Source of the DNA: a virus
Length of the DNA stretch: 64,000 bases
Strand: one strand, 5' to 3'
Virus record (IMG/VR): IMGVR_UViG_3300031521_000040
Span: 19,182 to 83,181 of that record
The notes under the pieces: model-generated
The model's input: only the letters and a program-made list of their open reading frames with translations
The model's database searches: none
Told to the model about the DNA's origin: nothing
Made by a program: the position numbers and the translations under genes
Shown: positions 1 through 64,000 of the stretch, one piece after another
Numbering within the stretch: the stretch's first letter is position 1
Layout of the letters: each line of letters opens with the position of its first letter

Positions 1-576
1 AGTGCCATTAAATGTAGTTGCTGTTATTGAAACAGTACCGCTTCCAGTACTTGCGCTGTAGGTAATTGCTTTAAACGTTTTTGATATTCCACTAAATGCA
101 GTATCACTATATTTAGTAAATCCGCCAAATACAACGCCAGTATCACCTGATGCATAAATTGAAACGCCTAAGTAAGTATTATTGGTATATGATGCTGTGG
201 TAACACCTGTAGCACCTTTACTTACAGTTGATGGATCAATACCAGCATTTAATGTAAGTGCCCAAGCTTTTCCTGCATTATATCCGCTTAAACCCAATAC
301 TCTAGTTACCCATAATTGATTAGTTTCTTCCAGATATGAATTAGCTACATATGGTAATTGATATTGAAGATTACCGTTGGTAAATCTTTGGGTTGTTTGT
401 GCTCCAAATCTGTTAGCAAATTCAGTTTTGTCCTGTACGTAAACCTTCTCAAAGGCAGGTCCTTTAAGGGTTTCGCCAACAAGTCCTAATGTTGTAATAC
501 CTACGTTTCTTGTTACAAAGGTTAGGTCTTGTTCTTTAAATTTATACCCCGGTGAGGTAAATACAAATTCTGCCAT
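1..576 (-). CDS. Tail sheath protein (gp18-like), N-terminal part; truncated by the window edge
   Basis: Manual translation from ATG at 576: MAEFVFTSPGIKFKEQDLTFVTRNVGITTLGLVGETLKGPAFEKVYV..., the SPG-x-x-x-E-x-D / GLVG..KGP start typical of sheath proteins. Confidence 0.85.
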   Translation of the reverse strand, partial: MAEFVFTSPGYKFKEQDLTFVTRNVGITTLGLVGETLKGPAFEKVYVQDKTEFANRFGAQTTQRFTNGNLQYQLPYVANSYLEETNQLWVTRVLGLSGYNAGKAWALTLNAGIDPSTVSKGATGVTTASYTNNTYLGVSIYASGDTGVVFGGFTKYSDTAFSGISKTFKAITYSASTGSGTVSITATTFNGT

Positions 577-884
577 GTCTAATATTTATTTATTTTTTTT
601 ATTATTATTTTAATTTTAAAGCTGTTTCCTGCTTTCTACAATAAATACTAAAAAATAACGCAAAAGAAGTTTTAGTAAAATTATTATCACATTGCTATTC
701 TTGCTAATAAACCTAAATTTTGGATTTTTTTAATTTTTTTTATTCATATTTTTTTCTTTTTTTAGTTTTTATATTTAAAATTTTCGTTTTTTAGCTAAAA
801 AATATTTTTAATTTTTTTTAAAATAAATTATTGATAGATATGGTTTTCCTAGTTTTAGTATTTATAATAAACGTTTAAATAATC

Positions 885-2990
885 ATGAACAAATCACAAC
901 AAATTTATTTTGATAGTGGCAATACTGGAAATGATATTCATACAAAGATAAGACTTGAACAAAATATTAATAGTATTGAATTTCTTAGCTTAAGCATAAG
1001 CGCTGAAGATGCTTATCAAAATTTTAATGCTGATTATGGCGTATTAATTGGAAGGGTAATTGCTAATGGTGGTATTGGCGTTCCAAATGCAAAAATAAGT
1101 ATCTTCATTCCAATTAGTGATACCGATTCATTGAATGGTGACATTGCTAGTGTCTATCCATATAAAACACCTAGAGATAAAAATAATGAAGGAAAAAGGT
1201 ATAATCTATTACCACGAACTTCAAAAATTAGCCCATTGACAGGTCAATGGTCGCCTAAACAGCCATTTGGCTCGTTTCCAATTAAAGAAGAAGTTGTAAC
1301 TAATGATATATTACTAAGTGTTTATAAAAAATATTATAGATATACTGCATTAACTAATGATTCGGGCGATTATATGATGTTTGGCGTTCCCATAGGAACT
1401 CAAACAGTACATATGAGTGTAGATATTACTGACATTGGAAGATATAGTATGAATCCAGCATCAATGGTAACTAATTTAGGATACTCACCTAATTTATTTA
1501 CTGCCGATAAAACCAAAATAAAACCTAATAATGACCTAAACGATTTACCTAATATTGAAACACAGGAAATTGATGTGGATGTTATACCTTTTTGGGGTGA
1601 TGCTACTAATTTCGAAATAGGTATAACTCGACAGGATTTTAGAATTAGATCAGTAATTGCAAATACTTTCGTTATTTTTGGAAGCGTGTTTACTGATGGT
1701 GATAATGCAATGTGGGGTGCTAATCCTAGTGGAAGTAGACGAATTTCGGAATTATTTCGTGCTAGAGACGATGCGAATACGACTATCGGCATATTCTCAA
1801 AGAGAACAGGTAAGGTTACCGAAAAAATATATTACTATCCATCTAGCGTTAGTGATGATACAATCGATTCTGGAAATGCTAAGAATGATGGTAGCGACAT
1901 GTTATTGTTAGACCCTAGTGAATATTCATTATATAGTGAAAATGGTAATTTTGTTGCCATAATAAATTGTAACAGAAATAAAGTTATAACGAATAATGGT
2001 GTTGAAACACCTGTTGCTGATAATTCGCCTAATGGAGTATATACTAAATTTAGGGGATTTATGACAATTGAAATATTACCAGATGACGTACAAATGAATT
2101 TCACTGGTGATATTGGCGTTGATACGACACTTGTACCATTCAGATATATCTTAAAATTTCCACAATACGCTGAAAGAAATCAATCATTTATACAGCCAGA
2201 TAGGTCAACAAGTAAAGATTTTCCCAATACGAATCAATGGAGAAAGCAATCATACACTTTTACAGGTGGAAGCTTCTATAGTTTATCTAAATTTCATGGA
2301 ACAGTATATAATGACTCCGCAACTGATGCTAATCAGGGTACAAATAATGGATTTTATAATCACGATACAATTAATAAACCACTCAATCAAGACCCTTTCT
2401 GGAATGTAGGTATTATTGCTACAAATACTTATGATGAAAAGTATCCTAACGATGCACTTAAGTTTCCAACTAATTCTAATATTACTGGCACATTAAAAAC
2501 ATTTGGTGCGAATTGGATGAATTTAAGTATTTATCTACCACAAGTTGGATTTCTGCAGGATGGCTCTAAATTTGTTTATCGTGTTAGATCAGCAGATCAT
2601 TTCACACGTCAAATTCCAGACGATAACGATCAGGGAAACAATGCATATTATTTTTACGATAACGATCAAAAAATTGCTGCTGGTGATATTAATACTAAAT
2701 GGTTTGCACGTTCAGATTTAAACTGGACTGACTTTATCAATGTGCCAATTAATGATATTGTATATATGAAGGGCAAAGATAAGGGATTTAAGACTAATAC
2801 GTTTGAATTAAGTGGTAAATATCGAAACGGTACAATAATACCTCATGGATGGTCACACCCATGTCCAATGGATGGTGGAAAACTTGATGGTGATCCATTA
2901 ATGTCAGCAGACCCTGCAATCTATTTTTATAAAGGATTGGATGAAGTAGACTGTATTGAGTTTTTATATAAGTTAGGACTAATTAATTAA
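885..2990 (+). CDS. Putative virion structural (tail/baseplate) protein
   Basis: 701 aa ORF; N-terminal GRVIANGGIGVPNAKISIF resembles a beta-sandwich; AGTATTTAT motif at 857-865. Confidence 0.5.
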   Translation: MNKSQQIYFDSGNTGNDIHTKIRLEQNINSIEFLSLSISAEDAYQNFNADYGVLIGRVIANGGIGVPNAKISIFIPISDTDSLNGDIASVYPYKTPRDKNNEGKRYNLLPRTSKISPLTGQWSPKQPFGSFPIKEEVVTNDILLSVYKKYYRYTALTNDSGDYMMFGVPIGTQTVHMSVDITDIGRYSMNPASMVTNLGYSPNLFTADKTKIKPNNDLNDLPNIETQEIDVDVIPFWGDATNFEIGITRQDFRIRSVIANTFVIFGSVFTDGDNAMWGANPSGSRRISELFRARDDANTTIGIFSKRTGKVTEKIYYYPSSVSDDTIDSGNAKNDGSDMLLLDPSEYSLYSENGNFVAIINCNRNKVITNNGVETPVADNSPNGVYTKFRGFMTIEILPDDVQMNFTGDIGVDTTLVPFRYILKFPQYAERNQSFIQPDRSTSKDFPNTNQWRKQSYTFTGGSFYSLSKFHGTVYNDSATDANQGTNNGFYNHDTINKPLNQDPFWNVGIIATNTYDEKYPNDALKFPTNSNITGTLKTFGANWMNLSIYLPQVGFLQDGSKFVYRVRSADHFTRQIPDDNDQGNNAYYFYDNDQKIAAGDINTKWFARSDLNWTDFINVPINDIVYMKGKDKGFKTNTFELSGKYRNGTIIPHGWSHPCPMDGGKLDGDPLMSADPAIYFYKGLDEVDCIEFLYKLGLIN

Positions 2991-3015
2991 CAAAATGTTG
3001 AGGTATTTATAGAAT

Positions 3016-4170
3016 ATGGATAATCAAGTTAAAATATTACTTAATAGCAATCAGAATGTTAATTCTGTCAATGTAGATATGTATGAAAAAGTCAGTTTAA
3101 ATAATAATATTTCCGAAATCAATGAATATGATATTAGAAATAGTATTAGCGCAACTGAAATATTTGATATTGAGAGAAATAGAAATAGTATCTATAGAAT
3201 ATATGGAAAAATTGAATATTTATCATTACTTAATGGACTTCGTAACAACTATAGTAAATTTGAGGATTTTTTTTCACCACAAATAAGTGATGGTAAAAGT
3301 ATATTAAATTCATTTGATTTTTATTTAGTGAGAGCAACAACTGGATATACTAAGATTGTGGGAAGTGGCTCAACATGGGTTAGATATTTTAATGTTGTGT
3401 CAACACCAAAAGATTTCGAACTATTTCCAGTAGGATTTTCTAATAATATATATGGTGAACAAGAATATTCATTTAATTTTAATGCTGATTTTAATGTTTC
3501 TAAATATTATGACGAATTTGGATTTCCAGTTACCGAATTATTTCTATATGCTCAATATAAAAAGGCTGCCAATCCAGTAGAAACATTATATTCTACAATG
3601 TGGTCAAGCTATGGCATTTCGGGAAAAACAATAACAAATACAATTCCATTAAACATTGGTGATTATGTAAAAAACAGTGTAGGTCAAAAGATTGGTGACT
3701 TAATTGAATATATTAAAGATGATTTCAGTCAGATAGAACTATTTCCACAGGTTTATTATATAACAACGCCATGGACAGGCGGTAGTCTTCAATGGTGCTA
3801 CAATCCGTTTATACCAATAAGACTAAGATATTTAACAGATAATGTATATACTGCTAATACGGGGAGTACTACATATGATCTAGTTGAATCCATACCATCA
3901 TATGCAACAAAAATTGATAATAATGGAAATTTTGTTTGGAGAGATATCATGCCTGAAGGATTTATTGATCCATTAACTGGAATAGGTACTGACTATCCGT
4001 TTATTAATGGAAAAAGATATTTATTTACATCGATCATATTTGATATTATTCCAAATCTGGAAGATGCAGTAACAGCACACGCATTTAGTGATGTATGGTA
4101 TACAAGGAACGCTAATAATTCAAGCATAACACCAACAGGTAATATTAATGATATAGGTAAGCCATGTTAA
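3016..4170 (+). CDS. Hypothetical protein, putative structural
   Basis: 384 aa ORF; GTATTTAT motif at 3003-3010. Confidence 0.45.
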   Translation: MDNQVKILLNSNQNVNSVNVDMYEKVSLNNNISEINEYDIRNSISATEIFDIERNRNSIYRIYGKIEYLSLLNGLRNNYSKFEDFFSPQISDGKSILNSFDFYLVRATTGYTKIVGSGSTWVRYFNVVSTPKDFELFPVGFSNNIYGEQEYSFNFNADFNVSKYYDEFGFPVTELFLYAQYKKAANPVETLYSTMWSSYGISGKTITNTIPLNIGDYVKNSVGQKIGDLIEYIKDDFSQIELFPQVYYITTPWTGGSLQWCYNPFIPIRLRYLTDNVYTANTGSTTYDLVESIPSYATKIDNNGNFVWRDIMPEGFIDPLTGIGTDYPFINGKRYLFTSIIFDIIPNLEDAVTAHAFSDVWYTRNANNSSITPTGNINDIGKPC

Positions 4171-4943
4171 TAAAAGAAACAATATTTAATAGAGGAATTG
4201 ATATGAGCTTAAAAATTAATATAGGCTCAAATGATAGCTTTTTAGGATATCAGCAAGAAATTGATAATATTGTTGAAGAAGTATCAGCAGGATTAATTAA
4301 CTCAATTGTTGATGCGGAAAAACGAAAATTTAGTTTAAATTCTACAATACCTAATACCAAATTGCAATTTAATTTTAATGGTTTTAATACATTTATTGGT
4401 GCTGGCTTTACTGTTAAGGAAGTAATAACTAATAGCCAGACAATGCTAAACAGTTTTTTTATATTAGATTTTTACGATACGTTTGACCCTAACACACAGC
4501 AAAAAATATTCACCACATACTTGACTAAGGTTGGTTATATACCGAACTATAATATTAGCGCAAGCACTAGTAATCAATTATACTATTGGTATATACCAAT
4601 TTCATATACAACTGTACAAACAGGCAGTACAGCGATTGGTTATGTTAAATTTAGTTTCTATAATGCTAAGTCAGGCATAACCACGCAATTTTATAACCAA
4701 TATAATTCAAGTTTAACAACAGCAGAGAAAATGTACTTCAAATGCGAACTAAATCTTTTAGATAAAACATGGAGATTTTTGAATATGCCTAATTCAGTTG
4801 TAATTGCTAACGAATTAACGAACAGTATATTATATAACGATAAAATCAATAACACATATAATACGTTTAATAAAACAATACAGGTTTTTCCAACAGGTAA
4901 TAGCTATAATTATGTTGATAACAAATATAGGCTAATTACATAA
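4164..4943 (+). CDS. Hypothetical protein, putative structural
   Basis: 259 aa ORF overlapping the previous stop. Confidence 0.45.
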   Translation: MLIKETIFNRGIDMSLKINIGSNDSFLGYQQEIDNIVEEVSAGLINSIVDAEKRKFSLNSTIPNTKLQFNFNGFNTFIGAGFTVKEVITNSQTMLNSFFILDFYDTFDPNTQQKIFTTYLTKVGYIPNYNISASTSNQLYYWYIPISYTTVQTGSTAIGYVKFSFYNAKSGITTQFYNQYNSSLTTAEKMYFKCELNLLDKTWRFLNMPNSVVIANELTNSILYNDKINNTYNTFNKTIQVFPTGNSYNYVDNKYRLIT

Positions 4944-5700
4944 CGCTATAACCAATTCTTGGCTTTCTCATTGTTTTAACTATTTCAAATTCTTTTTCGT
5001 CTTGAATAAAGCCTAGAATTTTTAACGCATATTTTGAAACGAAAAATCTATCGCCATCAATATTTTCAATAGGATTTGATTCTGCAAATCCTTCAAACAG
5101 TAATGGCAATGGATTACCCTTTATATATACGTATTCTTGTTGTGATGCAAAGTTCTTCAATACTTGTTCATCATACTGATTTACATCAACTCTATATTTA
5201 GTAAATAGAGTAACTTCATATGTCATATCAACGTTTGTTGGTTCAGGCATTTTAAATCGCAAGTATATAATTTCGCCATTATCTAATATAGGTACATCTA
5301 AATACCTGAATTTACGTGGCTGTGGAATTCTATTTTTATTACCAATTCTAGTACCTCTTTGTTTATCAATACGCCTGACAGTAACGTAAGGCGTTGGAAC
5401 GTTTTTATCATTATCCACGAATTTCCATGTTTTACTGAATTCTCCCCAACGATCATTTTCTAAATAGAAAGTAGGTACTGGTGTATTATCAATTACTGGC
5501 TTCATATTTCCAGTATCAACATATGAAAAAACTGCTTGATCTAAATCTTCTAATAATATAGTTCTTGGCAAATATTTGGTATTAACATCGGTTTCGTTCA
5601 TAAGTTCTTCTATCCTATCCATTCCATAGTGAAGGTATTCAGTACCGATTTTGGGTGGATTAACATCTAAGGTTAGTTTAACTTTTTTTGGTAGTGCCAT
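4936..5700 (-). CDS. Tail completion / sheath stabilizer-like protein (gp15-like)
   Basis: 254 aa; MPEPTNVDMTYEVTLFTKY..DVNQYDEQVL resembles the gp15-type terminator fold; structural context; late motif at 5715. Confidence 0.5.
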   Translation of the reverse strand: MALPKKVKLTLDVNPPKIGTEYLHYGMDRIEELMNETDVNTKYLPRTILLEDLDQAVFSYVDTGNMKPVIDNTPVPTFYLENDRWGEFSKTWKFVDNDKNVPTPYVTVRRIDKQRGTRIGNKNRIPQPRKFRYLDVPILDNGEIIYLRFKMPEPTNVDMTYEVTLFTKYRVDVNQYDEQVLKNFASQQEYVYIKGNPLPLLFEGFAESNPIENIDGDRFFVSKYALKILGFIQDEKEFEIVKTMRKPRIGYSVM

Positions 5701-5792
5701 ATTAATATTTTTATATAAATACTTGTGTGGTAATATTATTTTAAACGAAGTAATAAGTATAAAAATAATTATCAGGTATTTTATAATAATCC

Positions 5793-5823
5793 TTTGACTT
5801 TAAATATATAATAGTTACATTTG
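5793..5823 (+). promoter_or_regulatory. Bacteroidota sigma70-type promoter
   Basis: TTTG (5793) and TACATTTG (5816-5823) with 19-nt spacing, ahead of the nucleotide-metabolism operon. Confidence 0.65.
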
Positions 5824-5840
5824 CGTTATAATTTAATATT

Positions 5841-6182
5841 ATGCTAATAGAACGTAAAGAATTCGTAGAAGAAAGTGGAAAAATTGGGTACGTTGAGTCA
5901 GTATTTGAATCAGGCAACGTACTAAAAACAACATATTTTCCTGAATCACAAAGACTCTATATTGCATTCAATAGAGGTCACACGTATTCATATGGTAATA
6001 TATCGCAGGATATGTATAATGAATTTGAAAGTAATGAATCGCAGGGAATTTTCTTTCAGAAAAGGATAAATAATAATAGTCGATATCCCTTCCGTAAAGA
6101 ATTTACATTATATCCTACGGAAGTTACACTTCTAAAAGAAATCATCACTAAAAAACGAGCTGAAAATGACAACAATGAATAA
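5841..6182 (+). CDS. KTSC-domain protein
   Basis: ESGNV...Y...LYIAFNRGHTYSY.NI....YNEF....SQGIFF pattern of KTSC. Confidence 0.7.
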   Translation: MLIERKEFVEESGKIGYVESVFESGNVLKTTYFPESQRLYIAFNRGHTYSYGNISQDMYNEFESNESQGIFFQKRINNNSRYPFRKEFTLYPTEVTLLKEIITKKRAENDNNE

Positions 6183-6438
6183 TATAGAAGATTACCAAAA
6201 CCTAGTTGAATTACTTAAAATGGCACTAGAATTTTATGGTAATGCTGAGAACTATAAAACAGAAAGAGGTGTATTTAATATAATTAATATTGATGGTGGT
6301 TCACAAGCTCGTTTTGCGCTGGATAAGATTAAAGAATTAGAAAAAACATACGTTGATATGAAAACCGAATATGTTGACGTAGGTAATAAAACACCTGAAG
6401 AAATTTTTAATATAATTGATAAATTAAAAAATGGATAA
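6166..6438 (+). CDS. Hypothetical protein
   Basis: 90 aa ORF coupled within the operon. Confidence 0.6.
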   Translation: MTTMNNIEDYQNLVELLKMALEFYGNAENYKTERGVFNIINIDGGSQARFALDKIKELEKTYVDMKTEYVDVGNKTPEEIFNIIDKLKNG

Positions 6439-6814
6439 AATAAAAACATTTGGGGAATATCAGGCTAAGGCGGTTGATTTAAAATTTTCGCTGAATAAAT
6501 TAGTTGAAAAGCATCCAGACTTAGATAGAAACATATTATTCATTCTAGCTGTTAATTATGACTGCTTAGGACTTGGAGAGGAAGCTGGTGAGGTATCAGG
6601 TAAGGTTAAAAAAATCATAAGAGATAAAGGTGGTATATTCACTGATAAAGATATAATCGAAATAAAAAAAGAAATTGGTGATACTTTCTGGTATTTAACA
6701 TCTTTATGTGAAACACTTGAAATTACAATGGAAGATGTTGCAACTGCGAACATTGAGAAATTACAATCAAGGCATGCACGTGGGACAGCTCATGGAAGCG
6801 GAGATAATCGTTAA
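6431..6814 (+). CDS. MazG-like NTP pyrophosphohydrolase
   Basis: LGLGEEAGEV..KVKK..RD, KEIGDTFWY, NIEKLQSR..RG...GSGDNR. Confidence 0.9.
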   Translation: MDKIKTFGEYQAKAVDLKFSLNKLVEKHPDLDRNILFILAVNYDCLGLGEEAGEVSGKVKKIIRDKGGIFTDKDIIEIKKEIGDTFWYLTSLCETLEITMEDVATANIEKLQSRHARGTAHGSGDNR

Positions 6815-6826
6815 AAACATACATAT

Positions 6827-7279
6827 ATGAAATATAATATAAGTGAAGATAGTGGCACATCAATAACAGTAGCCCCTACACAGATAAAATTTAAGAAATT
6901 AATACCTGAAGCACAAGTGCCATTTAAAAAATATACACCTGATGCTGGATTTGATCTCTATTGTACTTCAATAGTTAAAAAGAATAAGTATATAGAATAT
7001 CACACAGGACTTGCTATGGAAATACCTGTTGGTATGGTTGGTATTATCGTCCCAAGAAGCTCGATAACCGACTATGATTTAATGCTTAAAAATTCTTTGG
7101 GTATTATTAATTCAGGTGTTTCAGAAGAAATTATTCTATATTTCAGTGATGTTAAGGAATATAGTATGACACAAAAGAAAGAAATTTATAGTGTTGGTGA
7201 TAGTATTGGTGTTATTTTTTTTATTGAAGTACCTAATGTTAATTTATGTGAAGTAGAGGACTTCGATGAAATACAATAG
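6827..7279 (+). CDS. Degenerate trimeric dUTPase-like protein
   Basis: DAGFDL and PRSS motifs present; motif 3 altered (GIINSGVSEEI); C-terminal motif 5 absent. Confidence 0.75.
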   Translation: MKYNISEDSGTSITVAPTQIKFKKLIPEAQVPFKKYTPDAGFDLYCTSIVKKNKYIEYHTGLAMEIPVGMVGIIVPRSSITDYDLMLKNSLGIINSGVSEEIILYFSDVKEYSMTQKKEIYSVGDSIGVIFFIEVPNVNLCEVEDFDEIQ

Positions 7280-7358
7280 ATTAATGAAAAATTTACATGT
7301 AATTATTGATTATTCAATAACACCTAATATTTATAATAAATAAAAACATTATTGTTGA

Positions 7359-7973
7359 GAAAAATGTAAAATATGTGGAATAGATTTTTCTGTAATTAAC
7401 AGTAGAAAAGATAGTGCAAAATATTGTTCAAGGAAATGTTCCGCATTAGAGAAAAGAAGTCATGATAATATAATATGTACCGAATGCGGTGAACTTTTCC
7501 ATATGAAAGAGTCTCGTATTAAAAGATATAAGAGGACACAAGGATGTTTTTGCTCAACAAAATGCGTAGCTGATTTTCGAAAAAAGGCATATATAGGTGT
7601 TAATAATCCTAATTTTAGAAATGCTGAAAGAGATGGTAAATATCTATTAGATAAATTGCCGAAATTTGGGCGAATTAAATTACATCATAAGGTTGCATTC
7701 GAGTGTCATAATATCGATAAAATACCTGACAACCATTGTATTCATCATAGAGATTGTATTATTGATAATAATGATGAAGAAAATTTGGTTTTAATAACTT
7801 GGAGTGATCATAGATGGTTACATAAGAATTTTGGTAATGCTACATTATGGGCATATATAAATAATAAAGTAACTCTGGATGAATTATGTACGTGGTGTAA
7901 AGAGCCAAATAAAGCGAGATTATTATTACCGTTAAACATAATACAACAAAAAATACTATATGAAAAAAGTTAA
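7359..7973 (+). CDS. HNH homing endonuclease with N-terminal Zn fingers (5' end frameshifted or start unclear)
   Basis: IHHRDCIIDNNDEENLVLIT..DHRWLH; the frame stays open upstream of ATG 7503 (KCKICG...YCSRKC...CTECG) back to a TGA at 7356. Confidence 0.8.
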   Translation, partial: EKCKICGIDFSVINSRKDSAKYCSRKCSALEKRSHDNIICTECGELFHMKESRIKRYKRTQGCFCSTKCVADFRKKAYIGVNNPNFRNAERDGKYLLDKLPKFGRIKLHHKVAFECHNIDKIPDNHCIHHRDCIIDNNDEENLVLITWSDHRWLHKNFGNATLWAYINNKVTLDELCTWCKEPNKARLLLPLNIIQQKILYEKS

Positions 7974-8385
7974 AATAAAATATTTAAATGCTAACACTTG
8001 TTTGCCTAAAAAGGCTATTGATGACGATGCTTGTTATGATGTGGTAGCTGTATCTAAAAAGGAATATGGCGATGGAAGAATTGAATATGGATTGGGATTT
8101 TCATTGGAACTACCCCTAAACACTCAGCTTGATCTAAGACCTAGAAGCTCTATACATAAAACTGGACTTATTTTGAGTAATTGCATTGGAACTGGTGATG
8201 AGGGGTATCGTGGTGAATATAAAGCAGTTTTCTATCATATAATACCAACATTAAAGCCATATGATGTTGGAGATAGAATATTACAAATACAATTGAGAAC
8301 TAGAGAAGATATGAATTTAATAGTATCAGAAGATTTGTCTAATTCACAAAGAGGTGATGGCGGATTTGGTCATTCAGGCAAATAA
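7960..8385 (+). CDS. dut: dUTPase
   Basis: DACYDV, RPRSS, GTGDEGYRGE, GDRILQ, RGDGGFGHSG motifs. Confidence 0.92.
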   Translation: MKKVKIKYLNANTCLPKKAIDDDACYDVVAVSKKEYGDGRIEYGLGFSLELPLNTQLDLRPRSSIHKTGLILSNCIGTGDEGYRGEYKAVFYHIIPTLKPYDVGDRILQIQLRTREDMNLIVSEDLSNSQRGDGGFGHSGK

Positions 8386-8418
8386 TTAAAAAGTATAAAA
8401 CAATAAAAACTATAATAT

Positions 8419-8607
8419 ATGTCACTACTAAAATTAAGAAGAGAAACAGCAAAACAAAACCTAGAAGCACAGCTTTTACGTGGAAATAAACCTGAAAAGG
8501 TTGATGGTAAAACAACAGATAAGCACATCCCGCTTTCAACACATGATATTGAGCGAATCAATCGTGAAATTGAAGCAATAAATAATCCTAAGAAAAAAAC
8601 TGCATAA
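8419..8607 (+). CDS. Small hypothetical protein
   Basis: 62 aa ORF in the operon. Confidence 0.55.
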   Translation: MSLLKLRRETAKQNLEAQLLRGNKPEKVDGKTTDKHIPLSTHDIERINREIEAINNPKKKTA

Positions 8608-8608
8608 C

Positions 8609-8770
8609 ATGAGTTCGTATCAAAAAGAGGTATCTGATGCTGATATAAGATATCAGCAATATCTGGAAAAACTTGCAGCAGCTAAGAAGTCATATGCTCA
8701 AGATATAAACAATGAGCCGATTCCAATGGATTTTGAGCCGATTAGCAAAGAAGAATATTTAAGATCATGA
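8609..8770 (+). CDS. Small hypothetical protein (53 aa, not in the ORF track)
   Basis: MSSYQKEVSDADIRYQQYLEKLAAAKK...; ATGA overlap with thyA. Confidence 0.55.
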   Translation: MSSYQKEVSDADIRYQQYLEKLAAAKKSYAQDINNEPIPMDFEPISKEEYLRS

Positions 8771-9873
8771 AGCAATATTTGGATTTAATCGACAACATCA
8801 TCACGAATGGCGTTGAAAAAGAAAGCGGTAGAGCCAACATGCCTAATACTATTGGAATATCACATGGCGTTATTAAAATGAATTTAGCTGATGGATTTCC
8901 ATTGCTAACAACAAAAAAAATGTACTGGAAAGGTGTTGTGCACGAATTACTATGGTTTCTCAGAGGCGAAACCAACATCAAATACTTAGTAGATAATAGT
9001 GTAAACATCTGGAATCCTGATTCTTATAGATGGTATCTGAAGCAATGTAAAGATAATAATCTTGAAGTTTATTTTGATACGATTGAAAAATTTGTTGATT
9101 TTATAAAAAATGATAGCCTTGCGTATTACACGAATCTTACTAATAGAGAGTTTAAAGTAATTGATGGTATACACGATATGAGTCTGATAAGTCATATCAT
9201 GAATTTGAGTCAATTTAATTATATTATTGGTGACTTAGGTAAAGTTTATGGTTATCAATGGAGAAATCAAAACGGTGTTGATCAAGTTAAAGACGTTATT
9301 GATGGCTTGAAAGCTAATCCGTTTAGTAGATATCATATTATTGATGGATGGAATAAAGCAGATTTTAATGAAATGGCATTACCACCATGTCATCTGTTAT
9401 ATCAATTTATTGTCAGACCAATAACTCTTAGCGAGAGACAAAACATATTACATTATTCTGACGATTATGTTGACATATATAATGATACTGAGGAAAGCTT
9501 AGATACTCTCAATGTACCAAGATTCTATCTTGATCTTAATATGTATCAACGTTCTTGTGATTCGGCATGTGGAATTCCATTCAATATTGCATCAATGAGC
9601 TTATTATTAATGTTATTTGCTAAAGCAAGTAATATGATTGCTGGCGAAGCAACGTGGATTGGTGGTGATACACATCTATATTTAAGCCACATTGAAACAG
9701 CCAAGGAGCAGTTAAAAAGAGAACCATTTAAACTACCTGAATTGATTATAAATAAGGATTTATATGATCTTGATGACATATTAAATTTAAATATTGATGA
9801 TTTTGAACTCCTTAATTATGAATCACATCCTGCGATAAAATATGAATTATTTGTCGGACTGAAAAAAAAGTAA
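8767..9873 (+). CDS. thyA: Thymidylate synthase
   Basis: GFPLLTTKK, ELLWFLRGETN, LGKVYGYQWR, MALPPCH, YQRSCD..G.PFNIAS, GDTHLY. Confidence 0.97.
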   Translation: MKQYLDLIDNIITNGVEKESGRANMPNTIGISHGVIKMNLADGFPLLTTKKMYWKGVVHELLWFLRGETNIKYLVDNSVNIWNPDSYRWYLKQCKDNNLEVYFDTIEKFVDFIKNDSLAYYTNLTNREFKVIDGIHDMSLISHIMNLSQFNYIIGDLGKVYGYQWRNQNGVDQVKDVIDGLKANPFSRYHIIDGWNKADFNEMALPPCHLLYQFIVRPITLSERQNILHYSDDYVDIYNDTEESLDTLNVPRFYLDLNMYQRSCDSACGIPFNIASMSLLLMLFAKASNMIAGEATWIGGDTHLYLSHIETAKEQLKREPFKLPELIINKDLYDLDDILNLNIDDFELLNYESHPAIKYELFVGLKKK

Positions 9874-9888
9874 ATATAACTACATTGA

Positions 9889-10131
9889 ATGACAATATTA
9901 TATATAATAATCTTTATGTTGTTAGTGATAATTTCATTACTCTCACTAACGTTATATGTTTTCATAAGGAAAAATGTATATATTTCCGATAAAGAAAAGG
10001 AATTCATTTTCTTTGTAATTGATATTTTTAGAGATTTTGGTTCAGAATTGGGAATTCAATCGAAAGAACAACACGAAAAATTGGTTGAAGAATTAGAAAA
10101 AATTAAAAATAAATATAATAAAAAATTATGA
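9889..10131 (+). CDS. Small membrane protein
   Basis: N-terminal hydrophobic helix. Confidence 0.55.
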   Translation: MTILYIIIFMLLVIISLLSLTLYVFIRKNVYISDKEKEFIFFVIDIFRDFGSELGIQSKEQHEKLVEELEKIKNKYNKKL

Positions 10132-10406
10132 CTAAATTAGAAATCATATACGAGCAATATCCTGATGAAGTATTCATGTCGGCAGATGGATTCGATGCTG
10201 CGGTTATTGGCGTTACCACAAATAAAGCAACATCTGAATTAGTTCTGGTTTATTCCAGAAGCTTAGCCTTAATGGTTTTAATGTTAAATATGCCGTATGA
10301 AGAAGCTATAGAATATTTTGATTTTAATGTCGAAGGCGCATATATGGGCGATAAAACACCGATATGGGTTGACGATGAAATGTTTACTGATATGATGGAA
10401 GAATAA
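10128..10406 (+). CDS. Conserved phage hypothetical protein
   Basis: ADGFDAAVIG...EEAIEYFDFNVEGAYMGDKTPI. Confidence 0.65.
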   Translation: MTKLEIIYEQYPDEVFMSADGFDAAVIGVTTNKATSELVLVYSRSLALMVLMLNMPYEEAIEYFDFNVEGAYMGDKTPIWVDDEMFTDMMEE

Positions 10407-10436
10407 AAAGGGAAGCTAATTTAGCTTCCTTTTTTA
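10406..10436. terminator. Bidirectional intrinsic terminator
   Basis: AAAAGGGAAGCTA-ATT-TAGCTTCCTTTTTT between convergent genes. Confidence 0.8.
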
Positions 10437-10438
10437 TT

Positions 10439-11251
10439 TTATAATGTGAAAACACTATCATCCTTATTCCAATTATCCCAATTGAATGGGTCAATACCTT
10501 GCTTTTGTAAATATTTTGTTGTTACAACAGCAACATCTTTAGGATTAATCTGCATATCTCTTATATCATTGAAAAACCAACTATTTTTACCTGTTTTTAA
10601 ATCTTCTGAATCATATCCTCTATAATCCCAACCATTTACAATCTTATTTGTGCCTTTAATCACTGCAAAATGAGTGTATCCTCTGAACACGCCATTACCT
10701 TTATCATGAGCAACATCATCACGCATTCCTCTTGGCTTCGTTCCAATCATTTTCTCATTCATGCTAGGGTTAAATGCTTTACTATTGTTTCCTGATGCAT
10801 TAATATAAACCCTTCCATCATCACCAACGTATATATCTGCTTGATTGAATTTCTTTGCAATTTCTTGTAATTGATCATTATTATCATCAAAGAAGCCAGC
10901 GCCATGACCGTTCCTACTTAGCCAAAAATTATGACCAATACCAGTTGCATCGTATGTGTTTAATTCATCAGGTGCTTGCTGTTTAGCAATTTGTAAAAAT
11001 TGAATAATATCGTTTTTAGCTTCTTGTATACTAGCTTTATCGAATTGATAAACCGTTTTTGAATATAATTCGTTATTTTCATCGCTTTCAGCCCACAATG
11101 CTGTTTCCAGATAACTATTCAACACTTCATCTACATTAAGATTGGTTTCTGTTGGTTGAGTATTAAAATCTTCATTTAATTTAGGCTTAAATGTTTTATC
11201 AAGTCTGCCCATAACTTCCATTATTCTATTTTTGCTACTGTTGGTTTTCAT
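10439..11251 (-). CDS. Hypothetical protein with putative capsid-targeting N-terminus
   Basis: KNRIMEVMGRLDKTFKPKLNE leader; GHNFWLSRNGHGAGFFD motif; late motif at 11266. Confidence 0.55.
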   Translation of the reverse strand: MKTNSSKNRIMEVMGRLDKTFKPKLNEDFNTQPTETNLNVDEVLNSYLETALWAESDENNELYSKTVYQFDKASIQEAKNDIIQFLQIAKQQAPDELNTYDATGIGHNFWLSRNGHGAGFFDDNNDQLQEIAKKFNQADIYVGDDGRVYINASGNNSKAFNPSMNEKMIGTKPRGMRDDVAHDKGNGVFRGYTHFAVIKGTNKIVNGWDYRGYDSEDLKTGKNSWFFNDIRDMQINPKDVAVVTTKYLQKQGIDPFNWDNWNKDDSVFTL

Positions 11252-11369
11252 GTTTAAAATTTTCTATAAATACTTTATTATTTTAAAATTACATGGCGTT
11301 TTATCCTTTTTGATTTTAATTACATGATTTCTCTCCAATAAAAAAATTTCTAGTATTTATATAAAACAA

Positions 11370-12413
11370 ATGATTATGATTGAATTAAATTGCTGTGGAA
11401 TATATAAAATAACTAATAATATCAATGGTAAATATTATATTGGTTCATCACATGAAGTAAAACATAGAATACAAAAACATTTTGAATTATTGAAACGTAA
11501 ATGTCATCATAGTATACATTTTCAAAACGCATATAATAAATATGGAAAGGACGTATTTAGTGTTGAAATATTGGCTGAGTGTAAGAGAGATGAGCTGTTT
11601 ATTTATGAACAGCAATATTTTGATGAAATAATAGATTGGCAGTGTACATATAATATGTCTAAAATTGCTGCTGGTAGTAATTACGATTTAAATAATCATC
11701 CTAATGAAAAGGAAATCAGTAAAAAAATAAGCCTCGGCAATACAGATAAACATACCAAACCATTCTATATTAATGGCATTAGATATGAAAAATTAATAAA
11801 TGCTGCTGTTGTTTTTAATGTAGATATTAAAACAATATCAAACAGGATAAAAGATTGGAAAACTAAAAATTATTATTATGAAAATAAACCGAAAATTGGT
11901 GAATACGATAAAATCATAAATAATATCTATACTAATAAATTATTTAAAGAAAAACATAAACATGTTTATAGATGTGAATGTGGGGTGGAAATAAGTAAAG
12001 ATTCTAAGTTCTGTGTTGGCTGTCGTAAAACAAGAAAAGATAATAGAAAATATATTAATCCTGTTACAATAAATAATGTAAAATATGATTCTGCTAAAGA
12101 AGCATCAAAAATACTAAATATTGAATATGCCACTCTAATATATAGAATTAATACAAATACCATCACATATAAGGATTATTTTTACACTAATAATCCTAAA
12201 AACATTTATGAGTTAATTACAATTAACGAAATAAAAATCAAGGCATCAACAACAAAAATTGATAATAATAGTTCGAACAACAAAAAGTCTTTCATTATTG
12301 ACGGAATTCAATATTTAACACTTGGTGATGCATCAATAAAACTTAATTTAAGAAAACAACTTATATGGGATAGATTAAGAAGCAAAAAGTTTAAAAATTA
12401 TATATATGTTTAA
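11370..12413 (+). CDS. GIY-YIG homing endonuclease with NUMOD-like repeats
   Basis: GIYKITNNINGKYYIGSS...RIQKH; repeated I.INGI.Y..L..A helix-turn-helix modules. Confidence 0.9.
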   Translation: MIMIELNCCGIYKITNNINGKYYIGSSHEVKHRIQKHFELLKRKCHHSIHFQNAYNKYGKDVFSVEILAECKRDELFIYEQQYFDEIIDWQCTYNMSKIAAGSNYDLNNHPNEKEISKKISLGNTDKHTKPFYINGIRYEKLINAAVVFNVDIKTISNRIKDWKTKNYYYENKPKIGEYDKIINNIYTNKLFKEKHKHVYRCECGVEISKDSKFCVGCRKTRKDNRKYINPVTINNVKYDSAKEASKILNIEYATLIYRINTNTITYKDYFYTNNPKNIYELITINEIKIKASTTKIDNNSSNNKKSFIIDGIQYLTLGDASIKLNLRKQLIWDRLRSKKFKNYIYV

Positions 12414-12415
12414 AA

Positions 12416-12970
12416 TCAGTCGCCTTTTTCTCCGTTATTAAAGAAAGCTATTACATCACTGTGGACAGGAACACCCGTTACTCGCTTCCAGTAATTTTTA
12501 AATCCACCGATGGTTTTTTTTGTTTCGGCTGAAACGTTATTAGCACTCTCAACCTCATAATATCTGCTCTTTTCACCACTCATATTATATTCAATAACAT
12601 CCCCACGACTAATTTCTAAATGCTTTTCTTCTAGTTCTTTAAGATATACACCGAATGAAATATTACCACTATCATCACGTGCTATACCACCCTGACCTGA
12701 GCCGTAATTCTCTTGCTTACCATCTTCAACATTAACCATTACACTTATTCTAACAGGTGGCATAAACTTTTTATCCTTAGCTTTTGCTTGACCGTATAAT
12801 GTATGTGTTTTGGTTTCAATAACGTTTATCCTGTGAATTATTACTTCTTGTGCATTATCTGTTTCTAAGAAATTTCTTCCATACATAACGTCTAGGTCGA
12901 ATGAGTTATCCGACATGAATAAGCCATACCTTTGATTCTCTAAATCGATTATTTGTTTTTTTTGTTTCAT
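12416..12970 (-). CDS. Neck / head-completion protein (gp14-like)
   Basis: TLYGQAK..KKF, GDVIEY; lies next to the gp13-like gene. Confidence 0.5.
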   Translation of the reverse strand: MKQKKQIIDLENQRYGLFMSDNSFDLDVMYGRNFLETDNAQEVIIHRINVIETKTHTLYGQAKAKDKKFMPPVRISVMVNVEDGKQENYGSGQGGIARDDSGNISFGVYLKELEEKHLEISRGDVIEYNMSGEKSRYYEVESANNVSAETKKTIGGFKNYWKRVTGVPVHSDVIAFFNNGEKGD

Positions 12971-12971
12971 T

Positions 12972-13508
12972 TTATTTCATAATCTTAAACCCTTCATCTT
13001 CTAATTTATGTATGTTTGCCATATATGATTGATATTGGCTATCAATTGCTTCTGGTGGAACATTTGCTCTATCCACACCATTAGCTAAATCATTGGCAAT
13101 TCTTTGTTTACTTACTTCTGGATTTCCTTCAAATATTTTAGCATATAAATCAAAATCAGTAGATGTGTTATCTTTAATATATTCGATATTTTTTCTACGA
13201 CCTCTTGAGCTAACATTTAATGCATCTAATACCACATTCTTTCCAGCATTTAGCGCATCGATAATTCTTTTATATGCGATTGCTCTTACTTCTTCACTTG
13301 TACTATGATCATTAACATCACCAGTTAATTCTCTTCTTAAATTATCAAACGATACTATTACATAATCGTTTTTACTTAACGAATTAATCCATGTAGATTT
13401 ACCACTTCCAGATATACCTACTGTAAATATTAATTTTGGCTTTGCCTGTGTAAAATTGGTATTTGTCATTTCCATTAATTCAAATAATCGTTGTTTGTTG
13501 TTTTTCAT
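12972..13508 (-). CDS. Polynucleotide kinase (P-loop, T4 PseT kinase domain-like)
   Basis: LIFTVGISGSGKSTW, VSFDNLRRELTG, NVVLDALN...R, R.NVPPEAI. Confidence 0.85.
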   Translation of the reverse strand: MKNNKQRLFELMEMTNTNFTQAKPKLIFTVGISGSGKSTWINSLSKNDYVIVSFDNLRRELTGDVNDHSTSEEVRAIAYKRIIDALNAGKNVVLDALNVSSRGRRKNIEYIKDNTSTDFDLYAKIFEGNPEVSKQRIANDLANGVDRANVPPEAIDSQYQSYMANIHKLEDEGFKIMK

Positions 13509-13653
13509 ATTAACTATATACGTATTAATAGCATAAAATGTTACAAGGTATTGTTTTAAATATAAATACTGATTAATAAAAGATAATTTGGAAAATTTGG
13601 TGGTTGTTATACTTTTTAACTACGATGCGAGTATTTATGATAAATATTATACC

Positions 13654-14811
13654 ATGGATAGAAATGAACTTAAGAAATATTTAGAATCAGATAACAAGTC
13701 TGGATATAAAACACGTGAAAAACACATAAAATATAAATTTCCTGAAACATATGAGAATATTGTTAATATTTGTCATGAGCATTGGTTTACTGATTTATAT
13801 AATTTTGTTAATAATGTTAGTGGTAAGACATGTGCTGAATGTGGTAAAGCTTTAGAGGTTAAAATTTTTAATCTTGGCTATCCTCAGTTTTGTTCTGTTA
13901 TTTGTAAGAACCAAAATACTGGTTTTAAAGAAAAGGTGAAAAAATCTGTTTTTTTAAAATACGGTGTCGATAATCCAAGTAAGTCTGATATTGTTAAGAA
14001 AAAAATAAAAGATAAGTTATTTACTGATGGAAAATGGTATGTTGAAACAGATGAGTATAAGAAAAAATCGAAAGAGACTTGTACTAGTAAATATGGCACT
14101 GATTCGTATAGTAAACTCGCTGAATATCATGAAAAGGTAAAACAAACCAGTGTTGATCGATATGGAGTTGATTCATATAATAAAACAGACGAATATAAGG
14201 AATATTGTAAAACAAAAAATTTGGAAAAATACGGCACTGAATGGTTTCAATCTACTGAAGAGTTTAAAGAAAAATCAAAAAAAACTAATCTAAAAAAACG
14301 TGGTGTTATAAGTCATACTAAAACGGATGAATATAAATTGAAAATGAAAGCATATTATTTAAATAAATATGGCATTGAACATCATATGCAAACGGAAGAG
14401 GGAAAGAAAAAGGTCTACGATGCTATGATTGAAAAATATGGAGAATTATGGTTAAAACATATTCCATCATATAACGCTAACTCCATTATCTATTTAGATA
14501 TGCTCTCAGAGAAACTAAAATTACCGATACAACACGCATTGAATGGCGGTGAGAAGAAATTTATTAGATATTGGGTTGATGGTTATATTCAAAAATATAA
14601 TATTTGTATTGAATGGGATGAAAAGCATCATAACTCAGAACGCCAAAAAATACGTGATGCTAATAGAGAAGAGTTTCTCATTAGCAATTTTAATTGTAAA
14701 ATTTTTCGAATTAATGAAAGAGAATTTTTTAAAAATATAGTGACCAGCATTGATGATATTGCTGGTCACATAATAAATTATATTGCTATGATCGGGAACA
14801 TGGGTGGCTGA
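13654..14811 (+). CDS. Putative homing endonuclease (KYG repeats plus C-terminal PD-(D/E)xK/Vsr-like domain)
   Basis: Repeated KYGVD/KYGTE units; YWVDGY...ICIEWDEKHH; start moved to ATG 13654 behind AGTATTTAT at 13630. Confidence 0.7.
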   Translation: MDRNELKKYLESDNKSGYKTREKHIKYKFPETYENIVNICHEHWFTDLYNFVNNVSGKTCAECGKALEVKIFNLGYPQFCSVICKNQNTGFKEKVKKSVFLKYGVDNPSKSDIVKKKIKDKLFTDGKWYVETDEYKKKSKETCTSKYGTDSYSKLAEYHEKVKQTSVDRYGVDSYNKTDEYKEYCKTKNLEKYGTEWFQSTEEFKEKSKKTNLKKRGVISHTKTDEYKLKMKAYYLNKYGIEHHMQTEEGKKKVYDAMIEKYGELWLKHIPSYNANSIIYLDMLSEKLKLPIQHALNGGEKKFIRYWVDGYIQKYNICIEWDEKHHNSERQKIRDANREEFLISNFNCKIFRINEREFFKNIVTSIDDIAGHIINYIAMIGNMGG

Positions 14812-15896
14812 TATTGCAAATGTTTGTTTACATTCTCAGCTATTTTAGCTCTGTTTTCGGTTAAGATAACTTGACTTATGTTTGTTAGTTGTTCCAATAT
14901 GATTTTTTCAGTATCTTCTTTTAACTTAGTACCTTCATCAAGCAAATGACGATAATCCATTGTAAGTTGTTTTTCAGCTACACCTAATTCGCCTGTATAA
15001 AAACCACGTACACCACCAATAACCATTTTAACCTTAGCAATAAGTAAATTTCTTATTTGTTGTTTAGCAACATCATTTAAATTAGTCCATTGAAGTATTT
15101 GTGTAGGTGGGTCTGATGGAAGTCTTACGATATCATTGTTAGCTTCTAAACATTCATCCCTGTTAGATGGATTTGTTTCATAATACCAGTAATACACTCG
15201 TCTGCCACTATAATGTTTTCCCCATGCACTGGAAATCTCGTATCTATCCCCGGGAATTGGGTACAGATGCAGTATTTTTTCACCATTAGCAGTACCTGTT
15301 ATTCTATATGTTAAGATTGATTGCAATATTCTTTGTTTCATACGTCGATCTTGTGCAGATAATAACATTGAAAAAGTTGGTTGGACGTATTGTGATGGAC
15401 GACCATTCATCGACCAACCCATCATGCCAGAGGATGTTGTATTCATCGCAAACGGGTCCATTAATCCACCATCAATTTGTGGTGGAGTTTCCCATAGTAC
15501 TTCATTAACTTCTCTACCAGCAGGTATTATATAATGTTGTGTATCCTCAGTAGTTGTAATAAAATCACGTTTAAGTTCCCACCCTGCCGATGCAGGTGCA
15601 TTAGTTCCTTGCCCAACTTGTTTAGAATATGCATACGTAAACGATTCCATATAATGATTCGATTTGTTAGTATATGCTGAAAGAAAATCACCATTTTCCT
15701 TGCTAAGTCCTTCTAATCCAATCCATTGTTGCTGAATCAACCAGTTGTTTAGTATTGATGAATAGTCTTCAACAACCATTTCGAGATATGAATCCATCAT
15801 TTCGTCTTTTAATTCGAAAGGTCTTAAAGGGAAACCTAATTCATGTTTTATGTGGAGATATAATTTATTTTTATCAACCGTTGCTATTATTCCCAT
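14778..15896 (-). CDS. Neck protein (gp13-like)
   Basis: LYLHIKHELGFPLRPFEL.DEM N-terminus and MDYRHLLDEG...E C-terminus typical of gp13-like proteins. Confidence 0.65.
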   Translation of the reverse strand: MGIIATVDKNKLYLHIKHELGFPLRPFELKDEMMDSYLEMVVEDYSSILNNWLIQQQWIGLEGLSKENGDFLSAYTNKSNHYMESFTYAYSKQVGQGTNAPASAGWELKRDFITTTEDTQHYIIPAGREVNEVLWETPPQIDGGLMDPFAMNTTSSGMMGWSMNGRPSQYVQPTFSMLLSAQDRRMKQRILQSILTYRITGTANGEKILHLYPIPGDRYEISSAWGKHYSGRRVYYWYYETNPSNRDECLEANNDIVRLPSDPPTQILQWTNLNDVAKQQIRNLLIAKVKMVIGGVRGFYTGELGVAEKQLTMDYRHLLDEGTKLKEDTEKIILEQLTNISQVILTENRAKIAENVNKHLQYQPPMFPIIAI

Positions 15897-15933
15897 AATT
15901 ATTTAATTTTGTAATTATAAATACTTAAACAGA

Positions 15934-16422
15934 TTGATTATGCTAAAAATAGAATACAAAATTGATTTAAACAAATCTGGCAGACCATGTATTGATTTGC
16001 CTATGGACTATGAGCATAGACCAGAAGATAAATTTTTCGCTATTGAAATGGCTAGATATTTTTTACAATCAATATCACCTAAGACAATTGGATTGCTCGA
16101 TGAACATACACATAATAAATTAAATGAAAGTATTGGCTTGTTGGGACAACTTGGTGATCAAATGGCTGAAATCGTTTATAATAATCTAAAATCATTGGGC
16201 GATATGCACTCCATGATAAACAATGATTATGATTTCAGTGTTGAAACCATTAATGACTTGAATAAATTAGGTGATCGTATAATTACTGATGGTAAAATAT
16301 ATGAAAAACATCAAGGCTTAAAAGTTTTCGTGGTTGAAAATAATAAAACATATAGGTTATATGTAGACGATAATTGGATAGAGGTTGAAGATGATGATAC
16401 AACAGAATATAGAACTAGATAA
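15934..16422 (+). CDS. Hypothetical protein
   Basis: 162 aa ORF. Confidence 0.55.
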   Translation: MIMLKIEYKIDLNKSGRPCIDLPMDYEHRPEDKFFAIEMARYFLQSISPKTIGLLDEHTHNKLNESIGLLGQLGDQMAEIVYNNLKSLGDMHSMINNDYDFSVETINDLNKLGDRIITDGKIYEKHQGLKVFVVENNKTYRLYVDDNWIEVEDDDTTEYRTR

Positions 16423-16436
16423 TTTATAATAACTCA

Positions 16437-18983
16437 ATGGATCACAAGCCTACTCCTGAACAAGAAAGAATATTCCTTTTTATAAAGAAAAGAACTGAAA
16501 ACATTGTTATTAAAGCCTTTGCAGGCACTGGTAAAACTTCTACCATAGTTGAAGCAGTTAAGCTGCTGCCCAAAGACAAGCAAATCATGTTCTTAGCATT
16601 TAATAAGCACATCCAAGTCGAATTGCAGGAAAAGTTACCCAGCCACGTGCGCACTTACACTACTTATGGTTTAGGTACATCAGCCATTAAAAGGAAATAT
16701 GGTGATAGCATTCAATTTGATGAATTTAAAATAGATAAAATCATCCAGAAGAAAGCTAAGTCATGGGATTTAGACGATGAGTTTAAAACAGAAGAAGAAA
16801 TATTTGTTTATTTAAACAACATTAAGAAATTAGTTAACCTTTGCAGACTAACACTTACTTTAAAGCCCGAATACGTGCCTTACGTGGCAGAACGTTATGA
16901 AGTTAATATAAGCAAGCCAAATGATATTAAAAGGGTTCTAAAGGTCTTAAATGATGCAACGCTGGATAGGAAGTCTTTTGATTACACCGATATGATATAT
17001 TTACCAGCAGTTGATAACAGTATTTGGATGTTTCCACAAGATTATGTGTTTATTGATGAATGTTTGCCAGCTAAAACATATATTTCAACAATAGAGGGTA
17101 AAAGACAATTAGGTGCGCTTTATTATTTGAGCAAGAAAAATATTACATTACCTGATATTATTACTTATAATGAAAAAACCAGCCTTTTTGAAAACAAAAA
17201 AATTAATAAAATTTGGTGTACAGGGAAAAAAGATGTTTATTATGTTGTTTTAAATGGAAAAAGAAAATTAAAATCGACTGTTAATCATAGATTTTTAACA
17301 TTATCTGGCTGGAAAAGATTAGATGAACTAAAAATTGGTGATTCTGTAATTTCAAATTATAATAATCAACCATATCATGAAATATTCAATGAAACCCAAA
17401 AGAATATAGTAATCGGATCAAAGCTTGGTGATGGACATCTTGGAAAAATTTCTGATGACATATATAGACTAAGTGTAATACATGGCGAAAAGCAGAAAGA
17501 ATATTGTGAATGGAAAGCATCCTTTTTTGATTCTAAAATAAAAAATTTAAAAAATAACGGCTATGCGAAAAAGCAAGCATATTCCTTTACGACCAAAGGA
17601 TTTTATTTTAATATATGTGAAAGTGAAATCATCAATAACATGTCACTACAATCATTAGCGATATCTTGGATGGATGATGGTAATTTAGCAAAAAATGAAT
17701 TGAGTTCCACTCTTTACTCAACAGCTAAGAGTGTGAGATTGTCTCAATTACTTTCCGATAAAATTAATGGTCTTTGGAATATTTCATCAACAGTTAGAAA
17801 ATCTAAAAGCTCAACAACAAAAAACCCATATTATCGGTTATTGTTTAATAAAGAAAATACTCAAAAAATTTCAAGTCTTTTGGCGCAGTATATTCACCCA
17901 AGCATGGGGTATAAGTTATGTACTAATGATAGAAATAAATTTAATGAAACACTATGGCTTAATGAAAAAATAAATTTAGGATGTATGGTTGTTACATCTG
18001 AGCATAAATTTTATAAATATGAAAATACTTATGATATGTCCGTTGAAGATAATCACAATTTCATTGTAACATCCGAAAGTTACATAAATGGTGCTGCTGG
18101 AAATTTTGGAATAATAACACATAACTGTCAAGACCTTAACAGATGTCAGATTAAAATCATTGAGAAAATATTGAAAAGAGATAAACTAAGCGGAAAAATT
18201 ACTGGCAGACTGATTTCTGTTGGTGATTATTTTCAAGGAATTTATGGTTTCAATGCAGCGGATGATAAATCTTTCGAATGGTTTGAAAAATTCCCCAATA
18301 CTAAGGTATTGCCTTTGTCAGTATCATTCAGATGTGCTAAAAATGTTATACTAAAAGCTCAAGAGATCGTCCCTGATATTAAAGCATTAGATGATGCACC
18401 CGATGGACTTGTAAGGGATGGAAATGTGCTTACAGAGGCTGAAAGCGGTGATTTCGTTATATGTAGAACGACAATGCCATTGGTTAAGCTATTTTTCGAG
18501 TTTCTAACACAACATAAAAAAGCAGTTATTAAGGGTAGTGATATTGGCATTCAATTAATTGAATTAATAGGTAAAATCGATACGATTGATAAGCTTAAAA
18601 CATTTTGGGAAGGTGAGCTACATTCGTTTAAAAAAGAGTTGAAATCAACAGGCATATTGAATCCATCAGAGCATAGTGGATATTCAGCATTAGAAGATAA
18701 AGTAATGACATTGTTGTTTTTAGCTAAACTATCCACTAACATTACCGAATTAAAATTAAACATCAGAACTATTTTTACTGATGAAATTGTGGGAATATGC
18801 TTAAGTACAGTGCATAAGATCAAAGGACTTGAAGCTAATCGTGTTTTTATAGTAAGACCCGATTTACTGCCATTACCCAATGCTCATGGTTGGCAATCTA
18901 TACAAGAAAAGAACCTAGCCTACGTAGCGTATACGAGAGCTAAGCTAGAACTTATATTTGATAGAGAATGGAGCGATGAATAA
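16437..18983 (+). CDS. UvrD/Rep-like SF1 helicase containing an intein
   Basis: AFAGTGKTST, FIDE|CQD, VGDYFQGIYGFNAA, LSVSFRC, LSTVHKIKGLE, EKNLAYVAYTRAK. Confidence 0.93.
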   Translation: MDHKPTPEQERIFLFIKKRTENIVIKAFAGTGKTSTIVEAVKLLPKDKQIMFLAFNKHIQVELQEKLPSHVRTYTTYGLGTSAIKRKYGDSIQFDEFKIDKIIQKKAKSWDLDDEFKTEEEIFVYLNNIKKLVNLCRLTLTLKPEYVPYVAERYEVNISKPNDIKRVLKVLNDATLDRKSFDYTDMIYLPAVDNSIWMFPQDYVFIDECLPAKTYISTIEGKRQLGALYYLSKKNITLPDIITYNEKTSLFENKKINKIWCTGKKDVYYVVLNGKRKLKSTVNHRFLTLSGWKRLDELKIGDSVISNYNNQPYHEIFNETQKNIVIGSKLGDGHLGKISDDIYRLSVIHGEKQKEYCEWKASFFDSKIKNLKNNGYAKKQAYSFTTKGFYFNICESEIINNMSLQSLAISWMDDGNLAKNELSSTLYSTAKSVRLSQLLSDKINGLWNISSTVRKSKSSTTKNPYYRLLFNKENTQKISSLLAQYIHPSMGYKLCTNDRNKFNETLWLNEKINLGCMVVTSEHKFYKYENTYDMSVEDNHNFIVTSESYINGAAGNFGIITHNCQDLNRCQIKIIEKILKRDKLSGKITGRLISVGDYFQGIYGFNAADDKSFEWFEKFPNTKVLPLSVSFRCAKNVILKAQEIVPDIKALDDAPDGLVRDGNVLTEAESGDFVICRTTMPLVKLFFEFLTQHKKAVIKGSDIGIQLIELIGKIDTIDKLKTFWEGELHSFKKELKSTGILNPSEHSGYSALEDKVMTLLFLAKLSTNITELKLNIRTIFTDEIVGICLSTVHKIKGLEANRVFIVRPDLLPLPNAHGWQSIQEKNLAYVAYTRAKLELIFDREWSDE
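17061..18125 (+). mobile_element. Intein with LAGLIDADG endonuclease (355 aa)
   Basis: Begins CLPAKT, block B STVNHRFLT, GSKLGDGHL and SWMDDG endonuclease motifs, ends YDMSVEDNHNF...IITHN with +1 Cys. Confidence 0.93.
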
Positions 18984-19270
18984 TGGAGTTTAAGCTAACA
19001 AATGAAATATTAAAAAGTTATAAGTCATATGATGACTTATTAAATGTAATCATTCAATCAAAATCGGCTGAATGTTGTGAATTTTGCCTTGATTATGATG
19101 GAATATGGAAAAGACTAACCTTAAAATGGATGATTGATTATTTTATTGAAAAGGAAGAGTATGAAAAATGTATTATTGTTAATAATTATATACTGACTGA
19201 TTATATTGCTAACGATTTAAGACAAGATGAATTAAATACAAAGTTGAATGAAATTACAAAAGCCCTTTGA
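18983..19270 (+). CDS. Hypothetical protein
   Basis: 95 aa; YFIEKEEYEKC UVR-like motif. Confidence 0.55.
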   Translation: MEFKLTNEILKSYKSYDDLLNVIIQSKSAECCEFCLDYDGIWKRLTLKWMIDYFIEKEEYEKCIIVNNYILTDYIANDLRQDELNTKLNEITKAL

Positions 19271-19323
19271 TAATTCAATTATTATATATATATTTGCATC
19301 TTATTAATTATAAACATAACAAA

Positions 19324-19527
19324 ATGAAAAAAATCCTAATTCTATTGGTAGCATTAATTGCTATTGTTGCATTTTCATGCAAGCCATCAACAAAGGTTGA
19401 TGCTAAACAAGTTACAGCTGACTCAATCGCCAGAGTAGATTCAATTGCTAAGGTTGACTCAATTGCTAAAGCAGATTCAATCGCCAAAGCAAAACCTGTT
19501 AAGAAAAAATCAGCTAGGAGACGATAA
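19324..19527 (+). CDS. Small lipoprotein with DSIAK repeats
   Basis: MKKILILLVALIAIVAFS-C lipobox; four (A/V)DSIA(R/K) repeats; TATATTTG promoter element at 19289. Confidence 0.75.
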   Translation: MKKILILLVALIAIVAFSCKPSTKVDAKQVTADSIARVDSIAKVDSIAKADSIAKAKPVKKKSARRR

Positions 19528-19584
19528 TAAATTTGTCCCATATATAATATATATATATGGGACAAATTTAAATAATTATTAATT

Positions 19585-19863
19585 ATGGAATGGAAAGTAT
19601 TAATTGAAGGAAAACCTAATTTAAGAATCATGGTTAAATTTCTTCCACTAACAGAACAAATCGCCTTTATAGGTCAGTTTAAAAGAACTAATTTGGAATG
19701 GGTGAATTTTTGCATTGAGGAACATACTATGTATATTGATTTAGATCAAATCAATGAAATGTTGGTTAAAACATATGATACTATGACGACAAGAATTAAT
19801 ATGTATAATGAAGTTGCCGAAGGTTTCACTCTTATTAAGGTGATTGAAGTTAAAGAAGATTAA
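19585..19863 (+). CDS. Hypothetical protein
   Basis: 92 aa ORF. Confidence 0.55.
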   Translation: MEWKVLIEGKPNLRIMVKFLPLTEQIAFIGQFKRTNLEWVNFCIEEHTMYIDLDQINEMLVKTYDTMTTRINMYNEVAEGFTLIKVIEVKED

Positions 19864-21593
19864 TCGGTAATTAATTTAAATTCAAAAAAGTCATAATACC
19901 ATGGCTTGCCTGTTTTCAGCTCAATTTGTTTTCTTTTAAATTTTGATTCTAATATAAAATCTGGATATGTTTCGGTAATATGTATGGTCAAACAGCCTGA
20001 TTTATTTATATAATCAGTAAATACTCTACCTGTTTTTTTACATGTTAAAACATAATGATTTACTGAATTGTAATTGTCATCGACAGGTTTAGCTCTTTTG
20101 GTGAAAATTCCACTGAGCGTCGAAAAATTAATATCATATTTTCTTGAAATTTCCCTGATTGGCATATTATCTTTTTCATAATCACTATATATGCACTTCA
20201 ATTCATCCACAGAGAATTCCTCTAATGTTCTATGTTTTTGAGAACTAAATGATTTTTGTGTGTTATTAATATAGTCCTCTTCGTAGCACCAATAAATGTT
20301 TTGATTATTTTTTGTATGTCCCAAGCATTTCCTCAGAATTTGTTCATGTGATAGTCCATCGATATTATTTCTTCCAGCATCAGCTAAAGATGAATATCTT
20401 TCAATAATGGTATCAATATTTCTATCAATTTTAATAACAGGCTTGGATACTTGAATAACTCTTTTCTGAATCCATTCTTTACTTTGCTTGACATTTTTTC
20501 TAATTCTAGATAATTTTTCTTTGGTTTCATCATGACTAAAAGACCTTATTCCACCAAATTCAATATTATAACCCAAATTTCTATTAGTTGAGTCGTATTC
20601 ATAAATATATTTAATTTCTTTATAGTTTAATTCATCAGTTGTTTGTGCAGTATCTATAATATTAAACTTAAATTTATCGAATCCATATTTGTCGAAAGCT
20701 TTTAATACATATAAATTACAACACTTAGCTCTGTTTTTGTATTCATTATATCTATCGTTAAAGCCTCTTGTTGTTTGACCTACATATTTTTTATTATTTA
20801 CAGTATTCTCAATTAAATAAATTATACCAGCAATTTCGTTGTTTTTTTTAGGGTATTCTAATTTTATGTGCTTAATCGATTCAAGAAATTTTTTATTTTC
20901 TACTTTATTACCTATAAAATAGAAGTATCTTCTTTTTCTATATTGTGAAAGAAAAATTGCATTAGGATATTTTTCTAATATTACATCTTTTTTAATTGTT
21001 CCAAATTCTTTCCTGATAGAGCGTGAATGTTTCAATTTTCCATCGATAAAAACCGAGAATCTCTTGGTTTCTCTTCCGTTTTTTCCGTAGTTTCCTGTCA
21101 TGAGACCAACATAGTGCCAATTTAGTGATTGATATATAATACCTATTTCACCAGCTGATGGGTCAACACTTGCTGTTATTATTTTATATTCTGTATTTTT
21201 TTTAAGCCAATCAGCTGTCTTAGAAATAAAATAGGAAGCTGTATTTTTTGGTGTCCACCAAAGGCATGTACCTCGACTTAATAATATTATTTTATTTGTA
21301 TACCCATACTTATCCCAAGTAGTAGATTTATTTGCTGAGTATTCTTCTGAATATATAACAACGCCACCTAAATGGTATTCATTATCTATATTAAAATATA
21401 TTCCAAAAAAATATCTATTAAATAACGGCATTGTTTTAAGCCATTCATATTTTAAAATAATATTTCTCGCTGTGCTAAAATCTATTAGTTCTATTTTTGT
21501 ATTAGATAATGCAGCTTTGCCATAATCAAAATCAATTGTTGCGGATTCGATTTCTTCTTGTTTTTTACGTACTTTATATTGATATGCTTCCAT
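19860..21593 (-). CDS. Mom-like acetyltransferase fused to GIY-YIG endonuclease/NUMOD domains
   Basis: N-terminal LSRG...PKNTASYFISK...ITASVDPSAGEIGIIYQSLNWHYVG; then GIIYLIENTVNNKKYVGQT; probable start MEAYQY. Confidence 0.75.
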   Translation of the reverse strand: MEAYQYKVRKKQEEIESATIDFDYGKAALSNTKIELIDFSTARNIILKYEWLKTMPLFNRYFFGIYFNIDNEYHLGGVVIYSEEYSANKSTTWDKYGYTNKIILLSRGTCLWWTPKNTASYFISKTADWLKKNTEYKIITASVDPSAGEIGIIYQSLNWHYVGLMTGNYGKNGRETKRFSVFIDGKLKHSRSIRKEFGTIKKDVILEKYPNAIFLSQYRKRRYFYFIGNKVENKKFLESIKHIKLEYPKKNNEIAGIIYLIENTVNNKKYVGQTTRGFNDRYNEYKNRAKCCNLYVLKAFDKYGFDKFKFNIIDTAQTTDELNYKEIKYIYEYDSTNRNLGYNIEFGGIRSFSHDETKEKLSRIRKNVKQSKEWIQKRVIQVSKPVIKIDRNIDTIIERYSSLADAGRNNIDGLSHEQILRKCLGHTKNNQNIYWCYEEDYINNTQKSFSSQKHRTLEEFSVDELKCIYSDYEKDNMPIREISRKYDINFSTLSGIFTKRAKPVDDNYNSVNHYVLTCKKTGRVFTDYINKSGCLTIHITETYPDFILESKFKRKQIELKTGKPWYYDFFEFKLITD

Positions 21594-21630
21594 TATAAAT
21601 AATTTGATTTTACTCCAGAAAACAAAGGTA

Positions 21631-21661
21631 AAAAAAGACTTGCATATGTGCAAGTCTTTTT
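21631..21661 (-). terminator. Intrinsic terminator after the major capsid gene
   Basis: AAAAAAGACTTGCA-TATG-TGCAAGTCTTTTT. Confidence 0.8.
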
Positions 21662-21684
21662 AAAAATATTCATATCAATTAAGA

Positions 21685-23370
21685 TTATTGAAGATCACCG
21701 ATTCCGAAAGTCTGAAGACCATCACAATAGATTCTACCATAATAACGGTTAAGAACCATTTTCTTTGCATAACGTGTCATAATTCCACGAATTGGTGTAA
21801 AATCGAATGGGTTATACATGACCGGCGTAAGCTGCATTGGTACGTAAGGAGCGTAGATGTAACCTGTTTCCAAGATACTAGTACCCTTATGTCCGATAAG
21901 AATTGTGTTTGCTGGTGAATATGGGTCACGATACACGATGTAACGACCACTTAAGCTACCGATTTTTTCGATACCCATGTTGTATTTGTCTTCTTCTGGA
22001 GAAGCATTGCTAACGTGGAAATATTCCAAGTCATCAAATACTGCTGATACTTCAGGAGATACAACTACCCAACTAGCGCCACCACGAAGGGTTGCTTTAT
22101 GAATCTGAGCTGAAATCTGGTTGATCTTTGTGATAAGAGTCTGATTCCAGTCTTTTTGTGTTCCATAATAAGTATTAGCTTGTCTACGAAGACCATTATA
22201 GTCCCAACGTGCAGTCCAAGCAGCACCTCTACGTAAGTCACGTAAAATCTCACGATCAATCTCAGCAGCCATTTGCTCTGACAATAAAGCTGTTAATTCA
22301 GCTTCAGCATCAATATTATGAAACGCTGAAACGTCCTGAGCAAGCTCTGGAGTCCACATAGCTCTCATTTTACGTGTTTCAACAGAAACAGTAACTTGAT
22401 CTAACTGGAATGTTACTTCTGCCATACGTGAATCTTCTTCAAGATCACTATAGCTTCTGTATTCATAGAAGAAACTTGTTGTTCCTGATGTAACAGCGCT
22501 TAATGGCTGATAACCGTTTGTTCCTGCATATTGAAGGTCAACTACTAATACGATATCACCTTGTTTGTTAACAATAGCTTGTCCGTATTTTTGTACCTTA
22601 ACATTGAAAGGAAGTGAATGTCCTTTAAGAACGTTTTGTTCTGTAAAACCTGCTGGTGCTACAAAATCTTTGTTAGATGTAATTTTCAAACTTGAAAGGA
22701 ATGATTCAGTGTCCATCTGAACACCTGCAGGACCTACCAATTTACCTGAGTCGCTTACCAAGAAGCCATGAATAACAACTTGGATGAATTTTTCGCCAAC
22801 TGTCCATGATGCACCTGTTGTTGTACCAGTGTGAACTGACATATCGCCTTTTGAACGATCAAACAATGAAGCACCTTCTTCGTTATATTCTGTTGCATAA
22901 AATGCATCATACAATGAACGAGTTTCGAATTGTGTTCTTTCTCCAGCAGGTTTGTTTGCTGCATTGCCATAAGCACCGTTAGGTGATGTATGTTGATTAC
23001 CAGCTGTTGTTGTGTGAGTGTCATCTTGTACTCTAACACTTGCTTTTGGATTTATGTAGTACAATTTACCAATAGGTAAATTAAGTGCCTGTACAGACAC
23101 GATATCATTTGCTAAAAGCTTAGCAAATACCCTACGAATAACTGGAAACGCTACTGTTTCGAATTGTCCTGATGAAGCTGAATCTGATGATTCATTGATC
23201 ATATAAGATAACTGATTTTCAAAAAGCTGTGCGCAATTTTCTTTCACGTTACCATCTAATCCTTCTAGCAAGCCGATTTTTTCCCAACGGTTTGTAGTTA
23301 TTTCTCTTTGTTCACGAAGTTGTTTTAATCCAATATTGCCAACTTCGGCTGATTCCATTAAAAATCCCAT
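21685..23370 (-). CDS. Major capsid protein (T4 gp23-like)
   Basis: RRVFAKLLANDIVSVQAL, RKMRAMWTPELAQDVSAFHNIDAEAELTALLSEQ..AEIDREI, YAPYVPM, FTPIRGIMTRYA. Confidence 0.97.
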   Translation of the reverse strand: MGFLMESAEVGNIGLKQLREQREITTNRWEKIGLLEGLDGNVKENCAQLFENQLSYMINESSDSASSGQFETVAFPVIRRVFAKLLANDIVSVQALNLPIGKLYYINPKASVRVQDDTHTTTAGNQHTSPNGAYGNAANKPAGERTQFETRSLYDAFYATEYNEEGASLFDRSKGDMSVHTGTTTGASWTVGEKFIQVVIHGFLVSDSGKLVGPAGVQMDTESFLSSLKITSNKDFVAPAGFTEQNVLKGHSLPFNVKVQKYGQAIVNKQGDIVLVVDLQYAGTNGYQPLSAVTSGTTSFFYEYRSYSDLEEDSRMAEVTFQLDQVTVSVETRKMRAMWTPELAQDVSAFHNIDAEAELTALLSEQMAAEIDREILRDLRRGAAWTARWDYNGLRRQANTYYGTQKDWNQTLITKINQISAQIHKATLRGGASWVVVSPEVSAVFDDLEYFHVSNASPEEDKYNMGIEKIGSLSGRYIVYRDPYSPANTILIGHKGTSILETGYIYAPYVPMQLTPVMYNPFDFTPIRGIMTRYAKKMVLNRYYGRIYCDGLQTFGIGDLQ

Positions 23371-23396
23371 GGTTATTTTATTTATTTATAATTTTA

Positions 23397-24890
23397 TTAT
23401 TTTTTACCTCTATGTTCTACGTAATCGATAAGCTTTCTCATTTTGACCATGTGCGCATCGTTTGCATAGGCTGTTTTTTCGACCACTTCTTCAAGTTTTT
23501 GTTTTGATGAAGGTTGTATTGAGGCAGAAACCTTATTTTCAATACTTTCAGAAATAGTTTTTTTATTATTTTTCATTTCAGATAAAAATGATTTGTATAC
23601 ATTTTGTGAATCAGCAATGCTATTAACTTTTTTGAATTCATTGATAATCTTGATTTTATCGTCTTGAGTAAGTGCTAGACTTTCATTAACGAAAAGATTA
23701 TTTGAATGTGCAAGATTAGTGTTGAAAATTGCCATTTCTTTTAATTGTACACGATATTTACCTAAAGCTGTTTTATATTCTTCATTTAATGAAGTTGATG
23801 TCTGAATCTGCTGTTTAGCTTCGTTTAGTTTTTTTGTTAATTTTTTGTTTTCTTCGATCAAACGACTAAGTTTTTTCTCCGATTCTCCAAAACGTCTTCT
23901 ATTAGCTTCGCCAGTTGATAAATAATCATTGCTTGGAAGTTTACTATTCATTGTTGTTCCAGCTGAGAATGATACTCCGTGTGTTTCGTCTACAGGCATT
24001 TCATTTCCGCTTCCACCGCCACCGATTACTGCCTCAATATCCGCATCTGTAAATTCAGTTTCGCTTAATGACGATAAATCATCTTCACCTTCTTCTTCCA
24101 TTCCTTGGTTTTGATCGCCATTCATACCATTAATCATTTCGTCTAATTTGTTTCTCATGGCTACTAATTCTTTAAATGCGTCTCCGCCTTGATTTGCGGG
24201 TGTTCCGTATTTAATACCGTTTGGGTTTGGAAGGTTTTCACCTAAATTTTCCATTTGTGATATTTCTGCTTCGATTTCATCAATAGTAATAATTTCGTCA
24301 TCATCATTAGCATTACCCAATGCTGAATCTACGCTATTACCATCAAGTCCTGATATATCAAATTCTTCTTTTAGATTTGAAATTGGTTTTTGTTTACCTT
24401 TAATATTGATATCAAACGCAATGCCTTTTTGTTTGCCTTTTTCCTGATTAGGAGTTTCAGCTTCAACATCAGCAACGAAATCTTTTTCACGTTCTTCTTC
24501 AATAGCCTGTACGCCTTTTTTAGTATTAAAAGGATCGCTTTTTCCAACAGTGTTGGTGATTTTAACATCTTCCTTAACTGAAACAGCTTTGCCATCAAAG
24601 GGTTTACCTTTTCCAACTGTATCTATAACCTTTACGGTCTCTTTTACTTGTTTTTCCATATCAGATTCTTTGTTTAATTCATCATCATTTTCAGATTCTT
24701 TTGCATTGTCTATTTTTTTATAAGACTCTTTAGCCGTTTTATTTTTATTAATTTCTTCTTTCAATAATTTTTCAAAGCTGTTTGGAAATTCTTCAGCCAG
24801 CTTTTTCTTTGCATTAATTGCAGCAGCTTCTACGATTGTATTATAATCAGTCAATGCCTCTTTAATTATTGATGGTTTATCTTCTTTCAT
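23397..24890 (-). CDS. Prohead core/scaffold protein (gp22-like)
   Basis: Acidic coiled-coil protein between protease and capsid genes; many L/I-x-E sites. Confidence 0.7.
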   Translation of the reverse strand: MKEDKPSIIKEALTDYNTIVEAAAINAKKKLAEEFPNSFEKLLKEEINKNKTAKESYKKIDNAKESENDDELNKESDMEKQVKETVKVIDTVGKGKPFDGKAVSVKEDVKITNTVGKSDPFNTKKGVQAIEEEREKDFVADVEAETPNQEKGKQKGIAFDINIKGKQKPISNLKEEFDISGLDGNSVDSALGNANDDDEIITIDEIEAEISQMENLGENLPNPNGIKYGTPANQGGDAFKELVAMRNKLDEMINGMNGDQNQGMEEEGEDDLSSLSETEFTDADIEAVIGGGGSGNEMPVDETHGVSFSAGTTMNSKLPSNDYLSTGEANRRRFGESEKKLSRLIEENKKLTKKLNEAKQQIQTSTSLNEEYKTALGKYRVQLKEMAIFNTNLAHSNNLFVNESLALTQDDKIKIINEFKKVNSIADSQNVYKSFLSEMKNNKKTISESIENKVSASIQPSSKQKLEEVVEKTAYANDAHMVKMRKLIDYVEHRGKK

Positions 24891-25008
24891 ATTCTTAAAA
24901 TATCGTATCTAATACTATAATTTTTATATAAATACATAATCTTTGTGAAAAAGTATGTTATTTAAAAAAAATGTTGTTATGTAAATGATAATATGTTACA
25001 AAATAACA

Positions 25009-25710
25009 TTATAATAAAAATTTGTTAGTTGCTGAAATTATTTTTTTTTCGTCTTCCCTTAGATAAATGCCGTTTTTATTAACGTATGTTTCTGCAAATG
25101 TCTGACTGCCTGAATCTGGTGAAAATAAATATCCACCGGGGGTACTAGGTGTAGTAACCAAATCAAAACCAATTAATTCAAAATCTCCTTGAACAAGGTT
25201 TTCACCATTAATTTCTTTTAATGTTCCTACTCCACGTGATGAAATACCCATCTTGATTTTATTCTGTAGGTATAGCACAATTTTATCGCCTACGACAGAA
25301 ACAATACCGTACTTAATGTAACCGGGACTAACAATTATTTTAAGCTGACCATATAAAACATTTTCGTATTCATTCTTACCCCACCACATTTTCGTTATCA
25401 TATGCGAGATATTCTGTAATGAAATTATTGATGATTCGGGATGATCTGCTTCTGAAACAGCACTATTTGTATCGACTAGTTGTTGATATATTAAAACCTG
25501 TGGAACTAAGACATCTTTAGGATATATACGACCATTTTTATTTTTAACTCCCCACTTTTGCAGTATACAGTTAACTAAAACTGGTTCGTTGGGTTTAAGC
25601 TCGAATGACTCATTGATAAATGTAGGGTTTAAATCAGAATTAACATAACCAGCATCATATTCAATTATAATACCAAATCCGCTTTCCCCTGCTTGTAGTA
25701 TCTTACTCAT
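25009..25710 (-). CDS. Prohead core protease (gp21-like)
   Basis: NKNGRIYP, EADHP, ISHMI, GISSRGVG, FDLVTTPSTPG. Confidence 0.93.
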   Translation of the reverse strand: MSKILQAGESGFGIIIEYDAGYVNSDLNPTFINESFELKPNEPVLVNCILQKWGVKNKNGRIYPKDVLVPQVLIYQQLVDTNSAVSEADHPESSIISLQNISHMITKMWWGKNEYENVLYGQLKIIVSPGYIKYGIVSVVGDKIVLYLQNKIKMGISSRGVGTLKEINGENLVQGDFELIGFDLVTTPSTPGGYLFSPDSGSQTFAETYVNKNGIYLREDEKKIISATNKFLL

Positions 25711-25899
25711 ATTAGTATCTTTCTCTATAAATAGTTTTATTTGTTGCTTTATTTTTGCGAATAAATCTTTTCTTTTTATGTATCATTTTTGCCGTATTAT
25801 CAACAGTGTTAATAAAAATTTGCGTTTCTAAATATTCGTTCATGCTTTTCAGTAACATATTGATTTCTAATAAACTTTCTAATTTAGTTAACATGATAT

Positions 25900-26312
25900 T
25901 TAATATTGTTTAGCATTCTTTGCAATATGATTATTAATTTCTTCTAGCTTAGCTAAAATTTTTGTTGATTCTAATTTATTAAATTTTTCGCTAAGGTCTA
26001 ATAGCTCAGATACGCCACCTAATACATGTAGTGTTTCCTTTTCAGACTCAATCCATTGACGAGTTCTTTCTTCTTCTCGTCTAAGCATTTCCAATCTGAT
26101 TTTTTCTAATGCTTCTGAATGCTCCTTTCGAATAATATCAATTTTAGCTATTTGTTGTTTTAAATCCCGATTATTTTCGTTAGTCTTTTTCAGTAATTTA
26201 TTACTGAAATAGGCAATTCCTACCACGCCTAAAAAAATTAGTAGCATTGATACATAGAAAAATCCGTTATTAAATATTGTTAGTGTATCGATTGGAATTG
26301 GAGTCTGTGTCA
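25900..26312 (-). CDS. Membrane protein with coiled coil (holin/spanin-like candidate)
   Basis: One transmembrane helix then a coiled coil; probable start MTQTP behind the motif at 26330. Confidence 0.4.
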
Positions 26313-26384
26313 TTTCATCGTTTATTAGTATAAATAGTTGAAATGACTCGTTTCTCACTACATTTTTCATTATATCGTATTTAT

Positions 26385-29300
26385 ATGAAACCAAATGAAA
26401 TGCCAGTAATCGATTATTTGAATGACCCCGATAGCGTTAACATTAACCCTAACATAATTAACGCTATTCCACAATATCAAGATATGCATATTTTTGCTGA
26501 ATTAACAGCATCTAGAAGGGCTAGAAGTGTTATCGTAATAGGTGGCGACACTCAATCAACACCAGATTTCAAGGTTAATTTCATTGGAAATAATCAAAAT
26601 CAAAATAATCCGAATTATTTAAATTTTACGACAAATTATTATGATGGTAGTACACGTGATAATGAGGAACAGTTTGAATCTTTCGGTATTGCGAGTATTA
26701 AAGTTGTTGTAAATTCATCATATATACCAACTGTGAGTATACAGTTTGTTGATATACGTGGTTTATCTTTTTTCAATAACGAAAATTCTAAATATAGGAT
26801 TTTATTTGATTTTCCACCACCCGTTTTTAATTTAAAAATTAAAGGGTATTATGGTAGAACATTATCATATGATTTGCATTTAGTCAAATACACATCAGAA
26901 TTTAAATCAGAAAATGGTAATTTTGTGATTGATGCCGAATTTGTTGCAATTACATTTGCGCCATTAAGTGATGTATTGTTTAGATATGCAATTAATTTTC
27001 CGTTAATCGAGGATTTTAGAAGCGAAAGCACTATCATAAGTGATCCAAAACTACCACCTAAAAACACATATGAATTCATATTAAAAATAAAAAATTTGCT
27101 TCCTGAAATAAAGAACTACCTTAATACCGAATCTGAAACAGGTGATTTTAAACGACTTTCAGATCAGCTTACGGCAAATAATTCAACGCTTGCTCTATTA
27201 TATGCATATAATGAACATTTAAAACATGGCACTCCATATATATTTACAGTGGACGATTCAGTAATTAACGAACAAGGAGAAACCAATAATTCTTCAGTTA
27301 GACCTCTAAATAGTTTCAGCGATTATGATAAAAATATAAAATCAAACATAACTGGAATAAAATTATATATTGGCTTCATAACGGAATCTAATAGTTCACA
27401 AGAAATATTCAGCTTTTCAGGGTCTACTCAGTCAATGATTAGTACATTACAATCAAATGAATTGAAAGCATATGCAAAAGAATTAAATGATAGGGGCATT
27501 AAAGGTAGCGTTGGAAATATTGCAACCGAAAGTGAAATTTCCAAACCAGAAATAATTAATAATACGTTTAATATTTCTATTAAGCAACATTCTAATATAC
27601 AAACATCATATCAAGTAATTGATATTACTAGTTTTTATACTAAATTATTTAAAACAAATTATGATATTGCAACCAATAGAACAACCGTTGCAAAATCACT
27701 TAACACAAAAATTAATAATAATATTATTGGTACATTAGGAATGAACCCTACCATATATAACGTCTTTAAGTTAATATTGGATGATGTAGATACGTTTTTT
27801 AGAAAACTACGAAAAACATCTCAAGATGCACAAGATCATCATAATAGGGCTGATAATAAAGGAAAAATATTAAATGGTGGTATGAAAGATGTTGGAAGTA
27901 TGAAGGCTAGTCAGCCAATCTATTCTTTTCCGCTATTAATTAAAATAACGTGTGGTAATAAAGAAGAAAAAACATCACCTACAGCTATCAACCAAAAGCT
28001 ATCACCGACAGAACAATTTCCTGAATCAATATTAATTAGCGATTTTATAGATACTTTTTCAAAACAAAAACATAATGTAATTAATAATAACATGAAAAAC
28101 GAAAAAGATTCTGAAGGTAATAATATATGGATTCCAATTTCCCCTCAAGATTCAACTATTGTTAGTGGCGATACGAGATCACCATACTTTGGCTTAGATT
28201 CTAACACATCACAAATTAATATGAATGAGGATAAAATAATAAATCAATATTTAACTGTTATTTTAAATAGATTTTATGTTCTTAGCGAAGGTATAATTCC
28301 AGATAAGTTATACGGTGATAAAAACAATCCTTACTTAAAATTTTATTCACAATCAGAAGCATTAAATTTAAAGCTATCTGTTTTTAATAAAGATGTTGTA
28401 GGAATTCTAAAGAAATTTGCTTTAGATAATGCTAATTACACTAACTTCTATACTTATTTAAGCACTCACCTTCACAGTTTATATAAATTCCAGAATAATG
28501 AAAAATCTGTTATCAATGGCGTTTATAGTAATAAAGGTGATGTAAACTTTAGAGGTGTTTTTTTATCAGATGGCGTTGTTGATATTCAAGCACCCACTAG
28601 TGATACAAATAAACCGATTAATACTTTTATAACTAAATCACAAAGAAGCTTTTTTGAAAGTCCCTTTAGTGGATCATTGCCCGAAGCATATTTTCAATTT
28701 ACAGTTCAAAATATTATATATATTTCAGATAATTTTGTGAACAGCAAAGGTAATAGCTCATCTGATGAATCTAAGGTATCTAATGGAATTCATTTGCAAA
28801 CGAGATTTTTACTCCCATCTAATTCGTCTACATTTAATTCATCTGAAAGTATTTCACTCTCAAATATTTTAAATCAAGGTAATGCTGCTTTTATTGGATC
28901 AAGATCAAGCATCGGCAGTAAAAACGAATTTGTTGATGTGGTTGATGTATGGGTTAATACACTTGCAGCCAACGATACATTTTTATACGATAAAGTTATA
29001 AACACCCATAGTCGTCTCAGTTCAGTACTATTACTTTCTAATTTTGGTCATACATTAAGTCCGTTCAGTGTTTTCAAGAGCCTAAATAAAACCATTTTTC
29101 AAACGCCATCTGTTGTAGAAGTTCCATATTATCTATCTTCATATGTTGGAGCTTTAGTGTATGTGATTGAAAATAAAATGATAAATGAGTTAATGGATTT
29201 TTTTAATTCCAAGAGTAATTTGATCAAAATAGGTATATTAATAATTGCAGATATTCATGATATACAAAAATATTTATCAAAAAACGATAAGGCTATGTTT

Positions 29301-31241
29301 TTAAGCAAATATGAAAATTTTTACGATAATAGTTATGTTGGAATAATAAATGATTTAAAATTCGTGTGTGATAAGATAATAAAAATGGATTCTATTAAGG
29401 AAAAATATATTGCATATAACACATATTTAAATCCACGTGCAACAAATGTTATTAACTATGGAAGTCATTTTAAAGATATTTTAGTTCCATTGTTAACTAA
29501 AACAAATGTGATAATTTATGGTGAGAATACATTTAAGCCTGTTATCACTACGCAATCATTTTATAAATCATTGTTTTATGTGGATACCGAAAAGGGGGGG
29601 GCAAAATTAGATATAAATAAAATATACTTTAATAGCTTTTGGTCTTCATTGTATGGTCTATTGGATGATAGAGAAAAAGAACTAATAAAAGAGGAGGGCG
29701 AACAGAAAAAGCTGAAAGGAGATGAGGATATTGTTGCTCAAACATACTACTCGTTTAAAACAATAAATGATAAGTGGCTATGTAGTCCAGAAAATAATAG
29801 TGACGGATACCCATATAATATTGCAGGAAAAAAATTAATTGATTCGTTTGCGTTTGTTGATCGTGCTATGAATCCTGCTGGTGATATTATAATAAATCCA
29901 GAAATATTACTAAATGCATATGATGACACAAATATTTCTGTTTTTTCAATACTATCTCAAATATTATCATTAAATGGATTTGAATTTTTTCCATTGCAAA
30001 ATTTTATGAATGATGATAATGGGTGGAATGATACATTTAAAATAGATACTAATGGCGAAGTGAGTAAACGACCAGCTTTTGTATGTATGTATGTTGGTGG
30101 TTCATCTAGTTACCCATCCAACACATCCAACGGTTTTGAAAATGACGGTATTATTGATATAAATAATGGTGTTCCCAACGATTTTAATGCGGACTGTCAA
30201 CAAAATCCCGAATCAGATATGCAATCCGAAAACAACAAAGACTTTCCGTATCGTAAAATTCGTGCTTTTAATGTAAAATTCGCACAACAAAATCAGTCAA
30301 TGTTTACTGACATGAAAATTGAAAGTAAAGAGTTTCCTGAAACAAATGAATCACTTCAAATTTTAGCAAGATTAGCTGGTGATAGTAGAGATAATCCAGC
30401 AATCCCTAAAGGTCAGAATCTATATAATTTATATGAAAACCGTGCATACCGAGCTACCATAACTGGTCTAGGTAATGCAATGATTCAACCAACACAATAT
30501 TTTCAATTAGATAATGTACCTATGTTCAATGGAGCGTATTTAATATTATCTGTGGAACACAATATTGTTGCAAATAAAATGACTACATCGTTTTCAGGTA
30601 CTAAAATATTGAGATACCCCATGCCAAAAATAATAAATCCTATGTCGGTATTGGATTTTGAGGGGACAAGTGTTTCTGAATATATAGAAGCAGCAGGTAC
30701 TGTAACATCGGTTGATTCTCAACCAAATCCCACTACATTCATTCCGTATGTTCCCAATGGGGGCGTAATTCAAATAAATGCGCCAATAAATCCGCAGTTG
30801 GTAAGATTCTCTAGTGGATATGGTGAAAGAATAATCAAGGGTGTTAAGGGATTTCATTATGGAAATGATTTTGCTGCAACTAAAGGAACTCCAATTTGGG
30901 CTGCTCAAGATGGAAAAATTCATAAGCTTTTGCATCAAGGACATGGTGAAGGATTAAGTGGAGGGTTTGGTGAATATGTAACTATTGACCACGGAAATAA
31001 TATTTATACTGCATATGCACATATGATGCAATGGGCAGATAGTTTAAGGGTTGGAACAAATGTGAAGGCAGGTGAAGTAATTGGTTGGGTTGGTGACACC
31101 GATTCCCCCAAGGCATTTCATTTACATTTTGAATATAGAAATGGTGCTGATAATGAATTTGACGGTCTTAAAGTAACTGCTGTTGATCCTAAACCACACT
31201 TATTAAGATCAATGAAATCTGTATATGCTAAAACTACTTAA
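26385..31241 (+). CDS. Large tail/baseplate protein with C-terminal M23 peptidase
   Basis: About 1620 aa; C-terminal FHYGNDFAA..GTPIWA, YAHM, HLHFEYR; LGNAMIQP...F.L.NVPMFNGAY.I..V.H hub-like segment. Confidence 0.8.
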   Translation: MKPNEMPVIDYLNDPDSVNINPNIINAIPQYQDMHIFAELTASRRARSVIVIGGDTQSTPDFKVNFIGNNQNQNNPNYLNFTTNYYDGSTRDNEEQFESFGIASIKVVVNSSYIPTVSIQFVDIRGLSFFNNENSKYRILFDFPPPVFNLKIKGYYGRTLSYDLHLVKYTSEFKSENGNFVIDAEFVAITFAPLSDVLFRYAINFPLIEDFRSESTIISDPKLPPKNTYEFILKIKNLLPEIKNYLNTESETGDFKRLSDQLTANNSTLALLYAYNEHLKHGTPYIFTVDDSVINEQGETNNSSVRPLNSFSDYDKNIKSNITGIKLYIGFITESNSSQEIFSFSGSTQSMISTLQSNELKAYAKELNDRGIKGSVGNIATESEISKPEIINNTFNISIKQHSNIQTSYQVIDITSFYTKLFKTNYDIATNRTTVAKSLNTKINNNIIGTLGMNPTIYNVFKLILDDVDTFFRKLRKTSQDAQDHHNRADNKGKILNGGMKDVGSMKASQPIYSFPLLIKITCGNKEEKTSPTAINQKLSPTEQFPESILISDFIDTFSKQKHNVINNNMKNEKDSEGNNIWIPISPQDSTIVSGDTRSPYFGLDSNTSQINMNEDKIINQYLTVILNRFYVLSEGIIPDKLYGDKNNPYLKFYSQSEALNLKLSVFNKDVVGILKKFALDNANYTNFYTYLSTHLHSLYKFQNNEKSVINGVYSNKGDVNFRGVFLSDGVVDIQAPTSDTNKPINTFITKSQRSFFESPFSGSLPEAYFQFTVQNIIYISDNFVNSKGNSSSDESKVSNGIHLQTRFLLPSNSSTFNSSESISLSNILNQGNAAFIGSRSSIGSKNEFVDVVDVWVNTLAANDTFLYDKVINTHSRLSSVLLLSNFGHTLSPFSVFKSLNKTIFQTPSVVEVPYYLSSYVGALVYVIENKMINELMDFFNSKSNLIKIGILIIADIHDIQKYLSKNDKAMFLSKYENFYDNSYVGIINDLKFVCDKIIKMDSIKEKYIAYNTYLNPRATNVINYGSHFKDILVPLLTKTNVIIYGENTFKPVITTQSFYKSLFYVDTEKGGAKLDINKIYFNSFWSSLYGLLDDREKELIKEEGEQKKLKGDEDIVAQTYYSFKTINDKWLCSPENNSDGYPYNIAGKKLIDSFAFVDRAMNPAGDIIINPEILLNAYDDTNISVFSILSQILSLNGFEFFPLQNFMNDDNGWNDTFKIDTNGEVSKRPAFVCMYVGGSSSYPSNTSNGFENDGIIDINNGVPNDFNADCQQNPESDMQSENNKDFPYRKIRAFNVKFAQQNQSMFTDMKIESKEFPETNESLQILARLAGDSRDNPAIPKGQNLYNLYENRAYRATITGLGNAMIQPTQYFQLDNVPMFNGAYLILSVEHNIVANKMTTSFSGTKILRYPMPKIINPMSVLDFEGTSVSEYIEAAGTVTSVDSQPNPTTFIPYVPNGGVIQINAPINPQLVRFSSGYGERIIKGVKGFHYGNDFAATKGTPIWAAQDGKIHKLLHQGHGEGLSGGFGEYVTIDHGNNIYTAYAHMMQWADSLRVGTNVKAGEVIGWVGDTDSPKAFHLHFEYRNGADNEFDGLKVTAVDPKPHLLRSMKSVYAKTT

Positions 31242-31243
31242 AT

Positions 31244-31271
31244 AAAAAAACCCCGATATCGGGGTTTTTTT
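31244..31271. terminator. Bidirectional intrinsic terminator
   Basis: AAAAAAACCCCGA-TA-TCGGGGTTTTTTT. Confidence 0.85.
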
Positions 31272-31273
31272 AT

Positions 31274-32050
31274 TTACAACAAACCTTTTTTTAATTCATG
31301 TAATTTAATTATATCGTCTTCAACATCAGTTTTTTTGTATTTCATTTCTTTTATTTTTTGAATTGTTTTTGAAATGTTGTCCTCAACGTTATTCTTATTC
31401 AATTTTTCAAGTATTAATAAATTTTCGTTTTTATATTCTTCTAACAGCGCTTGTTTTTCTTCATTAGTTGATTTGGTTAGTTTATTAAATAGGCTTCTAT
31501 CGCTTTCATCCAGTGATTTGTATTTGCTGTTGAACTTATCAACAGCCATTTCAATAATATCATCATTAATTCCTTCGTGTTCAACGCTTTCAATTAGTTT
31601 AGTCTTTGGCTCTTTAATGTGATTTAATACTAATGTAAATGATTCATGTACTATATCAACATCAATTTCATCGTAATTACACAGTGATTCGGTTATTAGA
31701 TTATCTATTGCATTATAGAGAGCAATCTTGCTATTCATTGGTATTGTTGCTTCAGTAATAAACGGTTTTAATTTTTTACGCTCAGCATTAATTTCATCAA
31801 TAGTGTATACTTCAAATAACTTTATTGAATTATCAATATATCGTGATGCTGTTAATTCATTATCAATGAATTTATTTTCTATCCCACTAAAGACTTTGAA
31901 TTCGAGTTGTAGTATAGGCGAATTTTTCACTATTGAATAAAAATCAAAAGTTTGCTTTTTAGATTCTCCTAGAAGCTTGCTGTCGAAATAAGATTCTTTC
32001 AGTTTATTTGAAATCATGAAATTAACAATTCCAATGTTGATATTTTTCAT
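31274..32050 (-). CDS. Hypothetical head-module protein
   Basis: 258 aa, downstream of portal, late motif at 32071. Confidence 0.55.
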   Translation of the reverse strand: MKNINIGIVNFMISNKLKESYFDSKLLGESKKQTFDFYSIVKNSPILQLEFKVFSGIENKFIDNELTASRYIDNSIKLFEVYTIDEINAERKKLKPFITEATIPMNSKIALYNAIDNLITESLCNYDEIDVDIVHESFTLVLNHIKEPKTKLIESVEHEGINDDIIEMAVDKFNSKYKSLDESDRSLFNKLTKSTNEEKQALLEEYKNENLLILEKLNKNNVEDNISKTIQKIKEMKYKKTDVEDDIIKLHELKKGLL

Positions 32051-32114
32051 ATAATTTATTTTGATTTTTTATAAATACTGTATTAATTTGTAAATTATCA
32101 TTATATTGAATATT

Positions 32115-34100
32115 TTATGGAATATCAATATGTGTTATATCGATATCATCGTCATCATTATTTTTTTGTTTATTATTAATTGTATCTGAATTCTGAAGCA
32201 TCTTATCGATTTCTTTGATCATACTATGAGCTTTTATGTTCATATCTTCGTTTGCTTCCATGTTTTCACTAATGATTTTTTTATGTTTAGCTTCATTAGC
32301 TCTTTTGGGTTCTAGATTTCCACCAAATACCATCTTCTCAACATGTTTAGTGAATTCTTCTTCACTTAATCTTCCTTGCATTTCAGCTAATGGTGGTAAT
32401 TCACCACCACTTGCTTCACCACCCACTGGTGGCATTCCACCCGCTATCGGTGGCATTCCACCCACTGCTGGCGGTGGTGTTCCCCCTGCTGGTGGCGCTC
32501 CTGCTGCTGGTGGCATTCCACCTTGAGCAGTTGCTCCACTTGCTTCACCACCCATTACTAATTCGGGTTGAGCAAATCTTTTATCAATATCAGTAAATAA
32601 ACCTGATTTCTTTATTGTAACTGGTGCATCAGCAAGCTCTTGCATAACAACCTTTTCCATTTTCTGTTGTTTAAGGTCATCAACGATTTCCTTATCACTC
32701 ATATTAAATATAATACGTTTTGCATTGGTATGTGACATTGCTGCAATTCCGTTTTCACCACGTGTTAATTCAGTATAAGATTGCGCTTTATCACGTAATA
32801 GTTCCGATTTAAGCAATTCTTGCTGTGTTGATGGATTTGTTAATGTTAACTCAAAGCTGTTTAAATCTTCGTTGCTATAACCTAATAAGTATAAATGTAT
32901 CATAGCCATTTTATTAAGCTCCTGAATCATTGCTTGTTGAATACGACTTACTTTTTTTGCAAAACGTATATCATATTGTGCCATGTTTTTACCAGCGCCA
33001 GCAGCATCTTGAAAACTTAAAAATGGTTTAGGAACGCCAAGACCAATAAAAAGATTATCTCTTAAATATTCTATATCTTGAATTGCATCGAGATTACTAG
33101 CCCCGGGCAATGTATCAATACCTGTTTGTGAATTGCTATTTCTCATTGGAAGGAAATAATCTTCATCATTCCCCAATATATTAAATCTATAGTCGATTTG
33201 TCCATCATTAGGATTCACCTGACCTACTTTTTTAAATTTAGTTGCAACCTTATAAATATAATCTTCAATATCGTCTTCATCGATATTACCAACATCTATC
33301 TTAAACACTTTTTTCTCACCAGCACGAACAATACGATAGGTTAACATGGCATCTTCAGCCATTACAAGCTGTCTAAAGACCCTACGAACCTTATTTAATA
33401 TGGAACTACCATAGGGTAAGTACTTATCATCCCCAAGTAGTCTAAAATGCGCTATTTCAAAGACGTTGAATTCATCACCTGTCATTCTTTCCTTAAATTT
33501 GACTAATGGTTTACCGTTTTGAATTCTTTCAAATCGTTCAATTTCATAGTTAACCATTTGTTTGACGTGTGTTATACCTTTTTTTCTTTCGCCATATAAT
33601 AAGACAAAATTATCACCATATTTTACAGTATTTCTAACCCAAAATGGTAAATTAACGTTAACATTAACAATATCATAGAAAAATTCTTCCAATAATGATT
33701 TAATACGTTCTTTGTTTGAATATATATTAAGCATTTTGCCATTAACACCGATGGTTGTGGCTTCTTCCATGAATAAATCCAAGGCTGAGGATATAATTGG
33801 GTAATATTCCATACCCTCATAGTCTATGTATGCGGGCAGACGTGCTGCCTCATATTGAAGTGCCTTTTGGAATCCTCTATCTGTTGTACGAAAGAATTTA
33901 CTTTGAAGTTCTTTCTTTTGTTGTAATTCTAAGCCTTTTTGATGAATTTCTTCAGGTGTATTACCTTTGATGATAATCTTAGTTTCCTTAGCGGGGGTGG
34001 ATTGTGATACTGATGGTTGTGTCTGTTGTCCACTAAAATCACCGAGATTAAAAAATCCATTAAGTTGTTGATATATTGTTCCTTTTTTTTCTTCAGCCAT
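32115..34100 (-). CDS. Portal protein (gp20-like)
   Basis: MEYYPIISSALD, EDAMLTYRIVRAGEKKVFKIDVGN, EDYFLPMR, IDTLPGASNL..I.DIEY. Confidence 0.95.
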   Translation of the reverse strand: MAEEKKGTIYQQLNGFFNLGDFSGQQTQPSVSQSTPAKETKIIIKGNTPEEIHQKGLELQQKKELQSKFFRTTDRGFQKALQYEAARLPAYIDYEGMEYYPIISSALDLFMEEATTIGVNGKMLNIYSNKERIKSLLEEFFYDIVNVNVNLPFWVRNTVKYGDNFVLLYGERKKGITHVKQMVNYEIERFERIQNGKPLVKFKERMTGDEFNVFEIAHFRLLGDDKYLPYGSSILNKVRRVFRQLVMAEDAMLTYRIVRAGEKKVFKIDVGNIDEDDIEDYIYKVATKFKKVGQVNPNDGQIDYRFNILGNDEDYFLPMRNSNSQTGIDTLPGASNLDAIQDIEYLRDNLFIGLGVPKPFLSFQDAAGAGKNMAQYDIRFAKKVSRIQQAMIQELNKMAMIHLYLLGYSNEDLNSFELTLTNPSTQQELLKSELLRDKAQSYTELTRGENGIAAMSHTNAKRIIFNMSDKEIVDDLKQQKMEKVVMQELADAPVTIKKSGLFTDIDKRFAQPELVMGGEASGATAQGGMPPAAGAPPAGGTPPPAVGGMPPIAGGMPPVGGEASGGELPPLAEMQGRLSEEEFTKHVEKMVFGGNLEPKRANEAKHKKIISENMEANEDMNIKAHSMIKEIDKMLQNSDTINNKQKNNDDDDIDITHIDIP

Positions 34101-34214
34101 TTCTATAATTTTTTATAGTTTTTTATAAATACAAATATTTTCTGGAAAATACTTTCATATAAATACTATTTGATCTACATTTGTAAATCTAATTTAATTA
34201 TCAGGGATATAATA

Positions 34215-35654
34215 ATGAAGGTCAATAGGTTTATTGAAAGAGGAAATTTAAAACATAATGGATTTTATGACTATTCATTAGTTATTGAAGCACAAATCAG
34301 AGAAAAGTTTAAAATTATTTGCCCAATACATGGCGTGTTTGAGCAAAGAGGTGATGCACATTTATCGGGACAGGGATGTGGTAAATGCAAAAAATCCATA
34401 TTAAAATCTCAAAATGAATTCGTTATAGATGCTAAAATAAAACATGAAAATTATTATGATTATACTCTTGTTAATTATGTAAATTCAAAGTTATGTGTTG
34501 ACATTATTTGTCCTGTACATGGGGTTTTTAAACAAACACCTGATAATCATCTAGCTGGTCATGGATGTGCTAAATGTGCATTTGTATTAAATTCATCTAT
34601 AATGAAAAATGTTTCAGCAGATAAATTTGAAAATGAAGCAAACGAAACACATAACGATAAATATGATTATCAAAATTCAATATATACTAGAGCAAAAGAT
34701 AAGATAAATATTAGCTGTAAAATACACGGGGAATTTAAACAAACACCGAACGATCATTTATCTGGAAAAGGTTGTCCTAAATGTGGAGTGAACCTATCGA
34801 TAGGCGAAAATGAAGTACGTGACTTTATCGAAAATGAATTAGGTTTTAAAACAGATAAAATTAGAATAGAAAGTAAAGAAATTGATATTTTTATTCCAGA
34901 AAAAAATGTTGGCATTGAATACGATGGTCTATATTGGCATTCGGATAATTTTAGGGATAAAAAATATCATTTAAATAAGACCTTATTATGTGAAGAACAT
35001 AATATTCAACTACTTCATATTTTTGAGGATGAATGGATTAATAAAAAAGAAATTGTTAAATCAATAATCAGGTCTAAATTAGGCGTTGTTAATAATAAAA
35101 TATTTGCTAGAAAGTGCATTGTAAAAGAATTGAAAGTAACTGATGTTACAAAATTTCTGTTTGTGAATCATTTACAAGGCAATGTAGGGGGCTGTGCTAG
35201 ATATGGATTGTACTATAATGACGAGCTAGTGTCATTAATGACATTCGGTAAAAAAAGAGCATCAATGGGTGTTAAGATTAGAATTGATGATGAATATGAA
35301 ATGATGAGATTTTGTAACAAACTCAACGCAACTGTTGTTGGTGGAGCAAGTAAATTATTAAAACATTTTATAATAGAACATAATCCTGCCTCAATTCTAA
35401 CATTTGCTGATAGAAGATATTCCAATGGTAATTTATATCTAGAATTGGGTTTCAAGCATGTCGGGTATAGCGACCCTAACTATTTTTATTTTTCTAAAAA
35501 CAGTCTAAAACGTGAATATCGTTTTAAATACAGAAAAGATATTCTTATTAAGCAGGGATTTGATGCATTAAAAACCGAGCATCAAATCATGCAAGAAAGA
35601 GGGTATTATAAAATATTTGATTGTGGTCATATAAAATTCATCATGCGTTTTTAA
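34215..35654 (+). CDS. Homing endonuclease (Zn-finger repeats, PD-(D/E)xK nuclease, GNAT-like C-terminus; Hef-like)
   Basis: Three C.xHG.F.Q...HL.G.GC..C repeats; EIDIFIP...IEYDGLYWH; RFCNK...GGASKLL...FADRRYS. Confidence 0.8.
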   Translation: MKVNRFIERGNLKHNGFYDYSLVIEAQIREKFKIICPIHGVFEQRGDAHLSGQGCGKCKKSILKSQNEFVIDAKIKHENYYDYTLVNYVNSKLCVDIICPVHGVFKQTPDNHLAGHGCAKCAFVLNSSIMKNVSADKFENEANETHNDKYDYQNSIYTRAKDKINISCKIHGEFKQTPNDHLSGKGCPKCGVNLSIGENEVRDFIENELGFKTDKIRIESKEIDIFIPEKNVGIEYDGLYWHSDNFRDKKYHLNKTLLCEEHNIQLLHIFEDEWINKKEIVKSIIRSKLGVVNNKIFARKCIVKELKVTDVTKFLFVNHLQGNVGGCARYGLYYNDELVSLMTFGKKRASMGVKIRIDDEYEMMRFCNKLNATVVGGASKLLKHFIIEHNPASILTFADRRYSNGNLYLELGFKHVGYSDPNYFYFSKNSLKREYRFKYRKDILIKQGFDALKTEHQIMQERGYYKIFDCGHIKFIMRF

Positions 35655-35670
35655 TGTTTACATAAAATAT

Positions 35671-37710
35671 TTACTTTTTTTCTTTGATTCCATTATACAG
35701 CCAATCATTTACCATATGTGGATTATATGGTGAATTGCTGTTTGGCGAAATATATGGTTGTGTTCTATCAGCCATTGACCTTTCCTTAACTTGATTAAAA
35801 CTTATCATAGCGTTGATCAGTTTTTCACTAAGACTTTTACTTTGTTTAAACCTAACCATATCAAAATTATATGTAAAGAGTCCAATTGCCAATCCCATTA
35901 TGGAATCATCATGAAATGAACGTTTATGGTCTGCAACTCTGTTACCATTAACAGTAACAAATGTTTTTAATTCGTTTAATAATCTTACTGATCTGATTGT
36001 TATGTCAGCTAAATTTATTGCTCTTTGCAATTCTAGCAATACTGATGCACGATTGTTTCCGATAAAGAACCCCGGGATTAAATCCACTGATATTATAGCA
36101 CCATCAGGCATTGTTTTCTGTCCTTTTTTGATGTATCCTTGAAGTCTATCTCTTGACGGTTTATGTGTAACTTCTGCATAATGAACGTTTTCATACCCAA
36201 TTTCAAGTAATTTTTCAACTGTTTGAATGCCAATACCTCCTGTTATATCAACAACGCAATATGCATTATTATATCGTTTCCCGAATTGATATGCTATTTC
36301 GGATAACATCTGTGGTGTTACTTTGCCATAATATTCGGCAACTTGTTCTAACTTATGCCTTTTTATCTTAACATCTTTTGTTTTTCCGTTTTTTGTTATA
36401 GACCTGATTTCAATAATTTCATCAACCTTCATTATGTTAATGGTAGAATTATCCTCACCATGCCCAGCAGATGCATCAATACCCATAATATAGTTTTGAT
36501 CTGGAATTGCATCTTCCCAAATCCACATGTTCAAATCAATATATTCTTGACGAATAGGTGTTCTTACTTCAAAATCTTGAATACGTTTAATATATTCTTC
36601 AGCAATGAAGTTATCACCAGAACCAAGGAAACTACATAAAAGTTCTTGTGCGATTGCCTTCATATCTCCATTGGCATCCTTGACTTGTTCTTCAAACCAT
36701 GGTGAGCTTGCTTCCCAACCATCATCCATCATTTGAATTCTTCGTTTAGTATCCCAATTTTCATCAGGTAATCTAATTTCAGTTTCTTTTCCTTTGTTTT
36801 TAAGCCATGAAAGATTTTTATTATATCTTGGGTCGTTAAACCACCACAACTCAACGGCTTTCCAGTTGTTTTCACCTCTTCTTGCACCATCAAAGTGTTT
36901 GTAAAATACTGCATCTAAACCAGATGGAGTACTAACCATGATTGCTGCACCACCAGTACCTAATGTTGGTTTAGCTGCTTTCCAAAACTTATCACCCTTT
37001 TCTGTCCATGCGGTTTCATCCCAAAATATTAAAGTAGGTGTCATACCACGTAGACCTTTAGATGAAAATGCACCTAATCTAGAACCATTATCGTATATTT
37101 TTAGCTTTTGAGTATCTTTAAGATTTTCTTTGGTTTCTCTACCCGTTTTAGGTCTAAGCCATTCAGGACAACCTTCTATAAATAATAAAACATCACTCAT
37201 GATTTCATCACGTGCTGTTTCTAATTTATCCGCAACAATAGCTACTTGTCTATTTTCATTAAAACAAATATACCATGCTATATAAGCACACGTTGTTGTT
37301 GAAATACCAGCCTGACGATATTTATTGGCAACAACAAATCTATTTTCTCTATAGGATTTAATTAAATCTTTTTGAAAGTCGAATAGGCTAAATGGAACGA
37401 TTAATCCTGCAGTTCCTTGTGTTTGGTCAAAGATCGTTAAGTATGTTTCAATGAAGTAAATTGGGTTTATTGCACAACGGACAAATTCTTGTTCTTTTTC
37501 TGTTTGTGTTAGTTGAGTAACCTTTTTAACAGTACCATCATTGGTTGTGATAATAGGTATTATTTTTCCTGATTTTTTTCTTAATTCTTCGCTTAATTTT
37601 CTGGCATCCTCTTTTTGCTTTTCTCTTTGCGTATTATGAGGTATTATTGGTATATGTTCGGGAAATAAATCATCATCATCAACTTCGGGAACATTTTTAT
37701 TATCTTTCAT
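35671..37710 (-). CDS. Terminase large subunit (gp17-like)
   Basis: KYRQAGIST Walker A, IFWDETAW Walker B, VSTPSG, MGIDASAGHGED, HDDSIM. Confidence 0.95.
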   Translation of the reverse strand: MKDNKNVPEVDDDDLFPEHIPIIPHNTQREKQKEDARKLSEELRKKSGKIIPIITTNDGTVKKVTQLTQTEKEQEFVRCAINPIYFIETYLTIFDQTQGTAGLIVPFSLFDFQKDLIKSYRENRFVVANKYRQAGISTTTCAYIAWYICFNENRQVAIVADKLETARDEIMSDVLLFIEGCPEWLRPKTGRETKENLKDTQKLKIYDNGSRLGAFSSKGLRGMTPTLIFWDETAWTEKGDKFWKAAKPTLGTGGAAIMVSTPSGLDAVFYKHFDGARRGENNWKAVELWWFNDPRYNKNLSWLKNKGKETEIRLPDENWDTKRRIQMMDDGWEASSPWFEEQVKDANGDMKAIAQELLCSFLGSGDNFIAEEYIKRIQDFEVRTPIRQEYIDLNMWIWEDAIPDQNYIMGIDASAGHGEDNSTINIMKVDEIIEIRSITKNGKTKDVKIKRHKLEQVAEYYGKVTPQMLSEIAYQFGKRYNNAYCVVDITGGIGIQTVEKLLEIGYENVHYAEVTHKPSRDRLQGYIKKGQKTMPDGAIISVDLIPGFFIGNNRASVLLELQRAINLADITIRSVRLLNELKTFVTVNGNRVADHKRSFHDDSIMGLAIGLFTYNFDMVRFKQSKSLSEKLINAMISFNQVKERSMADRTQPYISPNSNSPYNPHMVNDWLYNGIKEKK

Positions 37711-37739
37711 TATATTATTTTATAATAAATACTATAATG

Positions 37740-37912
37740 TCAGTAAAACCGCAAGGCTCGGCTAATATCTGGATTAGTCGAGCCTCGAAACCTAGTGTTC
37801 CGAATAAGGCAACATAGGCAATTATTAATAATTTAAGCAAAAAACGATGTATATCGTGACACATCGATTTTCGATTTCCTTCCCCCGAATGGTGGGATGA
37901 ACTCATTTATGC
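37740..37912 (-). ncRNA. Candidate structured ncRNA upstream of terminase
   Basis: GC-enriched intergenic stretch with four hairpins; own promoter elements at 37914-37921 and 37930-37938. Confidence 0.5.
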
Positions 37913-37948
37913 ACAAATATAATGCAATTATAAATACTATGCAATAAT

Positions 37949-38437
37949 TTATTTAAGAGATATCGATGTTGTTTCAATAAATTCATTATCTCTTAATATG
38001 ATTTTTCTTGACTCAAGCATTTCTTTTATTTTATCTAGTGATGTGCCATAGTGAAATACCAATAATGGTGAATCATCATTATCACTGCTACTAAACATTT
38101 TATCATAATCACTGACACCATCATCATCATTTATTGATGGAATTTCATATGCTAGTGCATGTATTGTATGATAGCCATGCATATATTCTCTATCAGTAGC
38201 TTCATGTAAACAGAATAAATCAAACGACTTGGTTTTTAAGCTAAATATGCCATTAACAAAACTTTCTTCTGGTGGAATTGCATGATCACACGCTGGTGAT
38301 ATATCCCAACACCAACCTTCCATATCAATATTTGTTTCATCTAATGAAAAAATGAATTCATACAAACCTTCGTCTTTAGAGTTATATCCTATTTTCAATA
38401 CATATATCAGTTTCAATTTATCTCCTTCGTATTTCAT
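37949..38437 (-). CDS. Hypothetical protein
   Basis: 162 aa; late motif at 38451. Confidence 0.6.
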   Translation of the reverse strand: MKYEGDKLKLIYVLKIGYNSKDEGLYEFIFSLDETNIDMEGWCWDISPACDHAIPPEESFVNGIFSLKTKSFDLFCLHEATDREYMHGYHTIHALAYEIPSINDDDGVSDYDKMFSSSDNDDSPLLVFHYGTSLDKIKEMLESRKIILRDNEFIETTSISLK

Positions 38438-38520
38438 GATATTGTTTTCAATAAATACTATCCATAAAAAAAGCCACCACTTTTTTAAGGTGATGGCTAG
38501 GGTTCTAAGGCGATTCTTTA

Positions 38521-41175
38521 TTATTTCTTCTTCTTAGCTAACGATTCGTATACTTTGAATCTTTCATCAATCATCGAATCAAGCTTTTTGAATGCATCAG
38601 ATTTCTTGTTTTCATTTATGCTTGGTTTTTTGAGTCCAGCTTTTTCTTCAAGACGACCACGTACATATCTTCTAAGTTTTTGCTCACTCTCATTCAAGTT
38701 TTCTTCGAGTTCATTTGGTGTTGGTTGTCTATCGTCTCTGTTCATGTTTAGATCAGCTTTTATTTTAGGTAAAGCATCTTTTAGTTTTCTCAATGCAAAT
38801 CCATTAATTTCATGGATACCGCCATCTACAATATTATATGAATTACGATCAACAGAAATTGTTGCAATTCCATTTGTATTGTTTGCAGCTACATCAAATG
38901 CGATACTATCACCATTTTTACGGATATTAGTAAAACCTTGATTTTCCAAATACTGTTTCATTTCTGGATTAATGTATCTACCAAAAGTGGTACTTTGTGA
39001 TTGACCTATTTGAGCAGTTACTGGATCGTTATGATTGTTAGGACCGCTATTTGCATTATACTTATCGAGACCCTTCCAACTTGCATTATTTGCTAAACCA
39101 GTTGAAATTTCATTAATCATGTTCGTTAATGAACCCAATTGTTTTTTGGCTTCAGCTAATTTAATGTTTATCATCTTGTTTTGACCATCAACATTTACAT
39201 CAATACCAGTTGTTGGAGCACCTATTGGTTTAACAACACCTGCGCCTAATGATTGACCAGCGGGAGCAAATTTGATATCATCATTGAATTCTTCAGTATT
39301 TTTCATACCATCAGTATTTTCAACATTCTCCATGCTTTCGATGTTTTCGATATCGTCCTGTTTTTCATCATCTTCATCACCGTCTTCTTTTAACATTGTT
39401 TGTGTCTCAACGTTTGCGGGATCGATGTTTTCTCTTTGGATTTGACTACCAGCTTTAGTACCAGCTAAGCTAGCACCCTTACCTGCAGTCAATTGATTAG
39501 TAATACCTCTTAAAATGCCTTGTACGTTAACTGGTTCTTGACCAGCTTTAACTAATCTAGCATTTAAAGCAGCTACTTGTGCACCTAAATCAGATGCCAT
39601 TTTTTCTAATTTTTTTACTTCCCCACCAACTTCTCCTTGATGGTACGTTTGTTGAATACCTTGTGCAGCATCACCAACAGCATTTACACCAGCCTTAATA
39701 CCACCAGAAACTGCTTGTCCTGCTTTACTGATTCCAGAACCAACAGCATTTGCTGCGTTAGCACCTGCTTGCCCAACTCTTTGAGCGCCACCTGCAACTG
39801 CACTGCCAACTGCTTGACCAGCATTACTAATACCAGAGCCAATAGCATTTGCACCAGCTTTTAAGCCACCCATTGCTGCTTTTCCTAATGATTTCAAACC
39901 ACCAAACAATTCATTTAGTTTAGCTATATTTTCTTCATCAGTACTTTCATTCATTGAATCAACTTGTGGTTGAAGTTTTTCTGCATATTCTTCATGACCG
40001 TAATCATTTTTTAATGTGTTTAATAACTCAGGATTTATCACCTTTATAACTAAAGCAACACCTTCGAGATCACCATCATTCATGCCATCATTATGTGCAT
40101 TAGCGTAGCCACTGATAACGTTACCAACTTCTTCTTCACCACACTCCATTAATGATTCTGCGCTGTTATAACCTCTTGATTCAGCATATCTTGCGAAAGT
40201 ACCACATTCTGAACACTGTGCTTCTTCAACGCCTTGTCCTTCTTCGTGATCTTCAACATTCTGTCCTAAATCCTCGATATCTTCAGGGGGTACAATTTTC
40301 AATATTAAATTTGCAATATCTTTTCTTTCTTCAATTTCAAGTTCAGGAAGCTTATCTTTAAATGCTTGAATAAATGATTTAAGATATGATTGAGTTTGTG
40401 ATGGTTCTAAATCAGTTTTTCTGATTGTATTAGTAATTTTACCAATACCCTTTTCTAATTCTCTAATGCTTTCATCTTCACCTTCACCAGCAGCAGACAT
40501 TTCTTCGCTACCGTCACCAGCAGGCATTCCTTCTTCGCTACCATCACCAGCAGGCATTCCTTCGCCACCATCGGGTGCGGGCATTCCTTCTTCGCTATCT
40601 GGAGCAGGCATTCCTTCACCACCATCAGGAGCTGGCATTCCTTCGCCACCGTCACCAGCTGGCATTTCAGTGCCATCAGCTTGTGCAGGCTCTGCTTCAT
40701 TACCAGCAGCAAATTCAGCTGAATTAGTTTGATCTTCAGCAGCAGTTGCAGCATCCAAATCACTTAATTTATTTTCTGCGTTGTCGATTTCCTGACCTGC
40801 GATATCTTCATTAAGTCTTTTTTTGCTACCAGTTTTATTTTGTTTCAAAGAACCAGCTTCATTAATTGTATGCATTATCATATTTCTGTTTTTATCAGCT
40901 TCTGACAATGATTTATATTGAAAATTAGTGATGTTAGCTAGTCCACCAATATATGCAAAATCAGATACATCTGGATCAGATTTGATACCTGCTTTTTTAA
41001 TATAGTAGTTGTGATTTTCCTTAATGATACCGTAGGCAACACCATCAGCAGCTCTTTTGTAATCAATTAGATTGCCTAGTGTGCGATTTTTTGTTTCCTT
41101 AATCGATTTTTTATTAATGTCAGCTAAACCTCTTAATCTTTCCAAGTAAGCCTCTCTTGATGTTTGATTTTTCAT
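38521..41175 (-). CDS. Large acidic low-complexity protein, putative head/internal protein
   Basis: 884 aa; EGMPA repeats; Gly/Ala-rich segment; many L-x-E sites; late motif at 41220. Confidence 0.6.
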   Translation of the reverse strand: MKNQTSREAYLERLRGLADINKKSIKETKNRTLGNLIDYKRAADGVAYGIIKENHNYYIKKAGIKSDPDVSDFAYIGGLANITNFQYKSLSEADKNRNMIMHTINEAGSLKQNKTGSKKRLNEDIAGQEIDNAENKLSDLDAATAAEDQTNSAEFAAGNEAEPAQADGTEMPAGDGGEGMPAPDGGEGMPAPDSEEGMPAPDGGEGMPAGDGSEEGMPAGDGSEEMSAAGEGEDESIRELEKGIGKITNTIRKTDLEPSQTQSYLKSFIQAFKDKLPELEIEERKDIANLILKIVPPEDIEDLGQNVEDHEEGQGVEEAQCSECGTFARYAESRGYNSAESLMECGEEEVGNVISGYANAHNDGMNDGDLEGVALVIKVINPELLNTLKNDYGHEEYAEKLQPQVDSMNESTDEENIAKLNELFGGLKSLGKAAMGGLKAGANAIGSGISNAGQAVGSAVAGGAQRVGQAGANAANAVGSGISKAGQAVSGGIKAGVNAVGDAAQGIQQTYHQGEVGGEVKKLEKMASDLGAQVAALNARLVKAGQEPVNVQGILRGITNQLTAGKGASLAGTKAGSQIQRENIDPANVETQTMLKEDGDEDDEKQDDIENIESMENVENTDGMKNTEEFNDDIKFAPAGQSLGAGVVKPIGAPTTGIDVNVDGQNKMINIKLAEAKKQLGSLTNMINEISTGLANNASWKGLDKYNANSGPNNHNDPVTAQIGQSQSTTFGRYINPEMKQYLENQGFTNIRKNGDSIAFDVAANNTNGIATISVDRNSYNIVDGGIHEINGFALRKLKDALPKIKADLNMNRDDRQPTPNELEENLNESEQKLRRYVRGRLEEKAGLKKPSINENKKSDAFKKLDSMIDERFKVYESLAKKKK
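40480..40680 (-). repeat. Tandem 30-33 bp coding repeats (EGMPAPDGG / EGMPAGDGSE)
   Basis: About seven imperfect GGCATTCCTTC-containing units. Confidence 0.8.
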
Positions 41176-41254
41176 TTTTATATTTTTAGTGTTTTTTGTT
41201 ATTTATATTACATTTTTTTATAAATACTTAATTGAGAGCAAAAAAATGTTTTAA

Positions 41255-41503
41255 CTATATTATTTCATAATTTTCATTTATTATCTTATGCTTAGTAAGC
41301 ATTTCGAAAACCTTTGGCGTAATAAGCATTTTCCTTCTATAATTATCAATCACTGATTGATTTGCTTTTTCATGTGATACATTTTCATTTAGAAGTTTTG
41401 TATTCATATGTAAATGTTCTAATATGTCATAGAAAATTTTATTTGCTTTTCTTCTATCAACATACTCAACTAACTGCTCTTTTTTAACTATAAATTTTTT
41501 CAT
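41255..41503 (-). CDS. Hypothetical protein
   Basis: 82 aa ORF. Confidence 0.55.
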   Translation of the reverse strand: MKKFIVKKEQLVEYVDRRKANKIFYDILEHLHMNTKLLNENVSHEKANQSVIDNYRRKMLITPKVFEMLTKHKIINENYEII

Positions 41504-41505
41504 AA

Positions 41506-42378
41506 TTATATCATGAATTCGTTTAAACTTAATTCGTTTTTTAAGTAATTATTCTTTAATGCAACCAATTTCTCAAGGTATCCACTGTTTCTTAATATTT
41601 TAAAAACCAGATTTTCTACTGAATATTCACCCTTTTTATCTAATCCTGATTGCCTATACTTTTTTATTTTATTTTTAAGCTGATCAATTTTAATTAAAAA
41701 ATTAGCTTCATCTTTATTCGTTTCTAAATCATCAATCGTATTCATAATATCAGCCGATTTTAATTGCACATCAGCAGTATCAATATTAACGATTTTTTTT
41801 AACGGTTTGCGAACCCAATCATTTTTCATGATTGAATATGTTCCTGATGAATGATGTGGTTCATCGATATCTTGAAAATATAACTCAACATCAAATCCCT
41901 TTACTTGAATAGGTAATTTATCAGACCATAATTGCTTTTTAAGCTTCAAAAAGTCGCCCACAAATTCTTTGTTTTCAGATATTTGTGAAAAATCGAGTAC
42001 TATATGTATATCTATATCTGAATTTTCATTATAATTATAATTTGCCATACTGCCTGTAAATATAATATCCTTAAACTTTAAATTTTCTACATCTGAAAAT
42101 TCAATAAATCTTTTAGCATTTAATAATAATATTTTTCTTATTTCAGGCTTTAGTATTTCGTTTTTATCCCATATTAGCGGACACAGCGTATCGTGCATCT
42201 GAATTGACGATACATCAACACTATCAGGCTCAATAACCTCTTTTAGTAAATCAGATATATTGGTTTTAGCCCAATACTTGGATGACCAAAATCTTGGCAT
42301 CTTAGTGTTTTGCTCGTTATTACCATTGATTGAATTACTTGATTGAACGTCACTTTTCTCCACGTTAATAATTTTCAT
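41506..42378 (-). CDS. Pol-beta superfamily nucleotidyltransferase
   Basis: FTGSMANYNY...SDIDIHI, GFDVELY, GEYSVENLVFKILR. Confidence 0.8.
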   Translation of the reverse strand: MKIINVEKSDVQSSNSINGNNEQNTKMPRFWSSKYWAKTNISDLLKEVIEPDSVDVSSIQMHDTLCPLIWDKNEILKPEIRKILLLNAKRFIEFSDVENLKFKDIIFTGSMANYNYNENSDIDIHIVLDFSQISENKEFVGDFLKLKKQLWSDKLPIQVKGFDVELYFQDIDEPHHSSGTYSIMKNDWVRKPLKKIVNIDTADVQLKSADIMNTIDDLETNKDEANFLIKIDQLKNKIKKYRQSGLDKKGEYSVENLVFKILRNSGYLEKLVALKNNYLKNELSLNEFMI

Positions 42379-42435
42379 ATAAATACATAATTATTAATTA
42401 AAGTAAAGGAGTATTTATTATAAATTCTAGCACAG

Positions 42436-44445
42436 ATGAATTTAGAATGTTTAAACAACATAATTACAGATAACTTAGTAATTGACATTGATTTGACTAA
42501 TGTTAATTCATGGATTAATTTTAACAGCGATTTGACTGCATTTAGCCTTACAAAATGGAGCGAAGCTATTGTTGATAATATTAATTTAAATGATTTTGGG
42601 TTAACTGATTACGACAACGGAAAAACAGATATTATGTGGAGTGGAATCACGCTTACACCTAATAATGATTTATTTTCAGTATATAAAGTTGGATATAACA
42701 CAGTTATCAATCCAACAACAGGTCAAACAAGCGGATTTACATCAACAACACATTTTCTTCCAATTACAGGTATCACAAGTACAACTGGAAATTATTTTAA
42801 TTTAAATGGCGGATATGTGCAAGGATTTTTCAAACTACAAGATTATAATTATACGTTATTACCTTCCAGATATGGAAAAGGTATAACAATTGAAACAATA
42901 CTTAAATTATCGTCTAGTTCTCATGGTATATTTTATATGATGGGAGCACGTGCTGAAGATAAATATAATTCATATTTTAGTGGTGAAACTAAAACAGGCA
43001 GTACTACAACAGGCATAATAACTAGTGAGGGAAATTATTTGAACGCTTTGATTGGTGATATTGTTACTAAGAAGAGTTTCCAAAGACCTGAAGAAAATAC
43101 AGAAACCATTTATAGCGAAACAGCTCAAATCAATAATCTGAAAAATAACGTTATTGCATTTGAAATAACAACTGATAGAAGACTTGGTTACAAATACTTG
43201 AATAATAACGGACTTGTCGTAAGTGAAGAATCACCAATAAAGATAACCGCAACTGGTTTTACTATGATTGACTTAACGTTCACGCCATATGAAAACATAT
43301 ATGACTTAGGATTGTTAAAATGCATGAAACAAAGAATGGGTACATTAATGTTTTACGTAAATGGTCGTGCTGTTTGGATTATAAAGGATTTTCCTGAATT
43401 CTATTTTCATGGTTTCAGTAATCAAAAGGAAAAGGTATTGGGAATTCCATATTCAATAAGTTGGGGCGGTGGGTCTTTTGGATTGAAATATTCATGGCAT
43501 TATGATTATCAAAAATATAATATATATGATAATCAAGATAATACCTATATTACAACACATTTTTCTGTTCACGATAATCCCTTAGTATCAAATAATTTAC
43601 TATCTGGAATTTCATTAAGCGCAAATACTAATGCTTTTAATGCAACAGTAATGGAAATTGTATCGACAGGTGCAACAGGTAATACTTACTTTGTTAAATT
43701 TAATAATCCAATCTCTGTTCTGTCGAATAGGAATTATACATTTACATTATCACTTAATAATCACGGCTTATTTAAAAACACTAATAATATAGGTGAAGCT
43801 GTTAATAATAAATTATCTATTTTAGCATATAGTGATACTGTTGATGTTAGTTTTATGAATAGCATTGAATATGTATATCCTATTACAAGCCTACGTATGG
43901 AGGAAATACAGGCACTAGGGTTACATCCGTTTCAAGATAACCAAGAATATCAATATATTTATCCTAATGGCGTTATGTATTATGGTGAAACAGGTATCCC
44001 CGTTCTCGATGAATTCGGAAATGAAAATACATTTGGTTATGAAATGCCAATTAATCTAACTGGTAATACTTTATGGTATACAACTGGTGTAGATATGTGG
44101 AATGAACTTAAAGCAGTAATTAGAACATCTGATAATACAGGTCAGAGCTTTATTAATGTTGGCTTATTGATTGAAACAACTGATACTTTAAATCTTAATA
44201 GTCCGCTATTTATCAGCGGATTTACATATACTGCATCAGATATCTTAGTACATGATACTAGAAAAAATAATCTAACCATCGAAGAAAATTTCAACACATC
44301 GTTTATTGGTGGAATTCAAAAACTAAGAATATATAATAATGCGCTAACATCGCCAGAGGTGTTGCATAATGCGTTAATGGAAACCAAAGTTAATCCAAAT
44401 ATTATTGTAAGTAAGGGTGGAAGAATAATAACATATAGAGTATGA
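42436..44445 (+). CDS. Putative structural protein (LamG/concanavalin-like)
   Basis: LMFYVNG and FIGGIQKLRIYNNALT motifs; late motif at 42410. Confidence 0.55.
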   Translation: MNLECLNNIITDNLVIDIDLTNVNSWINFNSDLTAFSLTKWSEAIVDNINLNDFGLTDYDNGKTDIMWSGITLTPNNDLFSVYKVGYNTVINPTTGQTSGFTSTTHFLPITGITSTTGNYFNLNGGYVQGFFKLQDYNYTLLPSRYGKGITIETILKLSSSSHGIFYMMGARAEDKYNSYFSGETKTGSTTTGIITSEGNYLNALIGDIVTKKSFQRPEENTETIYSETAQINNLKNNVIAFEITTDRRLGYKYLNNNGLVVSEESPIKITATGFTMIDLTFTPYENIYDLGLLKCMKQRMGTLMFYVNGRAVWIIKDFPEFYFHGFSNQKEKVLGIPYSISWGGGSFGLKYSWHYDYQKYNIYDNQDNTYITTHFSVHDNPLVSNNLLSGISLSANTNAFNATVMEIVSTGATGNTYFVKFNNPISVLSNRNYTFTLSLNNHGLFKNTNNIGEAVNNKLSILAYSDTVDVSFMNSIEYVYPITSLRMEEIQALGLHPFQDNQEYQYIYPNGVMYYGETGIPVLDEFGNENTFGYEMPINLTGNTLWYTTGVDMWNELKAVIRTSDNTGQSFINVGLLIETTDTLNLNSPLFISGFTYTASDILVHDTRKNNLTIEENFNTSFIGGIQKLRIYNNALTSPEVLHNALMETKVNPNIIVSKGGRIITYRV

Positions 44446-44645
44446 GTGTATTAAATGAAATATTTGAAGGTTGGAAAAATCTGATTTTTGAAGATGATAA
44501 GGTTGAGGAAGAAGCCAAAAGAAGAATGGCTATTTGTGTTGGCTGTGATAAATTTACACGTGTAAAATCATGTGAACTATGCGGTTGTTATATGCCAGCA
44601 AAAGTACGATCTATGAAAAGCAAATGTGGTGATAATAAATGGTAA
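44442..44645 (+). CDS. Small Cys-rich protein
   Basis: RMAICVGC..CELCGCYM.AK......C. Confidence 0.6.
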   Translation: MSVLNEIFEGWKNLIFEDDKVEEEAKRRMAICVGCDKFTRVKSCELCGCYMPAKVRSMKSKCGDNKW

Positions 44646-45071
44646 TTAATTCTTACTGTGCGTTATAACATATGTATCTTCTAAAGCATATGCTTCAAAT
44701 TCATCAGTATTAAAATACATTTTACTATATGATGTAAGCTGTTTCGTGATATTGTTAATAATAAAATCAATTCTTCCTGTTAGACATATTGCAGAATGTA
44801 CATAATCACGTTTAGCTAATTTAATCTTTGTGTCTTTTGGAATGAAATGTAATACTGTAACATCATTAGTATTTTCTTCGTTGGGTACTCTTTTAAACCT
44901 AATCTGTTCGTTTTCACTACAATACCCCCAATTATTGAAATACCTCACTACAACTCCATCGCCAATTTCATGTATATATGGAAAATTTTGAAGCATTTCC
45001 GATTTTCTCTTATCGAGTAATTTATCTATTCTATCTATAATATATTTTTTTTCTTCGTTCATTATTAACAA
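44646..45071 (-). CDS. Hypothetical protein (cupin-like?)
   Basis: 141 aa; ALEDTYV C-terminus. Confidence 0.4.
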   Translation of the reverse strand: MLIMNEEKKYIIDRIDKLLDKRKSEMLQNFPYIHEIGDGVVVRYFNNWGYCSENEQIRFKRVPNEENTNDVTVLHFIPKDTKIKLAKRDYVHSAICLTGRIDFIINNITKQLTSYSKMYFNTDEFEAYALEDTYVITHSKN

Positions 45072-45664
45072 TATTGAGTAACAATGGAATTATTTAGGTT
45101 GTCGTGTATGTCCATAGTTGTACGATCAACAATTAGCTGCTCAACATATTCTTTTACAAATAATTTACGTATATTAATAGGTGCTCTTTCAAATGCAGTA
45201 AATTCAATCTCACTACCATCAGCAAATAATGATGCATTGATAGCCTGCCAATCGATATTACTAAACCAAGCTTCGTTTGCTGGCGGAGTATCATATGTGC
45301 CACTATCCGATGTGCCATCTGCACTAACTGAGACATTGTCACCGTGGAATCTTACATCGAATATAATTGGCTTTTCATTAGAATCATATAAGTATTCAAT
45401 ACTTATATTATACTCAATCGATAATTTAGTTACATCTTCTAATTCATTAGATTCCCAATTTCCGCCAATATGTGAATCATCAACATGTATAATTTTTATC
45501 TTAGCGTTTTTTGCTAAAAGTGAATCACATATAAATTGTTTTTGTAGGTCTTCGTTATTCAGTAATTCAATATTAGCCTCATCTTTATGAGATTCGTCAC
45601 TACCAAGAAAATCGAATTTTTCAATTTCTTCATTAACTAATATTATAAAATCTTTTTTTTTCAC
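45065..45664 (-). CDS. Hypothetical protein
   Basis: 199 aa; LVNEEI N-terminal motif; late motif at 45680. Confidence 0.55.
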   Translation of the reverse strand: MKKKDFIILVNEEIEKFDFLGSDESHKDEANIELLNNEDLQKQFICDSLLAKNAKIKIIHVDDSHIGGNWESNELEDVTKLSIEYNISIEYLYDSNEKPIIFDVRFHGDNVSVSADGTSDSGTYDTPPANEAWFSNIDWQAINASLFADGSEIEFTAFERAPINIRKLFVKEYVEQLIVDRTTMDIHDNLNNSIVTQYC

Positions 45665-45778
45665 AGGATAGATTTTATGATAAATACTATATTTTTCTAT
45701 AAAATTTTTAGAAATTCATGGGCAATATGTTTATTTATGCTTTTCACTTGATTTTAGTATTTATGAAAAATTGTATAT

Positions 45779-46192
45779 ATGAGCAAAGATTCGAAAAAAA
45801 TGCTGTTTGAAATGATGGAAAAAATAAATCCTAAGTTTAAACAACTCGAAATAGACGAAATAACAGGAGGATTACCGCCACAAGCTGGTGTAACACCACA
45901 AGCTACTACAACGCCACAGGCTTCACCTAATGCACAGCCAGTACAATCACCAGCCGTTACTCCACAACAGCCAGTAAATGCGCCTAGTGACGTTAGAACA
46001 GTTGCTAGAATGGCACAATCAGCTACTGCACTTCAAGGTGCTAATAAAAGGATTAATACAGCTACTGAATTTCCGCAAGCATTTAAAGATTGGTTTGCAT
46101 CATTGGGGTATAAAGCTGACAATCCTGCAATTTCGATAATGAAAGTAATGACTGAAGTTAAAAAGGCTATGACTGAAATGGGTTTTAAATAA
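45779..46192 (+). CDS. Putative internal head protein
   Basis: KKMLFEMMEKINPKF leader; Pro/Gln-rich linker; late motif at 45756. Confidence 0.55.
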   Translation: MSKDSKKMLFEMMEKINPKFKQLEIDEITGGLPPQAGVTPQATTTPQASPNAQPVQSPAVTPQQPVNAPSDVRTVARMAQSATALQGANKRINTATEFPQAFKDWFASLGYKADNPAISIMKVMTEVKKAMTEMGFK

Positions 46193-46198
46193 TATATT

Positions 46199-46810
46199 AT
46201 GGGAAATAAGCAAAGACTGTTTGAGATAATGGGAAAGGTAAATCCTGAATTTATTATTAAAGAAGACGTACCAGCAAGAGACCCTTCATGGATTGATGAT
46301 AATTCATTAAGTGTTGGTGAATTAAAGGAAGCAATCAATATTTATTCTCATTCGAAAAGTAAAGAAGAAGCATTAGCTAGAGCAAAAAATAGTGGCGTTG
46401 ATATACTAAAGTGTGTTGTAGGATTAATTGGCGTTGCAGGTTTCATTGCTGGAACAGCAGGAATAGGCGGTGCAGTGGTAGCAATTGCTGGTGGTGCTGC
46501 TGTAGGCGGTGCAGGTGCTGCATCTACATTGGATGATGTTCGCAAAGTTTTTAAGAAATTACTAGGTCCTAAAACCAAAACTGCACCTAAAACCCCAACA
46601 GGTTTTATGCAATTATTAAATATTGATCCAGAGGTTTCAATACTATTAGACGATAATATTGAAAACGAATTTATACAATTTGCAGTAAATAAACTCAATT
46701 CTATGCAAGATACCGAACCAGTTCCTAATTTTTTTAATGAATTAAGAGAATTTATTAAGGAAAAGTATGCACAAGTATATAACATAGGATACGGACAATC
46801 AGTACAATAG
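46199..46810 (+). CDS. Putative internal head protein with Gly/Ala hydrophobic segment
   Basis: KQRLFEIMGKVNPEFIIKE leader. Confidence 0.55.
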   Translation: MGNKQRLFEIMGKVNPEFIIKEDVPARDPSWIDDNSLSVGELKEAINIYSHSKSKEEALARAKNSGVDILKCVVGLIGVAGFIAGTAGIGGAVVAIAGGAAVGGAGAASTLDDVRKVFKKLLGPKTKTAPKTPTGFMQLLNIDPEVSILLDDNIENEFIQFAVNKLNSMQDTEPVPNFFNELREFIKEKYAQVYNIGYGQSVQ

Positions 46811-46839
46811 AAATTATTATAAATTATTTTTGAAAATAC

Positions 46840-46882
46840 TTTGCATTTCTTGTAACTTTTACTACCTTTGTTACGTATTTAG
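46840..46882 (+). promoter_or_regulatory. Nested promoters of tRNA array 1
   Basis: TTTG-N19-TACCTTTG; TGTAAC-N17-CGTA; GTATTTAG. Confidence 0.75.
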
Positions 46883-46927
46883 TTATGTCATAATTAATGT
46901 AATTATAATTTTTAAGAAAAAATCAAC

Positions 46928-47002
46928 ATGAAAAATTTAAACAACATACAACAACAACCGCAACAGCATCCACAAATGTCTGAACGGGGAAGTTATGTTT
47001 AA
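46928..47002 (+). CDS. Attenuator leader peptide 1 (MKNLNNIQQQPQQHPQMSERGSYV)
   Basis: 24-aa ORF with a Gln/Pro/His run upstream of the terminator and the Pro/His/Gln tRNAs. Confidence 0.8.
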   Translation: MKNLNNIQQQPQQHPQMSERGSYV

Positions 47003-47029
47003 ATTTATCATGAGTTTAAAGCATTATAG

Positions 47030-47060
47030 AAACCCTGTTCGAAAGTTCAGGGTTTTTTTT
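47030..47060 (+). terminator. Attenuator terminator 1
   Basis: AAACCCTG...CAGGGTTTTTTTT; its 5' arm can alternatively pair with GAACGGGG (46982-46989). Confidence 0.8.
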
Positions 47061-47085
47061 ATGTATATATGTTCTTTGAAAAGTA

Positions 47086-47320
47086 TTGAAGAGGTGACTG
47101 AATGTTAAAGTTAATCAGGTGAAGGAGAGCCTTATGCTGGTAAAGTCAGTGTCTGCAACAAGACACTGGTGACTGCACCGAGGGGTGGGGTGAAATACCC
47201 ACACTGACCTAAAACGAGGCGTAGCACAAAGTATGGTTATTGTTCGGTGTACAACGATAATAATTTGAAATCGACCAACGCCTATCCTCACTCTGTGGGT
47301 TAAAGTCCCACCCTCTTCAA
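47086..47320 (+). ncRNA. Large tRNA-like RNA (about 235 nt)
   Basis: TTGAAGAGG/CCTCTTCAA terminal stem, D-like arm, T-like arm GTGGG-TTAAAGT-CCCAC; about 170 nt structured insert. Confidence 0.6.
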
Positions 47321-47325
47321 AATAT

Positions 47326-47415
47326 CTAGGCGTAGGTCTGTAGTTGGTAGCAGTCCTGTCTTGGAAGCAGGTAGGGTAAAACCTCTCGTCAGTTCGAATC
47401 TGACCGCTTAGACCA
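47326..47415 (+). tRNA. tRNA-Pro(TGG), long variable arm
   Basis: CCTGT-CTTGGAA-GCAGG anticodon arm, GTTCGAATC, encoded CCA. Confidence 0.85.
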
Positions 47416-47423
47416 ATTAATAT

Positions 47424-47495
47424 AGAGTAGTAGCGCAGTGGTAGCGTACATGGTTTGGGACCATGTGGTCGTGGGTTCGAGTCCCACTTACTCTA
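47424..47495 (+). tRNA. tRNA-Pro(TGG)
   Basis: CATGG-TTTGGGA-CCATG; canonical cloverleaf. Confidence 0.92.
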
Positions 47496-47506
47496 CAAGA
47501 TCACAT

Positions 47507-47578
47507 GGGACGATTGGTGTATCGGTAGCACGGAAGTTTGTGAAGCTTTTAGAGTGGGTTCAAACCCCACATCGCCCC
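47507..47578 (+). tRNA. tRNA-His(GTG)
   Basis: GAAGT-TTGTGAA-GCTTT; G-1/C73. Confidence 0.88.
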
Positions 47579-47587
47579 CTAAATTAT

Positions 47588-47659
47588 TGTTGTATAATAC
47601 AATGGTTAGTATAACTGACTTTGAATCAGTTTATTGTGGTTCGAATCCACATACAACAA
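47588..47659 (+). tRNA. tRNA-Gln(TTG)
   Basis: ACTGA-CTTTGAA-TCAGT. Confidence 0.9.
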
Positions 47660-47729
47660 CAAAATATTGTTCGATTTTTTATAAAATGATTCGAACTTTC
47701 ATATGTTTTCAGTATTTATGATAAAACAT

Positions 47730-48299
47730 ATGAAAGAAGAAATATTAAAGTTAAGATCAGAAGGTAAAAAATATTATGAAATACAAAAAGCGTTAAATTG
47801 TTCTAAATCAATTGTTTCGTATTATTGTGGCGTTGCTCAAAAAGACAAATCTCGGAAAAGACAAGCTGAAAATAGAATGAAATGCAACGAAACAACCATT
47901 ATATGTAAAACAACTAATTTCAAATATTGTAGAATTGATAAGTCGAAAAAACTAAGAATTTCATCAACTAGTTTTCAAAAAAGACCTAATAAAATTTATG
48001 AAAAAGATATTACATTAACATTTGATTGGAAGGATGTAATCGATAAATTTGGTGAGGATACTTTTTGTTATTTAAGTGGTGAAAAAATAAACCTTATTAA
48101 TGATAAAAATTATAATCTTGATCATATTGTACCAAAAACCAGAGGTGGCGAAAATAATTTAGAAAATTTAGGAATTCTACATGAAACAGTTAATAAAATG
48201 AAAGGAGCATTGTTGAATGAAGAATTATTTGAGTGGTGTATAAAAATATTGAAGCATAATGGATATGATGTAGTAAAGAATAAAATAATAAACGATTAA
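47730..48299 (+). CDS. HNH endonuclease with N-terminal HTH
   Basis: CYLSG...LDHIVPKTRGGENNLENL...VNKMK; AGTATTTAT at 47711. Confidence 0.85.
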   Translation: MKEEILKLRSEGKKYYEIQKALNCSKSIVSYYCGVAQKDKSRKRQAENRMKCNETTIICKTTNFKYCRIDKSKKLRISSTSFQKRPNKIYEKDITLTFDWKDVIDKFGEDTFCYLSGEKINLINDKNYNLDHIVPKTRGGENNLENLGILHETVNKMKGALLNEELFEWCIKILKHNGYDVVKNKIIND

Positions 48300-48309
48300 A
48301 TATAACAGC

Positions 48310-49128
48310 ATGTATTACATAGTCCAGAAGAACGTCTTTAGAGAAGAAAATTACGATAATTTAATATTGGCTTTAGATCGATTAAAACTATCATACGAAA
48401 TAGTTGATGTACTACCATTTATTGAAACATTCGAGTTTCATTGTAAAGACAAAAATGTGTTTCCTTTTGGGTCAACGAAAATGGCTAGACTGTCTAAGCT
48501 ATATGGCTGGACACCCGGTTCTCAATTGAATGATAATCATGATTATCAGGTGTATAAAAACTTTTATGGTGATAATTTATTGAATTACGATTCACTTATT
48601 TATAAATTCGATGATGAATTTTTTGTTGACAAACCCTTTTTCGCCAGACCAACTAAAGATAGTAAAGCGTTTACTGGTAAGGTATTCGACATGGAAACAT
48701 GGAGAAAATTTAGAAACACTGCCTTAATCAATATACTTGATAAAGATACTGAAATTCAGGTATCATTAGTTAAAGTTATTCAAAAAGAAATAAGATTCTG
48801 GATAGTAAAAGGAAAAATTGCAACTGCAAGTCAATATAAACTAGGAACTAGAGTAGTGCTTAGCGACACCGTAGATCAGCCAGCATATGATTTTTGTAAT
48901 AAAATGATTCAATTGTTTCAATTAAACGATGCATTTGTAATGGATTTGTGTTTGGTTAATGATGAATATAAGATCGTTGAGTGTGGGTGCATTAATTGTG
49001 CTGGTTTCTATCGAGCTGATCTACAGAAATTATTGGTTAAACTAGAAGAAGCATTCTCAAACGATTATTTTGATCGTTGTTATCCGTCATTTTGTAATCC
49101 CATGGATCAAAACTTCTTGCGTTTATAA
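48310..49128 (+). CDS. ATP-grasp protein (R2K-like)
   Basis: FARPTKDSKAFTGKV, EIRFWIVKG, FVMDL, KIVECGCINCAGFY. Confidence 0.75.
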   Translation: MYYIVQKNVFREENYDNLILALDRLKLSYEIVDVLPFIETFEFHCKDKNVFPFGSTKMARLSKLYGWTPGSQLNDNHDYQVYKNFYGDNLLNYDSLIYKFDDEFFVDKPFFARPTKDSKAFTGKVFDMETWRKFRNTALINILDKDTEIQVSLVKVIQKEIRFWIVKGKIATASQYKLGTRVVLSDTVDQPAYDFCNKMIQLFQLNDAFVMDLCLVNDEYKIVECGCINCAGFYRADLQKLLVKLEEAFSNDYFDRCYPSFCNPMDQNFLRL

Positions 49129-49159
49129 AATTTAATAATTACTTTTGCAATAAAACGAT

Positions 49160-49405
49160 ATGAGAGCAGTTGTACCCTGTAATATCGACAATTCTGAAGA
49201 TATTGTCGATACAATAAAATACAATACTATAGGCATTTATGAAGATACAATATCTTCATTCAAAGACTATGTACTACCTGAAAATTCATTAGAACCAACA
49301 ACTACCACAATCTTTTTTCATAAAAGAGAAGATGAACATGGGTTTCTTCAACAAGTTACTATAACAATTAAAACAGAAGTCTTATTAGGATTTCAAAAAT
49401 ATTAA
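49160..49405 (+). CDS. Hypothetical protein
   Basis: 81 aa; TACTTTTG promoter element at 49140. Confidence 0.5.
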   Translation: MRAVVPCNIDNSEDIVDTIKYNTIGIYEDTISSFKDYVLPENSLEPTTTTIFFHKREDEHGFLQQVTITIKTEVLLGFQKY

Positions 49406-49408
49406 TAT

Positions 49409-49873
49409 ATGCAGTACAATCTATATTTAGATGACTTCAGAATGCCATTGGATTCGTTCAATTATACTAACAATAAAATATATAATATTGTTAATTGGAA
49501 GGTTGTGCGTAATTATGATGAATTCGTTGAAGCGATTCTAACTAATGGATTGCCTGAACGAATTTCCTATGATCATGACTTATCATATGAAGATATCAAT
49601 AAAGAAACTGGCTTTACTGAAAAAACTGGCTTGGATTGTGCTAGGTGGCTTATAAACTACTGTATGGATAATAATTTAGATGTGCCAGTTGAAATTTATA
49701 TTCATAGTATGAATACCGTTGGTGCATTAAATATTAAATCATTATTTACTACCTATTATAAGGTATACCCAACCGATAACGACTTTTATATTAATGATGT
49801 CTATATTAAAAACGGATTCTATTCTTATAATTATAGTCGTGGCTTTAATATGTGGAATGAAGATATTTATTAA
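49409..49873 (+). CDS. Cyclic-phosphate-processing receiver-domain protein
   Basis: LYLDDFR, VRNYDEF, ISYDHDL, TGLDCARWL, IHSMNTVG. Confidence 0.8.
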   Translation: MQYNLYLDDFRMPLDSFNYTNNKIYNIVNWKVVRNYDEFVEAILTNGLPERISYDHDLSYEDINKETGFTEKTGLDCARWLINYCMDNNLDVPVEIYIHSMNTVGALNIKSLFTTYYKVYPTDNDFYINDVYIKNGFYSYNYSRGFNMWNEDIY

Positions 49874-49921
49874 GCATGCGTTTTTAAATAAAATAAGTAT
49901 TTATGAAAAAATATATATTTT

Positions 49922-50344
49922 ATGCAAAAAATAGGTAAAGACAGACTTTTCGAAGTCCTAAGTAGGTTAGATAAAACATTCAAACTCATAAATGAAGAAC
50001 AACTACATCATTATAATGATGCTAACGAAACATTTGCACCCGATCAAAATGGCAATGAAGTTACAGATACTGTAAGTCCTGCTACAAGTACAGCACCACT
50101 TAACGAAGATCAATCAGAATCACCTATTCATAAATATGTTTACTTTGCATTTAACTATCCTAATGATTTTATTGAGCAAACATGGGCTGATGATGAAAAT
50201 TTAATGACCCATCTTAAATCTAAATTCCAAGGATATTATAATAAGTATGGTTCAGCTTCAGTAATGAATTATTTTTATACTGAACTTGATGTTCAAAATC
50301 AAAGGAAATTGGATGATTGGATTATTAATAATTATAATGGCTAA
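49922..50344 (+). CDS. Putative internal head protein
   Basis: KDRLFEVLSRLDKTFKLINEE leader; late motif at 49896. Confidence 0.55.
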   Translation: MQKIGKDRLFEVLSRLDKTFKLINEEQLHHYNDANETFAPDQNGNEVTDTVSPATSTAPLNEDQSESPIHKYVYFAFNYPNDFIEQTWADDENLMTHLKSKFQGYYNKYGSASVMNYFYTELDVQNQRKLDDWIINNYNG

Positions 50345-50350
50345 TATGTC

Positions 50351-50560
50351 ATGAATGAACGCAGGGAATATATCAAAGTAGGTAGGAAAGCTTCTAAACG
50401 TGGCGATAGAGCTATAGCTTCTTCTTGTAAATATGATAGCTATTGGACTCAACCTTGTAATAAATATTGGAAAAGACAGGCAAATAAAAAGGTTAGATGC
50501 TCAAATATCATCAATAATATGGGATATAAAAGGATTTATGATAGCTTTTACTGGTCTTAA
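50351..50560 (+). CDS. Small basic protein
   Basis: 69 aa; KYWKRQANKKVR. Confidence 0.5.
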   Translation: MNERREYIKVGRKASKRGDRAIASSCKYDSYWTQPCNKYWKRQANKKVRCSNIINNMGYKRIYDSFYWS

Positions 50561-50613
50561 AACAATTGATATTTAATGAGTTAAAAATTATTATTAATTA
50601 TTTTTAAAAATAC

Positions 50614-50656
50614 TTTGCATTTCTTGTAACATTTTATACCTTTGTTACGTATTTAG
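50614..50656 (+). promoter_or_regulatory. Nested promoters of tRNA array 2
   Basis: Near-identical to 46840-46882. Confidence 0.75.
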
Positions 50657-50724
50657 ATATACAAACAACAATAAGTAATTATTGAAATTTATTAAAAACA
50701 ACGAATATTAAAAACAAAAACGAA

Positions 50725-50814
50725 ATGAAAAATTTACTCGAAACTTTATTAGTAGCAATGGTAGCCGACCTATTATGGTTGGATGCAGAGGATATGTTAT
50801 GTGATGTCGGGTAA
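50725..50814 (+). CDS. Attenuator leader peptide 2 (MKNLLETLLVAMVADLLWLDAEDMLCDVG)
   Basis: 29 aa; 21 residues are L/D/E/V/A/W, matching the downstream tRNAs. Confidence 0.8.
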   Translation: MKNLLETLLVAMVADLLWLDAEDMLCDVG

Positions 50815-50850
50815 AGGAAATAATAATATTGTTCACCTTTCTTTTTATAA

Positions 50851-50884
50851 AAGACCCGACTATTAAAACCAGTCGGGTTTTTTT
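50851..50884 (+). terminator. Attenuator terminator 2
   Basis: AAGACCCGACT...AGTCGGGTTTTTTT; ACCCGAC can alternatively pair with GTCGGGT (50806-50812). Confidence 0.85.
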
Positions 50885-50928
50885 GTTTTAGGTGAATAAG
50901 TTCTTTGACATGCTGGAAAAAATAAAAT

Positions 50929-51008
50929 GGTCTTAGGGTCTGCTGGGCGTGGACGACACCCTGTCACGGTGTTCAATCAGGTCGATTCGAATTCGACTAG
51001 GACCGCCA
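50929..51008 (+). tRNA. tRNA-Asp(GTC)
   Basis: ACACC-CTGTCAC-GGTGT, G73, encoded CCA. Confidence 0.85.
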
Positions 51009-51015
51009 TTAATAC

Positions 51016-51088
51016 AATGCTATAGTTCAATTGGCAGAATAACTGACTGTCTATCAGTGGGTTGCGGGTTCGAGTCCCGTTAGCATTG
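51016..51088 (+). tRNA. tRNA-Asp(GTC)
   Basis: ACTGA-CTGTCTA-TCAGT. Confidence 0.9.
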
Positions 51089-51148
51089 CACGGTTTACTG
51101 GAAGGTAAACTAATCAGAGTTATATAAAACGTGATAAATTAACTCTGA

Positions 51149-51218
51149 AGTCTCGTAGTTTAGAGTGGATATGAATGCCCTGAAGGGGTGGTTGCTGGTT
51201 CAACGCCAGTCGGGACTG
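51149..51218 (+). tRNA. Degenerate tRNA, anticodon undetermined
   Basis: Acceptor, D and T arms present; anticodon arm shortened (GCCC-TGAAG-GGGT). Confidence 0.5.
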
Positions 51219-51228
51219 CTTTTAAAAT

Positions 51229-51303
51229 GTTGCCGTTGATAAATTGGCGAAATCACCTGACTTTCAATCAGGTCATATGTGGGTTCAAGTCCCATCGGCA
51301 ATA
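51229..51303 (+). tRNA. tRNA-Glu(TTC)
   Basis: CCTGA-CTTTCAA-TCAGG. Confidence 0.88.
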
Positions 51304-51309
51304 CAATAT

Positions 51310-51382
51310 GTCGCTATATGCTAATTGGCTAGGCAATAACACCTTCACTGTTATGGTGTGAGTTCGATCCTCACTAGCGATA
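51310..51382 (+). tRNA. tRNA-Glu(TTC)
   Basis: TAACA-CCTTCAC-TGTTA. Confidence 0.8.
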
Positions 51383-51403
51383 CAATTTTTAAATAAAAAC
51401 GTT

Positions 51404-51541
51404 ATGAAACCATTAAAAAGAAAATTAACCTCAACTGAATTTAGTAAAAAGCAAGAGAACGCAGCTAATTACGGAAAATTCATTAAAACAACTTTAGTTG
51501 AAAGAGGTAAACAGAGAAACATTTTCAAAATTAAGAACTGA
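51404..51541 (+). CDS. Small basic ORF (45 aa) inside the tRNA array
   Basis: MKPLKRKLTSTEFSKKQENAANYGKFIKTTLVERGKQRNIFKIKN. Confidence 0.4.
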   Translation: MKPLKRKLTSTEFSKKQENAANYGKFIKTTLVERGKQRNIFKIKN

Positions 51542-51599
51542 TAACATATAAGCGGTTAATAGCCTGTGAGACATTAACGGCTAATATATTATTACTTAT

Positions 51600-51674
51600 G
51601 TTCCCTTAGCTTAGCTGGTTTAAAGCACTTCTCCTACAAAGAAGATACCGTTGGTTCAAATCCAACAGGGAACA
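51600..51674 (+). tRNA. tRNA-Val(TAC)
   Basis: CTTCT-CCTACAA-AGAAG. Confidence 0.88.
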
Positions 51675-51741
51675 CAAAACATAACAATAAGTGTTTTCGC
51701 TTATATTCATATTTAATAAGCGAAAACACTTGTAAATATAT

Positions 51742-51823
51742 CCTTTTGTGGTGGAATTGGTATACACGGCAGCCCAAGAAACTGTTGTCGAAGGACATGC
51801 GAGTTCAAATCTCGCCAAGAGGA
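51742..51823 (+). tRNA. tRNA-Leu (AAG by register; class II)
   Basis: Leu-type D arm GTGGAATTGGTATACAC, GCAGC-CCAAGAA-ACTGT, long variable arm. Confidence 0.75.
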
Positions 51824-51989
51824 CTGAGATGTAATATGGTAATAAAGACGATGGCTGAGTGAGGCTATAGCGTGTCCAAAGCGCCAATAGACCACCAGAG
51901 GTTAACTCCCGATGCAATATCTGGCAACCTCACTCCCATATTACGGAAAGATGAATTATCGTCTGGAGATTCCAGACGGAAAATAATAT

Positions 51990-52064
51990 GCTGGTGTAGC
52001 CGAATGGTAAATAGGCAACTGACTTAGGATCAGAAATTTGCGAGTTCGAGTCTCGCCACCAGTA
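51990..52064 (+). tRNA. tRNA-Leu(TAG), short variable arm
   Basis: CTGA-CTTAGGA-TCAG. Confidence 0.82.
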
Positions 52065-52069
52065 CATTT

Positions 52070-52158
52070 GGGGATGTGATGAAATTGGTAGCACATGACA
52101 AGCTTAAACCTTGTTGCGAAATAATAGTAGCGTGTCAGTTCGAGTCTGACCTTCCCTA
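52070..52158 (+). tRNA. tRNA-Leu(TAA)
   Basis: ACAAG-CTTAAAC-CTTGT, long variable arm. Confidence 0.88.
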
Positions 52159-52169
52159 CTGAAATACAT

Positions 52170-52241
52170 GGGGTGTGAAGTGTAATTGGCTGCACAAAAC
52201 ATTTGCAATGTTTTAGAGGGGTTCAAGTCCCACACGCTCCA
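52170..52241 (+). tRNA. tRNA-Ala(TGC)
   Basis: AAACA-TTTGCAA-TGTTT; G3:U70 pair. Confidence 0.85.
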
Positions 52242-52305
52242 CAAGAAATTTTGAGTTCATTCAATCTTTTCTCCACAATTAAAGTATTTATGATAAAATA
52301 TTATT

Positions 52306-53097
52306 ATGAATATATGTAAAAATTGTGGAATTGAAATCGAATCACATCGTAAATATTGTTCATTGAGATGTAGAAATATATATGTTAATGAAAATCTTAG
52401 AAACTATAGTAAAAACGGTGATTCTATTAGCAAAAAATTTGTTGATGAATATAATTCACATCCAAAAAAATGTAAAGCATGTGATAAAATTATACCATAT
52501 GCGCTAAGGGAATGGGTTTTTTGTTCTAAAGAATGTAAAAAAACTGGATTAATTAAGTGGAATGAAAATCGAAAAGGCGAAAAGCGTAGTTTTAGTAAAG
52601 AAGGAATTGATAATATTATTATAGCAAGACGATTAAGATTAGATACTAGTTTTGAGGATTACATGTCTAATCCGAAACTTTGTAAAGAATGTGGTGAAAA
52701 ATTGCCGTTTGACCATAAAGCACGAATTTTCTGTAATATTAAATGTAAACGAATTTATGATAGTAAAAACATATCCGAATATCAAATTTATTATAAAAAT
52801 TGTCAGTTTAAATTTAATTTATCTAACTATCCAGAAGAATTTAATTTCGATATGATAAATGAATATGGTTGGTATAAAGCAAAAAATCATGGTGATAATT
52901 TAAATGGTATTAGTCGTGACCATATGATTTCAGTAAAATATGGTTATGAAAATAATATTAGCTCAGATATTATTTCTCACCCTGCTAATTGCAAACTAAT
53001 GCCACATAGTAGTAATTCAAAGAAACATAGTAACTGTTCGCTTAGCTTAGAAAACTTGCTACTAAAAATCAATGAATGGAATTTAAAATATTATTAG
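52306..53097 (+). CDS. HNH-like endonuclease with Zn-finger repeats, inserted in the tRNA array
   Basis: Three CxxC...(Y/F)C..C modules; SRDHMIS...HPANC.LM....NSKK; late motif at 52283. Confidence 0.75.
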   Translation: MNICKNCGIEIESHRKYCSLRCRNIYVNENLRNYSKNGDSISKKFVDEYNSHPKKCKACDKIIPYALREWVFCSKECKKTGLIKWNENRKGEKRSFSKEGIDNIIIARRLRLDTSFEDYMSNPKLCKECGEKLPFDHKARIFCNIKCKRIYDSKNISEYQIYYKNCQFKFNLSNYPEEFNFDMINEYGWYKAKNHGDNLNGISRDHMISVKYGYENNISSDIISHPANCKLMPHSSNSKKHSNCSLSLENLLLKINEWNLKYY

Positions 53098-53135
53098 AAA
53101 TAAATAAAATCGTCTGGAAATTCCAGACAAAACAT

Positions 53136-53218
53136 ACGTAAGTTGCCGAGTGGTTAAAGGCGGTGGTCTCCAAAACTACTAGAGAAATCTTTCGTGGGTT
53201 CGAATCCTACCTTACGTG
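53136..53218 (+). tRNA. tRNA-Trp(CCA), long variable arm
   Basis: GTGGT-CTCCAAA-ACTAC; G73. Confidence 0.85.
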
Positions 53219-53240
53219 CTTGATAATCAACAAGTTATAT

Positions 53241-53314
53241 AGCCCTATATGCCAACTGGTAGAGTGAGGTGTTTCAAACGCATCGTAGTGAGAGTTCGAA
53301 TCTCTCTAGGGCTA
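53241..53314 (+). tRNA. tRNA-Leu(CAA), short variable arm
   Basis: GGTGT-TTCAAAC-GCATC. Confidence 0.75.
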
Positions 53315-53403
53315 CATTTAGTCATCGGGAATCTCCAGATGAAATTAATTTAATATTTTTGTAACATTTCGCTATAGTTATACGTATAATAATTAAAATA
53401 TTC

Positions 53404-54171
53404 TTGCTTATTATTATCATTATCATTACTTTTAACAAAAATTATCACATGTATATTATTTCAAATAAGAAAAAAGATTATTATGATGGCGTTGCTGGTA
53501 CAGTAGGCATTGATAAAACCATTGTATATAATCGTCAGCAAATTGAAATAGGTGAAAAGGACTTACCTTCTTTATTTAAAGTTGATATACATAATCATAA
53601 CAATTCTTCATTCACCAAATTGGATGCTTATCACATTAAAGATGAATATTCTAAAGATTTTTTTAATTATTCATGTGATATTATTGGATTTTGTGGTAAG
53701 ATTTATTTTTGTTGGAATTTCTATTATAAGAAATATAATAGGTTTACGCATGCTGATGAAACAGTTACTCATATTACATATGATATTACTGAAGCTAAGG
53801 ATATTTTAACAGATAAAAACTATTATGGTAATCTTGCTGACAATATCAACGATGTTCTAAATTATGATGCAATGCATTTGTTTAGAGAATTTAAAACACC
53901 TGTATTTGTTTATTCAGATGACCCACATGATTCGGTTTTGCTTGATAGGCGCAGATATAGATGGGCAAAAAAGATCATATTGAATCCAATATTAAATGAT
54001 TTCAACTTCTATTCTGAGTTTGATTCATTTCAAGCATTTCAAGAAATTCAGATGTTTATCGGTGGCGTACTAGGTTGTAATGAAAAAGATATTATTGAAG
54101 TTGCTGATAAATATAAGATTGCGCAGCACGGATTTGATAAATTTAGTTTTAGAAAGGATAAGGAAAAATGA
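53404..54171 (+). CDS. Conserved phage hypothetical protein (likely start near 53449)
   Basis: KKDYYDG...FQAFQEIQMFIGGVL...KIAQHGFDK.SFR. Confidence 0.6.
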   Translation: MLIIIIIITFNKNYHMYIISNKKKDYYDGVAGTVGIDKTIVYNRQQIEIGEKDLPSLFKVDIHNHNNSSFTKLDAYHIKDEYSKDFFNYSCDIIGFCGKIYFCWNFYYKKYNRFTHADETVTHITYDITEAKDILTDKNYYGNLADNINDVLNYDAMHLFREFKTPVFVYSDDPHDSVLLDRRRYRWAKKIILNPILNDFNFYSEFDSFQAFQEIQMFIGGVLGCNEKDIIEVADKYKIAQHGFDKFSFRKDKEK

Positions 54172-54440
54172 AACCTGTTATAAACAAAATATTTTTCATA
54201 CCTGCTAAGTTCGTGGAAGTTCGTGGCGATAAAGTAGTTCTCGATTGCTTGCTTACAGCAAATCATCAGGGTATTGAAAGAAGAATTTTCGATAAAATAT
54301 TGTTTGACGATATTGATAATCCAAATCTAATTATGATTGCAATGATATCAGGCTTTATGTGTTTTCAGATTAATGTAATGTCTGCCGATGAATATATGTA
54401 TTTGTATAAGAAAAAATGGTTTTGGCTGTTAAAAAATTAA
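54168..54440 (+). CDS. Hypothetical protein
   Basis: Operonic ORF. Confidence 0.5.
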   Translation: MKPVINKIFFIPAKFVEVRGDKVVLDCLLTANHQGIERRIFDKILFDDIDNPNLIMIAMISGFMCFQINVMSADEYMYLYKKKWFWLLKN

Positions 54441-54913
54441 TCATGGAACAATTAGATAAGAGAAAAATTAAATTTAGGATAGTTGAACACCAATATGATA
54501 ATGGTAGTAAAAGTTTCACACCTGAATGGTATTGCTATATTAAACAAGCATGTAATTTTGGATGGAATCCTTGCTATGGTTCTAATTTAACTGCGGAAAC
54601 CGATACGCATGAACAGGCATTAAAAAATATCATTTTTTTTGCTGGTTGTATTGGATTATTCGTATCCAAGCCTAAAGAAATTATACATGAAATAAACATA
54701 GGTAATTTATTTGATATCAATAAAGACTGTAGAAAAACACCTGATATTGAAAAAACAGATGAAATACTTGCTGAGCTTAAATTAAGAAAAAGAAGAAATC
54801 TCATGAATCGAGCACTAAACAATAACGCTTCAGAATTCGCATATAGTGAAATTGAAATCACGGTTTTGAATGATTTGATTAAGTACGTTCAAGATTTAAT
54901 AAATAGCAAATAA
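54416..54913 (+). CDS. Hypothetical protein
   Basis: Operonic ORF. Confidence 0.5.
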   Translation: MVLAVKKLIMEQLDKRKIKFRIVEHQYDNGSKSFTPEWYCYIKQACNFGWNPCYGSNLTAETDTHEQALKNIIFFAGCIGLFVSKPKEIIHEINIGNLFDINKDCRKTPDIEKTDEILAELKLRKRRNLMNRALNNNASEFAYSEIEITVLNDLIKYVQDLINSK

Positions 54914-55076
54914 TGAAAAAAACTGAAAAGATATTACTGGCGCTTAAGGCAGACAGAAGATTAAATGATACTCATTGTACTTTAAACAACTGTTCACCTT
55001 CACAATATATGCAAGGTAGTAATAAAATATTGGATGATTACATTATATATGTAGAAAATTTAATAAATAAGAAATA

Positions 55077-55364
55077 ATGGACTTTGAATCGGGTGATATT
55101 GTTTTAGTTAAAAAAGGAACTACTGTATGGCTAGTTAATCTTGGCTTAGGTATGATACTTGCGTATGACATATTGGTTGAAATTGATTGTTATTTTGGCG
55201 GTAGTTATTTAGGTAAAAGAAAATTGATATGGGAAAAGGACGATGATTTTGAATTAATAGATAATGCAGCAGCTTTTGAACTATTTAAAGATGATCTTAA
55301 AGACCTAATCAAATACGATACACTTACATATGAAGAAAAATTAGCACTTACCAAATACATTTAA
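55077..55364 (+). CDS. Hypothetical protein
   Basis: Operonic ORF. Confidence 0.5.
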   Translation: MDFESGDIVLVKKGTTVWLVNLGLGMILAYDILVEIDCYFGGSYLGKRKLIWEKDDDFELIDNAAAFELFKDDLKDLIKYDTLTYEEKLALTKYI

Positions 55365-55368
55365 TATT

Positions 55369-55701
55369 ATGAAAATCAGGAAAATATGTGGATTCATGCG
55401 GTTCTTTTTAGGTGACAGCGTTTTAGCTATTACATTAGCTCCTTTTGGCATATATGTTAAACCCGATTATGATATAACAGAAGATACCATCAGACATGAA
55501 ACGATACATTGGAAACAACAAATGGAAATGTTAATAATTCCATTTTATCTCTGGTATTTTGCTGAATACATCATACGTGTGATACTTTTCGAAGATAAAC
55601 CATATATGAACTTGTCAATGGAGAAGGAAGCATATCAAAATGAAAACAACGTTGATTACTTAGCAACTCGCAAGCATTTTGCTTGGTTTAAATATTTATG
55701 A
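55369..55701 (+). CDS. HExxH-motif membrane-associated protein
   Basis: AITLAPFGI, IRHETIHWKQQME, SMEKEAY. Confidence 0.65.
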   Translation: MKIRKICGFMRFFLGDSVLAITLAPFGIYVKPDYDITEDTIRHETIHWKQQMEMLIIPFYLWYFAEYIIRVILFEDKPYMNLSMEKEAYQNENNVDYLATRKHFAWFKYL

Positions 55702-55855
55702 TTATGAAAAGGATAGTAAATTGGTTTAAGAAGTGTTATTTGAATTACCAGATAAGCGAGAATGATATCGCATTAACTATTCAAGCCATAACATATGAAG
55801 AATATTTAATAATTGACGATAAGTTAAAAAAAGAACTTGAAAAAATAAAATAATC

Positions 55856-56581
55856 ATGAAAGTAAAAATAGGTAATAGAGTATTTGATGCTGATGATCAG
55901 CCAATCATGCTTTACTTTGAAGACAGTAGTGAGTCACAAACGGTTGCAATGCAATTGTTTAATATGGCAACTGATTCTCGAAAATATTGCATGTATCCTG
56001 ATGACACTGATGCCACCAAGATTTTAAATTTCATGAATACCGATAAGTATGACGAACAAAAAAGATGCAACGATCAATGGATTTCGTTAATAAAGCAAAT
56101 TGGTTTTTCAGATAAGAATATTAAAACAGTGCTGAAATATGTTAAGCTGCATACAAGATATGAAATAGCTGGAATGGTTATTGATAAAAACATTACTTCT
56201 CCAAGTGACATACCAGTACCAACACTATATTTAGCATTAAAGGTTTTATTTGAATTGGAAAAACAAGGTCTTTTCAACAGGTTATTTTTCATTGATAGAC
56301 CGACAATAAGCACTTATAAATTTAACAGAAAATCATATTCTTTTAATGTTGCAACTAGTATTATGAAGTTCAAATTAAATCCTTATGATGATTTTCCGAT
56401 CTCAATGCTGGAAACAGGACTTGATGATGTAATAGTTAATGAAACGGTTTTCATATTGAAAAAGCAATTGGATTCGACACCATTATTAATATTCATTCTC
56501 TTTTCAGATAGAAGTATAATTGATGGTAAAGAATTAATAATAAGCCACAGATATTCAGTGGGTAAAATAAACGAACAATGA
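55856..56581 (+). CDS. Hypothetical protein
   Basis: 241 aa ORF. Confidence 0.5.
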   Translation: MKVKIGNRVFDADDQPIMLYFEDSSESQTVAMQLFNMATDSRKYCMYPDDTDATKILNFMNTDKYDEQKRCNDQWISLIKQIGFSDKNIKTVLKYVKLHTRYEIAGMVIDKNITSPSDIPVPTLYLALKVLFELEKQGLFNRLFFIDRPTISTYKFNRKSYSFNVATSIMKFKLNPYDDFPISMLETGLDDVIVNETVFILKKQLDSTPLLIFILFSDRSIIDGKELIISHRYSVGKINEQ

Positions 56582-57018
56582 GAAAAATTACAGTGATAAT
56601 TGAAGATGGGTTCAATACTTTAAGTCAAACAATTAAATGTGATGCCATTTGCTTTGCAGCATCAGGTGTTGGTGCATTAAGCAGTCATTTAAATCATGAA
56701 ATGAATATGCTTATTGAGTCTCAAAAGGATTGGATTGCTGAAGAGCCAAAAGATTGTAAATTTGTCATAGCGTGTAGATATAGTGATGTAATTGCATGTG
56801 GTATTGATACATCGTTTGATGCTTTATGTGTATACATTGGTGAACATTTCAATAATGTATGCAAGAGAAATCCTAGCTATTCAGATAAATATACAAAAGA
56901 AGAGCATAAGAAATTTTGGTATCATTTATTAGAAGTAAATGAAAGTGAATGTGAAAATTTAATGAGAGATCACATTGATAATGCTCATGAAAATAAATGG
57001 TTTCATTATAGTGCTTAA
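56578..57018 (+). CDS. Hypothetical protein
   Basis: 146 aa ORF. Confidence 0.5.
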   Translation: MRKITVIIEDGFNTLSQTIKCDAICFAASGVGALSSHLNHEMNMLIESQKDWIAEEPKDCKFVIACRYSDVIACGIDTSFDALCVYIGEHFNNVCKRNPSYSDKYTKEEHKKFWYHLLEVNESECENLMRDHIDNAHENKWFHYSA

Positions 57019-57027
57019 ACTAATATT

Positions 57028-57480
57028 ATGAACGAAGAAAGCTGGAAAACACTAAATAAATTCCATGATGATCTAATAATTGCAATTGAAGAATATGAAA
57101 ATTCTCCTGAAGGCAAGACAGCTAATGCATGGAAGAAATATCTTGAAGAATTTCAAGAAGAACGGTTTCAACAATTTGAAAAATGGTTAGAACATAACGA
57201 TTTTGATAAATTGATATATCGTTTAATATCGGAACATGATGCTGACTATCGTGATAGCTGGTATGAAAGAGGTATTGAGCCACAGCCGAATAATAAACTA
57301 CAATTTTTACTCGATTATGTTGATAATAGGTGTAAAATAACTAACGTGAAAAAGCTTGATTGTGGGTTCAACAACCAAATACGATTATTTAAGGGTTATT
57401 ACTTTCAAACAACACATGGTCAAGGGACTGTTACTGATATCTATAACAAAAAGAAACTGCAACACTTATTACACGTATGA
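57028..57480 (+). CDS. Hypothetical protein
   Basis: 150 aa ORF. Confidence 0.5.
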   Translation: MNEESWKTLNKFHDDLIIAIEEYENSPEGKTANAWKKYLEEFQEERFQQFEKWLEHNDFDKLIYRLISEHDADYRDSWYERGIEPQPNNKLQFLLDYVDNRCKITNVKKLDCGFNNQIRLFKGYYFQTTHGQGTVTDIYNKKKLQHLLHV

Positions 57481-57785
57481 AAATATATAATAAATTAGTT
57501 CGTGATAAGATATTGAAAATATTGAAAAAAGCTGGTGTAAAGCATAAATATCATATTGCTGATGATGCTGAATACTATACTAAACTTCACGATAAACTAC
57601 AAGAGGAAATTCAAGAATTTGTTGAAAACCCATGTATGGAAGAATTTGCTGATATTTTGGAAGTATTAGAAGCTATTGGTAAATATCATAAACTTGATTT
57701 TGGTGAAATTAAAACAATAAAAGGAATTAAACAAATTGAACGTGGTGCATTCTATAATAAAATAATTTTAGAATCTACAGATTAA
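57477..57785 (+). CDS. MazG/HisE-like all-alpha NTP pyrophosphohydrolase
   Basis: YNKLVRDKI, KLQEEIQEF, EEFADILEV, ERGAF. Confidence 0.8.
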   Translation: MKIYNKLVRDKILKILKKAGVKHKYHIADDAEYYTKLHDKLQEEIQEFVENPCMEEFADILEVLEAIGKYHKLDFGEIKTIKGIKQIERGAFYNKIILESTD

Positions 57786-57790
57786 AATAT

Positions 57791-57878
57791 GGGGGTGTGA
57801 TGAAATTGGTAAACATAACAGACTTAAAATCTGTCGGTTAGCTTAAGCGCCTTGAGGGTTCAAGTCCCTCTACCCCTA
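57791..57878 (+). tRNA. tRNA-Leu(TAA)
   Basis: ACAGA-CTTAAAA-TCTGT, long variable arm. Confidence 0.9.
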
Positions 57879-58076
57879 CAAACCTAAATGAAATGAAAGC
57901 TAAACCAAAAGAAGATGATTGTAATTGTGGTAAACCATTGAAATTAGATGATCCACGAAAGAAAGCATTAGAAGCAAAAAAAATTATTAAGAAAAGAAAT
58001 CTACTTAAATAAAAGTATTTATTATTATGAAAAAACTATGGGAATTCTTGTAACGCTCTAATGCGTATACGGGATT

Positions 58077-58364
58077 ATGAGAAATAAAGAAACTATGGAT
58101 GCCACTGACAATCGTGGCGTATTCAATCGTGCATACAAGGAATATCTTGAGCACAAAGGAAAAATTCATTGCAGCTATTGCAAATATCATAAGGGTGAAA
58201 ATTACAAGGGTAATAGCTATGGAGGATATGGGAAAGTTAAGCTTCCTAATTGGAAGCTAGTATCGAAGAACCCTAAACAATGGATGAAAAAACCGATGAA
58301 AATCGTTGAAAAACCAACACATCACCCAATGTATAATATGTTTTATACTGAAATCAAATTTTAG
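58077..58364 (+). CDS. Small basic hypothetical protein
   Basis: CSYCKYH; 95 aa. Confidence 0.5.
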   Translation: MRNKETMDATDNRGVFNRAYKEYLEHKGKIHCSYCKYHKGENYKGNSYGGYGKVKLPNWKLVSKNPKQWMKKPMKIVEKPTHHPMYNMFYTEIKF

Positions 58365-58372
58365 TATAATAT

Positions 58373-58443
58373 GCGGATATCGTTCAAAGGTAGGACTGCT
58401 CCCCCATAAAGAGTAGATATGAGTTCGATTCTCATTATCCGTA
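58373..58443 (+). tRNA. tRNA with CAT anticodon (Met or Ile2), atypical
   Basis: GCTCC-CCCATAA-AGAGT; intact acceptor and T arms. Confidence 0.65.
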
Positions 58444-58447
58444 CAAA

Positions 58448-58906
58448 TTAAAATGTAACTGAGCAGATATTGGTTTTAAAATCAAAATCTAAGCCAGATA
58501 CATACAATCCACCACCTGTGTTTAAAACAGCATCACCTACATTGAATTTCCAAGGCTGTTCCGCTATGTTTTTATCTGTTTCATTTTCTAATGCATCGGT
58601 ATGCTTATTGTAGGATGCGAGCTTATATGTTCCCTCTACACCGTCTATTGATATAATGAAGTTCTCAACGCCAAAGTCATTCAACCAAAACGAAATATGC
58701 CAACTAATAAAAATATCACTATCATTGATGTCTGCATCAAAATCTGATGAAAATACTTCGTAATTAAAAAATGTTGAATCTTTTATTTCTTGACGAAATC
58801 TAAAATTATCGTTTTCCATTACAAAACCTTCGTTAAGAAATTTTTTAATCTCTTCATTAAGAATTGTATCTATGTTTTTTCCAGCGTTTAATGTTTTAAA
58901 ACTCAT
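58448..58906 (-). CDS. Hypothetical protein
   Basis: ILNEEIKKFLNE N-terminal motif; late motif at 58921. Confidence 0.55.
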   Translation of the reverse strand: MSFKTLNAGKNIDTILNEEIKKFLNEGFVMENDNFRFRQEIKDSTFFNYEVFSSDFDADINDSDIFISWHISFWLNDFGVENFIISIDGVEGTYKLASYNKHTDALENETDKNIAEQPWKFNVGDAVLNTGGGLYVSGLDFDFKTNICSVTF

Positions 58907-58980
58907 GTCAGTATTTTTCTATAAATACACTATGATTGTTAAAAATTCTTCATTATATTTGCAACATAATATATTGAAGT

Positions 58981-59995
58981 ATGATTGAAAGCAATGAAGT
59001 GTTTGTAAATGAAAAACATTGGCGAAGTATGAGTGAAAATGAATTAAGTGCATTGCATTAAAGATTTTCTCTTATTATAGAGAACATGGATTTCCATATT
59101 ACCCAACTGATAATGAAATAAGAAGAAAAGATTTTAATAAGCTTAAAAACTTTAACTTTCATAATGCACAGGATAGGGCAGTAATAAATCAAACAATGCA
59201 TGGACTTGGTTTAGCTTGGTCATATTTTCCACATGCTTTTGATGTTAAATCTAATGGTATGATGACTCCTTATGAGGCATTCATGAATGATGAAATATTT
59301 ATGAAAGTCATATTGAAAAGATTGAAGATGGGAACATATATTTCTGATTCTGGTATAAGAAAAATGTTAAAAATTTATACTGGTGTTCAAGGAGTATCTA
59401 ATTTCAGACCAACAGCAGCAGCGTGTTTATATGATGAATTTGGAAAAGATGGTGTCGTGTGGGATATGTCTGGCGGATGGGGTGGTAGATTGCTTGGCGC
59501 AGCTATTAGCAACGTTAATAAGTATATAGCTACCGAACCTTCGACTAAAACATTTAATGGTCTTAAATCGCTTGCAAATGACTTTTCTGGCAATATGATA
59601 TGTGAAATCAATCATTGTGGTAGTGAAGATTATGTTCCCGAAGTGAATAGTTTGGATATGTGTTTTACATCGCCACCATATTTTGATCTGGAACAATACT
59701 CAAGCGAATCAACACAAAGCTATATTAAATTTAATAATATTGAAAAATGGAGAGAAGGTTTTTTAAAACCAACATTTGATAATTGTTACTATGGACTAAA
59801 ACCTGAAAAATTCATGTTAATCAATATTTCAGATAAGGTTGGTAACAATATTAAGCTTGAAGATATTACAATTGAAACAGCAAAAGAAGTTGGATTTACA
59901 ATGTATGAAAATACTGGCTTGCTCTTTCAAATATAAATTTAATGGATAGTGGAATAAAATTTAAATATGAACCAATATATATTTTTAAAAAATGA
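58981..59995 (+). pseudogene. Amino-DNA methyltransferase with two apparent frameshifts
   Basis: WDMSGGWGGRLLG (SAM binding), FTSPPYF; frames shift near 59053 and 59908. Confidence 0.75.
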
Positions 59996-60051
59996 TCATT
60001 TTATGGTTGTAAAAAATATGAAGAGTATTTATATCTATAAAACTATATGGC

Positions 60052-60996
60052 ATGGGAAAAAAATGTTTTTTTGAAGAAAATGAAATTATTGATATTATTA
60101 AAAAATACACTATTGAAAACCTGAGTTGTGAAAAAATTGGAATTTTATATAATGTTTCATCGACCACCATATCACGAAACCTTAAAAAAAATAAAATTGA
60201 AATTAAAAAATGTAATGAGTATAAAAAATACACAGTAAATGAAGAATTTTTAAAAAATGTTAATGGTATTAATTCATATTTTATTGGGTTAATGGCATCG
60301 GATGGAAATGTTAAAAAGAATTTCAGGTGTTTTTCAATATCACAGTCAGGTATAAACGGCATGAAATTGATTGAGCAAATTTCTAATTGGTTAGCATATT
60401 CAGGGAAAATTTATCATGCAAGAACGTCATGTAAAATATCACATGGAATTACTATTACTTCGGAAAAATTGGTTTCCGAAGTAATCAAACACAATATAGT
60501 GCCAAATAAATCAGCAATATTCTATTATAATAATTTAGCCTTATTAAAAGAGTTTTTACAGGGATATGTTGACGGAGATGGATGTGTTGGCATTTACAAA
60601 AAAAACGGAAAAAATTACTATTATATTAGTTTTTTTGGTACTACAAAATTTATGAAAAGTATTATTTCATTAATTCCGATAATACCTACTTGTTATAAGA
60701 TAAATGAAAACTATCATGAAATTAAGTTTTTTGGTAAAAAGGGTATTGATTTCAGTAATTGGCTATGGGAATATCCAGTATATAGCGATAGTATAAAATA
60801 TAAAAAATATGTTTTATTTAAAGCCAATGAATACCTTAACAGTGAAAAATATCAATATAATAAACTAAATATTGATATTATGAATATGTTGGATAAAAAT
60901 TTTACAGTAAAAGAAATTTGTGATAAGCACAATATTAATAAAAGAACAGTTTATAATTTAAAATATAATAAAAAAAATGGAAGAGGTACTTACTAA
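60052..60996 (+). CDS. LAGLIDADG homing endonuclease
   Basis: YFIGLMASDGNV and FLQGYVDGDGCV; late motif at 60024. Confidence 0.88.
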   Translation: MGKKCFFEENEIIDIIKKYTIENLSCEKIGILYNVSSTTISRNLKKNKIEIKKCNEYKKYTVNEEFLKNVNGINSYFIGLMASDGNVKKNFRCFSISQSGINGMKLIEQISNWLAYSGKIYHARTSCKISHGITITSEKLVSEVIKHNIVPNKSAIFYYNNLALLKEFLQGYVDGDGCVGIYKKNGKNYYYISFFGTTKFMKSIISLIPIIPTCYKINENYHEIKFFGKKGIDFSNWLWEYPVYSDSIKYKKYVLFKANEYLNSEKYQYNKLNIDIMNMLDKNFTVKEICDKHNINKRTVYNLKYNKKNGRGTY

Positions 60997-62062
60997 AATC
61001 GATTGGAATGTATTAAATACTTATATTGAAAATAATTTAATTGTATCAAATAAACATCCAGAATATGATATTTGGATACTAAATTATTCGCCAAAGGCAC
61101 AGTCAAAAAAGTTTTGGGATGAATACACCATGTCCTGTAGAGGCTTAGTTGTAGATATTGATGGTAATATAATTAGCCGATGTATGAAAAAGTTCAAAAA
61201 TTATGAAGAACATGATCCATCGGAAATTGATATGTTACAGTCATTCGAAATTTTCGAAAAGATGGACGGGTCAATGATTTCTGTTTTTTGGTACGATGCA
61301 CGTAACGAATGGATTGTAGCCAGCAGGGGGTCTTTTATTTCGGAACAGTCTGTGGAAGCCAGAAAAATACTGAGTAATAAATCTGTTTACTTGGAAAAAA
61401 ATAATACATATATTTTCGAGGTAATATATCCTGAAAATCAGATAGTTGTCCACTACAATGGAATTCGTAGCTTAGTACTACTTACTGTTATTGAAACTAA
61501 GTCAGGCATCGAAGCACCATATGATAATGTATTAAATAACTATGTTGATTATTTTACTATCGTTAAGAAATATGATATTAAGAATATCAACAACTTAAAC
61601 GATTTAAAAATACTTGAAGAAGAAAATCATGAAGGTTTTGTTGTGAAATTTGCCGATGGATTCCGAGTTAAAGTAAAATTTAATGAATACATCCGATTGC
61701 ATGGTATTTTAACTAATGTTTCAAATGTTGTAGTTTGGGAACACTTAATGAATAACTATAACTTTGATCTATTATTAGATAGAGTTCCTGATGAATTTTA
61801 TGACTGGTTGAGAAGAACAGTGGGATCGCTACAATTGCAATATAATGATATTGAACGATTGGCTTTGAAGGATTTTATCAGAATTTATCATATAAATAAT
61901 ATATCAGATCGTAAAGCATTCGCAATGGAAGCTATAAAAACAGAACATCGTTCGATATTGTTTAGACTTTATGACAAAAAGCCATATGATGTATTAATCT
62001 GGAAACAAATTCGACCTGTATTTTCGAAGCCATTCAAAGATGGCTATGAATATGTTTCATAA
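60977..62062 (+). CDS. RNA ligase (T4 Rnl1-like)
   Basis: CRGLV, KKFKNY, EKMDGS (motif I), ASRGSF, FEVIYP, EGFVV, VKVKFNEY. Confidence 0.9.
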   Translation: MEEVLTKIDWNVLNTYIENNLIVSNKHPEYDIWILNYSPKAQSKKFWDEYTMSCRGLVVDIDGNIISRCMKKFKNYEEHDPSEIDMLQSFEIFEKMDGSMISVFWYDARNEWIVASRGSFISEQSVEARKILSNKSVYLEKNNTYIFEVIYPENQIVVHYNGIRSLVLLTVIETKSGIEAPYDNVLNNYVDYFTIVKKYDIKNINNLNDLKILEEENHEGFVVKFADGFRVKVKFNEYIRLHGILTNVSNVVVWEHLMNNYNFDLLLDRVPDEFYDWLRRTVGSLQLQYNDIERLALKDFIRIYHINNISDRKAFAMEAIKTEHRSILFRLYDKKPYDVLIWKQIRPVFSKPFKDGYEYVS

Positions 62063-62097
62063 AAAACGGTCATGCTGCAGAGTATGACCGTTTTTTT
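62062..62097 (+). terminator. Intrinsic terminator
   Basis: AAAAAACGGTCATGCT-GCAG-AGTATGACCGTTTTTT. Confidence 0.75.
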
Positions 62098-62122
62098 AGT
62101 ATTTATAAGAAAATCAAATACT

Positions 62123-62914
62123 ATGAAACCATTCACCTACTTAAAAAAATTATTTAAAAAAAAGAAAACAATCAAATTCGGGTGGAAAAAAGATAATCTA
62201 GACCCAAGAGACATTAAATTTAAAATTGAACAACAACACGCATTACCGCCGATGGTTGATTTAAGATCCTATTGTCCACCTGTTTATGATCAGGGTAATA
62301 TAGGTAGTTGTACTGCAAATTCATTGGCTGCTGCTTATCAGTTTGAGGAAATGAAACAAAAGGGTGAAAATTTTATCCCATCAAGATTATTTATCTATTA
62401 TAATGAAAGAGCATTAGAAGGAAATGTCAATACTGATAGTGGTGCTGCAATCAGAGACGGCATTAAAACAATGGTTACTGATGGCGTATGTCCTGAAACA
62501 ATATGGAAATATAGCCCAAATAAATTTGCAATAAAACCAACTAAAGAATGTTATGATGCTGCATTAAATAATCAGGTTGTAGAGTATTTAAGAATTACTC
62601 CACATAATTTATATGAAGTTAAACATTGCATTTCTGATGGTTATCCAGTTGTATTTGGTTTCATGATCTATGAATCATTTATGGATGCAGAAGTTGCACG
62701 TACTGGTATTGCGCCTATGCCTAAATCTAATGAAATATTACAAGGCGGACATGCTGTTCTTGCTGTTGGATATGATGACTCAATGGAAGCGTTAATTGTT
62801 AGAAATAGTTGGGGAAGTGATTGGGGCATTGATGGCTATTTTTATCTTCCATATGGGTTTGTTACTGAAGAAAACTTATCTGCCGATTATTGGACAATCA
62901 GATTGGTTGAGTAG
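62123..62914 (+). CDS. Papain-like cysteine protease (C1A)
   Basis: DQGNIGSCTAN, GGHAVLAVGY, RNSWG; start behind the late motif at 62098. Confidence 0.9.
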   Translation: MKPFTYLKKLFKKKKTIKFGWKKDNLDPRDIKFKIEQQHALPPMVDLRSYCPPVYDQGNIGSCTANSLAAAYQFEEMKQKGENFIPSRLFIYYNERALEGNVNTDSGAAIRDGIKTMVTDGVCPETIWKYSPNKFAIKPTKECYDAALNNQVVEYLRITPHNLYEVKHCISDGYPVVFGFMIYESFMDAEVARTGIAPMPKSNEILQGGHAVLAVGYDDSMEALIVRNSWGSDWGIDGYFYLPYGFVTEENLSADYWTIRLVE

Positions 62915-63023
62915 TATTTATATGCACGAATTAAATATTTTGTTAAATTAAACGATTTGGCTAATTCGTGCATTATCTTTGTACAAAATCTAATACAGTA
63001 TTCATTAAACATATAAACTAAAT

Positions 63024-63365
63024 ATGAGAAATATCTTTGAAATCATCAATGAAGAGATTGACACATTAAATATCAATAGCCAACAGAATAACAATCCAGA
63101 ACCTGATTATGGTTGGGCTATCTTTAGAATAGCAAACGGACATAAATATTATGTTATTAAAATAGATACGCAGTCTGATAAAATTATTATGTATGATAGC
63201 GGTGTTAAGTATTCGGATAGAAAAGTATTGAAGTTTTCGGAAAAAAGAGCAGCACAAATAATAAAAAAGAACATGAATGTTGATAAAAAATATGGAATTG
63301 TCAACAGTAGAGGTGTTCAAAAACTGTATGATTGGAGTATTCGTTACGATAATGGCTTAAGCTAG
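63024..63365 (+). CDS. Hypothetical protein
   Basis: IFEIINEEI N-terminal motif. Confidence 0.5.
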   Translation: MRNIFEIINEEIDTLNINSQQNNNPEPDYGWAIFRIANGHKYYVIKIDTQSDKIIMYDSGVKYSDRKVLKFSEKRAAQIIKKNMNVDKKYGIVNSRGVQKLYDWSIRYDNGLS

Positions 63366-63414
63366 TGTTGATAATCAACCAGTTAAAAATAAATGAAAAA
63401 TAATTGCAATTTTT

Positions 63415-63458
63415 TGTAACATTTTGCTTGTCTAATACGTATTTATGGTATATCTTTG
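63415..63458 (+). promoter_or_regulatory. Nested promoters of tRNA array 3
   Basis: TGTAAC-N17-CGTA, GTATTTAT, TATCTTTG. Confidence 0.7.
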
Positions 63459-63489
63459 TTAAATAAAACAAATAATAACAAAACAAACA

Positions 63490-63582
63490 ATGAGAACATT
63501 TGGTAAAACATATCGTGGTTATAAATCTTATAAGAAAACTCTTATGGAATCGGGATTGCTTTGTCAAATAAAAACAACTTAA
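63490..63582 (+). CDS. Attenuator leader peptide 3 (MRTFGKTYRGYKSYKKTLMESGLLCQIKTT)
   Basis: 30-aa ORF; codons 2-17 encode only R/T/F/G/K/Y/S. Confidence 0.75.
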   Translation: MRTFGKTYRGYKSYKKTLMESGLLCQIKTT

Positions 63583-63610
63583 AATAGTTTAATAGCATTT
63601 AGACATTATC

Positions 63611-63644
63611 AAAAACCCCGATTCATTAGAGTCGGGGTTTTTTT
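63611..63644 (+). terminator. Attenuator terminator 3
   Basis: AAAAACCCCGATTC-ATTA-GAGTCGGGGTTTTTTT; CCCGATTC can alternatively pair with GAATCGGG (63547-63554). Confidence 0.85.
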
Positions 63645-63845
63645 GTTCTTTAAAATATTGATGAAATGAAAGTTGTTTGAAATTATTATTGAAAGTCTGA
63701 AGGAAACTACATGGGAGACATACGCAATCGTGAGATAAAAAACGTGAGCAGTGGAAGGCGCTGACAGGCACAGAAGTTAAGAAATGTATTAGTAGATCAA
63801 ATCAGTATGTAATGAGATTAGAATGACGAGTAATCACACTAACGG

Positions 63846-63933
63846 GATATCTGTAGCTCAGTCAGGTAGAGCAGGAGACAGCGTTTGCGTATTAGAAACT
63901 CCGTGTCATAGGTTCAAATCCTATCTGGTGTCA
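63846..63933 (+). tRNA. tRNA-like gene with an expanded (about 21 nt) anticodon loop
   Basis: TAGCTCAGTCAGGTAGAGC D arm, GGAG...CTCC stem, ATAGG-TTCAAAT-CCTAT T arm. Confidence 0.6.
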
Positions 63934-63955
63934 TAAACCGTTGGTGTGTAATTTT

Positions 63956-64000
63956 GCCTTCGTAGCTCAATAGGTAGACGCACCTGACTTTTAATCAGGG
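63956..64000 (+). tRNA. tRNA-Lys(TTT), truncated by the window edge
   Basis: CCTGA-CTTTTAA-TCAGG. Confidence 0.85.

Follow-up and report, generated by a model that had tools for sequence, protein, structure and literature searches.

Three tRNA gene cassettes of an uncultured giant Bacteroidota phage probably function, judging from the arrangement and conservation of their elements, as multivalent ribosome-mediated leader-peptide transcription attenuators, such that stalling of a ribosome on a short leader open reading frame (ORF) would cause read-through into the downstream tRNA operon. The cassettes lie in a 64,000-nt fragment of this phage (hereafter, the window), a stretch that was found only in DNA runs labelled as peat metagenome. 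A megablast search with positions 46000–54000 against cultured phages produced no match, and the best matches of TerL, Flavobacterium phages included, show only about 26% identity.

Organization of the three cassettes

The cassettes (46840–47082, 50614–50918 and 63414–63655, all on the plus strand) share one order of elements, namely, promoter block, ORF of 24–30 codons, intrinsic terminator, boxA-like motif and tRNA array, with the tRNA genes starting at 47326, 50929 and 63847, respectively. This common architecture had been proposed in a preliminary description made from the sequence alone, along with pairing between each leader and its terminator; all parts were confirmed in place, and the pairings are present in all three cassettes. 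The promoter blocks have in common TTGTAAC-N16-ACGTATTTA (starting at 46850, 50624 and 63414), and those of cassettes 1 and 2 additionally contain TTTG-N19-TAnnTTTG; tRNA cassettes headed by the same promoter block were detected at 43 IMG/VR loci. The leader ORFs comprise 24, 29 and 30 codons, and their ATG start codons lie in an A-rich context that lacks a Shine-Dalgarno (SD) sequence and resembles that of the phage's own long ORFs (A content of 55–75% in the 20 nt preceding the leader ATGs, compared with 47% for the long ORFs and a genome value of 35%).

In cassette 1, the promoter block (46840–46881) consists of TTTG (46840–46843), TTGTAAC (46850–46856), TACCTTTG (46863–46870) and ACGTATTTA (46873–46881). 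The leader ORF (46928–47002; 24 codons and TAA), preceded by 20 nt with 55% A, encodes QQQPQQHPQ in codons 8–16 (46949–46975). The putative antiterminator strand GAACGGGG (46982–46989) can pair, with one G.U pair, with CCCTGTTC (47033–47040) in the intrinsic terminator (47031–47060), which is formed by AACCCTG and CAGGGTT followed by T8 (−12.8 kcal/mol for the hairpin alone). The boxA-like motif GTTCTTTGAAAA (47071–47082), of the form seen before 16S rRNA in Bacteroidota, precedes an array (47326–47660) of a long Pro(tgg)-like gene, called by ARAGORN only, Pro(tgg), His(gtg) and Gln(ttg).

Cassette 2 starts with a promoter block (50614–50655) containing TTGTAAC (50624–50630), TACCTTTG (50637–50644) and ACGTATTTA (50647–50655). 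Among the 28 post-start codons of the leader ORF (50725–50814; 29 codons and TAA), 23 encode D, E, V, L, A, W or M. The putative antiterminator strand GTCGGGT (50806–50812), which overlaps the stop and the last two codons of the leader, is complementary to ACCCGAC (50854–50860) in the terminator (50854–50884; ACCCGACT and AGTCGGGT, then T7). After the boxA-like motif GTTCTTTGACATGCTGGAA (50900–50918) comes the array (50929–53315), with two Asp, two Glu, Val, Leu(aag), Leu(tag), Leu(taa), Ala, Trp and Leu(caa) tRNA genes and one ORF (52306–53097) inside it; the leader contains a cognate codon for each of the 10 anticodons of this array. Genes for tRNA-Leu(taa) (57791–57879) and tRNA-Met (58373–58444) are located further downstream, and no terminator was detected between these and array 2.

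The promoter block of cassette 3 (63414–63445) comprises TTGTAAC-N16-ACGTATTTA, and its leader ORF (63490–63582; 30 codons and TAA) includes Y8, Y11, Y14, K6, K12, K15, K16 and K28. The putative antiterminator strand GAATCGGG (63547–63554) lies 26 nt upstream of the leader stop codon and can pair with CCCGATTC (63617–63624) in the terminator (63616–63644; CCCCGATTC and GAGTCGGGG, then T7). Two boxA-like motifs (63645–63682) follow, GTTCTTTAAAA (63645–63655) and GTTGTTTGAAA (63672–63682). The start of the array (63847–64000) includes an aberrant tRNA-like gene (63847–63932) and tRNA-Lys(TTT), which begins at 63957 and is cut by the contig end. The call of 63847–63932 as Leu(tag) with a 12-nt insert, obtained with ARAGORN allowing introns, is not trusted.

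The same region harbors genes for an Rnl1-like RNA ligase and other proteins linked to RNA repair; R2K ATP-grasp and cREC_REC are among the tRNA-repair genes co-located with the cassettes.

Correspondence between leaders and arrays

The preliminary description held that each leader matches the anticodons of the array it precedes. For cassettes 1 and 2, the match is far beyond chance: the observed precision with full recall was reached by 4 of 200,000 random peptides for leader 1 and array 1 and by none of 200,000 for leader 2 and array 2. Among the 400 short ORFs of the contig (20–45 codons, six frames, the contig's own leader ORFs included), at most 4 match array 1 equally well and at most 1 matches array 2. 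For cassette 3, the claim did not hold for the R, T, F, G and S codons, which are unmatched because the arrays of this class in the relatives carry only Lys and Tyr tRNAs: homologues of leader 3 in four related genomes (G001–G004) precede arrays with Lys and Tyr tRNAs only. Cassette 3 is thus assigned to the Lys/Tyr class and is predicted to sense Lys and Tyr only; the match statistics in the window cover cassettes 1 and 2, the array of cassette 3 being cut by the contig end at 64000. The remaining off-set residues are the initial MK of the leaders and T, C and G in leader 2.

The same design was identified in 65 distinct cassettes of related IMG/VR phages, in which the leader ORF, its frame and its composition are kept; the ATG ORF is absent from two relatives' cassettes (class D of G005, and L005). 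Five complete genomes of 325–349 kb each contain four leader/array classes, Pro/His/Gln, Asp/Glu/Val/Leu/Ala/Trp, Lys/Tyr, and Thr/Cys/Ile/Ser/Phe/Gly/Asn/Arg/Met, which jointly cover all 20 amino acids; within one genome, the leader compositions are nearly exclusive and track the four arrays. The leaders follow the arrays across differing partitions as well. In G002, Leu(tag), Leu(aag) and Leu(gag) are found in array C, and this class C leader alone carries CTA CTC; in L065, the array gained Arg tRNAs and the leader gained CGT codons. The two leaders of a lineage with two arrays (L079 and L107) fit a different amino-acid partition, and in a lineage with one array (L061), leader and array each comprise 19 amino acids, without Pro. 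The leader holds every amino acid of its array in 23 of the 24 representative cassettes.

When the pairing of leaders with arrays was permuted across 18 representative cassettes, none of 20,000 permutations was as good as the observed pairing. The match is confined to one reading frame, the fraction of in-set codons in frame 0 being 0.72 for class B (0.20 and 0.13 in the two alternative frames) and 0.84 for class C (0.33 and 0.42). At variable positions of the leaders, most exchanges are between amino acids of the array set, with 67% (class B) and 84% (class C) of the residues staying in-set. At the level of isoacceptors, the match is not significant in the window (P = 0.85 and 0.38 vs synonymous shuffles). 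In the 18 pooled cassettes, the leaders provide a cognate codon for 178 of the 187 array anticodons, a number that none of 2000 synonymous shuffles reached (mean 160.7, maximum 174 anticodons covered), although the pooled P values overstate the significance because related sequences are not independent.

A predicted terminator/antiterminator switch

The predicted RNA folds are mutually exclusive: as long as the terminator lacks its 3' arm, the 5' arm pairs with the strand at the end of the ORF, whereas masking of the RNA by a ribosome placed at the stop codon leaves the terminator as the only structure. Alignments of the relatives reveal compensatory changes in the antiterminator helix; the pair counts cover classes A, B and D, the class C alignment being too poor at the arms and including one mis-referenced row. 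In class A, the helix is 88.6% paired, with one UA<->CG compensatory change. In class B (21 leaders), it is 79.5% paired (25–46% in slid controls), with both-side changes at 5 pairs and a covariation of 0.141 vs 0.062 in shuffles (0 of 500 as high). In class D, 8 bp are kept in 6 of 6 sequences (slid controls, 11–56%), with one GC->AU compensatory change; covariation among these 6 sequences is not significant alone (74 of 500 shuffles), and RNAalifold, applied to this class, returned the terminator only, without any conserved 1:2 helix. The covariation extends to antiterminator pairs on the loop side, outside the terminator stem (GCAG/CTGC, GTAG/CTAC, GGAG/CTCC and TCAG/CTGA). A generic promoter and terminator scan gave no enrichment and, on the plus strand, finds only terminator 3; terminators 1 and 2, with loops of more than 8 nt, fall outside its loop limit.

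In classes A–C, the antiterminator strand overlaps or nears the stop codon, downstream of the regulatory codons, and the predicted geometry of the switch is clear; it is less clear for the Lys/Tyr class, in which this strand precedes the stop by 8–10 codons. There, a terminating ribosome would leave the strand uncovered, and the model requires an extra element, either a 1:2-type pairing or steric separation. A few leader codons are too close to the antiterminator to act as sensors.

boxA-like motifs

The boxA-like motifs of the phage are letter-identical to motifs in rrn leaders and spacers of Bacteroidota. The 19-mer GTTCTTTGACATGCTGGAA has exact matches at at least 120 genome loci, nearly all of them in Bacteroidota, including about 55 that follow 16S-tRNAIle-tRNAAla. 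It was not found within 1.5 kb upstream of 16S starts but instead is located 36–50 nt before 23S; the short form lies 83–133 nt before 16S.

Proposed mechanism and alternative explanations

The start context, the order of codons, the folds, the compensatory changes and the tracking of arrays across lineages all support the logic of trp- and his-type attenuation that had been suggested in the preliminary description. After transcription has started from the conserved promoter block, the leader ORF would be engaged by a ribosome. With array-cognate codons decoded fast, this ribosome would reach the end of the ORF and cover or separate the antiterminator strand; the terminator hairpin would then form and transcription would halt before the array. 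Should a charged tRNA be scarce, the ribosome would stall upstream on the slow codon, the antiterminator would pair with the 5' arm of the terminator, and RNA polymerase would read through. The host-type boxA would then probably recruit rrn antitermination factors, and the polymerase would transcribe the entire untranslated array with its interspersed genes. Each cassette would be a closed negative-feedback loop on one set of tRNAs because its products are the tRNAs that it senses. Leader translation, the sign and magnitude of the response, and the use of Nus factors are what we infer from sequence, as is, for the trigger, tRNA cleavage by host defence, mismatch in codon usage or late-infection decay of host tRNAs. 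The preliminary description had named host anticodon-nuclease defence and starvation as possible triggers. More tentatively, the cassettes might jointly constitute a codon-resolved tRNA homeostat that covers all 20 amino acids and, for the most part, the individual isoacceptors, switches on only the block of tRNAs that is short, borrows host rrn antitermination signals, is co-located with the tRNA-repair genes, and serves as a dedicated counter-defence against anticodon nucleases and other tRNA-depleting immunity; this broader reading is possible but doubtful.

A translated leader could also gate the terminator as a gauge of overall translation capacity, responding to any slowing of ribosomes or protecting the nascent RNA from Rho, instead of sensing each tRNA set specifically. 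The multivalency of the leaders, the lineage with a single 19-amino-acid leader and a single array, and the non-significant codon-level match in the window are compatible with such a role, but four nearly exclusive leaders per genome that follow four arrays, changes in arrays that are mirrored in leaders (Leu tRNAs moved in G002, Arg tRNAs gained in L065) and the outcome of the pairing permutations (0 of 20,000) amount to specificity that a general gauge would not need, which makes it unlikely. The polarity of the response might be the reverse, with smooth translation causing read-through and stalling causing termination, a feed-forward scheme in which the arrays are on only when tRNAs are plentiful. 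The extension of the Lys/Tyr class ORF by 8–10 codons beyond the antiterminator strand and the location, in several leaders, of the last regulatory codons within the ribosome footprint of that strand would fit; however, the strand complementary to the 5' arm lies 3' of most matched codons and, in classes A–C, at the stop, so that a stalled ribosome would free the antiterminator and a terminating one would mask it, as in the his and trp geometry, and we regard the reverse as very unlikely.

Harder still to credit is a model in which the terminators are ordinary ends of the preceding genes, the short ORFs arose by chance and the arrays are transcribed from promoters downstream of the terminators. 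Short ORFs are indeed abundant in AT-rich DNA (the 400 of 20–45 codons in the contig), and the generic terminator scan showed no enrichment; nevertheless, no more than 4 of these ORFs match array 1 and no more than 1 matches array 2 equally well; the ORFs, their frame and composition, and the antiterminator pairing show conservation and covariation across the 65 cassettes; and the conserved promoter block is upstream of each leader rather than past the terminator. The complementarity of leader codons to array anticodons would also be expected of a ribosome-independent, T-box-like switch, in which tRNAs bind the leader RNA by codon-anticodon pairing, but all matched triplets share a single frame bounded by ATG and stop, and there would be up to 19 different specifiers without a conserved scaffold. 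A permissive Rfam search of 46800–53400 yielded no non-tRNA family near the curated threshold, only sub-threshold chance matches, and the model of the T-box stem I specifier loop and antiterminator bulge had no match at E ≤ 1 in the same interval; this explanation seems barely conceivable.

Discussion

To our knowledge, all described leader-peptide attenuators regulate genes for amino-acid biosynthesis or aminoacyl-tRNA synthetases; our literature search on such control turned up no account of tRNA genes governed by a leader peptide. The rationale for tRNA genes in phages has long been debated, the main ideas being codon compensation and escape from tRNA-targeting defence (PMC10264068, PMC11555353). 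If ribosome-mediated attenuation is indeed at work here, the phage monitors the speed of decoding for each tRNA set and replenishes only what is short, and the 'tRNA depletion' hypothesis becomes directly testable. Classical attenuation would be extended to RNA genes and to Bacteroidota, and synthetic biology would gain a compact, programmable read-out of individual tRNA supply. Leader composition could further serve as a sequence signature that predicts array content on incomplete contigs.

Among the multivalent leader attenuators of enterobacteria, the thr leader responds to Thr and Ile and the ilvGMEDA leader to Leu, Val and Ile; trp, his, leu and pheA are also controlled by leaders. The phage cassettes share with these a short leader rich in regulatory codons (with translation predicted here), an intrinsic terminator, an antiterminator that depends on ribosome position, and several amino acids per leader. 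Unlike the enterobacterial attenuators, they would control tRNA genes, such that the sensed molecule is the gene product; a single leader would read up to 9–19 amino acids and several cassettes partition the whole code; and they are phage-borne, in Bacteroidota-type promoter and SD-less translation contexts, with boxA after the terminator. A T-box recognizes a single uncharged tRNA by direct binding that needs no ribosome, and the pheST attenuator, which controls a protein gene, responds to one amino acid; in these and other synthetase attenuators, as proposed for the phage, charging or availability of the cognate tRNA sets the choice between terminator and antiterminator for genes of the translation apparatus.

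In rrn antitermination, boxA acts with NusB/NusE, NusA, NusG and SuhB (PMC10250234). Similarly, boxA heads a long untranslated RNA operon in the phage, where Nus binding is only predicted; unlike in rrn, it follows a regulated terminator and so would act only on polymerases past the attenuator. The cryptic trn operon (L-array) of Anabaena sp. PCC 7120, which is induced under translational stress, is controlled by direct repeats over the −10 element and transcription start site and by the repressor TrcR, with no attenuation or leader peptide mentioned (PMC8421152, PMC10272220). The phage cassettes resemble it as accessory tRNA arrays that would be silent by default, the L-array being induced on impaired translation in Anabaena (PMC8421152, PMC10272220); the RNA-repair gene rtcB is co-regulated with the L-array, and the phage arrays adjoin RNA-ligase and repair-linked genes.

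Source contig and cassette architecture

The window, the final 64 kb of one contig of 83,181 bp (G+C 30.7%), carries phage genes for the capsid, the portal, the terminase, and the tail. No close cultured relative of this phage was found (terminase identity about 26% at best, with the best E-value from Flavobacterium phages); the DNA runs containing the window sequence are labeled as peat metagenome. Because the relatives carrying the same tRNA cassettes are contigs of 325–349 kb, complete by CheckV, the contig is probably a fragment of a jumbo-phage genome. Endonuclease-type domains are present in the DNA helicase ORF (16437–18983), with a LAGLIDADG-endonuclease-like insert at residues ~319–387 that is possibly an intein, and in the ORF after the capsid gene (19860–21653), where a Mom-like domain is fused to a GIY-YIG endonuclease.

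Reading of the region and motif location recovered the shared architecture claimed in the preliminary description in all three cassettes (46840–47082, 50614–50918, and 63414–63655). The promoter block TTGTAAC-N16-ACGTATTTA is conserved in each and, in cassettes 1 and 2, contains TTTG-N19-TAnnTTTG, which is the Bacteroidota −33/−7 promoter form. An ATG-initiated leader ORF of 24, 29, or 30 codons (46928–47002, 50725–50814, and 63490–63582) begins ~45–70 nt past the block; 29–40 nt 3′ of the leader stop, there is a G+C-rich hairpin with a T7–8 run (terminators 47031–47060, 50854–50884, and 63616–63644), followed by a GTTCTTTGA-type motif and then the tRNA genes. The three complementarities quoted initially between the 3′ part of the ORF and the 5′ arm of the terminator are all present, the first including one G·U pair. 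The promoter block occurs a fourth time (ACGTATATA, one mismatch; 13515–13546, minus strand) immediately before a protein gene (12972–13508, minus strand), with neither leader nor terminator; therefore, the block is a general phage promoter or operator, not one specific to tRNA cassettes.

Leaders match the tRNA arrays they precede

Leader 1 contains nine consecutive Gln/Pro/His codons, and array 1 consists of Pro, Pro, His, and Gln genes; in leader 2, D/E/V/L/A/W/M account for 23 of the 28 codons, and array 2 encodes Asp (two genes), Glu (two genes), Val, four Leu isoacceptors, Ala, and Trp; a Met gene lies further downstream. Among 200,000 random peptides sampled from the phage's own amino-acid usage, 4 equaled the observed precision with full recall for leader 1 and none did so for leader 2. 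Cognate leader codons exist for 3/3 anticodons of array 1 and 10/10 of array 2; synonymous shuffles also reach full cover in 85% and 38% of the trials, respectively, so that isoacceptor tuning is not claimable from the window alone. Of array 3, which the contig end truncates, the window retains no more than an aberrant tRNA-like gene and the beginning of tRNA-Lys(TTT). The proposed match between leaders and arrays held for leaders 1 and 2 but had to be corrected for leader 3, which is plainly a Lys/Tyr leader (class D below); the arrays of its homologues offer no match for the Arg, Thr, Phe, Gly, and Ser codons.

Scanning of IMG/VR with the promoter block and with the boxA-like 19-mer, along with the tRNA regions of five complete related genomes (G001–G005), yielded 65 distinct cassettes of the same layout in related phages. 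Each complete genome has four leaders, each followed by its own array: class A, with a QPQPQQHPQ-like core and a Pro/His/Gln array; class B, LDILMVALEAVLLWDAED-like, with Asp/Glu/Val/Leu/Ala/Trp (Met); class C, rich in T, N, I, F, S, R, G, and C, with Thr/Cys/Ile/Ser/Phe/Gly/Asn/Arg/Met; and class D, YYYGKKSYKK-like, with Lys/Tyr. Jointly, the four classes account for all 20 amino acids. Their order along the genome is A, B, D, C, and the window contains A, B, and D, so the class C cassette of this phage should lie past the contig end, with a predicted T/C/I/S/F/G/N/R leader; array 3 is predicted to carry tRNAs for Lys and Tyr alone.

In 23 of 24 representative cassettes, no amino acid of the array is missing from the leader. 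In a separate test, the match score of the true leader–array pairing was equaled in none of 20,000 shuffles of that pairing. Over the pooled cassettes, 178 of the 187 anticodons in the arrays are matched by a cognate leader codon (synonymous shuffles: mean 160.7, maximum 174). The pooled sequences being related, the pooled figures overstate independence, the independent part being the lineage-specific partitions. In line with the test proposed in the preliminary description, leaders change along with arrays. In G002, the CUN-reading Leu tRNAs are in array C, not B, and CTA CTC appears only in its class C leader; at locus L065, acquisition of Arg(acg)/Arg(tcg) by the Pro/His/Gln array is mirrored by new CGT codons in the leader. 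A different lineage (L079, L107, L099, and L101) splits the code over two arrays, with two leaders matching the same split; in L061 and its relatives, a single array for 19 amino acids, without Pro, follows a single 32-codon leader that likewise covers 19, without Pro; and in L084, a T/A/P/Q/G/R leader precedes a Thr/Gly/Ala/Gln/Pro/Arg array. This tracking of array changes by leaders is the strongest evidence obtained.

Two cassettes deviate from the common form. The class D cassette of G005 (L054/L055) has a Tyr-only array and a terminator, with no ATG ORF of at least 12 codons before the array; the class B leader of L005 has an intact frame with ATA in place of the expected ATG. The class C arrays of G001–G004 (L045, L048, L049, and L051) each end with a CTA-anticodon tRNA (labeled 'Pyl' by ARAGORN), an amber-suppressor type, which hints that TAG may be read through or recoded in these phages.

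Signs of leader translation and a proposed terminator–antiterminator switch

Codons for the amino acids of the following array are concentrated in the ORF frame: in class B, they make up 72% of it vs 13–20% of the two remaining frames, and in class C, 84% vs 33–42%. Variable leader columns mostly swap within the array set (in-set residues, 67% in class B and 84% in class C), as expected if selection acts on codon class rather than peptide sequence. The 20 nt 5′ of each leader ATG are 55–75% A and lack a Shine-Dalgarno sequence, like those of the long ORFs of the phage; such a context fits Bacteroidota initiation.

Leaders were folded up to the terminator loop, that is, in the state before the 3′ arm is made. 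In this state, the terminator 5′ arm is paired, in most cassettes, with a strand located where the ORF ends (the antiterminator), and when a ribosome masks the leader stop, the terminator alone remains. Compensatory changes were found as well. Across 21 class B leaders, the antiterminator helix is 79.5% paired, vs 25–46% in slid controls, with five pairs changed on both sides and a covariation score reached in 0 of 500 shuffles. The informative pairs (GCAG/CTGC, GTAG/CTAC, GGAG/CTCC, and TCAG/CTGA) are on the loop side of the terminator and so form part of the antiterminator alone; in one sequence, all three strands are altered together (GTCGAG/CTCGAC/GTCGAG). The class A helix shows a UA↔CG exchange, and the class D helix, weakly, one GC→AU exchange among six sequences. 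A trp-like 1:2 helix is possible in some class A leaders, through pairing of their Pro/Gln codons (CCCCA) to the antiterminator strand (TGGGG).

From the geometry of the strands in the folds, a ribosome stalled upstream in the leader would cause antitermination, and one arriving at the stop, termination. The geometry of class D is less tidy than that of the other classes: its antiterminator strand lies 8–10 codons before the stop, so that a ribosome reaching the stop would presumably hold the pairing strands apart instead of covering one of them. With cassette 3 corrected, the folds, the covariation, and the leader–array match support the trp/his-type reading, in which the tRNA arrays would be under leader-peptide attenuation.

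BoxA-like motifs and host

The 19-mer after terminator 2 has exact matches at ≥120 bacterial genome loci, nearly all in Bacteroidota; about 55 of these are 3′ of 16S, tRNA-Ile, and tRNA-Ala, with the 19-mer placed 36–50 nt before 23S rRNA. The shorter form, found after terminator 1, is located 83–133 nt before 16S in the same rrn operons. The two sites coincide with the canonical positions of boxA (PMC10250234). This match to the Bacteroidota rrn motif fixes the host phylum. The motif suggests that polymerases, once past the attenuator, acquire termination resistance of the rrn type, with Nus factors presumably binding the phage boxA; such a polymerase would suit kilobase-long untranslated arrays.

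Genes and RNAs around the arrays

The arrays are surrounded by RNA-repair-flavored genes. Array 1 is followed by genes for an HNH endonuclease (47703–48299), an R2K-clade ATP-grasp protein (48310–49128), and cREC_REC, a cyclic-phosphate processing receiver (49409–49873), and a T4 Rnl1-like RNA ligase (60977–62062) is encoded before cassette 3. The region also encodes a LAGLIDADG/HTH protein (60052–60996) and a papain-like C1 peptidase (62072–62914). In T4, Rnl1 mends the tRNA-Lys that the PrrC anticodon nuclease has cleaved. The tRNAs for Lys and Tyr are known to be attacked by phage defense (PMC12409363, PMC11555353). This gene context supports a counter-defense reading of the cassettes without proving it.

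A 243-nt G+C-richer stretch (47083–47325), which separates boxA from the first tRNA of array 1, folds well, with an MFE of −77.3 kcal/mol (z −3.83) and a long-range closing helix; it is 90% identical to the same position in G003 (L050), matched no Rfam family, and is a structured RNA that is presumably co-transcribed with the array. Each array opens with a tRNA-like gene that is atypical and longer than usual (47326–47415, 50929–51008, and 63847–63932). ARAGORN calls a Pro(tgg) gene of 90 nt and an Asp(gtc) gene of 80 nt, both below the Rfam threshold, and the 86-nt gene of array 3 shows either a 21-nt anticodon loop or an insert of 12 nt; these genes could be functional variants, decoys, or pseudogenes.

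Comparison with known control systems

Full-text literature searches returned no published account of leader-peptide attenuation of tRNA genes. The closest parallel in print is the trn operon of Anabaena. Translational stress induces it, and a repressor controls it at the promoter; both papers leave attenuation unmentioned (PMC8421152, PMC10272220). With the multivalent leader-peptide attenuators (thr, ilvGMEDA), the cassettes would share the mechanism but differ in target, range, and setting: they would act on tRNA genes and so close the loop on tRNA supply; their leaders contain up to 19 amino acids each and the whole code per genome; and they occur in a phage and Bacteroidota setting, coupled to boxA.

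Follow-up and report, generated by a model that had tools for sequence, protein, structure and literature searches.

The window, by which we refer to the whole stretch of 64,000 nucleotides that was analysed, is a fragment of the genome of a giant phage, in which a block of tRNA genes for proline, histidine and glutamine is preceded by a tiny open reading frame (ORF) with codons for Gln, Pro and His. The elements of this locus, termed cassette 1 in the following, and the genes behind it are:

46840-46870, plus strand: Bacteroidota-type promoter with a -33 element TTTG (46840-46843) and a -7 element TACCTTTG (46863-46870), separated by a 19-nt spacer
46927-46943, plus strand: 5' strand of the candidate helix P1, including the start codon and codons 2-5, predicted to pair with 46996-47012
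46928-47002, plus strand: leader ORF of 24 codons and a TAA, with its ATG at 46928 and the stop codon at 47000-47002
46949-46975, plus strand: regulatory codons 8-16 of the leader, CAA CAA CAA CCG CAA CAG CAT CCA CAA (QQQPQQHPQ)
46981-46989, plus strand: putative antiterminator strand TGAACGGGG, located in codons 19-21, 11-19 nt upstream of the stop codon
46996-47012, plus strand: 3' strand of the candidate helix P1, spanning the stop codon, assigned from the minimum free energy (MFE) fold and orthologue comparison
47030-47060, plus strand: intrinsic terminator, stem AAACCCTG / CAGGGTTT followed by eight T, -11.6 kcal/mol
47071-47081, plus strand: boxA-like motif GTTCTTTGAAA, a match to GTTCWTTRAMA
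47088-47325, plus strand: structured RNA of about 240 nt, fold of -77.3 kcal/mol, z = -3.9
47326-47415, plus strand: tRNA-Pro(UGG) with a long variable arm, 90 nt, C1-G72, A73 (ARAGORN)
47424-47496, plus strand: canonical tRNA-Pro(UGG) (ARAGORN; Rfam 68.1 bits)
47508-47579, plus strand: tRNA-His(GUG) (ARAGORN; Rfam 52.9 bits)
47588-47660, plus strand: tRNA-Gln(UUG) (ARAGORN; Rfam 68.5 bits)
47703-48299, plus strand: HNH endonuclease (Pfam)
48310-49128, plus strand: ATP-grasp protein of the R2K clade (Pfam)
between the ATP-grasp and cREC_REC genes, plus strand: ORF of 81 amino acids
49409-49873, plus strand: cREC_REC domain protein (Pfam)

The succession of two Pro, one His and one Gln tRNA downstream of the leader, which had been proposed in the original prediction, was recovered by ARAGORN, with the first Pro tRNA being atypical. 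This 90-nt species scores 27.8 bits in Rfam, just below the cut-off of 29 bits, and a long-arm Pro(UGG) is found also in the orthologous loci L005, L146 and L147. The tRNAs do not directly adjoin the terminator, as the boxA-like motif and the 240-nt RNA intervene, and the latter is by position the first product of the array. It contains a closing stem of 7-8 bp with an adjoining hairpin resembling a T-arm, and has a conserved counterpart in L005 and a more distant one in L178, with 15 of the 62 predicted pairs being kept in the latter by changes on both sides. The RNA matches no Rfam family at E <= 10, and ARAGORN, including its searches for introns and tmRNA, assigns neither a tRNA nor a tmRNA to 47088-47325; we found no support for a tmRNA, RNase P RNA, SRP RNA, group I intron or intron-containing tRNA. 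A 19-mer taken from it recovers a complete 327-kb relative twice, and its GC-rich match in L136 was attributed to chance. No terminator hairpin is seen in the sequence after tRNA-Gln and the ATP-grasp gene resides inside the Pro/His/Gln array in relatives. From the arrangement we infer that the genes between 47703 and 49873 are possibly co-transcribed with the array.

Assignment of the promoter rests on its sequence, the alignment of cassettes 1 and 2 and the known Bacteroidota motif, whose consensus is that of Bacteroidota sigma-A promoters, with the transcription start being inferred and not mapped. In the two-cassette alignment, the promoter lies within a block of ~75 nt with a nearly identical copy upstream of cassette 2, and the 21-mer at 46836-46856 is repeated exactly at 50610-50630, with 0 matches expected. 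Since this block is common to both cassettes, additional control of the array at the promoter level is not excluded. In viral contigs, an exact 20-mer of the shared promoter matched a single unrelated 4-kb contig without tRNAs, which we regard as a chance match. A scan for sigma-70 promoters followed by simple terminators yielded counts equal to those in shuffled sequences; it targets the wrong promoter type, and its loop limit misses the terminators found here. Promoter, boxA-like motif and the structured 240-nt RNA had not been part of the original prediction.

The leader ORF follows an A-rich and unstructured region without Shine-Dalgarno sequence. Its codons 8-16 comprise six Gln, two Pro and one His codon, each of which can be decoded by one of the downstream tRNAs, Gln(UUG), Pro(UGG) or His(GUG), and the claim that nine such codons form an unbroken run agrees with the sequence in all its coordinates. 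Codons read by the array account for 9 of 23 in the leader compared to 6% in long ORFs of these phages (P = 6e-6), and all nine are consecutive, and a chance origin of the run is excluded. Orthologous leader ORFs of equal length were identified in L005, L004, L140, L142 and L143. The position of the stop codon is identical in all six orthologues and the sole indel among them concerns 3 nt and preserves the frame. Pro and Gln codons within the run change synonymously (CCG/CCC/CCT and CAA/CAG), replacements mostly remain within Gln, Pro and His, and variable sites at codon positions 1, 2 and 3 amount to 6, 8 and 13. The orthologues also retain the N-terminal residues MKNL and the C-terminal pattern E-W-G..Y.

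Downstream of the leader and upstream of the genes to be regulated, the arms of the terminator stem (47030-47037 and 47048-47055) are followed by a T-run at 47053-47060. Compared with the five orthologues, the stem carries compensatory changes at 47036/47049 and 47037/47048. The strand 46981-46989 is complementary to 47033-47041, with GAACGGGG (46982-46989) pairing with CCCTGTTC (47033-47040), which is part of the 5' arm of the terminator. At -12.6 kcal/mol, this duplex is considerably more stable than the -5.4 +/- 1.9 kcal/mol obtained for shuffled upstream sequence (z = -3.7). An antiterminator strand at 46982-46989, just 3' of the codon run and within the ribosome footprint of the stop codon, had also been anticipated, and both its location and its pairing potential hold. 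Across the six orthologues, the eight pairs are kept in 46 of 48 cells. The pair 46985/47037 changes from C-G in the window to T-A in the other orthologues, and positions 46985, 47037 and 47048 covary, being C, G and C in the window and T, A and T in the five others, so that the covariation in the Pro/His/Gln family corresponds to a single evolutionary event that separates the window from the five other sequences. For L146 and L147, two orthologues of greater distance, no convincing complement was found (z between about 0 and +1).

The consequences of ribosome position were approached with a footprint model, which predicts no antiterminator pairs without ribosome, eight with the A site at codons 2-14 and none with the A site at codons 16-21. 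Once the A site has reached the final three sense codons or the stop codon, the model still yields six pairs of the terminator arm with some upstream segment. The MFE fold of the leader containing P1 has an energy of -37.5 kcal/mol (z = -4.5). Over the six orthologues 75% of the P1 cells are paired and 4 of its 16 pairs are altered on both sides, and P1 may with modest support be considered a candidate anti-antiterminator that would hold the untranslated leader in its terminating fold. No known leader family (including His_leader, Leu_leader, Thr_leader and Trp_leader) was matched in Rfam at E <= 1 over 44000-60000. The ATPC motif, which was the sole Rfam match in scans of the leader and the 240-nt RNA, scores 23-28 bits against a cut-off of 45 bits and was taken as noise.

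The correspondence between leader and array extends to a comparison set of 26 cassettes on related huge-phage contigs, which fall into 10 leader families. On average, 49% of the leader codons are read by tRNAs of the own array in frame compared to 14% and 15% in the other frames (Wilcoxon P = 4e-6), with an enrichment in every leader (26/26). The best-matching array is the own one for 9 of 10 family representatives, and none of 200,000 random re-pairings of leaders and arrays reached the observed fit (1/5040 in a test with seven families). Counted by anticodon species, 157 of 170 have a cognate codon in their own leader, with about 90 expected. In cassette 2, 19 of 28 leader codons are read by the array (27% background, P = 6e-6), including a codon for each of the four Leu anticodons; an exact 15-mer of this leader gave >113 chance matches, none with a cassette. 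Arrays combine up to 13 metabolically unrelated amino acids, and in the complete 327-kb relative four such leaders cover about 33 of 42 tRNA genes. The related arrays in L007 and L218 have no detectable leader.

A comparable relationship is found for the terminators, whose sequences are unrelated between families. In about 22 of 28 cassettes, we found a complement to the terminator within the ORF that is comparable to cassette 1, and the complements of these unrelated terminators sit in the 3' part of their own leader ORFs. Own leaders and own terminator arms pair with a mean of -10.4 kcal/mol compared to -6.1 kcal/mol after swapping between families, and 0 of 100,000 permutations was as good. 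When untranslated, the RNA of most other cassettes adopts the antiterminator fold, which would set their default to ON. In cassette 3 and in L171, the antiterminator strand is located 25-33 nt before the stop, and simple masking by a terminating ribosome would thus be insufficient. For cassette 3 the footprint model, which predicts eight pairs at all ribosome positions, is uninformative, and its terminator arm probably has a second partner.

A leader-peptide attenuator contains a short ORF between promoter and regulated genes, clustered regulatory codons that correspond to the amino acids being sensed, an intrinsic terminator preceding these genes and a mutually exclusive antiterminator whose formation is set by the position of the ribosome. 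The first three are present in cassette 1, with the reservation that the transcription start is inferred. In light of the covariation, the swap control and the footprint model we consider also the fourth to be met, although by computation only. We thus propose, with a probability of about 80%, that the cassette functions as a ribosome-mediated transcription attenuator in front of a phage tRNA operon, whose expression it would gate. The proposal is supported by comparison, without experiment or expression data, since every prediction that could be made for the sequence is met, including promoter, in-frame codon enrichment, terminator and an antiterminator near the stop, and since cassettes of related phages, whether orthologous or not, share this design, with leaders tracking their arrays and pairing being kept by compensatory change. 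The boxA-like motif behind the three leader terminators of the window and behind most of those in relatives also counts in its favour. What sequence analysis shows are the individual parts, how they complement each other, that they are conserved and that the leader codons match the array.

In the proposed mechanism, the RNA polymerase of the host would start at the Bacteroidota-type promoter and a ribosome would load on the 24-codon leader. With fast decoding of Gln, Pro and His codons, the ribosome would cover 46981-46989 and be positioned at the stop codon by the time the terminator is transcribed. With the antiterminator strand covered, the hairpin at 47030-47055 would form and transcription would end at the T-run. 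A shortage of usable tRNA for Gln, Pro or His would cause the ribosome to stall within QQQPQQHPQ, leaving the strand free to capture the emerging 5' arm of the terminator. The polymerase would then read through past the boxA-like site into the 240-nt RNA and all four tRNAs (two Pro, one His and one Gln), and might continue into the genes that follow. Without ribosome, helix P1 and pairing between codon run and antiterminator would favour termination. The net effect would be a negative feedback, where the tRNA set is made only while its codons are read slowly. We infer, rather than show, that the leader is translated, that transcription and translation are coupled in the host, in which direction the switch operates and which signal (tRNA abundance, charging or damage) is sensed. 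Termination at 47060 and read-through are likewise inferred without RNA data, and for Bacteroidota hosts the coupling is an assumption at this point.

The same hardware could instead respond to the supply of amino acids, with the leader reporting starvation for Gln, Pro or His via uncharged tRNA and not the abundance or integrity of the tRNA. A stalled ribosome cannot distinguish a missing from an uncharged tRNA, and all structural evidence fits both signals equally. We nevertheless consider this version unlikely, since extra tRNA does not relieve starvation and the output would thus not match the input. It is further disfavoured by leaders that follow their array down to single anticodons, as in case of the four Leu codon types that accompany four Leu anticodons, and by the number of metabolically unrelated amino acids that are combined in a single array.

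Less plausible still is a terminator that acts as constitutive or factor-controlled barrier, which would be overcome by a phage antiterminator protein or by boxA and Nus factors, with the ORF being either incidental or encoding a functional micropeptide. Protein antiterminators are frequent in large phages and a conserved boxA-like motif adjoins the terminators. Of the four matches to GTTCWTTRAMA in the window, three are located directly 3' of its three leader terminators, and the motif follows most leader terminators in relatives, a strong enrichment given its overall density of 0.09 per kb. As in rrn antitermination by boxA and Nus factors, this motif (GTTCTTTGAAA; TGCTCTTTGACA in L166) is found at the start of a long untranslated unit. 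Unlike in rrn operons, it follows a regulated terminator, and being downstream, it could not act on this terminator. Its function is inferred from rrn boxA by resemblance of the motif only, without data on binding of NusB or NusE. A micropeptide would be consistent with the conservation of the MKNL and E-W-G..Y residues, but the C-terminal residues are encoded where the antiterminator strand and helix P1 are located, and their conservation would thus be explained by RNA pairing. Neither the in-frame match of leader and array codons, family by family, nor the presence of the complement of each unrelated terminator inside its own ORF would be accounted for by such a barrier. Finally, although ORFs of 20-30 codons are common in AT-rich DNA, a compositional artefact consisting of a short ORF in an AT-rich intergenic region and the terminator of the upstream gene has a negligible chance of being correct, as a promoter intervenes between this gene and the ORF, the codon run is improbable (P about 6e-6), the frame-specific signal is repeated in 26 cassettes, and permutation and frame controls refute it.

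The proposed tRNA attenuator shares its logic with the leader-peptide attenuators of enterobacteria, which include the thr leader (Thr and Ile), the ilvGMEDA leader (Ile, Leu and Val), hisL, trpL, leuL and pheL. A short leader ORF, a cluster of regulatory codons, mutually exclusive terminator and antiterminator structures and a decision by ribosome position are known there and predicted here, and as in the multivalent thr and ilv leaders, one leader would sense several amino acids. In contrast to these systems, the regulated genes are tRNAs and a structured RNA of unknown family instead of genes for the synthesis or charging of the sensed amino acid. A single phage leader covers up to 13 amino acids and probably responds to how much usable tRNA is available. 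In most cassettes the untranslated RNA defaults to the antiterminator, and the cassettes, which are carried by phages, lack sequence relation to Rfam leader families. Control of a component of the translation apparatus instead of a biosynthetic pathway is also found in the attenuator of E. coli pheST, encoding phenylalanyl-tRNA synthetase, whose pheM leader reads the level of charged tRNA. Whereas pheST is a cellular synthetase gene responding to one amino acid, the output in the phage would be tRNA itself, with direct feedback on decoding speed.

T-box riboswitches equally are transcription attenuators with the state of a tRNA as input and a translation-related output. They bind tRNA directly, without a ribosome, via a specifier codon in the specifier loop of stem I and via the conserved T-box sequence, which pairs with the 3' end of the tRNA. 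Unlike in T-box riboswitches, the signal in the phage cassettes is frame-specific, which implies translation, and no T-box was matched in Rfam at E <= 1 or E <= 10. The trn operon of Anabaena sp. PCC 7120 is a long and silent tRNA array that is induced by translational stress and linked to rtcB (PMC8421152), and it resembles the behaviour proposed for the phage, with an extra tRNA array kept off and switched on when translation is impaired. Its control is exerted at the promoter by the RHH repressor TrcR acting on direct repeats (PMC8421152, PMC10272220), and leader, attenuation or terminator are not mentioned in the former paper (PMC8421152). Its response is general, unlike the codon-specific response proposed for the phage cassettes. 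In the full-text literature we found no published description of leader-peptide attenuation of phage tRNA genes. The novelty of the proposal concerns the type of gene that would be controlled in the style of the trp operon; the design of attenuation is already known.

We tentatively suggest, as one possible role, that the cassettes provide an inducible counter-defence, with the leaders acting as codon-resolved gauges of the host tRNA pool that would fire upon tRNA depletion and induce replacement tRNAs together with array-embedded genes and the 240-nt RNA. Triggers could be host anticodon nucleases, other tRNA-depleting defences or host shut-off. The replacement tRNAs would include the atypical long-arm versions that may escape cleavage, and the genes induced alongside would be those for the R2K ATP-grasp, cREC_REC and HNH proteins.

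Phage tRNAs are usually regarded as constitutive add-ons, which adjust codon usage or replace cleaved host tRNAs. The cassettes described here suggest tRNAs that are made on demand, with the ribosome gauging the need codon by codon. If true, classical attenuation would extend from amino-acid metabolism to tRNA supply, and the composition of a leader would serve as a sequence-only predictor of the tRNAs that a phage expects to be scarce. The cassettes would also constitute compact and modular sensors, reusable as reporters, of how fast the codons of up to 13 amino acids are decoded, and they would offer a direct handle on why huge phages carry dozens of tRNA genes.

The leader ORF and terminator of cassette 1 are located upstream of tRNAs for Pro, His and Gln, with the following organization:

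46840-46870, promoter, within a block of about 75 nt that is repeated nearly exactly 5' of cassette 2
46928-47002, leader ORF of 24 codons
46949-46975, leader codons 8-16, encoding QQQPQQHPQ
46982-46989, antiterminator strand GAACGGGG
47000-47002, leader stop codon TAA
47030-47037 / 47048-47055, terminator stem
47033-47040, complement of GAACGGGG in the terminator 5' arm
47053-47060, run of eight T
47071-47081, boxA-like motif GTTCTTTGAAA
47088-47325, structured RNA of 240 nt
47326-47415, tRNA-Pro(UGG) of 90 nt
47424-47496, tRNA-Pro(UGG)
47508-47579, tRNA-His(GUG)
47588-47660, tRNA-Gln(UUG)

The nine consecutive Gln/Pro/His codons, the two Pro(TGG), the His(GTG) and the Gln(TTG) tRNAs downstream of the leader, and the antiterminator strand between the codon run and the stop codon were all found where the original prediction had placed them, whereas the promoter, the boxA-like motif, the 240-nt RNA and the atypical first Pro tRNA had been missing from it. 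Its central proposal, that the leader acts as attenuator of its tRNA array, is supported by strong comparative evidence but by no experiment, and we assign this mechanism a probability of about 80%.

The relationship between leader and array is manifested in the choice of codons. In the leader of cassette 1, 9 of 23 codons are served by its four tRNAs, all of them consecutive, compared to 6% in long ORFs of these phages (P = 6e-6). The leader composition follows the array content family by family in ten families.

Families of cassettes
Pro/His/Gln
Asp/Glu/Val/Leu/Ala/Trp
Lys/Tyr
Cys/Ile/Ser/Phe/Gly/Asn/Thr/Arg
Ile/Thr/Ser
Trp/Glu/Asp/Lys/Arg/Gly/Thr/Leu/Tyr
Gln/Pro/Phe/Asn/Val/Ile/Ser/His
Glu/Met/Asn/Leu/Asp/Thr
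Lys/Phe/Trp/Ser/His
Ser/Thr/Ile/His

For 26 curated cassettes, we find codons of the own array to be enriched in every leader, with individual P-values ranging from 1e-2 to 1.5e-7. On average, a fraction of 0.49 is matched in the frame of the ORF, compared to 0.14 and 0.15 when the frame is shifted (Wilcoxon P = 4e-6), and base composition thus offers no explanation for a signal that is confined to the ORF frame. The best-matching array is the own array for 9 of 10 family representatives, and none of 200,000 random re-pairings of leaders and arrays equals the observed total. Of 170 distinct anticodon species, 157 have at least one cognate codon in the own leader, whereas random peptides of equal length would be expected to provide one for about 90. 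The absent species are mostly C34 isoacceptors, for which a U34 partner can read the codon as well. Coding constraint is also apparent in a comparison of six Pro/His/Gln orthologues, where the position of the leader stop codon is identical in all six and the sole indel comprises 3 nt and is in frame. Variable sites at codon positions 1, 2 and 3 number 6, 8 and 13, with the Pro codon 11 appearing as CCG, CCC or CCT and Gln codons alternating between CAA and CAG, and non-synonymous changes within the codon run mostly exchange Gln, Pro and His for each other.

A second line of evidence concerns the pairing between leader and terminator. In cassette 1, the duplex of the in-ORF strand with the terminator 5' arm has an energy of -12.6 kcal/mol, compared to -5.4 +/- 1.9 for shuffled sequences. 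Although the terminator sequences are unrelated, about 22 of 28 cassettes possess a terminator complement of 7-11 bp towards the 3' end of the leader ORF, the end of this strand ranging from about 33 nt 5' of the stop codon to a few nt beyond it. In a swap control with 14 family representatives, terminator arms pair with their own leader at a mean of -10.4 kcal/mol and with leaders of other families at -6.1, and none of 100,000 permutations was as good as the own pairing. Within the Pro/His/Gln family, position 47037 (G in the window, A in five orthologues) has two alternative partners, 46985 in the antiterminator strand and 47048 in the terminator 3' arm, and covaries with each of them (both C in the window and T in the five orthologues), and 47036 changes jointly with 47049 while the pair 47036/46986 is retained. 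Since this covariation reflects a single evolutionary event, we regard it as supporting evidence rather than proof.

The consequences of ribosome position were modeled on the cassette 1 transcript up to the terminator loop, with 30 nt around the A site forced to remain unpaired. The model predicts no antiterminator base pairs in the absence of a ribosome, eight with the A site on codons 2-14, none on codons 16-21, and six pairs with another upstream segment when the A site is located on the last three sense codons or the stop. In the fold without ribosome, the strand is sequestered by pairing with the codon run and by helix P1, which connects the start-codon region (46927-46943) with the stop-codon region (46996-47012). 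The putative helix is kept in 75% of cells in the six orthologues with four pairs altered on both sides, which lends it modest support. In most other cassettes, the untranslated RNA adopts the antiterminator fold, and the common core is therefore defined by the position of the ribosome relative to the regulatory codons: a ribosome stalled upstream would permit the antiterminator, and one that has moved beyond these codons would block it. Where the strand is located 25-33 nt 5' of the stop codon, a terminating ribosome cannot by its masking alone account for the switch, and we infer that the long-range helix would have to be blocked by a trailing ribosome or by one located within the would-be loop.

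The codon match is replicated within the window by cassette 2 (50610-50885 and 50929-53315), which shares its promoter block with cassette 1. Its leader (50725-50814) of 29 codons is rich in Leu, Asp, Val, Ala, Glu and Trp, and for 19 of 28 codons a matching tRNA is present in its own array, which contains Asp and Glu twice each besides Val, Ala, Trp and Leu with four anticodons. Each of these Leu anticodons has its codon in the leader (TTA, CTA, CTC and TTG), and the antiterminator GTCGGGT overlaps the leader stop codon. The array is interrupted by an ORF of 263 residues (52306-53097) with only sub-threshold Pfam matches. Cassette 3, at 63490-63648 within a stretch covering 63412-63648 and 63846-64000, has an array truncated by the contig end and contains a leader of 30 codons, rich in Lys, Tyr, Thr and Gly, together with the antiterminator GAATCGGG and a terminator. 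Its orthologues in two related contigs (L012, minus strand 6238-6669; L014, minus strand 3151-3697) are followed only by Lys, Tyr and Lys tRNAs. In the first tRNA-like gene of cassette 3 (63846-63933), the anticodon loop is extended by an insertion of 12 nt.

The window contains four matches to GTTCWTTRAMA, three of which are located directly 3' of the leader terminators, one at each (47071-47081, 50900-50910 and 63645-63655; GTTCTTTGAAA and variants). This boxA-like motif, one copy of which reads TGCTCTTTGACA, is strongly enriched at this location, being found within 50 nt of the terminator in about 17 of 28 related cassettes compared to an overall density of 0.09 per kb, and in cassettes lacking it no more than about 15 nt separate the terminator from the first tRNA. 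By analogy with rrn boxA, an antitermination complex may be loaded at the motif and take the polymerase across the long untranslated array and its embedded genes, although this role is inferred.

The first product of the cassette 1 array is the 240-nt RNA, whose stable predicted fold (-77.3 kcal/mol, z = -3.9) is closed by a tRNA-acceptor-like stem next to a T-arm-like hairpin. ARAGORN calls it neither tRNA nor tmRNA, and it has no match among Rfam families. The RNA is conserved in a 327-kb relative (L005:8688-8925), and a divergent copy inside the tRNA array of another contig (L178:1836-2080) preserves 15 of 62 predicted pairs by changes on both sides. The first tRNA-Pro(UGG) adjoins the canonical one and combines a long class-II-like variable arm with Pro-type C1-G72 and A73, scoring 27.8 bits in Rfam against a cut-off of 29. 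Long-armed Pro(UGG) is also encoded at L005:9018-9109 and 3' of the terminators of the related loci L146 and L147. Several other isoacceptors of these arrays likewise occur as a normal and an over-long copy, such as an 80-nt Asp tRNA at 50929-51008. On the same strand, the array is followed (47703-49873) by genes for an HNH endonuclease, an ATP-grasp protein of the R2K clade and a cyclic-phosphate-processing receiver (cREC_REC) protein. The ATP-grasp gene of relatives is located inside the Pro/His/Gln array beside Gln tRNAs, and it is thus probably under control of the same attenuator.

The window originates from an 83-kb IMG/VR viral contig (bases 19182-83181) with an estimated completeness of about 27% (CheckV), and five DNA runs labelled as peat metagenome each contain at least 60% of its sampled words. 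Judged by the neighbouring ATP-grasp protein, the nearest GenBank records are LR756501/LR756503 (735 kb) and LR756500 (462 kb), all from uncultured huge phages, and a clade with genomes of this size was assigned to Bacteroidetes hosts (Al-Shayeb et al., 2020; PMC7162821). The promoters of the window, in which TTTG is separated by about 19 nt from a downstream TAnnTTTG, fit this host range. With the ATP-grasp gene (48310-49128) as handle, we collected 8 viral contigs and 80 metagenome loci, several of them on contigs of 330-430 kb. Many of these loci were found to contain cassettes, some orthologous and others not, in a search for a terminator with a tRNA at most 700 nt downstream and a short ORF ending just 5' of the terminator. 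The published genome LR756500 (8901-9037 and 40390-40514) carries such a cassette, whose leader, rich in His, Glu, Ile, Val, Leu and Trp, precedes His, Glu, Val, Trp and Leu tRNAs, and a second, Asn-rich leader 5' of tRNA-Asn. Conversely, the tRNA arrays of the related locus L007 (2500-8760) and of LR756501 show no leader or terminator by the scan criteria used, indicating that such control is either not universal in the clade or present in a form missed by the scan. Relatives also encode tRNAs with the anticodon CUA, the amber suppressor type (L012, minus strand 18953-19024; L013, minus strand 17486-17560; L146:19685; L147:20108; LR756500:17166), which hints at TAG reassignment in part of the clade. 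No such tRNA was seen in the 83-kb contig, and all three leaders of the window end on TAA.

The anatomy of the cassettes is that of classical leader-peptide attenuators, with the multivalent thr and ilvGMEDA leaders being closest. The defining difference is that classical systems regulate enzymes making or charging the amino acid, whereas the cassettes would regulate tRNAs. Rfam scans of the region revealed no leader family and no T-box, a full-text literature search provided no account of leader-peptide control of tRNA genes, and the huge-phage paper (PMC7162821) does not mention leaders or attenuation. Among published systems that we found, the nearest is a long tRNA array in Anabaena that is kept silent and induced by translational stress, but via the promoter-bound repressor TrcR (PMC8421152, PMC10272220). 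The proposed leader-peptide attenuation of tRNA genes is best classed as a new form of a known type of regulation, whose physiological signal could be a mismatch in codon usage, host shut-off or the cleavage of tRNAs by host defences.

Follow-up and report, generated by a model that had tools for sequence, protein, structure and literature searches.

The locus described here, cassette 2, comprises a promoter, a short leader open reading frame (ORF), an intrinsic terminator and a boxA-like site, followed by an array of tRNA genes that is interrupted by a homing-endonuclease gene (Table 1). It lies in the window analysed, a 64,000-nucleotide stretch of an IMG/VR virus record (IMGVR_UViG_3300031521_000040, positions 19,182 to 83,181), which belongs to an uncultured, T4-distant myovirus of a Bacteroidota host from peat. 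The phage terminase shares only ~26% identity with those of Flavobacterium phages and T4-like phages, and a search for cultured relatives of the cassette (megablast and blastn against 50,697 phage records) returned nothing relevant. All 17 sequencing runs in which the stretch occurs come from peat or sediment metagenomes, and none is on record as RNA.

Table 1 Features of cassette 2 (coordinates are those of the window; where a single coordinate is given it is the start of the gene)
Feature	Position	Strand	Details
Promoter	50614-50655	+	TTTG (50614-17), 19 nt, TACCTTTG (50637-44)
Phage-conserved pattern overlying the promoter	50624-50655	+	TTGTAAC (50624-30)-N16-ACGTATTTA (50647-55)
5' untranslated region	50656-50724	+	A-rich, without Shine-Dalgarno
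Leader ORF	50725-50814	+	29 codons and TAA
Segment 1	50733-50741	+	TTTACTCGA; putative anti-antiterminator, pairs with segment 2 (free-leader MFE)
Segment 2	50806-50815	+	includes antiterminator strand GTCGGGT (50806-12)
Spacer	50816-50853	+	two small hairpins (~50819-50833; TCTTTT/AAAAGA, 50840-50854) in the truncated-transcript fold
Spacer motif	50835-50844		CACCTTTCTT; conserved in the class A alignment
Intrinsic terminator	50854-50884	+	8-bp G+C-rich stem, 9-nt loop, seven-T run
Segment 3 (terminator 5' arm)	50854-50861	+	ACCCGACT
Segment 4 (terminator 3' arm)	50871-50878	+	AGTCGGGT
boxA-like motif	50900-50918	+	GTTCTTTGACATGCTGGAA; 10 nt upstream of first tRNA
tRNA array, first part (Asp to Ala)	50929-52242	+	ARAGORN, Rfam, same-anticodon relatives
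Asp-GTC	50929	+	80 nt; ARAGORN only, no match to Rfam tRNA model
Asp-GTC (second)	51016	+	ARAGORN and Rfam tRNA model
Glu-TTC	51229	+	ARAGORN and Rfam tRNA model
Glu-TTC (second)	51310	+	ARAGORN and Rfam tRNA model
Val-TAC	51600	+	ARAGORN and Rfam tRNA model
Leu-AAG	51742	+	ARAGORN and Rfam tRNA model
Leu-TAG	51990	+	ARAGORN and Rfam tRNA model
Leu-TAA	52070	+	ARAGORN and Rfam tRNA model
Ala-TGC	52170	+	ARAGORN and Rfam tRNA model
HNH-type homing-endonuclease gene (array insertion)	52306-53097	+	PHROGs phrog_23051 (5.7e-31), phrog_1271 HNH endonuclease (5.6e-10)
tRNA array, last part (Trp-CCA, Leu-CAA)	53136-53315	+	
Trp-CCA	53136	+	84 nt, long variable arm; ARAGORN and Rfam tRNA model
Leu-CAA	53241	+	75 nt; ARAGORN and Rfam tRNA model

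ARAGORN calls eleven tRNA genes in the array (Asp x2, Glu x2, Val, Leu x4, Ala and Trp), in agreement with a first-pass annotation of the same DNA, which had listed this set with the Leu anticodons TAA, TAG, CAA and AAG. The Rfam tRNA model supports 10 of the 11 calls, and the closest relatives of each array tRNA in other phages carry the identical anticodon; consequently, the match between leader and array described below is not removed by anticodon reassignment. A 45-codon ORF (51404-51541) and structured spacers also occur between the tRNA genes of the first part of the array.

Upstream, the spacing and sequence of TTTG and TACCTTTG fit a promoter of the Bacteroidota -33/-7 type. The overlying 32-nt phage-conserved pattern occurs exactly three times in the window, where none would be expected, and always ahead of a leader, while in IMG/VR it was found at 43 loci, ~35 of them ahead of tRNA arrays. 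The leader ORF begins 70 nt past the promoter, and both its start and its stop lie between the promoter and the tRNA genes, the whole element from promoter to boxA being compact (~260 nt). An A-rich unstructured leader is the usual context for translation initiation in Bacteroidota; translation of this ORF is nonetheless an inference, for which no ribosome-profiling or expression data exist.

The composition of the leader follows that of the array behind it. Rereading the frame gave the same result as the first-pass annotation, with 21 residues drawn from array amino acids (L8, D4, V3, A3, E2, W1) in 29 codons. After the start codon, these six amino acids account for 21 of 28 residues against a background of 0.32 (binomial P = 3.7e-6), and by this fraction the leader comes out on top when the 83-kb genome's 400 ORFs of 20-45 codons are ranked. 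It is most evident between codons 4 and 25, which we take as the sensor part (19/22 array amino acids). The leader codons without a tRNA in the array include three Met, one Thr and one Cys, and Pro, His and Gln are absent from the leader altogether. The leader of the neighbouring cassette 1 (window ~46840-47080), by contrast, is enriched for the Pro/His/Gln of its own array alone (9/23, P = 3.5e-5); enrichment is pronounced within each cassette and missing between cassettes.

It had further been proposed that leader and array match down to individual Leu codons. The Leu codons (TTA x5, CTC, CTA, TTG) and the anticodons are as then described, and the codons TGG and TTG match the last two tRNAs of the array, Trp-CCA and Leu-CAA. 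However, the isoacceptor match is not significant by itself in the window, because all four isoacceptors are covered in 40% of draws of eight Leu codons at genome frequencies (P ~0.4). Relatives provide modest support: in 7 of the 9 class A cassettes (those with leaders homologous to this one) that have a called Leu tRNA, all Leu codons are readable by anticodons of the same array. One relative whose array has Leu-TAA only uses only TTA/TTG in its leader, and another whose array lacks Leu-TAA has a leader without TTA, yet a third (L075) is a counterexample, with CTC and CTA in the leader and only Leu-TAA called in the array. Over all cassettes, 135 of 207 Leu, Arg and Ser codons are readable by the own array, compared with 112.9 expected (z = 3.5). 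Within cassette 2, GCC and GTC (2 of the 21 leader codons for array amino acids) exceed the strict wobble of the single Ala and Val tRNAs.

The 3' end of the leader overlaps a potential antiterminator. As the first-pass annotation had suggested, GTCGGGT reaches into the stop codon (50812-50814), by one base, and it is complementary to ACCCGAC (50854-50860) in the 5' arm of the terminator; the complementarity of segment 2 to this arm exceeds that of shuffled sequences (P = 0.007). The free RNA is predicted to fold with segments 1:2 (a helix of 9 bp in the MFE) and 3:4 paired, and a transcript ending before the 3' arm to fold as 2:3. An extension of the antiterminator through AAAGG/CCTTT pairing does form in the truncated fold of the window, but AAAGG is missing from 17 relatives and the pairing can be ruled out as a conserved feature; in ~11 of 18 relatives, a conserved CTTTCTT-type motif pairs with the A-tract just 5' of the terminator arm (a TTTCTT/AAGAAA-type hairpin). 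A consensus scanner for sigma-70 promoters and terminators reported the terminator hairpin on the minus strand only, the plus-strand terminator being missed because the scanner limits loops to 8 nt and this loop has 9, and we regard the hairpin as bidirectional given the A-tract upstream of it. A cmscan search of positions 44000-60000 against Rfam (E <= 1) returned tRNA and three weak unrelated matches, with no leader family and no T-box.

In equilibrium predictions, no fold is more stable than the terminator, whether or not a ribosome footprint is masked. An equilibrium switch was therefore rejected, as folding with the footprint masked fails to flip the structure to the antiterminator, and any switch must be kinetic; the kinetic competition itself is inferred. 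One complication is that a ribosome stalled at leader codons 11-22 leaves segments 1 and 2 both free, such that 1:2 could possibly re-form.

The leader frame is kept open in all 18 homologous leaders of class A, where it ends 0-10 nt beyond the antiterminator. Across these relatives, the helix equivalent to 1:2 keeps its pairing in 92.5% of cells, compared with 28-47% at slid positions, without compensatory change, and the 2:3 helix is 98.4% paired with one compensatory change (G-C to A-U). In a single relative, the antiterminator, the terminator 5' arm and the 3' arm have changed jointly (GTCGAG / CTCGAC / GTCGAG). Since the helices are highly conserved and covariation in class A rests on this one sequence, we relied on complementarity across leader families instead. 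At the level of the peptide, 58% of leader-column substitutions remain within the amino-acid set of the array, compared with 39% expected (P = 0.003).

Many IMG/VR phages share this layout of promoter, leader, terminator, rrn-type boxA and array, with the tRNAs grouped differently, and 73 distinct cassettes were detected automatically. In a comparison across phages, differing groupings go together with correspondingly different leaders, which may be rich in Gln/Pro/His, in Thr/Ser/Ile/Asn/Phe/Cys/Gly/Arg, or in Lys/Tyr, each fitting its own array; the number of amino acids potentially sensed is six in cassette 2 and up to ~18 in relatives. Over 40 leader families (perhaps not all fully independent), pairing each leader with its own array gives a mean z of 1.65; permuted pairings give -0.11 +/- 0.19, and 0 of 20,000 permutations reached the observed mean. 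A complete 327-kb jumbo phage carries four cassettes, and the enrichment of each leader is confined to the array behind it (P = 4.8e-5, 1.5e-3, 8.8e-8 and 8.4e-3). Moreover, a leader segment is complementary to an arm of its own terminator (P < 0.05) in 46 of 64 cassettes, involving many different sequences. In most of these 46, the antiterminator ends 0-26 nt ahead of the stop codon, and the segment is observed to vary in step with each cassette's own terminator. The central proposal of the first-pass annotation, that leader codons mirror the array and are coupled to a terminator/antiterminator switch, is thus supported by own-array enrichment, by recurrence in many phages and by the co-changing antiterminator.

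These comparisons bear on two other readings of the leader. AT-rich DNA provides many short ORFs (the 400 noted above in 83 kb), and without expression data the frame might be a chance, untranslated one in front of a leaky, unregulated terminator, its amino-acid match being coincidental. We find this scarcely credible, given the binomial probability and first rank of the leader, the repetition of the match in cassette 1, in the four jumbo-phage cassettes and throughout the 40 leader families, and the frame remaining open in every class A relative. Alternatively, the class A peptide, which is rich in Leu, Val, Ala and Trp and moderately conserved, could be a functional small hydrophobic/acidic product (e.g. 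membrane-active) whose composition has no connection with tRNA sensing. This possibility, to which we attach equally little weight, leaves unexplained both why differing leaders each fit their own array and why substitutions stay within the amino-acid set of that array.

A second element shared among these phages is the boxA-like site. The motif lies ~25 nt 5' of the first tRNA in >117 IMG/VR phage loci, and a scan for it returned 120+ loci, mostly in Bacteroidota genomes. In Bacteroidota rrn operons, it is located in the 16S-23S spacer, past the spacer tRNAs and ~150 nt before the 23S gene, a position confirmed by Rfam placement in 5 of 5 rrn-bearing loci checked. A location ahead of the 16S gene was considered and rejected, a 16S-start pattern having no match within 1.5 kb. 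The site probably loads host Nus antitermination factors, although this role is inferred and there are no data on NusB/NusE binding.

It is also possible that the leader is translated and truly matched to its array, yet without any competition between hairpins: translation could shield the transcript from Rho or set the coupling of transcription to translation, or a phage or Nus/boxA complex could be what mainly overrides the terminator, with the leader only tuning the level. The phage site is identical to the host rrn spacer motif over 17 specified bases and follows every terminator, and this, together with the terminator always winning at equilibrium, lends such a scheme some support. However, boxA lies downstream of the terminator and would be of no help to a polymerase in passing it, and the own-terminator complementarity of the 46 cassettes and its co-variation are predicted only by hairpin competition. 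We consequently consider this explanation unlikely, although less so than the two preceding ones.

Taken together, cassette 2 in our view very likely controls an operon of eleven tRNA genes by ribosome-mediated (leader-peptide) transcription attenuation, with leader translation and ribosome stalling remaining inferred; the tRNAs are probably made only when ribosomes decode the leader codons slowly. Under this model, transcription would start from the promoter in Table 1 and a ribosome would translate the 29-codon leader. Fast decoding would bring the ribosome to the stop codon, where it would mask GTCGGGT, allowing the terminator hairpin (50854-50878 plus the T run) to form and halting RNA polymerase before the tRNAs. 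Absence of translation would have the same outcome, through sequestration of segment 2 by segment 1. Scarcity of aminoacyl-tRNA for any Leu codon (four isoacceptor codon sets), or for Asp, Glu, Val, Ala or Trp, would instead stall the ribosome within codons 4-25, leaving GTCGGGT free to pair with ACCCGAC once the latter is made, and so blocking the terminator. Polymerase reading through in this stalling-dependent and hence likewise inferred manner would pass the boxA-like site and then transcribe the whole array, including the HNH insertion, to Trp and Leu-CAA. The tRNA products would relieve the stall, closing a negative-feedback loop on decoding capacity. The physiological trigger can only be inferred, and candidates include phage/host codon mismatch, loss of host tRNAs during infection, and host anticodon nucleases.

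Ribosome stalling is a readout of aminoacyl-tRNA, as is established for the trp, his and leu attenuators, and aminoacyl-tRNA depends on amino acid and synthetase as well as on tRNA. The cassette might thus sense amino-acid supply in the manner of classical attenuators rather than tRNA abundance, with the array forming part of a starvation response. Extra tRNA cannot relieve amino-acid starvation, however, and the loop would stay unclosed; in addition, the precise match of leader codons to downstream anticodons argues that tRNAs are the controlled variable. We judge this possibility very improbable, and it is a variant of the attenuator model rather than an alternative mechanism.

Multivalent attenuators are known in enterobacteria, including the ilvGMEDA leader (Ile/Leu/Val) and the thr leader (Thr/Ile), alongside those of trp, his, leu and phe. 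Cassette 2 shares with them a short ORF with regulatory codons, an intrinsic terminator before the regulated genes, helices 1:2, 2:3 and 3:4, an antiterminator strand inside the ribosome footprint of the stop, and several amino acids per leader. Unlike them, it is phage-encoded (in a Bacteroidota host) and regulates tRNAs rather than biosynthetic enzymes, with a product that closes the loop; it covers six amino acids without long single-codon runs, samples four Leu isoacceptor codon sets, has a boxA-like site past the terminator, and has no sequence similarity to these leaders (no Rfam leader family at E <= 1). The E. coli attenuator of pheST, the phenylalanyl-tRNA synthetase genes, likewise places a component of the translation apparatus under a leader peptide that reports cognate-codon decoding, but it is bacterial and controls a synthetase through a single amino acid. 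T-box riboswitches also choose between terminator and antiterminator according to tRNA status ahead of translation-related genes, yet they bind uncharged tRNA directly via a specifier codon and without translation, whereas cassette 2 contains an ORF and has no T-box match in Rfam. In its GTTCTTTGACAT..TGGAA motif, that of the Bacteroidota 16S-23S spacer, cassette 2 resembles rrn boxA/Nus antitermination, where a long untranslated structured-RNA operon is similarly headed, except that the motif is here in a phage and downstream of a conditional terminator, and that NusB/NusE binding is inferred.

To our knowledge, leader-peptide attenuation, a textbook mechanism, has been described in amino-acid biosynthesis and for a small number of synthetase genes but not for tRNA genes, and a full-text literature search found no published account of its acting on tRNA genes. 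A functional parallel is the trn L-array of Anabaena sp. PCC 7120, whose spare tRNA genes are induced by translational stress (PMC8421152). Like cassette 2, it is a supernumerary tRNA array with homing-endonuclease genes nearby, and its expression is low until translation is impaired; however, it is controlled by a protein repressor, the ribbon-helix-helix protein TrcR (PMC10272220). The 2021 paper on the L-array (PMC8421152) refers neither to a leader nor to attenuation or a terminator.

Considering all cassettes jointly, we think it likely, though with somewhat less assurance than for the attenuator itself, that tRNA genes of Bacteroidota phages are under closed-loop control. At the head of each array would stand a translated 'decoding-capacity sensor', its codons naming the tRNAs that follow, and in large phages four of these would divide almost all of the twenty amino acids (Met excepted) among blocks under separate regulation. 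The sensor may act as a detector of damage, bringing spare tRNAs into use when those of the host are depleted or cut by the host itself, as anticodon-nuclease defences would do. The presence of an rrn-type boxA after each attenuator points to a borrowing of host rRNA antitermination by these phages for their tRNA operons. When and why phages use tRNAs is debated; the tRNAs may match codon usage, replace host tRNAs that have been degraded, or help to evade defences that target tRNAs. If the joint reading is true, leader-peptide attenuation would here be seen for the first time on tRNA genes, and the phage would gauge decoding capacity codon by codon; the question of phage tRNA use would become directly testable, since each leader states which shortages matter. 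Compact and modular, these elements could in addition serve as natural isoacceptor-specific decoding reporters in Bacteroidota.

We find that cassette 2 (promoter, leader ORF, terminator, boxA-like motif and eleven-tRNA array) is best explained by ribosome-mediated attenuation, all function being inferred; no run on record as RNA contains the phage. The virus record is a single 83-kb contig of 30.7% G+C, the last 64 kb of which (the window) encode a T4-like terminase, portal and major head protein. The terminase of the nearest cultured relatives shows only about 26% identity, and peat metagenomes contain the window DNA.

Positions of cassette 2 elements and neighbouring features in the window
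Feature	Position	Strand	Description
Promoter	50614-50655	+	TTTG-N19-TACCTTTG, with TTGTAAC-N16-ACGTATTTA laid over
Promoter variants	53359-53390; 13515-13546	+; -	TTGTAAC-N16-ACGTATAAT; TTGTAAC-N16-ACGTATATA
5' untranslated region			70 nt, A-rich, between promoter and leader
Leader ORF	50725-50814	+	29 codons; L8, D4, V3, A3, E2, W1
Segment 1	50733-41		TTTACTCGA
Antiterminator	50806-12		GTCGGGT, in segment 2 (50806-15); last base common with leader stop codon
TCTTTT/AAAAGA pairing	50840-54
Terminator hairpin	50854-78		5' arm with ACCCGAC (segment 3, 50854-61), 3' arm (segment 4, 50871-78), then seven T
boxA-like motif	50900-18	+	GTTCTTTGACATGCTGGAA, ten nt 5' of first tRNA
boxA-type motif	50900-50918, 47071-47082, 63645-63656		GTTCTTTGACAT..TGGAA; also IMG/VR loci L064-L179, bacterial loci L180-L299
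tRNA array, first part			Asp-GTC x2, Glu-TTC x2, Val-TAC, Leu-AAG, Leu-TAG, Leu-TAA, Ala-TGC (ARAGORN)
tRNA array, last part			Trp-CCA, Leu-CAA, 3' of HNH endonuclease gene (ARAGORN)
tRNA-like element	51150-51217	+	between second Asp and first Glu tRNA
Structured spacer	51825-51989	+	5' of Leu-TAG
HNH homing-endonuclease genes	52306-53097; 47703-48299	+; +	within array 2; directly 3' of array 1
Hairpin near-copy	53110-53128	+	between HNH gene and Trp-CCA
CCA-anticodon tRNA	53136-53219		84 nt
CAA-anticodon tRNA	53241-53315		75 nt
Structured RNA	47085-47325	+	about 230 nt, cassette 1 terminator/boxA to first tRNA-Pro
RNA ligase and endonuclease-family genes	60052-62062	+	just 5' of cassette 3

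The first-pass annotation had proposed that the leader matches its array down to individual Leu codons. Its composition and Leu codons (TTA five times, plus CTC, CTA and TTG) read from the sequence as stated, ARAGORN calls all eleven tRNAs, the Rfam tRNA model agrees on ten, and the closest phage relatives of each carry an identical anticodon, so that refutation through reassigned anticodons does not apply. In the long ORFs of the phage itself, 32% of residues belong to the six array amino acids; in the leader these account for 21 of 28 residues (binomial P = 3.7e-6), and Pro, His and Gln are absent. The suggested comparison with random small ORFs also favours the claim: of the genome's 400 ORFs that start with ATG and have 20-45 codons, the leader alone reaches the highest such fraction. 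The leader of cassette 1, the neighbouring Pro/His/Gln tRNA cassette, is enriched for its own set only (9/23 residues, P = 3.5e-5, versus 3/23 for the cassette 2 set). The correspondence of four Leu codon types to four Leu anticodons is true, but is not significant alone, as random draws of eight Leu codons at genome usage touch all four isoacceptors in 40% of cases.

The window contains exactly three copies of the TTGTAAC-N16-ACGTATTTA promoter, always upstream of a short ORF, terminator and tRNAs. Two variants precede ordinary protein genes, so the motif marks a promoter class that this phage uses generally, not one specific to tRNA cassettes. In IMG/VR the pattern is found at 43 loci, about 35 of which (contigs of 41-349 kb) have the same promoter before tRNA arrays, each with a short ORF and terminator in between. 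These ORFs fall into four classes: Asp/Glu/Val/Leu/Ala/Trp-rich, with arrays of exactly those tRNAs; Gln/Pro/His-rich, with Pro, His and Gln tRNAs; Thr/Ser/Ile/Asn/Phe/Cys/Gly/Arg-rich, with tRNAs for those amino acids; and Lys/Tyr-rich, with Lys and Tyr tRNAs. G001, a complete phage of 327 kb, has cassettes of all four classes on a single strand, which between them account for all amino acids but Met, and its leaders are each enriched for their own array alone (P = 4.8e-5, 1.5e-3, 8.8e-8 and 8.4e-3), all off-diagonal tests being non-significant. Furthermore, scanning for the boxA-like motif yielded more than 117 additional phage loci with quite different tRNA groupings, likewise preceded by a leader and terminator, and with leader composition tracking the array. 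An automatic detector (terminator, same-strand tRNA within 450 nt, and a 14-55-codon ORF ending near the hairpin) returned 73 distinct cassettes, which group into 40 leader families with wrong-frame false positives left in. Leaders scored a mean z of 1.65 against their own arrays, versus -0.11 +/- 0.19 for permuted pairings, and none of 20,000 permutations scored as high. These comparative statistics contradict a chance ORF, which is excluded for practical purposes. A functional small peptide would leave unexplained how leaders of four classes, each with its own composition, come to agree with the arrays behind them.

Comparison gives modest support for tracking at the codon level. All leader Leu codons are readable by array Leu anticodons in seven of nine class A cassettes (those with leaders like cassette 2) with a called Leu tRNA. 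One relative with Leu-TAA alone uses only TTA and TTG, another without Leu-TAA has no TTA, which supplies half of the Leu codons in such genomes, and loss of the usual CTC codon is accompanied by CTT at another place in the leader. A counter-example is L075, whose leader contains CTC and CTA with Leu-TAA the only Leu tRNA called. Across all cassettes, 135 of 207 Leu/Arg/Ser codons can be read by an anticodon of the cassette's own array (112.9 expected, z = 3.5). Where an array amino acid predominates in a leader column, 58% of the variant residues still belong to the array's amino acids, whereas single-base changes would give 39% (P = 0.003). Sequence alone cannot exclude a variant of attenuation that senses the supply of amino acids and not of tRNAs.

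The structure, too, fits ribosome-mediated attenuation. The annotated overlap of GTCGGGT with the stop codon holds, and the motif is complementary to ACCCGAC of the terminator 5' arm (P = 0.007 versus shuffles). In the free RNA fold TTTACTCGA pairs with TCGGGTAAA and the terminator forms; in a transcript cut 5' of the 3' arm, GTCGGGT pairs with ACCCGAC, giving the same 1:2 / 2:3 / 3:4 layout as classical attenuators. Equilibrium folding favours the terminator in every case, and the decision would consequently have to be kinetic. A leader segment complementary to its own terminator 5' arm is present in 46 of 64 cassettes (P < 0.05 versus shuffles; about three by chance), ending 0-26 nt before the stop codon in most, and its sequence varies widely among families. 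Over 18 aligned class A cassettes, 98.4% of antiterminator-helix cells are paired (21-58% when slid) and 92.5% of those in the 1:2 helix (28-47%). Class A is otherwise too invariant for covariation statistics; in one relative, L029, antiterminator and both terminator arms are altered together, a change that also converts a 1:2 G-U pair to A-U. The suggested AAAGG/CCTTT extension pairs in the window's truncated fold, yet AAAGG occurs in none of 17 relatives. A CTTTCTT-type motif is conserved instead; in about 11 of 18 cassettes it pairs with the A-tract that directly adjoins the terminator arm on its 5' side (TCTTTT/AAAAGA in cassette 2). By tying up that tract it probably makes the antiterminator form more stable.

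In the additional phage loci the boxA-type motif heads the array, some 25 nt 5' of its first tRNA. We infer that through it polymerases passing the attenuator would become resistant to termination over the long untranslated array. Control by boxA/Nus alone leaves the conserved complementarity between leader and own terminator unexplained, and boxA lies downstream of the terminator. In bacterial genomes the 19-nt pattern is overwhelmingly from Bacteroidota (including Pedobacter, Mucilaginibacter, Chitinophagaceae, Bacteroidales and Flavobacteriales). Five rrn-bearing loci were inspected, and each has it between the 16S and 23S genes, 3' of the spacer tRNAs and some 150 nt ahead of 23S, which is the place of the spacer boxA in rrn operons. 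This distribution points to a Bacteroidota host, as judged from the motif.

Several further features accompany the arrays. The grouping of tRNAs in window arrays 1 and 2 and in G001 is conserved and partly follows the first codon letter (GNN: Asp, Glu, Val, Ala; CNN: Pro, His, Gln), with Lys and Tyr a separate block. The CCA-anticodon tRNA has a Leu/Ser-type D arm, long variable arm and discriminator G; six distinct 83-84-nt versions occur among the collected phage loci, remaining Trp-CCA genes being 72-75 nt, and the amino acid accepted is open, as it is for the CAA and TAG 'Leu' tRNAs (75-76 nt), which lack a long arm. The tRNA-like element is degenerate, with an acceptor-like stem and good T arm and no regular anticodon arm; neither ARAGORN nor Rfam calls it, and ARAGORN reports an odd '???' tRNA at the equivalent place in the array of a relative, L023. 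The structured spacer (fold z = -2.75) ends in hairpin CGTCTGGAGATTCCAGACG, which, like its near-copy, lacks a plus-strand T tail; such hairpins may be processing sites or mobile-insertion edges. Homing-endonuclease genes are also known from T4 tRNA regions and bacterial tRNA arrays. In G001 the class C array, its largest (L061), ends in a CTA-anticodon (amber suppressor) tRNA, which hints at TAG recoding there; another occurs in L108.

The structured RNA of cassette 1 (fold z = -2.5) is conserved in G001 between the class B attenuator and tRNA-Pro (L063). Its 5' GAAGAGG pairs with 3' CCTCTTC beside a T-arm-like hairpin, GTGGG-TTAAAGT-CCCAC, so that its ends are tRNA-like and enclose a large insert; it is named neither by Rfam nor by ARAGORN in tRNA or tmRNA mode. 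The leader of cassette 3 is of Lys/Tyr type, and the adjacent T4 Rnl1-like RNA ligase (phrog_562, 1.6e-63) and endonuclease-family genes may form a tRNA-repair module beside tRNAs that are targets of known anticodon nucleases.

Full-text literature searches brought up no account of tRNA genes controlled through leader-peptide attenuation, and Rfam leader and T-box families gave no match. The nearest system in print is the spare tRNA array of Anabaena, which is induced by translational stress and, unlike the attenuator proposed here, controlled by a protein repressor, TrcR. As best supported, the attenuation inferred for cassette 2 would place the phage's decoding capacity under negative feedback.
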